Source: Nonlabens ponticola
Lineage (GTDB): Bacteria > Bacteroidota > Bacteroidia > Flavobacteriales > Flavobacteriaceae
Direction of reading: 5' to 3'
Length of the DNA stretch: 32,000 nt
Assembly (NCBI RefSeq): GCF_003966335.1
Contig: NZ_CP034549.1
Coordinates: 2,010,001-2,042,000 of the forward strand
Shown here: piece after piece, positions 1-32,000 of the stretch
Layout of the letters: the number at the start of each line of letters is the position of its first letter
Position numbering within the stretch: the stretch's first letter is position 1
Notes under the pieces: model-generated
What the model was told of the DNA's origin: nothing
The model's input: only the letters and a program-made list of their open reading frames with translations
Databases searched by the model: none
Program-made: the position numbers and the translations under genes

Positions 1-1932
1 CCATAGTTGACCCAACTGCATCATACTGATGATGGTTTGCTCTGGTGTCAATTTCACAATGCTGTCGCCTACCTGCGCTTCATAATAATCACGTTCAGAT
101 ACGCGTCGTAAAATCTCCGATGCCAGCGTACTCATAGGCTTCATACGACCTTCGTCCTGTACCACTACTCTACCAAAACGTTCTGCTTGGGCTTCTGGAA
201 CTAGGTTCAAGACAATAATGCTATCCAGTAATCTTCTAGGTATTTCTGGATATACTTCTGGAGCTAGAGATTCTGCAGGTTCTGGGTTATTGTACAAATG
301 TTCTCCTGAGTCTAGATTGGTACTTTGACCATCTCGATTTTCAAACGATGTATCGTTATCTTGAACTTCATGATTATGTCCGGTGTGATCTTCCTGCACC
401 ACTTGTTGTTGTGCATGGTTATGACCAGTATGATCTTCATGATCTGTCGTTTGTGCAAACGATAATCCACTAGTCATTAATATTGCAATCATGGCCAGCT
501 TTTTAGCCTTGCGCTTTTCTACTCTATTGATAAGCCTGCGCAATTCACCAAATCGTGTATTAGGATCGATTATCAATGCCAGCAACCCTATGTACAATAG
601 ATAATATCCAGCATAAGTAACTGTCTTACCCCAAAAATCATGATTGACAGATAGATGTGTTCCACCTTCATCATTATCAAATCCAGACTGGAAAAATCGA
701 TAGCCTTCTTTATCAAGTACGTTATTCATATAAATGCGTTCCTTCTTTTCGGTGCCATCTGGATCGATTACCGTTACCTGACTTTCAAAAGAACTGTATC
801 CTTTTTCAGTACCTGGATATTTATTGGCGATAAAATCATCCAGCTGTATTTCAAATGGCACCGTACGTTCTCTTGATCCGTAGCGTACATACACATCCAT
901 ATCATCCAGTTTAAAGCTGGAATAATCTGTCAGCATTCCTTTACCACCACGCAATTCTAGCGGCTGGACATCATCGCCCACAGCGATGGTTCCAAAAAGT
1001 CCTAGTGCTTTTGCTTCGGTAGGTTCTGGGCTTTCAATGATACCAACCTCACCTTCAAGTATAGGATCAGGTATCACAAACTGCATTCCTGCAACACTAT
1101 ATAGGGATCGCAATTGCAATGGCTGTATGGAATCCTGGAAGACCTCGCCTTCTTGCTGGTCTGCCATGCGCATATAATCGCCAGCAAATGGCGTTTGCAA
1201 TTGATAGCCGTTCCAGTTCTCAATAATGTTGATCACGCCTTCTTTTTCAGCTAGATCTGGATCAAGATTCACACCGAATAATACACCATGAATACTTGCT
1301 TTCTCACCATCCTTGAGAAGGTGATCATGCCTGTTTCCGCCACCAGCCTCAACAATTTTCAGGAATCTGTCACCACCATTTTCAACCGGTTTTAAACCTT
1401 CCACGGCATCATAAATCAAAGAATCTACCGTAATCACGATGTCCTTATCATAAAAATCAAATGTCTCCTTGCGCTTGTAATCATATTGTGAGATGAGCAT
1501 CTCTTCCATGACCTCACGTTGCATGGGATTGCCATCTGGATCAGTTCCCTGGATGACAACGTCAAAATAGGTTTCGGTACTCAGGAACGTATCTTCTACA
1601 GCACCTTCACGTATCAACATCATTCCTTCAAAAGATACGTATCTAGTGATTCCAGCGCCAATTATGATAAGAATCCACGACAAGTGCAGTGTCAGCGTTG
1701 CCCACTTTTTCCACTGCCATAGATTATATCGCTTGATATTGTAGATAAAATTGATCATTAACCACAGCATCAACAATGAGAACCACCACTCATTATATAC
1801 CCAAAGCTTTGAGGTAGGCGTGTCATAAGAATTCTCAATAAAGGTTCCTACGGCCATGCTTATCGCAAAAACCAGTAGCAAAATAGACATCGTTCTTGTA
1901 GAAAATAAAAACGCCTTGATACGGTCTTTCAT
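1..1932 (-). CDS. cytochrome c biogenesis protein, ResB/CcsB-like N-terminal portion of a long CcsB-CcsA type fusion (3' end lies beyond the left edge)
   Basis: Absent from the ORF track because no stop codon lies in the window. My translation of the minus strand from ATG 1932..1930 stays open for all 644 codons to base 1. It begins MKDRIKAFLFSTRTMSILLLVFAISMAVGTFIENSYDTPTSKLWVYNEWWFSLLMLWLMINFIYNIKRYNLWQWKKWATLTLHLSWILIIIGAGITRY. This gives ResB-like TM helices, a large soluble part, a further TM (YAGYYLLYIGLLALII) and a His-rich linker. The family call is from memory of Bacteroidota ResB/CcsA fusions. Confidence 0.7.
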   Translation of the reverse strand, partial: MKDRIKAFLFSTRTMSILLLVFAISMAVGTFIENSYDTPTSKLWVYNEWWFSLLMLWLMINFIYNIKRYNLWQWKKWATLTLHLSWILIIIGAGITRYVSFEGMMLIREGAVEDTFLSTETYFDVVIQGTDPDGNPMQREVMEEMLISQYDYKRKETFDFYDKDIVITVDSLIYDAVEGLKPVENGGDRFLKIVEAGGGNRHDHLLKDGEKASIHGVLFGVNLDPDLAEKEGVINIIENWNGYQLQTPFAGDYMRMADQQEGEVFQDSIQPLQLRSLYSVAGMQFVIPDPILEGEVGIIESPEPTEAKALGLFGTIAVGDDVQPLELRGGKGMLTDYSSFKLDDMDVYVRYGSRERTVPFEIQLDDFIANKYPGTEKGYSSFESQVTVIDPDGTEKKERIYMNNVLDKEGYRFFQSGFDNDEGGTHLSVNHDFWGKTVTYAGYYLLYIGLLALIIDPNTRFGELRRLINRVEKRKAKKLAMIAILMTSGLSFAQTTDHEDHTGHNHAQQQVVQEDHTGHNHEVQDNDTSFENRDGQSTNLDSGEHLYNNPEPAESLAPEVYPEIPRRLLDSIIVLNLVPEAQAERFGRVVVQDEGRMKPMSTLASEILRRVSERDYYEAQVGDSIVKLTPEQTIISMMQLGQLW

Positions 1933-1951
1933 AGTAGAATTTAAACGGCTG

Positions 1952-1959
1952 CAAAGATA
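1952..1959 (-). promoter_or_regulatory. candidate Bacteroidota -7 promoter box TATCTTTG (TAnnTTTG) for the cytochrome c biogenesis gene
   Basis: The plus strand reads CAAAGATA, which is TATCTTTG on the minus strand. The G of the box lies 20 nt upstream of ATG 1932, in the divergent intergenic region. Confidence 0.4.
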
Positions 1960-2019
1960 CTTTACAAAAGCCTTAACACCATGCCTTGTAGGTCGCATGT
2001 TCCTGTGTATTTTTACAGT

Positions 2020-2766
2020 ATGACGCGAGTTTTTATAATAGGTACAGGCAATCTAGGCAGGCAATTGATCACGCGCTTTCAACAAGCCATGAAGACTGAT
2101 ATTGAGCTAGTAGGTTATCGCAATTTATCAGGCGAGAAACTGCCCACGGTAAGCGCGCCGCTGAGCATGGAATCCATTCCTACATGCGACCTCATTATTC
2201 TAGCTGTGCCAGATGATCGCATAAGCTCTATCAGCGATTCACTAGACAATCCCAACGTGACCATCGCCCACACTAGTGGTAGCGTTTCCATTGCAGCTTT
2301 AAATCGTCACGAGAGACGTGGCGTGCTTTACATACCACAAACTTTCAGTAAACATAGATCGGTAGATTTATCTCAAGTAACAATTTGCCTAGAAGCTAGT
2401 AACGATAATGTTATGAAGCAGTTAGAGATGGTTTCTGTTACGCTTTCGCGAAAGCTAACACACATCAATTCTCATCAACGTAAAAAGCTACATCTTGCTG
2501 CCGTTTACATGAACAATTTTGTCAATCATTGTTATACCAAAGCTGCTGAAATCGCTCAGGAATCTGCCATCGATCAAGAATTATTATATCCATTGATGGA
2601 GGAAACCATGCTCAAGGCGCAGGAACTGGGCGCGTCAAATGCGCAATCAGGTCCAGCCATGCGAGGCGATAAAGATACCATTGCCAGACAATTAGAGCAG
2701 TTACCAGAAGAGGATCGTGCCATGTACGAGGCTATCACACAATCAATCAAACATACTCATGGATAA
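2020..2766 (+). CDS. Rossmann-like / DUF2520 domain protein
   Basis: N-terminal dinucleotide-binding motif VFIIGTGNLG. The C-terminal part (HLAAVYMNNFVNH ... SGPAMRGD) is typical of DUF2520. I prefer ATG 2020 (MTRVFIIG) over the track start at 1981. Contains palindrome copy 1. Confidence 0.7.
   Translation: MTRVFIIGTGNLGRQLITRFQQAMKTDIELVGYRNLSGEKLPTVSAPLSMESIPTCDLIILAVPDDRISSISDSLDNPNVTIAHTSGSVSIAALNRHERRGVLYIPQTFSKHRSVDLSQVTICLEASNDNVMKQLEMVSVTLSRKLTHINSHQRKKLHLAAVYMNNFVNHCYTKAAEIAQESAIDQELLYPLMEETMLKAQELGASNAQSGPAMRGDKDTIARQLEQLPEEDRAMYEAITQSIKHTHG
2442..2455. repeat. GCTTTCGCGAAAGC palindrome, copy 1 (perfect; extended TGTTAcGCTTTCGCGAAAGCTAACA at 2436..2460)
   Basis: Read directly. Lies inside the DUF2520 CDS and is translated as L-S-R-K-L-T. 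Confidence 0.95.
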
Positions 2767-3289
2767 AAATTATAAGGAATTATTGCATCAGATCAAGGCT
2801 TTCGTTTTTGACGTGGATGGTGTACTTACTGATGGTCGCCTACTCATTTCAGAAAGTGGTGAACTGTTGCGCACGATGAATGCCAAGGATGGCTATGCCA
2901 TGAAAACTGCACTCAACAATGGCTACAAGGTTTGCATTATTACTGGTGGTAAGAATGAAGGTGTAAAATCAAGACTGGTAGGTCTTGGTGTGACTGATGT
3001 TTTTTTAAATGCTAACGATAAGATCATCCAGCTGGAGCAATACATGAAAAAACATGGTTTGCAGGCTCATGAGATTCTATACATGGGTGACGATATGCCG
3101 GATATTCCCGTGATGCAGGAAGTTGGTCTGGCCTGCTGCCCGCAAGATGCTATTCCCGAAGTTAAAGCCGTAAGTCATTACATATCCCACAAACATGGTG
3201 GTGATGCCTGTGTACGTGATGTCATTGAACAAGTCATGAAAGTCCATAAAAAATGGAACAATGACGCGATAAACGCTGCAAGTTCTTGA
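2759..3289 (+). CDS. kdsC: 3-deoxy-D-manno-octulosonate 8-phosphate phosphatase (HAD family, KdsC)
   Basis: HAD motifs FVFDVDGVLTDG and YMGDDMPD, with a KdsC-like size of 176 aa from MDKNYKELL. ATG 2759 overlaps the upstream stop by 8 nt. Confidence 0.8.
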   Translation: MDKNYKELLHQIKAFVFDVDGVLTDGRLLISESGELLRTMNAKDGYAMKTALNNGYKVCIITGGKNEGVKSRLVGLGVTDVFLNANDKIIQLEQYMKKHGLQAHEILYMGDDMPDIPVMQEVGLACCPQDAIPEVKAVSHYISHKHGGDACVRDVIEQVMKVHKKWNNDAINAASS

Positions 3290-4185
3290 AATATCTTAAT
3301 CTAATAAGATGGCCCAATGTGTTGATGACGCTCATCACACAAGTCATCATATTGTATTGGTTTTTACCTGAGTCCAATGCAGATTTAACCTTGGCACTCT
3401 GGCAACAACTAGTAATTATATTTTCCACGTGCTGCATTGTTGCCGCAGGAAACGTGATAAATGACATCTATGATGCCGATGTGGATCGCATCAACAAACC
3501 TGATCAAGTAATTGTAGGTAGATTGCTATCCATAAAAAGTTCTAACAGGTTATATATAGGACTTACGTTTACCGCTGTCGTTGGTGGTTTTGTAGTTGCC
3601 AATAGCATTGACCGTGCTGGTATGGCGAGTATTTTTATCGTGGTTTCCTTCCTGTTATATTATTATGCAACGACATTAAAAAAACAACTGGTCATAGGCA
3701 ATGTTGTGATCTCATTGCTTGTAGGACTCGTAATGCTCCTTACTGCTGTAGTTGAATTATATCCAGCATTAAATGACGCTAACCAATCTGAGCAAGGAAA
3801 AGTACTGTTGCTATTAACAGGATTTGCTGTACTGGCATTTTTTGTCAATTTATTGCGCGAATGGATCAAGGATGCTCAAGATATTAATGGAGATCTTGCT
3901 GGTGGACGTAGCTCTTTGCCACTGGTTTTAGGAAAACAACGCGCCTGCAGAGTGATGGCAGTGTACACCTTAACCCTAGCCGCTGTCCTAGCCTATTGGT
4001 TTACAAACATTTTTTACCAATTGTCAAACACCTTTTATTATTCTCTTTTTGCGATCATTGCACCGCTTATGTATATAGGAATACGCTTGTGGAATGTCGA
4101 GAATGATAAAGAATTAAAAATCCTATCCTTAGTATGCAAGCTGGTATTATTAGCAGGGATCGTTTTGATAGGCTTATCACAATAA
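3286..4185 (+). CDS. UbiA-family prenyltransferase (polytopic membrane protein)
   Basis: Asp-rich motifs NVINDIYDADVDRINKP and KDAQDINGD, with about 8 hydrophobic helices. TTG start at 3286 overlaps the kdsC stop (TTGA). Confidence 0.75.
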   Translation: MKYLNLIRWPNVLMTLITQVIILYWFLPESNADLTLALWQQLVIIFSTCCIVAAGNVINDIYDADVDRINKPDQVIVGRLLSIKSSNRLYIGLTFTAVVGGFVVANSIDRAGMASIFIVVSFLLYYYATTLKKQLVIGNVVISLLVGLVMLLTAVVELYPALNDANQSEQGKVLLLLTGFAVLAFFVNLLREWIKDAQDINGDLAGGRSSLPLVLGKQRACRVMAVYTLTLAAVLAYWFTNIFYQLSNTFYYSLFAIIAPLMYIGIRLWNVENDKELKILSLVCKLVLLAGIVLIGLSQ

Positions 4186-4188
4186 ATT

Positions 4189-4773
4189 ATGCTGAGACAA
4201 AAATTCAACCAAATAGATTTTATTCTCGCGAGTCAAAGTCCGCGTAGACAGGAATTGCTTAAAGGTCTAGATATCGATTTTTCTATTGAGACAAGACCCG
4301 TGGACGAGGTTTATGATGAGAACTTGAAGGGTGGCGAGATCACCGCGTACCTATCCAAACTCAAAGCCAGCAAGTTTGATGATATTAAAGAAAACCAGTT
4401 GGTGATAACCAGTGACACCATCGTATGGCTGGATGGTAAAGCTTTAGGAAAACCTAAAAATCACGTTCAAGCGGTTGCTATGCTCACCAGCATGAGTGGC
4501 AAGATGCACGAGGTGTTTACATCGGTTTGCTTTACTATGGCAAATCAACAAGATGTGATTACCGATTGTACCAAAGTTTATTTTAAGTCCTTATCTCAAG
4601 ACGAAATAGAACACTATGTCAAGACCTACCAACCGTTTGATCGTGCTGGCGCTTACGGGATACAAGACTGGATAGGCTATACAAGTATTGATAAATTGGA
4701 CGGCTGTTATTATAATGTCATGGGATTACCGCTGCCTAAGGTTTATGAATGGTTGAAAAGTGTAAATTTATAG
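4189..4773 (+). CDS. maf: Maf-family nucleoside triphosphate pyrophosphatase
   Basis: ILASQSPRRQELL, ITSDTIV and RAGAYGIQD motifs. Length 194 aa. Confidence 0.85.
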   Translation: MLRQKFNQIDFILASQSPRRQELLKGLDIDFSIETRPVDEVYDENLKGGEITAYLSKLKASKFDDIKENQLVITSDTIVWLDGKALGKPKNHVQAVAMLTSMSGKMHEVFTSVCFTMANQQDVITDCTKVYFKSLSQDEIEHYVKTYQPFDRAGAYGIQDWIGYTSIDKLDGCYYNVMGLPLPKVYEWLKSVNL

Positions 4774-4775
4774 AT

Positions 4776-5174
4776 ATGAAATACACCGTATTATTCACGC
4801 TACTAATTTGCTTCACAGCATGCAAAACAGACAAAACAGCTGATCTTGTAGAGGTCATTGATTGCACAGATGTCAAGGAAGGAAAATTTGCCTACAATGA
4901 TCCCATCTATGGTGATTGGATCATCGAACGCAAAGGTGATAAGAACATTGAAACTAGTCCAGATACCGATCTCAAGATCTATAGTGATATCAAATGGATT
5001 ACAGATTGCGAGTATGAATTACATGTGCAAGACGTAGGCAACAGTGATAATATGGCCGTCGTTTCTAGCACCATACGCATTCTAATTACTGAAGTGACTG
5101 AGAACGGTTACAAATGCATTGCCTATACTAATGAAGGACCGCAAGAACTAGAAATGATAAGAGTTGATGGATAG
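4776..5174 (+). CDS. hypothetical lipoprotein
   Basis: MKYTVLFTLLICFTACKTDK gives a signal peptide plus lipobox Cys. I prefer ATG 4776, 2 nt after the maf stop, over the track start at 4749. Confidence 0.5.
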   Translation: MKYTVLFTLLICFTACKTDKTADLVEVIDCTDVKEGKFAYNDPIYGDWIIERKGDKNIETSPDTDLKIYSDIKWITDCEYELHVQDVGNSDNMAVVSSTIRILITEVTENGYKCIAYTNEGPQELEMIRVDG

Positions 5175-5379
5175 TAGATTTAGAAAAGGATTGCTAGTAG
5201 CAGGTTTTGCTGTACTCGCATTGTCGTTATTGTTTTATAGTTCACAAATCAATTTCCAGTATCGTTACTTTAATTGGTTGCACTTTGGTAAGTCACTTGT
5301 CGTGCCTGCTTTTACCTTCGCTATAACAGCGTACAGCTTAATTAAGGAGCAAAAGCGGTTCTGCAAGGAAGATAATTGA
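5167..5379 (+). CDS. small hypothetical membrane protein (two predicted TM helices)
   Basis: ATG 5167 overlaps the upstream stop by 8 nt. The hydrophobic segments are LLVAGFAVLALSLLFY and LVVPAFTFAITAYSLI. No family recognised. Confidence 0.35.
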   Translation: MDSRFRKGLLVAGFAVLALSLLFYSSQINFQYRYFNWLHFGKSLVVPAFTFAITAYSLIKEQKRFCKEDN

Positions 5380-5413
5380 ACTCCTATTTAAAAACTGTCC
5401 ATTTCTATTCCAC

Positions 5414-5448
5414 AAAAAAATCCGAATCAGTTACCTGATTCGGTTTTT
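5414..5448. terminator. bidirectional rho-independent terminator between convergent genes
   Basis: AAAAAAA, then CCGAATCAG, loop TTAC, CTGATTCGG, then TTTTT. This is a 9-bp stem flanked by an A-run and a T-run. Confidence 0.75.
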
Positions 5449-5471
5449 CAATATGTGTTGAGAAATGTTTT

Positions 5472-5897
5472 TTAAAACATCTCACGACCAGCAAAATGGA
5501 ACGCTGCTTCAATGGCTGCATTCTCATCGCTATCACTACCGTGAACGGCATTCTCGCCTACACTTTTTGCAAATAACTTTCTGATGGTTCCATCAGCAGC
5601 TTCCGCTGGATTTGTTGCACCTATAAGTGTACGGAAATCTGCTACGGCATTATCTTTTTCAAGTACTGCTGCCACAATCGGGCCGCGAGACATGAATTCT
5701 ACAAGCTCGCCATAAAATGGACGCTCGCTGTGAACTGCATAGAATTCCTGAGCATCAGCCACAGTCATCTGAGTAAGTTTCAATGCTGCGATTTTAAAAC
5801 CACTGCTCGTTATTTTTTCTAGTATTGCACCTATGTGTCCATCCTCGACAGCATCAGGCTTAATCATGGTAAATGTTCTATTAGTTGCCATTTTCAT
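5472..5897 (-). CDS. ndk: nucleoside diphosphate kinase
   Basis: [12 protein letters not shown] and the active-site region NAVHGSDS. The start could be ATG 5897 (MKMATN) or ATG 5891 (MATN). Confidence 0.95.
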
Positions 5898-5913
5898 CTT
5901 TTAAATTGCCGTG

Positions 5914-5921
5914 CAAAAGTA
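5914..5921 (-). promoter_or_regulatory. candidate -7 promoter box TACTTTTG (TAnnTTTG) for ndk
   Basis: The plus strand reads CAAAAGTA. The G of the box lies 17 nt upstream of ATG 5897. Confidence 0.4.
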
Positions 5922-6037
5922 CGGCTTTATGGCACTTTAGGCCATAAAACAGTGGCATTTTAACGTCCATACATGTTCCTGTTGCTATTATTATTTTCTT
6001 GAAGCAGATTCTACAACCTAGTAATTACTTTTGCAGC

Positions 6038-7063
6038 ATGAATGAAGAAATGATTATTGGCGTTAAGCAATTGCTTGAAACACCCAAGAAAATAGTAATA
6101 GTGCCACATAAAAGTCCTGATGGCGATGCCATTGGTTCTATAACCGCACTTTATTCTTATCTCAATAAATTGGGTCACGAGACGACCATGATTTCACCTA
6201 ACGATTACCCAAAATTTTTAAGCTGGCTTGATCATACCGATAAGATCATCAATTTTGAAAAGCAAAATAGCCAAGCTTTAACTGCCATCGATGAAGCACA
6301 AATCATTTTTATTCTAGATCATAATGCGTTGCACCGTGCCGGCGATATGGAACAACAACTCACTGCAAGTGATGCTACTTTTGTAATGATTGATCATCAT
6401 CAACAACCAGATGATTTTGCACGATTCATGTACAGTGATACTAGCATGAGCAGTACGTGCGAGATGGTATATCATTTTTTAGATCAGCTAGATGCACTAG
6501 ATCTTATTGATCAAGGAATGGCGACCAGTTTATATACAGGAATACTGACAGATACTGGCAGTTTCAAGTATAGGTCTACCACTTCTACAACATTGCGAGT
6601 AGCTGCAAACCTTGTGGATAAAGGTGCCGATAGCGAGAAGATCAACCGCCGTATCTATGATGTCAACTCTCCATCGCGTATGAAGCTTCTTGGAGTTGCG
6701 CTTAGCAACCTAATCATTTTGCCAGAGTATCGTGCGGCATTCATCACTTTGACGCAACAAGAGCTTGATGATAACAACTTTGAAAAAGGCGATACTGAAG
6801 GTTTTGTAAATTATGCATTGAGTCTTGATGACATAGTATTTGCACAGATATTTATTGAGAAAGCAGACGAGAGCATGATAAAAACATCATTGCGTTCTAA
6901 AGGTGATTTTGATGTCAACAAAATGGCTCGTGAGCACTGGAATGGTGGTGGTCACAAGAATGCCGCTGGTGGTAGGTCAGAGGCCAGCATGCAAGAAACA
7001 GTAGATAAATTAATTAGTATATTGCCGCAGTATGAGAGCGATCTTAAAAGCACCATTATATAA
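6038..7063 (+). CDS. nrnA: DHH/DHHA1 phosphoesterase (NrnA-like oligoribonuclease / pAp phosphatase)
   Basis: HKSPDGDAIGS, MIDHHQ (DHH motif) and GGGHKNAAGG (DHHA1 motif). I prefer ATG 6038 (MNEEMIIG) over the TTG at 5999. Confidence 0.75.
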   Translation: MNEEMIIGVKQLLETPKKIVIVPHKSPDGDAIGSITALYSYLNKLGHETTMISPNDYPKFLSWLDHTDKIINFEKQNSQALTAIDEAQIIFILDHNALHRAGDMEQQLTASDATFVMIDHHQQPDDFARFMYSDTSMSSTCEMVYHFLDQLDALDLIDQGMATSLYTGILTDTGSFKYRSTTSTTLRVAANLVDKGADSEKINRRIYDVNSPSRMKLLGVALSNLIILPEYRAAFITLTQQELDDNNFEKGDTEGFVNYALSLDDIVFAQIFIEKADESMIKTSLRSKGDFDVNKMAREHWNGGGHKNAAGGRSEASMQETVDKLISILPQYESDLKSTII

Positions 7064-7583
7064 AATTACACTATTGGCAACGCTCGCTATGGCCAGCAGT
7101 TGTAAGAATCTGGAGGCTCGCGAGGCCATCAGTACTCGCACCAGTACAACAACTGATTTTTCGATAGAACGCAACAAGGAACTTTACGCAGCTCAAGAAG
7201 CACAAATTGAAGAAATAATTGCTGCAGATTCCCTAGATTATCAGCGGTCTGCCAGCGGATTTTATTACACCTTTATAAAACAGGATAGTATCATCACAGA
7301 TCGTGCAAAATATGGCGATCGTGTCACCATTGAGTACAATATATCAAGTATTGACAACCAGCCCATTTACACGACCAGCGAGTTGTCACCACTCACTAAA
7401 AGTCTAGAACAAGAATACGGCATATTTAAAGGCCTGCGAGAAGGTCTCAAACTCATGCAGGAAAATGATGAGGCCATATTTTATTTTCCATCCTATGCAG
7501 CCTACGGCTTCTACGGCGATCAGGACCGCATAGGCATCAACACACCTATACGCAGCCGTGTTAAATTGCTTAAAATTGAGTAA
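7032..7583 (+). CDS. gldI: FKBP-type peptidyl-prolyl isomerase lipoprotein, possibly the gliding-motility protein GldI
   Basis: Signal peptide plus lipobox (LLATLAMASSC). FKBP-like C-terminal part (GDRVTIEYN ... GLREGLKLMQENDEAIFYFPSYAAYGFYGD). The size (183 aa) and position next to other PPIase genes fit flavobacterial GldI. The symbol is tentative. Overlaps the nrnA 3' end by 32 nt. Confidence 0.55.
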   Translation: MRAILKAPLYKITLLATLAMASSCKNLEAREAISTRTSTTTDFSIERNKELYAAQEAQIEEIIAADSLDYQRSASGFYYTFIKQDSIITDRAKYGDRVTIEYNISSIDNQPIYTTSELSPLTKSLEQEYGIFKGLREGLKLMQENDEAIFYFPSYAAYGFYGDQDRIGINTPIRSRVKLLKIE

Positions 7584-7602
7584 TGATGATGGCTATGATT
7601 TT

Positions 7603-7616
7603 GCTTTCGCGAAAGC
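7603..7616. repeat. GCTTTCGCGAAAGC palindrome, copy 2 (perfect; the only intergenic copy)
   Basis: Read directly. It lies 20 nt after the gldI-like stop and 44 nt before ATG 7660. The reverse complement of 7603..7621 (GTTACGCTTTCGCGAAAGC) equals 2437..2455. Confidence 0.95.
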
Positions 7617-7659
7617 GTAACTCCATAAAATTAACCCTAACACCTTTAAAATAATTAAC

Positions 7660-8820
7660 ATGAGAAAAATTCACGGATTATTGCTGATCCTAGCTGTCAT
7701 TCTAACCGCATCGTCTTGTGAAGACAAATACAAGGATGCCAACGACGGTATCTATGCTGAAATCAATACGAGCAAAGGAACCATGTTTGCCAAATTATAT
7801 CACGAGGCAGCACCAGCAACGGTTGCCAACTTTGTTGCACTGGCCGAAGGTGAACATCCACTGGTAGCAGACTCATTAAAAGGAAAACCATTCTACAATG
7901 GTTTGATCTTTCATCGAGTAATTGAAGACTTTATGATTCAAGGTGGTGATATCACCGGTACAGGATCAGGAAACATAGGTTATAAATTTGATCAGGAAAT
8001 CAACGATACGCTTAATCACGATGCCAAGGGAATCTTATCCATGGCCAATGCAGGTCCTAATACTAACGGTTCTCAATTCTTCATCATGCATAAAGAACGT
8101 CCACAGTTGGATGGTCGTTACAACGTGTTTGGAAAGGTGATGGAAGGTCTTGAGGTAATAGATTCTATAGCAACCGTTACTACTGATGGTCGCGATAGAC
8201 CACTAGATAGCATTGTTATCAATGAGATTAATATTATACGCAAAGGAAAAGCTGCCAGAAAATGGGATGCCCCTAAAGTATTCAAAGAACAAAAAGAAAA
8301 GGCAGAGCAAAAAGCTGAAGAAGAAAGAAGAATTGCTACTGAGCGTCGTGAGCGAGCGCCAGCGGTACGCAAAGCAAAAGCGGAAGAGCTTGCAGCGCTG
8401 GAGAAAAAAGCTAAAGAACTTCCTGGTGGCGTTAAAATCTACACTATAGAAAAAGGTACTGGCGGTAGACCTGCAGATAAGACTAGGGTCATGATTAATT
8501 ACAGCGGCTTTTTTGAAGACGGTAGACTGTTTGATTCGAGCTACCTAACCGTTGCCCAGGACTTTGATAACGTTGATCCTCGCAAGTTGAGCGGTAAAGC
8601 CTATCGTCCTATGCCAGTAATTTTTGATCCAGCAGCAGGAATGGTTCAAGGTTTTAAGGACGCTATGTTGAGTATGGAATACGGCGATAAGATTGTTGCA
8701 TATATACCATCTGATCTTGCCTATGGTGAGCGCGGTGCCGGTAATGTTATCCCACCTAACAGTGATTTAATTTTTGAAATGGAGATGATGGAGCCTGTAG
8801 AGATTGAAGCAGAAGACTAG
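7660..8820 (+). CDS. dual-domain peptidyl-prolyl isomerase lipoprotein: N-terminal cyclophilin domain, K/E-rich linker, C-terminal FKBP domain
   Basis: Lipoprotein signal LLILAVILTASSC. Cyclophilin motifs FHRVIEDFMIQGGD and SMANAGPNTNGSQFFI. Charged linker KEQKEKAEQKAEEERRIATERRERAPAVRKAKAEE. FKBP motifs NYSGFFEDGRLFDSS and AYIPSDLAYGERGAGNVIPPNSDLIFEMEM. Confidence 0.85.
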   Translation: MRKIHGLLLILAVILTASSCEDKYKDANDGIYAEINTSKGTMFAKLYHEAAPATVANFVALAEGEHPLVADSLKGKPFYNGLIFHRVIEDFMIQGGDITGTGSGNIGYKFDQEINDTLNHDAKGILSMANAGPNTNGSQFFIMHKERPQLDGRYNVFGKVMEGLEVIDSIATVTTDGRDRPLDSIVINEINIIRKGKAARKWDAPKVFKEQKEKAEQKAEEERRIATERRERAPAVRKAKAEELAALEKKAKELPGGVKIYTIEKGTGGRPADKTRVMINYSGFFEDGRLFDSSYLTVAQDFDNVDPRKLSGKAYRPMPVIFDPAAGMVQGFKDAMLSMEYGDKIVAYIPSDLAYGERGAGNVIPPNSDLIFEMEMMEPVEIEAED

Positions 8821-8842
8821 AGAATATTCGCAAATAAAATTT

Positions 8843-8871
8843 AAGCGCACTGACCTCAGTGCGCTTTTTTT
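8843..8871 (+). terminator. rho-independent terminator after the dual PPIase gene
   Basis: GCGCACTGA, loop CC, TCAGTGCGC (9-bp GC-rich stem), followed by TTTTTTT. Confidence 0.8.
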
Positions 8872-8900
8872 AATGCCACGTATTGACCTACCTTTAAAAC

Positions 8901-9299
8901 ATGAAAGAAATTATTTACACAAAAGATGCTCCTAATCCCATAGGACCCTATAATCAAGCGGTTTTATGGAAGTGTACTAATCAACAAACACTGTACACCA
9001 GCGGTCAAATTGCCATTGATCCAGCAACTGGAGAACTAGATATTGAGGATTTAAAAACCGAAACTCATCTAGTGATGAAGAATTTGAAAGCGGTGGTTGA
9101 AAAAGCAGGCATGACGCTGGAGCATGTGGTAAAGACTTCTATCTTCTTGAGTGATATGAACACCTTTGCGACAGTGAATGAAATTTATGGCAGCTATTTT
9201 AATGAAGCATCTGCGCCCGCGAGAGAAACGGTCGAGGTTGCCAACCTACCTAAATTTGTAAACGTAGAGATTTCTGCCATTGCCATAAACCATAATTAA
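8901..9299 (+). CDS. ridA: RidA/YjgF family reactive-intermediate deaminase
   Basis: APNPIGPYNQAV, SGQIAIDP, KTSIFLSDMNTFATVNEIY and ARETVEVANLP are typical RidA blocks. Confidence 0.85.
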   Translation: MKEIIYTKDAPNPIGPYNQAVLWKCTNQQTLYTSGQIAIDPATGELDIEDLKTETHLVMKNLKAVVEKAGMTLEHVVKTSIFLSDMNTFATVNEIYGSYFNEASAPARETVEVANLPKFVNVEISAIAINHN

Positions 9300-10168
9300 T
9301 GAGTCTTAAAGAATCAGAGTTAATACTTAATGACGATGGCAGCATTTACCATCTTAATCTCAAACCACAACAGCTAGCGCATACCGTTATTACCGTAGGC
9401 GATCCAGAACGTGTTGCGGCTGTATCGAGATACTTTGACAGTATAGAAATACAAGTTTCAAAACGAGAGTTTCATACTCATACAGGAATTTATAAAGGAA
9501 AACGTATCACCGTTATTTCAACAGGAATTGGAACTGATAATATTGACATAGTTTTCAATGAGCTGGATGCGCTGGTTAATGTAGATTTTCAAACACGAAC
9601 CATCAAGAAGGATTTGACAACTCTCGATATTATAAGGATAGGCACAACAGGTGCGGTACAACCATCTATTCCTGTTGACTCCTTTTTACTTTCTCAAAGA
9701 GCCATAGGTTTTGACAGCTTGCTGCACTGGTACGACCATGATCTCGAGGATCAGAAAATGGCTCAAGATCTAGCCAAAAAATTAAAACTTTCTAAAAACG
9801 TAGCTACACCGTATCTCGTCAACTGCAACAAAGAGCTTGCCTCTCAATTTCAAAGCATCGATATGACCAATGGCACGACGATCACCAACGTAGGATTCTA
9901 TGGCCCGCAAAGCCGTAGCATTAGATTACAACCAGCTCATAAAGACTTAAATGAGCTGATGGCAAACTATGAATTTGATGGACATAAAGTTTCAAACCTA
10001 GAGATGGAAACAGCTGGAATTTATGCCATGTCAACAATGCTAGGACATCGAGCGGTTTCCTTGAATGCGGTGCTTGCTAATCGAGCGACTGGAACTTTCT
10101 CAACTTCTCCTACTCAAACAGTCGATCGATTGATTAAGTTCTCACTAGATGCCATAGCTAGCTTTTAA
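9299..10168 (+). CDS. nucleoside phosphorylase (PNP/UDP family)
   Basis: ITVGDPERV, VISTGIGTDNIDIV, RIGTTGA and NLEMETAGIY blocks of the PNP_UDP_1 fold. The start overlaps the ridA stop (TAATG). Confidence 0.7.
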   Translation: MSLKESELILNDDGSIYHLNLKPQQLAHTVITVGDPERVAAVSRYFDSIEIQVSKREFHTHTGIYKGKRITVISTGIGTDNIDIVFNELDALVNVDFQTRTIKKDLTTLDIIRIGTTGAVQPSIPVDSFLLSQRAIGFDSLLHWYDHDLEDQKMAQDLAKKLKLSKNVATPYLVNCNKELASQFQSIDMTNGTTITNVGFYGPQSRSIRLQPAHKDLNELMANYEFDGHKVSNLEMETAGIYAMSTMLGHRAVSLNAVLANRATGTFSTSPTQTVDRLIKFSLDAIASF

Positions 10169-10213
10169 CAGGAACTTTAAAAGCAATATTACAGCTATGG
10201 GTAAATTAGCCAT

Positions 10214-12262
10214 GTGGAAGAAAAATTAGAATATCCGTATCAACATCGCGATATAAATTGGCTTAGTTTCAATGATCGCGTGCTACAAGAAGCCGCTGAT
10301 GAGAGTAATCCGCTATATGAGCGACTCAAATTTGTAGCCATTTTTTCATCAAATCTAGATGAATATTTTAGGGTACGAGTATCTCAATTGCGTCAATTAA
10401 AGCGTGTGGATAAAAGCCTGCGTAAAAAGCTGGTGCTCAAGCCAACTAAGTTTGTCAAGCAAATTCTAGCCAAAGTAGGTGAGCAACAAAATAGATTAGG
10501 AGATATTTTTTTTGACGACATCGTGCCTCAATTGGCAGATCACAACATTCACTTACTAGATAAGAATCAAGTTGCTGGTCGTTTCATAAATGAAGCAACG
10601 GCTTACTTCAAAGAACATTTGCAGGATATCGTAAAAACTAAATACGTCCAGGCGAGCAAAACCAGCGATATATTTCTAGAAAATCAGCATTTATATCTAA
10701 TTGTAACCTTTGAAAATGAAAAGCATTATGGTGTGGTCAACATTCCTTCTCAAGATCACAAACGATTTATTGAACTAGCATCAAACGACGATAAGCACTA
10801 CATAGTATTTCTAGATGATGTTATAAAATCACAACTAGATCAATTATTTCCTGATGAAATCATCACAGGTCGATACAGCGTCAAGCTTTCACGCGATGCA
10901 GAATTATATATTGATCAAGAACTCGATGGTGACCTAGCCGATCGTATTTATGCGTCCTTAGGACAACGTCAGCAAGGGCAACCCACAAGATTCTTGTATG
11001 ATGAAGATATGCCTAAAGAGGTTAAGCGTAATCTGCGCAAGAGTCTAGCCTTAGGTAAAATTGATATGGTTCCAGGAGGTACTTATCACAATTTTGATGA
11101 TTTCTTTGGTTTTCCAGATCCAACGAATAATGAAAAATTACATGCACAGCCTTTAAAAACTATTAGACATCGCAGCCTTGATGATTCAAGTTCCTATTTC
11201 CCAATCATCAAGAAACGCGACCAGTTAGTCCATTTTCCATTTATGTCATTTGATTATGTGCAGCGATTCATTGATCAGTCTGCCACAGATCCTGACGTGG
11301 TCGAGATAAAGATAAGTCTGTATCGAGTCGCGGACGAGAGTGCCTTGACAGATTCACTGCTTACAGCATTGAAAAATGGGAAAAAAGTCACCGTTTTCGT
11401 AGAGGCCAAAGCTCGATTTGATGAGGAAAACAATATTAAATGGGGTCGCATTTTTGAAGAACATGGCGCACGAGTGATATATAGTTATCCGCGTATAAAA
11501 GTGCATAGCAAGGTGATGCTTGTACTGCGCAAGGAAAAAGAAAAACTCAAGCGATATGCCTACATAGGCACTGGTAATTTTAATGCCAAAACCTCAAAAA
11601 TCTACTGCGACCATGGCCTATTCACCGCAGATAAAAACATTACCAAGGATCTAAAGAGAGTATTTGAAGTCCTACAAGGTGAACTTATAATACCTAGAGC
11701 GCAGCATCTACTGATATCGCCATTTACTACGAGAAGAACCTTTGAAGATCTTATCAGGAAAGAAATTGAAAGTGCGCGCGCAGGAAAGCCAGCGGCCATT
11801 ATTGCCAAAATGAATCAGCTGGAAGATCCTGGAATGATTAACCTACTCTATCAAGCAAGTCAGGCTGGAGTTACCATACGATTATTAGTGCGTGGTTTTA
11901 CCTGTCTTGTTCCTGGAATCAAAGATATGAGTGAGAACATCATGATGACCTCGATAGTAGACAGATTTCTTGAACACGGTCGTATTTACAAATTTCATAA
12001 CAATGGTGAGCCACTCATGTTTATGGGTAGCGCAGACTGGATGTCACGCAATCTTGACCGTCGCATAGAAGTCCTCGCTCCTATCTATGATGATCTAGTA
12101 TTTAAGGAACTGGATGATATTCTGGAATTACAACTACAGGATAATGTCAAGGCACGTATCCACACGACACAGGAAGATAATCCCTACGTTCAGGACGACC
12201 AGGAATCATTGCGATCTCAAGATGCTATCTATCAGTACTTAAAAGATATTCACAAGTCATAA
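10214..12262 (+). CDS. ppk1: polyphosphate kinase 1
   Basis: INWLSFNDRVLQEA, FVAIFSSNLDEYFRVRV and two PLD-like regions (KVHSKVMLV, FLEHGRIY). GTG start at 10214, because the nearby ATG at 10212 is out of frame and terminates quickly. Confidence 0.95.
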   Translation: MEEKLEYPYQHRDINWLSFNDRVLQEAADESNPLYERLKFVAIFSSNLDEYFRVRVSQLRQLKRVDKSLRKKLVLKPTKFVKQILAKVGEQQNRLGDIFFDDIVPQLADHNIHLLDKNQVAGRFINEATAYFKEHLQDIVKTKYVQASKTSDIFLENQHLYLIVTFENEKHYGVVNIPSQDHKRFIELASNDDKHYIVFLDDVIKSQLDQLFPDEIITGRYSVKLSRDAELYIDQELDGDLADRIYASLGQRQQGQPTRFLYDEDMPKEVKRNLRKSLALGKIDMVPGGTYHNFDDFFGFPDPTNNEKLHAQPLKTIRHRSLDDSSSYFPIIKKRDQLVHFPFMSFDYVQRFIDQSATDPDVVEIKISLYRVADESALTDSLLTALKNGKKVTVFVEAKARFDEENNIKWGRIFEEHGARVIYSYPRIKVHSKVMLVLRKEKEKLKRYAYIGTGNFNAKTSKIYCDHGLFTADKNITKDLKRVFEVLQGELIIPRAQHLLISPFTTRRTFEDLIRKEIESARAGKPAAIIAKMNQLEDPGMINLLYQASQAGVTIRLLVRGFTCLVPGIKDMSENIMMTSIVDRFLEHGRIYKFHNNGEPLMFMGSADWMSRNLDRRIEVLAPIYDDLVFKELDDILELQLQDNVKARIHTTQEDNPYVQDDQESLRSQDAIYQYLKDIHKS

Positions 12263-12271
12263 TATCATACC

Positions 12272-13144
12272 ATGACAACCATCAATATAGGCGGCGTTCC
12301 AGAACATTTTAATTTGCCATGGCATTTGGCTATTGAGGATTCCGCTTTCGCGAAAGCGGGCATCAATCTATCATGGCAGGACGTACCAGAAGGTACAGGT
12401 AGAATGTGTAATCTTTTACGAGAATCAGAGCTCGATGTAGCCTGTATCCTTACCGACGGTATTGTAAAAGACATTATGGCTGGCAATCCAGCTAAAATCA
12501 TTCAAGTTTATGTGGACTCTCCATTACTTTGGGGCGTCCACGCACCAGCAGACTTGATTGAAGAAGATACCGCGCAATTTGACAACCCAACATTTGCCAT
12601 AAGTAGATATGGTAGTGGTTCGCACTTGATGAGTTTTTTATTAGCTGCCAGACACAAATGGAATCCTGAAAAATTAAGGTTTAAACTGGTAAATACCATT
12701 GACGGCGCAGTCACTGCATTGACAAATCACGAGGCACAACTCTTTTTATGGGAACGTTACATGACCCAACCGCTGGTAGATAATGGCACCTTTAAAAGAA
12801 TGCAAACGGTGGCAACGCCATGGCCCAGTTTTGTCATCGCAGCTACGGACAAATGCATCGCAGACAAGCAGGACGCTCTTGCCAAAATGCTTAGTATAAT
12901 CAACAACTATACTGCTGATTTTAAAGAGATACCAAGCATTGACCGCACAATCGCTTCACATTATGATTTACAGGTAGGCGACGTTCAACAATGGTTACTG
13001 CGTACAGAGTTTAGCGATAAACAGCTACAAGAAAAAACGGTGAACATCATCAACGAGCAATTTTTAAAAGTTGGAATATCTGATAAGAAAGTTGCCTTGA
13101 AAGATCTAGTTTTTGATCTTCCTAAAATTGACGAAGAAGAATAA
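12272..13144 (+). CDS. cytoplasmic periplasmic-binding-protein-fold protein (SsuA/THI5/Ca3427-like), function unknown
   Basis: The N-terminus INIGGVPEHFNLPW resembles PBP type-2 substrate-binding proteins of the NMT1/THI5 kind. No signal peptide. Low-confidence family call from memory. Contains palindrome copy 3. Confidence 0.45.
   Translation: MTTINIGGVPEHFNLPWHLAIEDSAFAKAGINLSWQDVPEGTGRMCNLLRESELDVACILTDGIVKDIMAGNPAKIIQVYVDSPLLWGVHAPADLIEEDTAQFDNPTFAISRYGSGSHLMSFLLAARHKWNPEKLRFKLVNTIDGAVTALTNHEAQLFLWERYMTQPLVDNGTFKRMQTVATPWPSFVIAATDKCIADKQDALAKMLSIINNYTADFKEIPSIDRTIASHYDLQVGDVQQWLLRTEFSDKQLQEKTVNIINEQFLKVGISDKKVALKDLVFDLPKIDEEE
12344..12357. repeat. GCTTTCGCGAAAGC palindrome, copy 3 (perfect; 18-bp perfect palindrome CCGCTTTCGCGAAAGCGG at 12342..12359)
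   Basis: Read directly. Translated as D-S-A-F-A-K-A-G in the plus-strand CDS. Confidence 0.95.
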
Positions 13145-13810
13145 TTACCAATCAATAGGTTTCATACCTCGTTCTTGCAGGTAGCGATTACATCTTGAGA
13201 AATGCTTGTTGTCAAACCAGTAACCACGGTTAGCGCTTAATGGTGATGGATGACCTGTGGTGAGCACAAAATGTCTTTTTTCATCAATGAGTTTAGCTTT
13301 TCCTTTGGCAAATCCACCCCAAAGCAAGAATACAAGATTCTCACGCTCGTCGCTTAACAATTTTATAACCCTATCAGTAAAGATTTCCCAACCTTTTTTC
13401 TGGTGGCTTCCGGCTTGTCTTTTTTCTACAGTGAGTACGGTGTTGAGCAGTAATACACCTTGATCTGCCCAGCGCTCAAGATTACCACTTGCTGGAATAG
13501 GTATTTTTAAATCCTGATTGATTTCCCTAAAGATATTGATAAGTGATGGAGGTTTGGGAACACCATCTGCTACTGAAAAGCATAGTCCATTTGCCTGACC
13601 TGGACCATGATAGGGATCTTGCCCTATAATGACGACCTTTACCTTTTCAAAAGGCGTGCGATCAAAAGCTGCAAAAATCTTCTTTCCAGGAGGATAGCAT
13701 GTAGTACGCTCGTATTCCTGTTTTACAAATGCAATAAGTTGTTCAAAATATTCCTTATTGAATTCCTCTCGCAGCATTTCTTTCCAGCTGGGTTCTATGT
13801 TTACGCTCAT
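13145..13810 (-). CDS. ung: uracil-DNA glycosylase
   Basis: [18 protein letters not shown] and HPSPLSA motifs. Its stop codon directly abuts the stop of the convergent upstream gene. Confidence 0.95.
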
Positions 13811-13925
13811 TCAGTCGCTTTATAATTACAAGCCTTGAATTTACTAGAAAGGCTCGTTCCATAGGATTAAAAAAACTATAACATCAAGAACATACTGCAG
13901 TGGCTTAATTATTTTTGTGTGGCAC

Positions 13926-16088
13926 ATGAGAAAAATATCACGCAAGACCACTGAAGATCTTGAATTTAATACAGTAATTGATCAGGCGAGCGCCTATTGC
14001 GTCACAGACGATGGTCGAGATCTTTTAAAAAAGCTACAACCATTTGCTTCTAGCAATAAAGTCCTGCGATCACTGGATTTTACTCATGAATACCTGCAGT
14101 CATTCTCATCAGACTACTCCATTCCTAATCATGGATTTGACCCTATTGATAAAGAACTACAGCTGCTGGGCATTGATAACAGCACGTTGGAAAAGGAATC
14201 TATACGCAGGCTGGTTCAACTGCCTAGAACGGTAAACGATCACATCAAATTTTTTAAGAAAACTCGAGAGCATTTTGAGCGTTTGTATGAGCGCACGACA
14301 AATCTTGAGTATAACACCGCAGTTCCAGATCAGGTAGATCAGGTCATGGATCGATTTGGCGAGATAAAGGATGATGCATCACCCATTCTCAAAGATGTAC
14401 GCAGGCAAATGAATACGGTGCGTGGCGAGCTTAACGGTAGCTTTGGCGCTGCTTTATCTCATTATCTCAAACTTGATTATCTGGACGATATCAGAGAAAC
14501 AGTGGTAGATAATCGTCGCGTTCTCGCTGTAAAATCTATGCATAGACGCAAAGTAAAGGGTAAGATTATGGGCAGCTCAAAAACCGGTAGCATCTCATAC
14601 ATTGAGCCAGAGCGCGTGTTAAAGCTTTCGCGAAAGCTAACAGAATTAGAGATTGAGGAGCACGAGGAAATTCAACGTATCCTTAAAGAGTTAACCAATT
14701 TCCTGAGGTTATTCATCCCAAAATTTGAACAGCAACGCAGCTACCTAGCAGAGACCGACACCATTGCTGCCAAAGCGAAATATGCACGCAAAATCAATGC
14801 GCTGCTACCTATAATGGTACAACATAAAGAATTAGAATTAGTTGATGCCTATCACCCATTGTTGCTTATTGCCAATCGTGAGCGAGATGAAAAGACCTAC
14901 CCGCAAACCATACGATTAGATGTCGACAATAGAATCATCGTTATTTCTGGACCTAATGCTGGTGGTAAATCCATCACGCTCAAAACAGTAGGTTTATTGC
15001 AATTAATGATTCAATCAGGAATGTTGATTCCAGTTCATGAGAAAAGTCGAGTTTGTATTTTTAAACAGGTGATGACTGATATAGGAGATAATCAAAGTAT
15101 TGATAATCATTTGAGTACCTACAGTTATCGACTTAAAAACATGCGTGGTTTTCTGCGCAAGGCTGATGATAATACGTTATTTTTAATTGACGAATTTGGA
15201 ACTGGATCAGATCCAGAATTAGGTGGTGCTCTGGCCGAAAGCATGCTGGAAGAATTGTACGCACGCAAGTCCTATGGTATCATCACGACGCATTATACAA
15301 ATCTAAAGATGCTGGCCAACGAGTTGCCAGAAATGAATAATGCTAACATGTTGTTTGACAGCCAATCGTTAGAGCCTATATATCAGTTACAATTGGGTGA
15401 AGCTGGTAGCTCCTTTACATTTGAAGTAGCACAAAAAAACGGTATCCCATTTTCATTGATCAATAAGGCCAAAAAGAAAGTGGAACGTGGCAAAATACGT
15501 TTTGACAAATCAATTGCCGCACTGCAAAAAGAGCGTTCACACCTGCGTAAAAACAATGAATCATTGCGTGAACGCGAGATGAAGGCCACACAAAAAGCTA
15601 ATAAGCTAGACGATACACAGGAACGCATCCAGCAAAAGCTAGAGGATTTTCAAGAGTTGTACGACACGTATCAACGTCATATTCAATTGGGGAAAAAGTT
15701 TGACCAGTTAGCTAGTGATTACAATAAGAACAAGAAAAAACGACAGTTGCTGGATGAACTAATGAAACTTGTCATTACCGAGAATGTCAAACGTCAACCA
15801 CCACCAAAAAAGAAAACGGCTGCAGCCAAAGATAAGGGCAGACAAAAACAGGCTGAAAACGAACTGATCCAAAAGGCAACCAAAATACGTAAGGAAAAAA
15901 AGACGGTAAATAAGCCAGCTATAGAAAACCCTAAACCAAAAGTGAATTTTAAAGTAAATGATCGCGTGCGTTTGATCGATTCACGATCAGTAGGAACTAT
16001 AGACAATATCGAAAAAGGAAAAGCTACCGTGAATTACGGTATGTTTACTACGCTCGTGAGTGTAGAACAATTAGAACCTGTGAAGTAA
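13926..16088 (+). CDS. mutS2: MutS2-family ATPase (MutS domain V, K-rich coiled region, KOW-like C-terminus; no Smr domain seen)
   Basis: Walker A ISGPNAGGKSITLKTVG, Walker B LFLIDEFGTGSDP, and TTHY. The C-terminus is VNDRVRLIDSRSVGTIDNIEKGKATVNYGMFTTLV. I prefer ATG 13926 over GTG 13917. Contains palindrome copy 4. Confidence 0.85.
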   Translation: MRKISRKTTEDLEFNTVIDQASAYCVTDDGRDLLKKLQPFASSNKVLRSLDFTHEYLQSFSSDYSIPNHGFDPIDKELQLLGIDNSTLEKESIRRLVQLPRTVNDHIKFFKKTREHFERLYERTTNLEYNTAVPDQVDQVMDRFGEIKDDASPILKDVRRQMNTVRGELNGSFGAALSHYLKLDYLDDIRETVVDNRRVLAVKSMHRRKVKGKIMGSSKTGSISYIEPERVLKLSRKLTELEIEEHEEIQRILKELTNFLRLFIPKFEQQRSYLAETDTIAAKAKYARKINALLPIMVQHKELELVDAYHPLLLIANRERDEKTYPQTIRLDVDNRIIVISGPNAGGKSITLKTVGLLQLMIQSGMLIPVHEKSRVCIFKQVMTDIGDNQSIDNHLSTYSYRLKNMRGFLRKADDNTLFLIDEFGTGSDPELGGALAESMLEELYARKSYGIITTHYTNLKMLANELPEMNNANMLFDSQSLEPIYQLQLGEAGSSFTFEVAQKNGIPFSLINKAKKKVERGKIRFDKSIAALQKERSHLRKNNESLREREMKATQKANKLDDTQERIQQKLEDFQELYDTYQRHIQLGKKFDQLASDYNKNKKKRQLLDELMKLVITENVKRQPPPKKKTAAAKDKGRQKQAENELIQKATKIRKEKKTVNKPAIENPKPKVNFKVNDRVRLIDSRSVGTIDNIEKGKATVNYGMFTTLVSVEQLEPVK
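14624..14637. repeat. GCTTTCGCGAAAGC palindrome, copy 4 (perfect; 16-bp AGCTTTCGCGAAAGCT at 14623..14638)
   Basis: Read directly. GCTTTCGCGAAAGCTAACA (14624..14642) is identical to 2442..2460 and is again read as L-S-R-K-L-T. Confidence 0.95.
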
Positions 16089-16489
16089 TGGAAAAGCAAA
16101 TCGTACTTTTTGATGGAGTGTGTAACCTATGTAATAAGGCAGTAACTTTTATTATTGAACGTGATAAAAAGAATGTATTCAACTTTGGTGCCCTGCAAAA
16201 CGAGAAAGGAAAAGCGCTTCTCAATAAATACGACATTGATCCTGAAGAAACGGACAGTATCATTTTGATAAAAAATGACAAGGCATATATCAAATCAACA
16301 GCGGCTCTTCATATAGCTAAAAACCTTTCTGGAGGCTGGCCACTACTCTACACATTTATCATTCTGCCTAAGTTCATTCGTGATAGTATCTATGATTGGG
16401 TGGCACGCAATAGATATGGATGGTTCGGTAAAAAGGACAACTGCATGATCCCAAATGCTGACCTACGTTCAAAGTTTATTGATAACTAA
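16088..16489 (+). CDS. DCC-family thiol-disulfide oxidoreductase (DUF393)
   Basis: LFDGVCNLCN motif near the N-terminus. Length 133 aa. The start overlaps the mutS2 stop (TAATG). Confidence 0.75.
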   Translation: MEKQIVLFDGVCNLCNKAVTFIIERDKKNVFNFGALQNEKGKALLNKYDIDPEETDSIILIKNDKAYIKSTAALHIAKNLSGGWPLLYTFIILPKFIRDSIYDWVARNRYGWFGKKDNCMIPNADLRSKFIDN

Positions 16490-16549
16490 CACGCTTACTG
16501 CTAAAGTTTTAAGCCAAGTAGTATATATTTAAGGTCAAATTGCTTTCTA

Positions 16550-17647
16550 GTGAAACGTTTTCTGTTCAGTTTTCTATTATTTGCCGTTTATCTGTCGGCA
16601 TGTATAGCGATTCTTAATTACAGTCTAGAAAATAAGATTCTAGATCTGGATGCAATTAAAACCAGTGACGCAACTGAAATCACTAGAGATCAAGATGTAT
16701 CGACGTATAAATCTGTGATTGATCCAGAGATAACAGTAAATGATCAAGAGGATAAAGTAAACTCTGTCCCGACCACAGACTCATTGGTTTTAGATAATCC
16801 GGATGCGCTTGAGCAGGCACAAGGTTCTTTAGCAACCGTTGATGTGGAGAACGATGATTTACCTTACGTGGACGACCAGCAGACCGTTCAGGTGCTTCAA
16901 GGTGATGGGTACTTCAATATTACCTTACCTGATGGCAGCAATCTATTGGAATGTCAAGATTACACCATCGTATATCGTAATAAATCAAAAGTAAAAATAC
17001 CTTACTCATGCAGAGAATATGGTCTGGCCATCAGAGCGTATTTGAGAGAGAACCCTCAAAGCAAATTAAAGATTACTACATTCCACGATGATAAGGAAAG
17101 CGAACAAATAGGCGAGGCTCGTGCAGATTACATTATAAAATTACTTACAGGAGTAGGTATAGAAGAATCTAGTATGGTGGCTGTGGTGAAGAAAGCAAAT
17201 CTTGACATAGCAAAAGGATATGCCACAGGTGGCGTTAATCTCGAATTATTTGACTCTAGTATTCCTGAAGTTGAAAAGAATGCTAAATTTCCAACGAATG
17301 ATGTAGACGAGCCAATTAACAGACGTAAGACATTACTGGCTCAAAAGTTCTCTTCTGGATTTCAGGGTGTTTATTATTATGGAGATACTAGATTTACATC
17401 CTATTTGTCACAGGTGAAAAGCATATTACGTTCCAATCCTAGCGCACAGGTTTATGTCTATAGCTATGCTGAAAAATCTGGTGATAGTAAAGAAAATTAT
17501 GCCGTAACCAGAGATAATGCGAGCACTGCTAGAAAGCTCATGATTCAAAATGGTATTGATAAAACCAAAATTGAAGCGGTCGCACAAGGCGAAAAATCCA
17601 GCGGTACTTCTGGAACTAATCAATGCATCATTCTAGTTGTAAAATAA
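16550..17647 (+). CDS. membrane-anchored protein with two OmpA_C-like modules
   Basis: N-terminal hydrophobic anchor FLFSFLLFAVYLSACIAIL. Two segments resemble the OmpA-like peptidoglycan-associating fold (GEARADYIIKLLTGVGIEE and NYAVTRDNASTARKLMIQNGIDKTKIEAVAQGE). GTG start. Confidence 0.45.
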   Translation: MKRFLFSFLLFAVYLSACIAILNYSLENKILDLDAIKTSDATEITRDQDVSTYKSVIDPEITVNDQEDKVNSVPTTDSLVLDNPDALEQAQGSLATVDVENDDLPYVDDQQTVQVLQGDGYFNITLPDGSNLLECQDYTIVYRNKSKVKIPYSCREYGLAIRAYLRENPQSKLKITTFHDDKESEQIGEARADYIIKLLTGVGIEESSMVAVVKKANLDIAKGYATGGVNLELFDSSIPEVEKNAKFPTNDVDEPINRRKTLLAQKFSSGFQGVYYYGDTRFTSYLSQVKSILRSNPSAQVYVYSYAEKSGDSKENYAVTRDNASTARKLMIQNGIDKTKIEAVAQGEKSSGTSGTNQCIILVVK

Positions 17648-17651
17648 TTTT

Positions 17652-18170
17652 ATGGATCACATTTATGCTAATCTATACTTATATGTAATCTTTGGTTTTA
17701 TGCTGTTGGGAGCATTCATCTTGGGTTATGTTTCTAGCAGATTTAATGCAAGAAATACAAATGAACAATCGGTAAGCTTCCACACAGGACTAGATAAGGA
17801 CATTATAAATGCAGATGTTGAAAGAGAAATCTCAAAAATTGTGCAGCCTGGATCTATACGTGCCCAGCGAACCAGAGATAGATCTGGAATATTGAGTGAT
17901 GATGCAAAACGTAGCATGATTGAAAATCAAATAGATTTTGAATCTATCGGTACCGGTAACGCTGCTGATAAGGATGACTTACAGCAAATTACTGGTATTG
18001 GCCCTTTTGTTGAAGAAAAACTCAATGCCATCGGTATCTATAATTTTTCTCAGTTAGCTCGCATGAGTGATGAGGATATCAATGCTATCGCCGCACTCAT
18101 TGAGTTTTTTCCCGGCAGGATACAACGCGATGAATGGAAAGAGCAAGCGCAGGCGCTTTCTAAAGATTAA
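17652..18170 (+). CDS. single-pass membrane protein with C-terminal helix-hairpin-helix-like domain
   Basis: N-terminal TM LYLYVIFGFMLLGAFILGYV. The C-terminal LQQITGIGPFVEEKLNAIGIYNFSQLA is an HhH-like motif. No precise family recognised. Confidence 0.4.
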   Translation: MDHIYANLYLYVIFGFMLLGAFILGYVSSRFNARNTNEQSVSFHTGLDKDIINADVEREISKIVQPGSIRAQRTRDRSGILSDDAKRSMIENQIDFESIGTGNAADKDDLQQITGIGPFVEEKLNAIGIYNFSQLARMSDEDINAIAALIEFFPGRIQRDEWKEQAQALSKD

Positions 18171-18194
18171 ATATTGCAGTAATAACAAAACTCA

Positions 18195-18227
18195 AAAAGC
18201 CTTTCTTGCATTTCAAGAAAGGCTTTT
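18195..18227. terminator. bidirectional rho-independent terminator between convergent operons
   Basis: AAAA, then GCCTTTCTTG, loop CATTT, CAAGAAAGGC, then TTTT. This is a 10-bp stem extendable by A/T pairs. Confidence 0.75.
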
Positions 18228-18248
18228 GATTATTAGATTGAGAATAAA

Positions 18249-19064
18249 TTACTGGTTGCCGAGTATTATAGGTAATCCACCACTTTCAGATCCACCTACA
18301 ACTACTACTTTAGAATTGGGTGATTCCGCTAATCTTAGGGTTGCTTCTATTCCTTTCTCAGTAAGGATCTTATCGGTAAGCGATGCACTCAATATCTTAT
18401 TTGCCACTGCTTTACCTTCGGCATCAATTTTTTGTCTTTCGGCTTCTTTGGTAGCTTTTGCAAGACGGAATTCATATTCCAGCGCTTCTTGCTCCTGACG
18501 TAGCTTGCGCTCAATTGCTTCCTTGATTTTAGTAGGTAGCGTTACATCTTCTACGAGCACTCGATTTACTTGCACGTATTGTGTTTTCAATTCATTGCGT
18601 ACCTCTTCCAGAATCTCGGTTTGAATGACGTCACGTTTACTACTGTACAATTGCTCAGGTGTATATCGACCTACTACACTACGAGCAGCTGCACTAATCG
18701 CAGGCGCCAGTATTTCTGACTCGTAATTACGACCTTTTTCCTGGTGCAGGTAAGGCAACTTATCATATTGAGGTTGATACCATACCGTACCATCAACTGA
18801 TACTTCAAGACCATTTACTGATAGCACGCGCATCTTATCGCTTATTGATAATTGACGTACTGGATAGATGATCATATCATTCCACGGTGCGATGATGTGA
18901 AAACCTTCACCATAGGTATTTTCTGTATCAACACCTTCACTGAATGGTCTAAATAGTACACCAGCCTGACCTGCCTCGATCACGACACTACTCTTAAAAA
19001 TGATAATTAATAAAATAACTGCACCTATGAGTGTAAAAACAAGTGCTTTAGGTAATCTTTCCAT
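18249..19064 (-). CDS. SPFH/band-7 (prohibitin-like) membrane protein
   Basis: N-terminal TM, then an SPFH core (VVIEAGQAGVLF ... RVLVEDVTLP) and a coiled-coil tail (EQEALEYEFRLAKATKEAERQKIDAEG). Confidence 0.8.
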   Translation of the reverse strand: MERLPKALVFTLIGAVILLIIIFKSSVVIEAGQAGVLFRPFSEGVDTENTYGEGFHIIAPWNDMIIYPVRQLSISDKMRVLSVNGLEVSVDGTVWYQPQYDKLPYLHQEKGRNYESEILAPAISAAARSVVGRYTPEQLYSSKRDVIQTEILEEVRNELKTQYVQVNRVLVEDVTLPTKIKEAIERKLRQEQEALEYEFRLAKATKEAERQKIDAEGKAVANKILSASLTDKILTEKGIEATLRLAESPNSKVVVVGGSESGGLPIILGNQ

Positions 19065-19073
19065 ATTTGGGTT

Positions 19074-21089
19074 TTAAATAAGTCCGTTATATTTTCTTAG
19101 AATCCACTCTAAAGCTAGTAAGATAAGGATAAAGATCAAGAGAACACGCCAATCTATCAATGATTCAAAGCTGGTTTGCTCGCGTTGAATGGTAGATAAT
19201 AAACTGTCATTTTTTAAAGTACTTTTTAACTCACTTATTTGATCCGGTGTGAATACTATACCGTTAGTAGCAATTGAACGCAAGTCCTTATAGTTAGCAC
19301 TCACAAATTGACTCTCAATATCAAATTCCAACACTTTAAAAGAACCAGATTTGCGCAGATTGCTTGATTGCACAGAAGTTGTAAAATTATACGATCCTGG
19401 CGCGAGTCCAGATAAATCAACCGTATAGTCGATACCTCTAGAAATAAACGGTCGCTGTGATCGCTCACCCGTTTCCTTGTTCTCAATATACAAGTCAAGA
19501 ACAGCGTCATCTCGCTCCTCAAAATTTTCATCAAGGTATGTCGCCATCAATAGTATACGATCATTTTCATAGTAGAACCGCTCATAATCCACCTCTAACC
19601 TATCGCGTTTATCGTCGCTGGATAAAAACTGGATCTGTGAACTTACTAGATCATCAAATTCCTGAAAATTTGCATCGCGCAAGTAAGCCTCGCTGCGCCA
19701 GCGCCATAACCCAGAGCCCATAGTTACTGCATGTTTGGAATCTACCTCATTGTAAGTGAACCACAATGGCTGTTGGGTTTCTACGGCACCTATCTTTTTA
19801 TAAAATAGAACGTCAATATTTCCAAAGGCACTAACCTCGCCAAAAGGAACCTGCAATGGTGGGAAATCCGCAAGATCAAAACGTTCCAAATTAAAACTTT
19901 GGTAGTTTTGATTCATCACCGGTTGCACCTCGTCTTTTTGTGCATAAACCTCGGCAGTGAAAATTTCTTGTGATCGATTCAAGTACCTTAGATCAGGTTT
20001 TGGACCGACGATAGTCCAGGTATTTTTGTTGAGATTTTTGATGGCTGTTTCAGCTTTCGCGAAAGCGGAACCAACACCATACTTCACAACTAGATCATAT
20101 TCGGAAATTACAAATGGCTCATCTACAGTTTTGATCGTGGCACGGCGAAATTTATTGGACTCAATAGATTTTTTTAGCGCTGCCAAATCAGGATGCAAAT
20201 ATTCCGCTAGAATCAAAATTTGTGATTGTTGATCGATGACTTCAACAGCAAAATTGCGATTGTTGTTTGCTGTATTCTTCTCTTGAGAAATAGTGCTGAT
20301 GCTGGCCGTGTAGGATTGCACACCTATATCAGTACTCTTAAGTAGAATACTTTGCACCGACGCCCTATTATTGCTGTCGAAACTAACAGGAATACTCTTG
20401 AGTCGTTTGCCGTCTTGATTAATAGTAAGGCTTATATTTACAGGTATTTCTCCTGAATATGAAACAAGGATTTCTACAGGAAACTCGTTATCTAAATAGG
20501 AGAATTTATTGACATTAATTTGAGTAATCTTGATGTCTGCGTAGCTTGTGGTGTCGCCATAAACTACTGAATACAGGTGCGTATTCTTATCTAGAACGGT
20601 GTATTTATAACTACTACCTATGGTTTGATTACCATCTGTCATCATGACGATGGCTTTATTGCGACTTGCATTAAGACGCTGGACTTTTGTAATTGCATTA
20701 TCCAGATCCGTTTGATCCTGATTAAAGGATAGACTATCGGCTAGTGTGATGTCATCACCCATCTTATAAAGAGATACGTCATAATCATCTAGCCATTCTT
20801 GATCGTTCATTAATACCTGCAAATCCTGATCAATTAGTGCACTAGCTCCCAACTTTTCTATCGATCTAGAATCATCTACTACGATAGCCATTTGCGGCTT
20901 GACGTCAGTGTAGGTTGTTGATTCAAACTGTGGTGCAAGCAATAATAATAGAATAGAAAAAACCGTGATTGCTCTTAAAACAGCAAACCACGGTTGTTTT
21001 TTCTTATTAGATTTTACTAAAAAACCATACTGGAACAATGCAATAAGAACAGCAACTATGGCTGCTAGAATGATCCAGATGTAAGTCAT
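19074..21089 (-). CDS. large membrane protein with N-terminal vWA domain (MIDAS DDSRS) and C-terminal TM anchor
   Basis: Two N-terminal TM helices. vWA motifs MAIVVDDSRS and AIVMMTDGNQT. C-terminal TM VLLIFILILLALEWIL. Contains palindrome copy 5. Confidence 0.6.
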   Translation of the reverse strand: MTYIWIILAAIVAVLIALFQYGFLVKSNKKKQPWFAVLRAITVFSILLLLLAPQFESTTYTDVKPQMAIVVDDSRSIEKLGASALIDQDLQVLMNDQEWLDDYDVSLYKMGDDITLADSLSFNQDQTDLDNAITKVQRLNASRNKAIVMMTDGNQTIGSSYKYTVLDKNTHLYSVVYGDTTSYADIKITQINVNKFSYLDNEFPVEILVSYSGEIPVNISLTINQDGKRLKSIPVSFDSNNRASVQSILLKSTDIGVQSYTASISTISQEKNTANNNRNFAVEVIDQQSQILILAEYLHPDLAALKKSIESNKFRRATIKTVDEPFVISEYDLVVKYGVGSAFAKAETAIKNLNKNTWTIVGPKPDLRYLNRSQEIFTAEVYAQKDEVQPVMNQNYQSFNLERFDLADFPPLQVPFGEVSAFGNIDVLFYKKIGAVETQQPLWFTYNEVDSKHAVTMGSGLWRWRSEAYLRDANFQEFDDLVSSQIQFLSSDDKRDRLEVDYERFYYENDRILLMATYLDENFEERDDAVLDLYIENKETGERSQRPFISRGIDYTVDLSGLAPGSYNFTTSVQSSNLRKSGSFKVLEFDIESQFVSANYKDLRSIATNGIVFTPDQISELKSTLKNDSLLSTIQREQTSFESLIDWRVLLIFILILLALEWILRKYNGLI
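20053..20066. repeat. GCTTTCGCGAAAGC palindrome, copy 5 (perfect)
   Basis: Read directly. On the coding (minus) strand it reads GGT TCC GCT TTC GCG AAA GCT GAA, i.e. G-S-A-F-A-K-A-E. Confidence 0.95.
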
Positions 21090-21101
21090 ATAGAGATTGA
21101 A

Positions 21102-21848
21102 TTAGGTAAGCATACCACCATCAACATGTAACGTTTGACCTGTTACATAAGTACTCAAGTCACTTGCAAGAAAGGCACAAGCATTAGCTACATCTTCAGG
21201 ACTACCGCCACGTTTCAGTGGTATAGCATCTCTCCAACTTTGAACTGTCTCATCGTTAAGAGCACCTGTCATCTCTGTTTCAATAAATCCTGGTGCGATT
21301 GAGTTACAACGTATGTTTCGAGATCCTAGTTCTAATGCAACAGACTTAGTAAAACCAATAATTCCAGCCTTACTTGCGGCATAATTTGTTTGCCCTGCAT
21401 TTCCCTTAACACCAACGATGCTACTCATATTTATGATGCTACCACTGCGTTGTTTGAGCATGGTGCGTTGCACAGCCTTTGTCATATTGAAGACTGACTT
21501 TAAGTTCACTTCAATTACCTTGTCAAAGTCCTCTTCACTTATTCTCATAAGCAAGTTATCCTTTGTAATACCAGCATTATTAATGAGCACATCGATGCTA
21601 TCAAAATCCTTAGTCACTTGAGCGATTAAATCTTGAGACTCTTGAAAACTTGACGCATCACTCTTGTAACAGTGAGCCTTGACGCCCATATCTTGGAGCT
21701 CTTTTTCAAGTTCCTTGGCTGGCTGTTCAGAACTGCTGTAGGTAAATGCAACATTTGCTCCATGTTGCGCAAAGACTTGTGCTATTCCTTTACCTATACC
21801 ACGACTTGCGCCTGTTATAATGACATTCTTACCTTCTAGTAGCTTCAT
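21102..21848 (-). CDS. fabG: 3-oxoacyl-[acyl-carrier-protein] reductase
   Basis: ITGASRGIGKGIA, NNAG and the catalytic YAASKAG. Length 248 aa. Confidence 0.9.
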   Translation of the reverse strand: MKLLEGKNVIITGASRGIGKGIAQVFAQHGANVAFTYSSSEQPAKELEKELQDMGVKAHCYKSDASSFQESQDLIAQVTKDFDSIDVLINNAGITKDNLLMRISEEDFDKVIEVNLKSVFNMTKAVQRTMLKQRSGSIINMSSIVGVKGNAGQTNYAASKAGIIGFTKSVALELGSRNIRCNSIAPGFIETEMTGALNDETVQSWRDAIPLKRGGSPEDVANACAFLASDLSTYVTGQTLHVDGGMLT

Positions 21849-22384
21849 TTAGCAACGATTTTATCAATGAAATTTTGTTGTAATAATCCTTCTCTTTCAA
21901 ACCATTCTCTAAGCCCCATGTACTTAGTTCTAGAACCCTTAATGGCATAAGTATCAATCTTACCTTGTTTTGATCTTAAGACAAAAGCTGCTGCAATTAT
22001 CTTTTTGCGCACTTTATCAAAGTGTGTAGGATCTATGTTCTTTATGGCGATAGCGTGACTAGCCATATCATCATAGGACAGCGGCGTTTGAGTAGATTTG
22101 AGTCGGCTTAATATAAATTTTCCCCAAATAGACTTGCGACCAGGCTTTTTCTTGTACTTGCGCTTAGGTTCTGCCTTGGTCTTTGGTCGTTGTCCGCGAT
22201 CGTTTTGCGGTGATACTTCTGGAATATCCACAACAAAATTATCAGTAATTCCACTGTCAACTTCAGATAGTTGATCTAATACCGATTTGAGTTCTGAGAG
22301 CTTCTTCAAAGTCTCAGAGTACTCTTGCTGGTAATGTAGCTTCATCTTTATAGCGATTTCCTCGCTTATTTTGATATCGGACAT
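21845..22384 (-). CDS. hypothetical basic protein (coiled-coil N-terminus, K/R-rich linker, possible winged-helix-like C-terminus)
   Basis: A 179-aa ORF fills the sucD-fabG gap, and its stop overlaps the fabG start (ATGA). Linker RPKTKAEPKRKYKKKPGRK. No family recognised. Confidence 0.5.
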   Translation of the reverse strand: MSDIKISEEIAIKMKLHYQQEYSETLKKLSELKSVLDQLSEVDSGITDNFVVDIPEVSPQNDRGQRPKTKAEPKRKYKKKPGRKSIWGKFILSRLKSTQTPLSYDDMASHAIAIKNIDPTHFDKVRKKIIAAAFVLRSKQGKIDTYAIKGSRTKYMGLREWFEREGLLQQNFIDKIVAK

Positions 22385-22418
22385 TTTGGGGGAAATTTAA
22401 ATTAAACTTCAATAAGGT

Positions 22419-23291
22419 CTATCCTAATACTTCGGCGACCTTTTTACCTATTTCTGCTGGAGAATCAACAACATGAATTCCTGATTCTCTCATGATTTTC
22501 TTTTTTGCTTGAGCTGTATCCTCAGATCCACCGACTATGGCACCTGCATGACCCATAGTACGTCCAGCTGGTGCAGTTTCACCTGCGATAAATCCTATGA
22601 CCGGCTTTTTGTTACCTGTTTCTTTGATCCATTTTGCCGCATCAGCTTCTAATTGACCACCTATTTCACCTATCATGACGATAGCCTCGGTTTCTGGATC
22701 ATTCATGAATAATTCAACAGCTTCTTTGGTTGTGGTCCCGATGATTGGGTCACCACCTATGCCTATTGCTGTAGAGATTCCATAACCTTCTTTCACTACT
22801 TGATCAGAAGCTTCATAAGTAAGTGTACCAGATTTTGAAACGATACCAACCTTACCTTTTTTAAATACGAAGCCTGGCATGATACCGACTTTCGCTTCTT
22901 CTGGAGTGATAACACCTGGACAGTTAGGTCCAACAAGACGACAATCTTTATCCTTGATGTAATCAGCAGCTTTTACCATATCTGCAACTGGGATACCTTC
23001 AGTAATTGCAATGATGACTTTAATACCAGCGTCAGCAGCTTCCATGATGGCATCTGCAGCAAATGCCGGTGGCACAAAAATGATTGTTACATCAGCACCT
23101 TCTTTCTCTACTGCTTCCTGCACGGTATTAAAAACTGGCTTGTCAAGGTGTGTTTGGCCACCTTTACCTGGTGTCACACCACCTACTACATTGGTACCAT
23201 ACTCGATCATTTGACCAGCATGAAAAGTACCTTCACTACCTGTAAAGCCTTGAACAATAATTTTTGAATTCTTGTTTACTAAAACACTCAT
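22419..23291 (-). CDS. sucD: succinate--CoA ligase subunit alpha
   Basis: [23 protein letters not shown] and the phosphohistidine region MGHAGAIV. Confidence 0.95.
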
Positions 23292-23320
23292 TTATATCTA
23301 TTTAGATTTGATAATTTATT

Positions 23321-23692
23321 TTAAATGGCTGGATGACTTGTCTGATGACATTCTATCAACTGTCCATCCTGCACTTTCCATATACTGATAAAGTACCCGA
23401 TAGGCACCTCTTCATTTGGATTTTCTATTGTCTTGACGTAAAGCGTGTATCGAGCAACAACTTCATCTTTCTCACTCAACATATGGGATACATCATATCG
23501 CAAGCTCTCATAGGATTGTGCGGCAGATTCTATAAGTTCCCAATAGCTGGATTGATCATACACATTATACCCTGTACTGGAATGCCAATAAACCTGCAAA
23601 TCAGGATGTATAAATTGCTCATAAGTTGATTTATCGCTAAATGCGCTAGAATCAAAAAAAGAATTTAATAATTTTTTAGCCGCTGCTGACAT
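23321..23692 (-). CDS. NTF2/SnoaL-like fold protein
   Basis: Length 123 aa. The pattern of alternating beta segments, ending in WKVQDGQLIECHQ, is typical of SnoaL-like proteins. The call is weak. Confidence 0.45.
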   Translation of the reverse strand: MSAAAKKLLNSFFDSSAFSDKSTYEQFIHPDLQVYWHSSTGYNVYDQSSYWELIESAAQSYESLRYDVSHMLSEKDEVVARYTLYVKTIENPNEEVPIGYFISIWKVQDGQLIECHQTSHPAI

Positions 23693-23706
23693 TCCTTATT
23701 TTATTT

Positions 23707-23714
23707 CAAATATA
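23707..23714 (-). promoter_or_regulatory. candidate -7 promoter box TATATTTG (TAnnTTTG) for the NTF2-like/sucD transcription unit
   Basis: The plus strand reads CAAATATA. The G of the box lies 15 nt upstream of ATG 23692. Confidence 0.4.
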
Positions 23715-23753
23715 ACGTGCAAACCTTGTTGTACCGCACACTTTACAAGTACT

Positions 23754-24710
23754 TTAGGCTTCCTTTTCCTTAGTTTGTAATTCTTTTAATTGAGCCATCA
23801 TTTCTGGTATTTTCTTGATGGATGCTATTTCCTTGTATTTGGATCTAAAATCATCTGCTGGTATACCAAAGTATCTCTTATTTGCCTCCAATGACTTGCT
23901 AACACCTGCCTTAGCCGATATCACTGCCTTACTGCCGATAGTAATACCGCTGGTGATTCCTACTTGACCCCAAATAGTTACTTCATCTTGTACCACAACA
24001 CAGCCAGCAATACCTACCTGACTAGCGATGAGCACGTGTTTACCAATAATGGTATCATGACCTATCTGGACTTGATTATCCAGCTTTGAACCATATTCTA
24101 TGGTAGTATCGCCAGTGACGCCGCGATCGATGGTACACAGCGCACCTATCTCAACATTGTCTTCAATAACAACACGACCACCACTCAATAATTTGTCGTA
24201 TCCATCTGGCCTGCGCTTATAGTAAAAAGCGTCTGCACCTAGGACTGTTCCCGAATGAATAATCACATTATTGCCAATGACGCTTCCGTTATTGATGGAA
24301 ACATTGCTGTGAATCACACAATTATCGCCAATCACGACGTCATTTGCAATGAAGACATTAGGTTGTACCACAGTATTTTGTCCTATGGTGTATTTGGGTT
24401 GTTCCGCTTTCGCGAAAGCTGAAAAAGGATTAAAGTATTGTGTTAAACGATTGAAATCCCTAAACGGGTCATCGCTTATTAACAAGGCTTTTCCAGAAGG
24501 ACACTCTACCTGTTTATTGATCAAAATCACTGTCGCAGCACTTTCTAGGGCCTTATCGTAATATTTAGGATGATCAACAAATACGATGTCTCCAGGCGTT
24601 ACCACGTGAATCTCGTTCATGCCTTTTACAGGAAATGATTCATCGCCTACATAAGTGCAGTCGATGATTTGAGCGATTTGCGCTAGTGTATGAGTTATCT
24701 TGAATTTCAA
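23754..24710 (-). CDS. lpxD: UDP-3-O-acylglucosamine N-acyltransferase paralog (second LpxD)
   Basis: LpxD-like N-terminal domain (MKFKITHTLAQIAQII, alignable with [12 protein letters not shown] of the other copy) followed by left-handed beta-helix hexapeptide repeats. TTG start 1 nt after the efp stop. Contains palindrome copy 6. Confidence 0.8.
   Translation of the reverse strand: MKFKITHTLAQIAQIIDCTYVGDESFPVKGMNEIHVVTPGDIVFVDHPKYYDKALESAATVILINKQVECPSGKALLISDDPFRDFNRLTQYFNPFSAFAKAEQPKYTIGQNTVVQPNVFIANDVVIGDNCVIHSNVSINNGSVIGNNVIIHSGTVLGADAFYYKRRPDGYDKLLSGGRVVIEDNVEIGALCTIDRGVTGDTTIEYGSKLDNQVQIGHDTIIGKHVLIASQVGIAGCVVVQDEVTIWGQVGITSGITIGSKAVISAKAGVSKSLEANKRYFGIPADDFRSKYKEIASIKKIPEMMAQLKELQTKEKEA
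24406..24419. repeat. GCTTTCGCGAAAGC palindrome, copy 6 (perfect)
   Basis: Read directly. GTTCCGCTTTCGCGAAAGCTGAAA (24401..24424) equals the reverse complement of 20048..20071. The coding strand reads F-S-A-F-A-K-A-E. Confidence 0.95.
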
Positions 24711-24711
24711 A

Positions 24712-25278
24712 CTACTGCTTCATGCGCTCCTGGTAGGAACCCTTTTCTGTGTCAATGCGTATAATATCACCTTCATTAATAAACAGTGGTACATTGACGG
24801 TCGCACCAGTCTCTACCGTGGCTGGTTTTGTCGCGTTGGTTGCGGTATTTCCCTTAACTCCTGGCTCAGTCGCAGTGACTTCAAGCACCACATACTGTGG
24901 CATATCTACTGACAAAGGCGAATTATCTTCGGTATTTATCTGGATGGTCACATTCTCACCTTCTTTCAATAAATCAGGTGTGTCCAATGAGCTTTCTAGC
25001 AATCTTATTTGTGTGTAATCTTCATTATTCATGAAGTGATAGAACTCACCATCATTGTATAAATATTGAAACTTGTGCGTCTCTACACGTATGTCTTCAA
25101 TCTTGTGACCAGCCGAAAATGTATTGTCGATGACCTTACCAGTGGTTACACTTTTTAATTTGGTTCTTACAAATGCTGGACCTTTACCAGGCTTAACGTG
25201 TAAAAATTCAATGATTTTATAAATATCGTTGTTGTACCTGATGCACAATCCTTTTCTAATGTCGCTAGTTGATGCCAT
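24712..25278 (-). CDS. efp: elongation factor P
   Basis: MASTSDIRKGLCIRYNNDIYKIIEFLHVKPGKGPAFVRTKLK is a canonical EF-P N-terminus. Length 188 aa. Confidence 0.95.
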   Translation of the reverse strand: MASTSDIRKGLCIRYNNDIYKIIEFLHVKPGKGPAFVRTKLKSVTTGKVIDNTFSAGHKIEDIRVETHKFQYLYNDGEFYHFMNNEDYTQIRLLESSLDTPDLLKEGENVTIQINTEDNSPLSVDMPQYVVLEVTATEPGVKGNTATNATKPATVETGATVNVPLFINEGDIIRIDTEKGSYQERMKQ

Positions 25279-25281
25279 ATG

Positions 25282-26067
25282 TTAGTTACTTCCTAGGTAT
25301 CCTCTCATGATACCTCGTTTTGAGTTTTTAATAAATTCTAATATTTCGTCACGCTCAGTGGTGGCGCTCATCTCTGCCTCGATGATTTCGACGGCCTGTG
25401 AGACGTTATAGTTCTTTTGATATAGGATTCTGAAGATATCCTGTATCTCACGTATTTTTTCTAATTGAAATCCACGACGTCTCAACCCTACCGAATTAAT
25501 ACCTACATAACTTAACGGTTCGCGACCAGCCTTAACATACGGTGGTACATCTTTTCTCACAAGTGAGCCACCAGTCACGAAAGAGTGACTACCTACTTGA
25601 CAGAATTGCTGTACGGCAGCCATACCTGCCAAAACCACGTGATCACCAACGGTGATGTGGCCAGCTAGTGTACTATTGTTTGAAAAAATACAGTGATCAC
25701 CAACGATACAATCATGGGCAATATGACAGTAAGCCATAATCCAGCAATTGTTACCGATGACGGTCTTACCGCGATCGCTCGTACCACGATTGATGGTAAC
25801 ACATTCTCTTATGGTTGTGTTATCTCCTATAATAGTTACCGTATCCTCATCTTCAAACTTCTTGTCTTGTGGGATGGCACTGATTACAGCGCCTGGAAAA
25901 ATGCTCACATTTTTACCTATGCGAGCACCTTCCATGATGGTTACATTGGATCCAATCCACGTGCCATCGCCAATTACAACATCATTATGAATGGTTGTAA
26001 AGGGTTCAATGACCACATTTTTGGCAATTTTGGCTCCTGGATGGACGTATGCTAGTGGTTGATTCAT
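25282..26067 (-). CDS. lpxA: acyl-ACP--UDP-N-acetylglucosamine O-acyltransferase
   Basis: Hexapeptide-repeat beta-helix starting MNQPLAYVHPGAKIAKNVVIEPFTTI, plus the LpxA C-terminal helical domain. I prefer ATG 26067 (TAATG overlap with lpxC/fabZ) over the track start at 26112. Confidence 0.9.
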   Translation of the reverse strand: MNQPLAYVHPGAKIAKNVVIEPFTTIHNDVVIGDGTWIGSNVTIMEGARIGKNVSIFPGAVISAIPQDKKFEDEDTVTIIGDNTTIRECVTINRGTSDRGKTVIGNNCWIMAYCHIAHDCIVGDHCIFSNNSTLAGHITVGDHVVLAGMAAVQQFCQVGSHSFVTGGSLVRKDVPPYVKAGREPLSYVGINSVGLRRRGFQLEKIREIQDIFRILYQKNYNVSQAVEIIEAEMSATTERDEILEFIKNSKRGIMRGYLGSN

Positions 26068-27467
26068 TATTTGACTTTTGAAATTTGTGCCATGAGTTCT
26101 GCCTCTGCACATAAAACTCCGTTTGCGTACGCGTACGCTTGCATGTGGGCAATTCCTCTTCTTATAGGTGTTATTAATTCCGCCTTAAAGATGAGTGTAT
26201 CGCCTGGAGATACCATGCGTTTAAATTTGACGTTGTCCATTTTCATGAAAAAGGTCAAATAGTTTTCGGGATCTGGTACGGTGCTTAAAACTAGAATACC
26301 ACCATTTTGCGCCATTGCCTCAACAATAAGCACTCCTGGCATCACGGGTTTGCCAGGAAAATGACCTACAAAGAACGGCTCGTTCATTGTGACATTCTTA
26401 AGACCGATCACCTCAGTATCTGTAAGCTTAAATATTTTATCAACTAATAAGAATGGTGGTCTATGCGGCAACACTTCCATGATCTTCACAGTATCCATAA
26501 GTGGCTCTGCATGTATATCAACTACGGGAACGTTGTCTCGTATTTCTTTCTTAATGATTTTAGAAAGCTTTTTGGCAAACTGTGTATTGACATAATGGCC
26601 TGGCTTAGTCGCGATGACTTTACCTCTTATGCGATAGCCGACTAATGCTAGATCTCCTATAACATCCAGCAGCTTGTGTCTCGCTGCCTCATTAGGATGA
26701 TGCAATGTCAGGTTGTCAAGAATACCATTAGGCTTGATGGAAATATTCTCTTTGTTAAAGGCCTTTTTGAGACTGTTCATTGTCTTTTCAGAAAGCTCTT
26801 TGTCTACATATACAATGGCATTGTTGAGATCGCCACCTTGAATCAATCCATGATCAAGCAACATTTCAATCTCATGTAAAAAACTAAATGTTCTTGAACT
26901 AGAGATCTCTTTCTTAAAATCAGAAAGTTTATTAAGCGTAGCGTTTTGAGTACCAAGGACTTTAGTACCAAAGTCCACCATAGTGGTGACCTGATAATTA
27001 TCGGCAGGCATCAGTATTATCTCACTACCCGTTTCTTCATCCTTGTAAGAGATAATGTCCTTTACCACAAACTCCTTACGCACCTTATCTAATTCTTTCT
27101 TACCAGCTTTTTCAAGAGCTTCTACAAAGAATTTTGAGGATCCATCCATTATCGGTGGCTCGCTACTGTTTATTTCTATTAGACAGTTGTCTATTTCCAT
27201 TCCTACCAATGCCGCAAGAACGTGCTCACAGGTATTGATTTGAACCCCATTTTTATCTAACGTAGTTCCTCGCTTAGTATCAGTCACATAACTAGCTGAA
27301 GCTTCAATCACTGGTTGCCCTTCAAGATCTGATCTCTGGAAAGCATATCCGTGATCTGCTGGTGCTGGTTTGAAGTTGAGAGTTACCGATTTGCCGGTAT
27401 GCAAGCCAACACCTGTTAGCTCTACCTCTTTTTCAATAGTGGTTTGCTTAAATTCTGTTGCCGTCAT
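26067..27467 (-). CDS. lpxC/fabZ: bifunctional UDP-3-O-acyl-GlcNAc deacetylase / 3-hydroxyacyl-ACP dehydratase (LpxC-FabZ fusion)
   Basis: N-terminal LpxC (GVGLHTGK ... NTCEHVLAAL ... HHPNEAARHKLLDVIGDL). C-terminal FabZ hot-dog domain (LPHRPPFLLVD ... FFVGHFPGKPVMPGVL). Confidence 0.9.
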   Translation of the reverse strand: MTATEFKQTTIEKEVELTGVGLHTGKSVTLNFKPAPADHGYAFQRSDLEGQPVIEASASYVTDTKRGTTLDKNGVQINTCEHVLAALVGMEIDNCLIEINSSEPPIMDGSSKFFVEALEKAGKKELDKVRKEFVVKDIISYKDEETGSEIILMPADNYQVTTMVDFGTKVLGTQNATLNKLSDFKKEISSSRTFSFLHEIEMLLDHGLIQGGDLNNAIVYVDKELSEKTMNSLKKAFNKENISIKPNGILDNLTLHHPNEAARHKLLDVIGDLALVGYRIRGKVIATKPGHYVNTQFAKKLSKIIKKEIRDNVPVVDIHAEPLMDTVKIMEVLPHRPPFLLVDKIFKLTDTEVIGLKNVTMNEPFFVGHFPGKPVMPGVLIVEAMAQNGGILVLSTVPDPENYLTFFMKMDNVKFKRMVSPGDTLIFKAELITPIRRGIAHMQAYAYANGVLCAEAELMAQISKVK

Positions 27468-28490
27468 TTATGCGTTTATATTTTTCTCGACTGCGCGCAG
27501 TCGTTGTTCTATAGTTGGTAAATTTTTAAAATTGACATAGGATCTATTCCATGAACCGTAGTCAAAAGCTGGTGAGCCTTGAATGTTGGAATTATCTTTA
27601 ATATTCTTTCCAATACCACTTTGAGCCTGGACACCTACATTATCACCTATGGTAATATGACCGGCAATACCTACTTGACCACCTATACGGCAGTTTTTCC
27701 CAATTTTAGCAGATCCTGCGATCCCAGTTTGGGAAGCGATGACGGTATTTTCTCCTATTTCAACATTGTGAGCTACCTGTATCTGGTTATCTAGCTTCAC
27801 TCCTTTTCTAATAATGGTACTGCCTAAAGTGGCTCTATCAATAGTGGTTAACGCACCTATATCAACAAAATCCTCTAAAATAACATTACCTGTTTGTGGC
27901 ACTTTGGAATAGCTACCATCTTCATTAGGTGAAAAACCAAAACCGTCGGCACCAATAACGCATCCAGAATTGATGACTACGCTGTTTCCTATGATGGTAT
28001 CAGACATGATTTTTGCACCAGAATAAATCACACAATTATCTCCGATAGTGACATTCTCTGCAATATGAACGTTGGGAAATATCTTAACTCCATTACCGAT
28101 TTTCACATTCTCAGATATATAACTAAACGCTCCTAGATAAATATCCTGCGCAACCGTTACTGATTCATGGACAAAGCTAGGCTGCTCGATGCCAGATTTA
28201 TTAAGCTTGGCAGCTTGATAGTACTCTAATAAAGTGGAAAATGCCTTGTATGAATCCTTGACTTTTATCAGGGCACAAGAAATCTCTTGTTCTGGCACAA
28301 AAGTATCATTGACAATAACAGCTGTTGCCTGAGTGGTATAAATGTATGAGGTGTATTTGGGATTTGATAGAAAGCTCAAACTACCATGAGTTCCTTCTTC
28401 TATCTTAGAAAGTTTATCCACTTGTTTTTGTGGATCACCGACAACGGTTCCTTCTAGAATTCCAGCAATCTGTTCAAGACTAAATTTCAT
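27468..28490 (-). CDS. lpxD: UDP-3-O-acylglucosamine N-acyltransferase
   Basis: [20 protein letters not shown]-terminal domain, long hexapeptide beta-helix and a C-terminal helix. The stop abuts the lpxC/fabZ start (TAAATG). Confidence 0.9.
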
Positions 28491-28513
28491 TGAAACAAAA
28501 GTAAGGATTTAAA

Positions 28514-29719
28514 TCAATCTTGATTTTTGGGATAGCAATAGTAATGTTTTGAAACACTTTGTCCCAATGCTTTAAAGCTAGGTTCTTTACTAGCCCTTAA
28601 AAACTCTTTGATCTTTCCTGTTTTGGTAAGGATTTTTATGGGTTTCGCTTTCGCGTAAGCGGTATTATCAACCACACCGCTAAACACAAAATAAGCAGCC
28701 TCGTGAGTACTGAAGTTGTACGCCGTCATTAATTTCTCAATCTTACTATTGATTTTTTTATTCGAAATCTCAGTTTTTGAAAACTTGATTTTAAGCAATT
28801 GTCGATTCAATATCATGGTGCACAATTCACGCAGGACATGATCATCATTTTGCATATTAGCTTTGAGCAAGTGGATGATATCGCTGTCGTCAATTAAAGC
28901 AAATTGCTTTAAACTAAATTCCTGATGTCCAAAAAACGGTTTGAGCGTCATAGGAATATGAACTTCGTGCTCTAGCTGCACCAGTTCGTGCACTCGTTTG
29001 ATGACTGACTGCAGTAAATGTTCTGCTCCTATTCCCGTTTTATGTAAATAGACTTGCCAGTACATCAAACGACGGCCTGACAGGAAGTTCTCAACGCTAT
29101 ACAGGGCTTTTTCCTCTACCACTAGTTGGTCATCAACAACGTTGAGCATACTGATGAGTCGCTGGCTGTTGATATTACCTTCTGCAACACCTGTATAAAA
29201 ACTATCTCGCTTTAAGTAATCTAATCGATCAATATCCAGCTGGCTTGAAATGAGCTCCAGCATGAACGGTCGATGATACTCACCTTTAAATATTTGAATT
29301 GCTAGGGTTAAACTCCCGTTAAAAAGGTCGTTCAACTCTTCCATATATAGGAGCGATATTTCCTCGTGGCTTTTGCTTGAAACCAGCAGATTTTCCAGCG
29401 CATGGCTAAATGGCCCGTGACCTATATCGTGTAATAAAATAGCCTTATACAATGCGTCCTCTTCACTTGCAGATATTTCAACCGCCTTGCTTCTAAGTAC
29501 TTGAACCGCTTTTTGCATTAAGTGTAAACAGCCTAGAGCATGATGAAATCGTGTATGGTGTGCTCCAGGATACACCAGATAACTCAAGCCCATTTGAGTG
29601 ATGCGACGCAACCGCTGGAAGTATGGATGCTCGATCAATCTATAGATCTCATCGCTTGGGATTGAAATAAACCCGTAGATGGGATCGTTTAATATTTTAA
29701 GTTTGTTGGGCTGTTTCAA
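28514..29719 (-). CDS. HD-domain phosphohydrolase (dNTPase/SAMHD1-like superfamily)
   Basis: ILNDPIYGFI, HHTRFHHALG, LLHDIGHGPFSH and DRLDYLKRD motifs. TTG start at 29719, with an in-frame TAG two codons upstream. Contains degenerate palindrome copy 7. Confidence 0.8.
   Translation of the reverse strand: MKQPNKLKILNDPIYGFISIPSDEIYRLIEHPYFQRLRRITQMGLSYLVYPGAHHTRFHHALGCLHLMQKAVQVLRSKAVEISASEEDALYKAILLHDIGHGPFSHALENLLVSSKSHEEISLLYMEELNDLFNGSLTLAIQIFKGEYHRPFMLELISSQLDIDRLDYLKRDSFYTGVAEGNINSQRLISMLNVVDDQLVVEEKALYSVENFLSGRRLMYWQVYLHKTGIGAEHLLQSVIKRVHELVQLEHEVHIPMTLKPFFGHQEFSLKQFALIDDSDIIHLLKANMQNDDHVLRELCTMILNRQLLKIKFSKTEISNKKINSKIEKLMTAYNFSTHEAAYFVFSGVVDNTAYAKAKPIKILTKTGKIKEFLRASKEPSFKALGQSVSKHYYCYPKNQD
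28647..28660. repeat. degenerate palindrome copy 7: GCTTTCGCGtAAGC (1 mismatch)
   Basis: Read directly. The coding (minus) strand reads ACC GCT TAC GCG AAA GCG AAA, i.e. T-A-Y-A-K-A-K. Confidence 0.7.
29698..29705 (+). promoter_or_regulatory. candidate -7 promoter box TAAGTTTG (TAnnTTTG) for porX, located inside the divergent HD gene
   Basis: Read directly. The G of the box lies 43 nt upstream of ATG 29748. Confidence 0.3.
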
Positions 29720-29735
29720 ACGCTACAGTTTTAAT

Positions 29736-29743
29736 CAAAGATA
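29736..29743 (-). promoter_or_regulatory. candidate -7 promoter box TATCTTTG (TAnnTTTG) for the HD-lpx operon
   Basis: The plus strand reads CAAAGATA, the same octamer as at 1952..1959. The G of the box lies 17 nt upstream of the TTG start at 29719, and the box sits 5 nt from the porX ATG. Confidence 0.4.
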
Positions 29744-29747
29744 CTAT

Positions 29748-31298
29748 ATGGCTGCAATCAAAATATTATGGGTAGATGATGAAGTTGATCTACTCAAACC
29801 GCACATCATTTTTTTAGAATCCAAGGGTTATTCCATCGACACCAGAATCTCAGGAAGTGAGGCTCTTGAGGCGATTGATGAAGAGTTATACGACATAGTT
29901 CTTCTGGATGAAAATATGCCAGGTATCACTGGTCTTGAAACTTTGCATGAAATCAAGGAAAAACAAGCTAATCTTCCAGTCATCATGATTACCAAAAGTG
30001 AGGAAGAATACATCATGGAAGAAGCCATAGGTTCAAAGATTGCCGATTATCTGATTAAACCGGTGAACCCTAATCAAATTTTGCTTTCTCTCAAAAAGAA
30101 TCTGGATCATTCAAGACTAGTGAATGCAAAGACCACTAGTGATTACCAGCGAGAATTCCGTAAGATAGCAATGGATTTGTCGATGATCAATAGTTATGAT
30201 GAATGGGTGCAGCTGTATCAAAAGTTGCTCTTTTGGGAACTTGAACTAGAAGATATTGACGACACAGGAATGTTTGAAATATTGACGGCTCAAAAAACAG
30301 AGGCCAATCAACAATTCTGCAAATTTATTGATCGCAATTATTCCGGCTGGTTTGACGATGAAGAAGACGCGCCTACCTTGAGTCATACTTTATTTAAACA
30401 AAGGGTTGCACCACATCTTAAAGAGAAACAACCTGTGTTACTAGTCGTTATTGATAATTTAAGGTATGATCAATTCAAGGCGTTTGAAAATATCATCAAT
30501 AATCATTACAAGAAAGTTGAAGAGGATCCATACTGTTCTATTTTACCTACGGCAACACAGTATGCGCGCAATGCCATATTCTCTGGACTCATGCCGGCAG
30601 ATATGGAAAAAAGACATCCTAATTTGTGGCTCAACGATACCGATGAAGGTGGTAAGAATATGCACGAGAACGAGTTCCTAGAAGCGCAGCTCAAACGATT
30701 AGGGTTAAACATCAACCATCAATATCATAAGATTACCAATGAGAGCAGTGGCCGCAAGCTAGCGGAGAATTTCAAAACTCAAAAGGATAATGATCTCACG
30801 GTGATCGTTTATAATTTTGTGGATATGTTATCACATTCTAAAACCGAGATGGAAGTCATCAAGGATCTTGCAAGCACTGATAAATCCTATAGGTCTCTTA
30901 CCGTTAGTTGGTTCAAGAACTCGCCATTGTTAGAAATGATACAGCGCGGTCAAGAAATGGGCATGAAACTCATACTTACAACCGATCACGGTACGATCAA
31001 CGTATCGCAACCTAGTAAGGTGGTTGGCGACAAGAACACAAGTTTGAATCTGCGTTATAAGACCGGTCGCAGCTTGAGTTATGAAGACAAAGACGTGGTT
31101 GCCGCAACAGACCCGGCAACTATTAAGCTACCTAAGATCAATATGAGCAGTAGCTTCATATTTGCCAAGGGTGATCTATTCTTTGCCTATCCCAACAACT
31201 ATAACCATTATGTAAGCTATTATCGCAATACTTATCAACATGGTGGTGTCTCGTTAGAAGAAATGCTTATTCCCTACGCGGTTTTTACTCCTAGATAA
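29748..31298 (+). CDS. porX: response regulator with receiver and PglZ (alkaline-phosphatase-like) domains, PorX type (T9SS regulator)
   Basis: Receiver motifs ILWVDDE, DIVLLDENMPG, VIMITKS and ADYLIKP. C-terminal PglZ-like part ends with LILTTDHGT and QHGGVSLEEMLIP. I prefer ATG 29748 (MAAIKILWVDD) over the track start at 29679. Confidence 0.8.
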   Translation: MAAIKILWVDDEVDLLKPHIIFLESKGYSIDTRISGSEALEAIDEELYDIVLLDENMPGITGLETLHEIKEKQANLPVIMITKSEEEYIMEEAIGSKIADYLIKPVNPNQILLSLKKNLDHSRLVNAKTTSDYQREFRKIAMDLSMINSYDEWVQLYQKLLFWELELEDIDDTGMFEILTAQKTEANQQFCKFIDRNYSGWFDDEEDAPTLSHTLFKQRVAPHLKEKQPVLLVVIDNLRYDQFKAFENIINNHYKKVEEDPYCSILPTATQYARNAIFSGLMPADMEKRHPNLWLNDTDEGGKNMHENEFLEAQLKRLGLNINHQYHKITNESSGRKLAENFKTQKDNDLTVIVYNFVDMLSHSKTEMEVIKDLASTDKSYRSLTVSWFKNSPLLEMIQRGQEMGMKLILTTDHGTINVSQPSKVVGDKNTSLNLRYKTGRSLSYEDKDVVAATDPATIKLPKINMSSSFIFAKGDLFFAYPNNYNHYVSYYRNTYQHGGVSLEEMLIPYAVFTPR

Positions 31299-31708
31299 TG
31301 GAATATACTCTCGATCAGATTGATGAGGCAGCGCAGTATGTTCTTGCTTGCGCGAAAGCTGACACATTATTATTTCCAGCAGAAATGGGAACAGGTAAGA
31401 CAACACTTATCAAGGCTATTTGCAAGCTGGCTGGTGTGCAAGACGAAATCACCTCACCTACGTTTAGTCTTGTGAATGAGTATCAAGCCTCGCGTAACAA
31501 AATTTTCCACTTTGATTTGTACAGAATCAAGTCACTCGATGAACTACACGATATAGGAGTTGAAGATTATTTGGACAGTGCTCATTTAAAACTCGTTGAG
31601 TGGCCAGAGGTTTTGATGCCGCTTCTTACTCGTTATCAGTTAATCGATATGCAAATTATTGATAAAAACAAAAGAGCTGTTCGAGTAAGTGATGTCGTTA
31701 ATCGATAA
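31298..31708 (+). CDS. tsaE: tRNA threonylcarbamoyladenosine biosynthesis ATPase TsaE
   Basis: P-loop EMGTGKTTL, TSPTFSLVNEY and HFDLYR motifs. The start overlaps the porX stop (TAATG). Contains degenerate palindrome copy 8. Confidence 0.9.
   Translation: MEYTLDQIDEAAQYVLACAKADTLLFPAEMGTGKTTLIKAICKLAGVQDEITSPTFSLVNEYQASRNKIFHFDLYRIKSLDELHDIGVEDYLDSAHLKLVEWPEVLMPLLTRYQLIDMQIIDKNKRAVRVSDVVNR
31346..31359. repeat. degenerate palindrome copy 8: GCTTgCGCGAAAGC (1 mismatch)
   Basis: Read directly. Translated as L-A-C-A-K-A-D just upstream of the TsaE P-loop. Confidence 0.65.
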
Positions 31709-31828
31709 AAAGTTTTATCTTTAAGCAACGTTTTATGTTAGTATTAAGAGATATTGAGTCTTTTAACTAGTAATACTGTTTTTTACCCATGGTTTTAACA
31801 TAACGGTAAAAAAAAGAGGTTGTGCGAT

Positions 31829-31836
31829 TAGGTTTG
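31829..31836 (+). promoter_or_regulatory. candidate -7 promoter box TAGGTTTG (TAnnTTTG) for the last, partial gene
   Basis: Read directly. The G of the box lies 30 nt upstream of ATG 31866. Confidence 0.35.
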
Positions 31837-31865
31837 TCTCAACAAATAACTTAAACCTCAATATC

Positions 31866-32000
31866 ATGACTAAGAAATCACTCAAAGCTTTTGCATTTTT
31901 ATCTCTATTTGCAGTATCTTTAGCTGCAACAGCAACAACTTTCTCACCTGAAGACACAGCTAAAAAAGACATCGAAAAAGCGAGGATCAAGTTACCTAGT
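31866..32000 (+). CDS. secreted hypothetical protein (5' end only; continues past the right edge)
   Basis: ATG 31866 gives MTKKSLKAFAFLSLFAVSLAATATTFSPEDTAKKDIEKARIKLPS, a typical signal peptide, open to the window end (45 codons). The overlapping minus-strand ORF 31763..31990 looks spurious. Confidence 0.4.
   Translation, partial: MTKKSLKAFAFLSLFAVSLAATATTFSPEDTAKKDIEKARIKLPS

Follow-up and report, generated by a model that had tools for sequence, protein, structure and literature searches.

The 14-bp palindrome GCTTTCGCGAAAGC, found in six exact and two one-mismatch copies in the window (the whole 32,000-nt stretch of Nonlabens ponticola DNA analyzed here), proved to stay letter-perfect even where synonymous drift or protein-sequence preference would alter it. 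Since it remained so while the surrounding DNA diverged, it has the look of a genome tag that a protein reads. The best reading, to which we give somewhat less than an even chance, is that it tags self DNA for uptake or recombination in the manner of DUS, USS or HIP1 and is presumably recognized by a clade-specific factor. Tags of this kind are known in other bacteria; for this phylum, the searchable literature returned no description. The observation made in a preliminary description of this DNA was confirmed and turned out to be larger than noted.

All eight positions listed in that description were correct when the window was searched again (Table 1), and nothing beyond these copies appeared at up to two mismatches. 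The reported distribution, with seven copies in open reading frames (ORFs) on both strands and one between genes, was borne out as well, the intergenic copy lying in a peptidyl-prolyl isomerase (PPIase) spacer. Pfam searches agreed with the gene labels for DUF2520, Ca3427-like PBP, MutS domain V, LpxD/hexapeptide, HD and TsaE; they lent no support to the label 'vWA', with no Pfam family matching the 671-aa ORF in question. No Rfam family matched the window.

Table 1. Copies of the palindrome in the window, with their gene context and the residues that they encode.
Copy	Position	Match	Location (gene coordinates, strand)	Reads
1	2442..2455	exact	within DUF2520 gene (1981-2766, +)	L-S-R-K-L
2	7603..7616	exact	spacer between FKBP/cyclophilin PPIase genes 7032-7583 and 7660-8820	
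3	12344..12357	exact	within Ca3427-like PBP gene (12272-13144, +)	A-F-A-K-A
4	14624..14637	exact	within mutS2 (13917-16088, +)	L-S-R-K-L
5	20053..20066	exact	within conserved 671-aa ORF (19074-21089, -)	A-F-A-K-A
6	24406..24419	exact	within lpxD paralogue (23754-24710, -)	A-F-A-K-A
7	28647..28660	one mismatch, GCTTTCGCGTAAGC	within HD-domain hydrolase gene (28514-29719, -)	A-Y-A-K-A
8	31346..31359	one mismatch, GCTTGCGCGAAAGC	within tsaE (31298-31708, +)	A-C-A-K-A

Dinucleotide-preserving shuffles of the window gave an expectation of 0.09 matches at up to two mismatches (largest value 1). Synonymous-codon shuffling, by which the protein sequences and the codon pool of the window ORFs were preserved, predicted 0.013 copies in the ORFs compared with 5 observed, and no shuffle contained more than one; the enrichment thus also holds against a codon-aware null. 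Density was about one copy per 3–5 kb in every sampled Nonlabens and also in Dokdonia donghaensis. The Nonlabens group yielded 59 exact copies (twelve loci, 263 kb), relatives with only 63–70% identity in MutS2 carried 3–6 copies per 22 kb, and D. donghaensis had 7 exact copies in 21.8 kb. A further 171 copies were detected in 104 low-GC marine metagenome stretches from unrelated regions. With the same density recurring in other Nonlabens, Dokdonia and the metagenome, the motif is not a local peculiarity, and origin by local duplication is excluded within the regions sampled. The motif is restricted to one clade that includes Nonlabens, Dokdonia and further relatives; Aquimarina, Salinimicrobium, Leeuwenhoekiella and five other flavobacterial loci contained no copy. 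Two Nonlabens phages devoid of an annotated integrase (35 kb each) lacked it too. Some phage contigs, possibly prophages, held 2–3 copies, and copies were located in phage head and protease genes. Extrapolated to whole genomes, the sampled density corresponds to about 500–1000 sites.

Alignments at motif sites showed no change in length and no conserved flanks, demonstrating that copies arise by base substitution, not by insertion. Relatives devoid of the motif already have residues at the places where it lies (LSRKL in L126; AYIK compared with the motif-encoded AFAK), and the replacement of AYIK by AFAK falls on weakly conserved positions. Orthologous positions were 0–1 or 5–8 mismatches away from the motif, never 2–4. 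For instance, the motif codons in mutS2 were identical in nine of twelve Nonlabens-group lineages, with neighboring synonymous sites being variable, and one lineage had a single mismatch, while L126 encoded LSRK with 5 nucleotide differences and L123 LSRQ with 8. Motif sites accounted for two of the five longest invariant runs in a 22-kb alignment of five species, in which pairwise nucleotide identity was 0.67–0.74 and only 0.14% of 14-column windows were invariant. The copy at 12344 lies inside a 16-nt run, CGCTTTCGCGAAAGCG, invariant across all five species, and the copy at 20053 inside an invariant run of 18 nt, GCTTTCGCGAAAGCGGAA, the third longest of the alignment. The copy at 24406 was exact in four of the five species and carried one mismatch in L119. 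Conservation extended to the spacer copy at 7603, which was exact in N. marinus (L264:3659) and Nonlabens sp. YIK11 (L265:3664), showed one mismatch in L119 and was lost in L120. All three reading frames were used, with a bias, and so were spacers, noncoding DNA holding 35% of the copies compared with 11.5% of the bases. The peptide AFAKA was counted 41 times, in 40 cases with exactly the motif codons; the reversed peptide AKAFA did not occur (0), nor did outgroups score any (0). Codon-aware excess and conservation of orthologues at the DNA level support the earlier view of a dispersed, sequence-specific, self-complementary 14-mer spread over unrelated genes, and the lack of insertion and of conserved flanks, together with the use of three frames, supports its separation from REP/BIME elements, terminators, CRISPR and shared protein domains.

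In its fuller form the unit is a palindrome of 16 bp, CGCTTTCGCGAAAGCG, bordered by compositional arms about 30 nt long, each strand being G+T-rich and C-poor on its 5′ side and A+C-rich on its 3′ side. Isolated half-sites were not enriched, and the recognition unit was shown to be the whole palindrome. The mismatch spectrum was sharp (262 exact, 30 one-mismatch and 22 two-mismatch copies). One-mismatch variants deviated mostly at half-site positions 1 and 5, with G-to-A at position 1 in 8 of 30 and T-to-C at position 5 in 7 of 30 cases, both transitions; the two variants in the window (28647 and 31346) deviate at position 5, which together with one other position tolerates change best. All 62 TTCGCGAA octamers lay inside the 12-mer and 59 inside the 14-mer. 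Spacing was more even than random: six gaps were shorter than 1 kb, compared with 19.3 expected (0 of 5000 simulations), and neighboring copies avoided each other at the scale of 1–2 kb.

If the palindrome is a self-DNA tag, its reader would either be a protein that binds duplex DNA symmetrically, as a dimer, or a factor seeing the same 14-mer on either single strand, and the tag would mark DNA as 'self' in uptake or recombination. Fragments with a good copy would be preferentially taken up or recombined, so that mutations creating or perfecting a copy would be over-transmitted in the population (molecular drive, possibly together with selection). Near an existing copy a second would add no benefit, about one per exchanged fragment (3–5 kb) being enough, and copies would therefore spread out. 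DUS and USS operate in this way, and recent work suggests the same for HIP1. Against this reading, nothing was found to indicate that Nonlabens or Dokdonia is naturally competent, and Flavobacterium johnsoniae was not transformable in one study.

HIP1 and DUS/USS, named in the preliminary description as the closest analogies, indeed resemble the motif most. Like the motif, the DUS of Neisseriaceae (GCCGTCTGAA core) and the USS of Pasteurellaceae (AAGTGCGGT and ACAAGCGGT cores) are clade-specific, exact and devoid of conserved flanks, and they share with it the location inside unrelated genes, frame bias, enriched encoded peptides, noncoding excess, orthologous sites conserved between species, new sites too unlike their homologues for simple point mutation, even spacing on the order of a recombination tract, a weaker extended consensus beyond the core and, at flank position –2, what may be species 'dialects'. 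The DUS/USS properties that match its frame bias, peptides, amino-acid replacements, noncoding excess and spacing are published (PMC2817400, PMC2397512). However, DUS and USS are oriented 9–12-mers and not palindromic, unlike the perfect 14–16-bp palindrome, and belong to hosts outside Bacteroidota. Characterized uptake sequences are several times denser, at roughly one per kb, the motif being about 3–4 times less dense than DUS/USS. Nothing in DUS corresponds to the G+T-rich arms of the motif, and USS, the flanks of which are AT-rich, offers at best a loose parallel. The cyanobacterial HIP1 GCGATCGC is likewise a hyper-abundant palindrome in coding and noncoding DNA, more conserved than codon usage and peptide selection would explain, non-randomly spaced and built around a CG-containing, potentially methylated core. 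Its function was long unknown, is now linked to transformation, and a recent proposal regards it as an uptake tag. Yet HIP1 is an 8-mer found in a whole phylum, compared with a 14–16-mer in a clade with at least two named genera; its cognate methyltransferases have been identified, and its periodicity has a scale of 10–90 kb as opposed to the neighbor avoidance of 1–2 kb seen here. Chi sites, too, occur in core DNA more often than expected, about once per 4–5 kb, in a G/T-rich context, are absent from phages and mark self DNA for recombination. They are, however, oriented motifs of 5–8 nt read on single-stranded DNA, in contrast to a 14-bp palindrome whose half-sites are not enriched.

Almost as good a fit as an uptake tag, albeit one we would credit with only about one chance in four, is a binding-site array for a putative clade-specific chromosome-organizing protein, namely a dimeric nucleoid, condensin-loading or occlusion-type factor acting at hundreds of sites in the manner of Noc-NBS, SlmA-SBS, MatP-matS or ParB-parS, with selection for chromosome folding or segregation retaining strong sites at regular intervals. 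NBS (ATTTCCCGGGAAAT), parS (TGTTTCACGTGAAACA), SBS and matS are, like the motif, perfect or near-perfect palindromes of 12–16 bp that are read by dimers and may sit within genes; NBS and parS even share its TTTC…GAAA arms, although the gap is 4 bp there and 2 bp here. A perfect 14–16-bp palindrome without enriched half-sites is characteristic of recognition by a symmetric dimer bound to duplex DNA, symmetric arms reaching about 30 bp past the core are expected of a footprint or DNA-shape preference, and the sharp clade boundary is expected from the gain of one protein; over-dispersed spacing and strict conservation of orthologous sites agree with such an array. An array predicts the clade limit, the perfect conservation, the whole palindrome as unit, the even spacing and the symmetric arms equally well, which counts against the tag. 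Known chromosome-organizing systems have tens of sites, however, often within one chromosomal region, as opposed to the extrapolated 500–1000 per genome. Selection would also have to prevail over protein sequence at hundreds of sites, and copies in phage head and protease genes are not explained by architecture alone. A structural role has precedent in HIP1, for which it was inferred from conservation and periodicity (PMC5861425).

Less likely than an array, we consider it improbable that single-stranded DNA is the functional form, the 14-mer being read by a site-specific ssDNA nuclease or ssDNA-binding factor that acts in transformation, repair or replication and shapes recombination tract lengths. 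Palindromy would make such a signal independent of the exposed strand, and the 3′ half GCGAAAGC, present on each strand, is presumably a very stable DNA mini-hairpin, whose terminal pair and free loop nucleotide correspond to the variant positions 1 and 5. Strand-asymmetric arms would be natural for a strand-specific reader, and even spacing would fix a fragment or tract size. Nevertheless, isolated GCGAAAGC was not enriched, so that the hairpin alone is not the unit, and standard nearest-neighbor folding gave merely –2.1 to –4.3 kcal/mol. The model for such a reader, NTS/dRS3 with SsnA in Neisseria (Ssn family, GIY-YIG cd10448), offers a GCG-MAV-GC hairpin tip shared by NTS CGTCATTCCCGCGMAVGCGGGAATCYRG, hundreds of repeats and modulation of natural transformation through a dedicated nuclease, with thousands of Ssn homologues across phyla (PMC11893778). 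The NTS hairpin, however, measures about 30 nt, its flanks are oriented and not palindromic, and its repeats cluster around genes, unlike the evenly dispersed, mostly intragenic palindromes; the published SRM search pattern was fitted by none of 92 copies, and no GIY-YIG gene turned up when the sampled loci were crudely searched, which also speaks against a single-strand reader. Slightly less probable again is a by-product of methylation and repair, as Elhai proposed for HIP1: an orphan methyltransferase acting at CGCG/TCGCGA, followed by very-short-patch-type repair that over-corrects near-cognate sites, would let the palindrome accumulate without a function of its own. CGCG and TCGCGA in the core are typical methyltransferase targets, HIP1 is recognized by two methyltransferases (PMC4390886), and the leading one-mismatch substitutions are transitions. 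The specificity of at least 14 bp argues against it, TCGCGA being at its expected frequency outside the motif; patch repair at one methylated cytosine cannot make sites that are 5–8 positions from their orthologues, and neither even spacing nor 30-nt arms are predicted. We regard as very improbable that the copies stem from a miniature mobile element or in-frame insertion (MITE, REP or Rickettsia palindromic element type), chance, codon usage or peptide selection. Dispersed palindromes and recurring AFAKA-type peptides recall such origins, and Rickettsia elements sometimes lie in frame within genes, but these elements are inserted units of 20–150 bp with hairpin potential, and the in-frame Rickettsia analogy drawn in the preliminary description fails because nothing was inserted here; the hairpin of the motif is also weak. 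The absence of Rfam matches speaks against such origins. Gap-free alignments over pre-existing residues and the shuffles refute insertion and chance, as does the codon-aware null, which, with 40 of 41 AFAKA on exact motif codons and the use of three frames and spacers, also opposes codon usage and peptide selection.

The palindromic 14-mer GCTTTCGCGAAAGC occurs in the window as six exact and two one-mismatch copies, located by a window scan at just the eight positions that the preliminary description had listed; within two mismatches there were no others. Dinucleotide-preserving shuffles of the window gave an expectation of 0.09 matches at up to two mismatches. When the synonymous codons of the window ORFs were permuted with every protein kept, 0.013 ORF copies were expected vs. 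5 observed, bearing out the claim that the motif is far above chance. Seven of the eight copies lie within ORFs, on both strands, and one in a spacer; their flanks share no common sequence. Placement in unrelated genes was likewise confirmed by the differing Pfam families of the motif-bearing genes (DUF2520, Ca3427-like PBP, MutS domain V, LpxD, HD and TsaE). Only the label "vWA protein" lacked support, as this 671-aa ORF matched no Pfam family at E ≤ 0.001. The ORF is conserved: N. marinus and Nonlabens sp. YIK11 have it in synteny, without a Pfam match there either, and it carries a motif copy among the most conserved. The reading is A-[F/Y/C]-A-K-A for five of the ORF copies in the window and L-S-R-K-L for the other two. 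The window further shows a single switch in gene orientation: ORFs at 2–18.2 kb are almost all on the + strand and those at 18.2–29.7 kb all on the − strand, so that the gene blocks converge. GC skew tracks gene strand, and in N. marinus (2.92 Mb) the syntenic region is at 2.34 Mb.

Coordinates of motif copies and of other features in the window and in the comparison loci (L-numbers)
Feature	Locus	Position	Remark
Exact copies of GCTTTCGCGAAAGC	window	2442, 7603, 12344, 14624, 20053, 24406	window scan
One-mismatch copies of GCTTTCGCGAAAGC	window	28647, 31346	window scan
671-aa ORF	window	19074-21089	− strand
Single switch in gene orientation	window	1981-29719	
Four exact copies in consecutive polysaccharide-cluster genes	L266	11923-18073	D. 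donghaensis
Tandem repeat, four head-to-tail copies of 16-bp unit AACAGTTCCACGATTA	L130	2941-3005	outgroup without motif
Y1_Tnp (IS200/RAYT-type) transposase gene	L261	8071-8526	Aquimarina sp. MMG016
Copy exact vs. one-mismatch between population variants	L257 vs. L258	19855 vs. 19871	spacer
Phage-integrase-family gene downstream of that copy	L257/L258	20088-21314	
Motif-bearing IMG/VR phage contig	L053	3505-4398	
Motif-bearing IMG/VR phage contig	L089	5000-8136	
Motif-bearing IMG/VR phage contig	L022	4539-8999	
Motif-bearing IMG/VR phage contig	L036	12288-13964	

Across all sampled regions the density of exact 14-mers was about 1 per 3–5 kb (the 32-kb window has 6 copies, a 263-kb sample 59 and 21.8 kb of Dokdonia 7), which by extrapolation suggests some 500–1000 copies per genome. 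The MutS2 of the window matches that of Nonlabens ponticola at 100% identity. Eleven genomes with a MutS2 72–80% identical, N. antarcticus, N. tegetincola and N. xiamenensis among them, carried 3–7 exact copies per ~22 kb (3 in the one 9.4-kb locus), and relatives with a MutS2 63–70% identical had 3–6 copies each. N. marinus S1-08 and Nonlabens sp. YIK11, both syntenic with the window, exhibited exact copies at 5/5 orthologous places, including the spacer copy. No copy was present in the fetched loci of Aquimarina sp. MMG016, Salinimicrobium marinum and Leeuwenhoekiella parthenopeia (MutS2 59–60% identical) or of five flavobacterial metagenome-assembled genomes (50–54%), and a search for an alternative iterated palindrome retrieved none in any outgroup locus. 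A repeated 17-mer in the outgroup locus L130, considered as a candidate "dialect", turned out to be a local tandem repeat. The motif-bearing relative L131 contains a AAAAACTC-type array with a 7-bp period and ~12 copies; both tandem repeats are unrelated to the dispersed palindrome. In Aquimarina sp. MMG016, an outgroup without the motif, a transposase gene adjoins mutS2.

Scanning metagenomes with the 16-mer CGCTTTCGCGAAAGCG, which extends the motif by 1 bp per side, yielded at least 120 stretches. Of these, 104 had a GC content of 31–45% and contained 171 exact 14-mers in 674 kb; two or more copies were found in 42 stretches among the metagenome matches listed. As the stretches represent unrelated genomic regions, the motif is not peculiar to the surroundings of mutS2. 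One contig was assigned to Dokdonia, its TypA matching "uncultured Dokdonia sp." at 100% and D. ponticola and D. donghaensis at 96–97%. Three assemblies encoding a TypA named Dokdonia donghaensis each carried 7 exact copies and 1 one-mismatch copy in the 20–22 kb around typA, 4 of the copies inside a polysaccharide-biosynthesis cluster. With copies in both Nonlabens and Dokdonia, the tag spans at least two named genera. The iteration noted in the preliminary description therefore holds in close relatives: the motif is present at similar density in Nonlabens species, Dokdonia and unrelated metagenome regions, and absent from neighbouring genera. The four consecutive genes of the D. donghaensis cluster that carry exact copies (locally ~1 per 1.8 kb) encode a DegT aminotransferase, a hexapeptide acetyltransferase, a glycosyltransferase and an ORF without Pfam family; clusters of this type are a kind of region that is usually strain-variable.

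The copies were also spaced evenly. In the metagenome stretches listed, conditioned on the stretch boundaries set by the retrieval tool, we counted 6 gaps below 1 kb vs. 19.3 expected under random placement of the same copy number; a count this low was not reached in any of 5000 simulations. Thresholds of 1.5 kb and 2 kb and the addition of one-mismatch copies left the outcome unchanged. The gaps in the window ranged from 2.3 to 5.4 kb (P = 0.011 for no gap below 2 kb, one-mismatch copies counted).

To define the unit, we compared nested counts in 263 kb: TCGCGA occurred 102 times, TTCGCGAA and the 12-mer 62 times each, the 14-mer 59 times and the 16-mer 34 times. Specificity thus covers at least 14 bp, and the extension to 16 bp is partial; at flank position −1 of the half-site, C was found in 77% and G never. 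Isolated half-sites of 7–9 nt were as frequent as in outgroups (e.g., CGAAAGC outside the motif, 28 in 330 kb vs. 11 in 153 kb of outgroups), indicating that the full palindrome is the unit. The mismatch spectrum over ~1.07 Mb comprised 262 exact, 30 one-mismatch and 22 two-mismatch sites, single mismatches clustering at half-site positions 1 and 5. On each strand, the core is preceded by an arm with a G+T fraction of 0.60–0.64 reaching to about −30, in which C amounts to 2–10% at most positions within 20 nt and T peaks at −3/−4, −7, −10 and −13. Arm composition was alike in coding and non-coding copies, and the adjoining flank varied by genome (TAC...GTA in Dokdonia; TCC...GGA or TTC...GAA in Nonlabens). 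There was no extended hairpin: pairing between flank positions −i and +i was no higher than composition predicts, except for position 2 in spacers (A..T or T..A), which probably reflects species-specific flank preferences. The single-stranded hairpin of the motif itself was weak under standard parameters (−2.1 to −4.3 kcal/mol, not above shuffles), although d(GCGAAAGC), the tip within the motif, has a special stability that such parameters miss. An Rfam search of the window matched no family.

Orthologue alignments exhibited no length change at motif sites. Repeats of the REP/BIME, MITE and RPE types are inserted, length-adding units, either extragenic or in frame, with a stable hairpin, and the motif does not fit this description. 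That it is unlike REP/BIME, as the preliminary description had put it, is supported by the lack of insertion, the intragenic position of most copies and the weak hairpin. Orthologous positions were bimodal, with 148 exact, 12 at one mismatch, 0 at 2–4 and 58 at 5–8. The copy in mutS2 overlies L-S-R-K-L and reads exactly CTT TCG CGA AAG CT in 9/12 lineages, with freely varying synonymous sites beside it; of the other lineages, one has a single mismatch, L126 encodes LSRK with 5 nt differences and L123 LSRQ with 8. The gene that follows mutS2 carries the motif in seven lineages, which there encode AFAK, whereas the others lack it and encode AYIK, AYTK or SYIK (flanks of the site, only 44–88% protein identity), showing that the motif alters the protein. 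In a five-species alignment (pairwise nucleotide identity 0.67–0.74), invariant 14-column windows amounted to 0.14%; among the five longest invariant runs in 22 kb, two were motif sites, and the remaining three aligned motif sites were exact in 4/5 species. AFAKA occurred 41 times, of which 40 were motif-encoded, the reverse peptide 0 times, and AFAKA was absent from 54,507 outgroup residues. The metagenome set repeated this peptide enrichment. Among the copies listed there, the frames read A-F-A-K-A in 60, F-R-E-S in 29 and L-S-R-K-L in 22 cases, and 59 copies (35% vs. 11.5% of bases) lay outside ORFs of at least 100 aa. Insertion elements were excluded as an origin, and so were chance, codon usage and selection on the peptides. 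Two near-identical population variants with the same MutS2 protein (L257 and L258) differ in that one copy is exact vs. one-mismatch; it lies in a spacer, and a phage-integrase-family gene follows ~230 bp downstream.

What is shown is a signal at the DNA level that spans at least two genera, arises by substitution, is read as a whole unit, is actively maintained and is distributed evenly. Clade-specific, hyper-abundant DNA tags of this kind are already known. Like DUS/USS, our tag is one short motif with many copies over all sampled regions, far above expectation, common to related species (Nonlabens, Dokdonia and relatives) and absent from neighbouring lineages. DUS/USS run to hundreds or thousands of copies over the genome, and their hosts are naturally competent and prefer DNA with the motif; ComP, a minor pilin, is the DUS receptor in Neisseria. 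We know of only one process shown by experiment to give this syndrome, that of DUS and USS, in which uptake or recombination favours tagged DNA and molecular drive acts. DUS/USS are likewise genic with reading-frame bias, peptide enrichment and a non-coding excess, and are placed at weakly conserved residues (PMC2817400); the spacing of uptake sequences matches conversion tracts, and new sites are too unlike their homologues for point mutation (PMC2397512). HIP1 of cyanobacteria, an octamer (GCGATCGC or a close variant) rather than 14–16 bp, is similarly a palindrome whose hyper-abundance covers coding and non-coding DNA alike and whose conservation exceeds codon or peptide constraints; cognate orphan methyltransferases act on its inner sequence, and it is now proposed as an uptake tag. 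In view of the specific DUS/USS parallels and the HIP1 proposal, we place first, if tentatively, the reading that the tag might be a "self" mark for DNA uptake or recombination. Tag-bearing DNA would be taken up or recombined preferentially, and molecular drive would then spread the copies. If so, these abundant marine flavobacteria would swap DNA by natural transformation, favouring their own kind, and the tag would be the palindromic equivalent of DUS/USS, one that can be read whichever strand is met. It is conceivable, though less likely than not, that Bacteroidota have here their first sequence-specific "self" tag for uptake or recombination, composed of a 16-bp palindrome with G+T-rich arms and a clade-specific reader in Nonlabens and Dokdonia. 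Nothing recurrent, such as a reader gene, was found beside unusually close copy pairs.

The same sequence features would be accounted for if the copies formed a binding array for a dimeric chromosome-organising protein. The sites of Noc, ParB, SlmA and MatP are also 12–16-bp palindromes of the dimer type, recognised whole, and the half-sites of our motif are not enriched. Those sites number in the tens, are region-specific and have a cognate protein, whereas the copy number extrapolated here is unprecedented and well above known systems; solely for this and for the protein cost of the copies, we regard such an array as unlikely. Chi, an oriented sequence of 5–8 nt active alone, is not matched either, isolated half-sites of the motif being no commoner than in outgroups. 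A reader of single strands, modelled on the NTS repeats and SsnA nuclease of Neisseria (PMC11893778), could explain the per-strand asymmetry of the arms, the even spacing and the GCGAAAGC hairpin tip common to NTS and motif. Nevertheless, the motif fails the published SRM pattern, HGTCWYN(0-2)YYVSBRHN(0-5)WNVSBRGN(0-2)RNCYNB, which had 0 matches in 396 kb holding 92 14-mer copies, and its half-site is not enriched. In the Ssn system, the ssnA gene (cd10448 GIY-YIG) has repeats on either side; a crude regular expression returned no convincing GIY-YIG candidate in the fetched loci. We consider a single-strand reader improbable, and less probable still is an origin in methylation or short-patch repair, which leaves the 14-bp specificity, the gains of 5–8 nucleotides, the spacing and the arms all unaccounted for.

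The searchable literature contained neither the 14-mer (papers with TTTCGCGAAA were irrelevant) nor an account of uptake sequences or iterated palindromes for Nonlabens, Dokdonia or Bacteroidota, nor any report on palindromes, methylomes or natural competence and transformation of the two genera. New about the tag are its phylum, its much longer, perfectly palindromic core, the compositional arms and the lower density. We know of few hyper-abundant short motifs maintained at the DNA level and of only two families, Neisseriaceae and Pasteurellaceae, in which the mechanism is understood; the debate over HIP1 is thirty years old. As a third, independent case, the tag would offer a new system for how tags arise and what reads them. 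With 14–16 bp, chance copies are negligible, and the phylogenetic boundary is sharp: Nonlabens and Dokdonia have the motif, whereas Aquimarina, Leeuwenhoekiella and Salinimicrobium lack it. A boundary of this kind should make the reader protein findable by phylogenetic profiling. Dokdonia and Nonlabens are model organisms for proteorhodopsin and rhodopsin pumps. If the tag governs uptake, it would imply natural transformation in ecologically important marine Flavobacteriaceae, and the motif on donor DNA would be a handle for Dokdonia/Nonlabens genetics. Proteins are measurably reshaped by the tag (AFAKA, LSRKL and FRES peptides), which could also act as a taxon marker in metagenomes.

The Nonlabens phages P12024S and P12024L (35.7 kb each, no annotated integrase) contained no copy at up to two mismatches, while ~8 would be expected at host density as sampled in the motif-bearing clade rather than in the phages' own host strain. 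Avoidance of TCGCGA was considered and rejected, since its absence from both phages (0 vs. 2.95 expected from shuffles) was not significant. Several IMG/VR contigs with phage genes (head-protease, portal, major-head, terminase, tape-measure) harboured 2–3 exact copies with host-like spacing, some inside structural genes. These contigs may represent temperate phages whose hosts belong to the motif-bearing clade, and one may be a prophage, given its IMG genome-style rather than metagenome identifier. The occurrence of copies in some phage contigs and their lack in the P12024 phages indicate that the tag writer acts on chromosome-resident DNA and perhaps not on transient phages. Contigs L089, L114 and L117, from three metagenomes, share an identical copy spacing of 4480 bp, and P12024S and P12024L each encode their own DNA methyltransferase.
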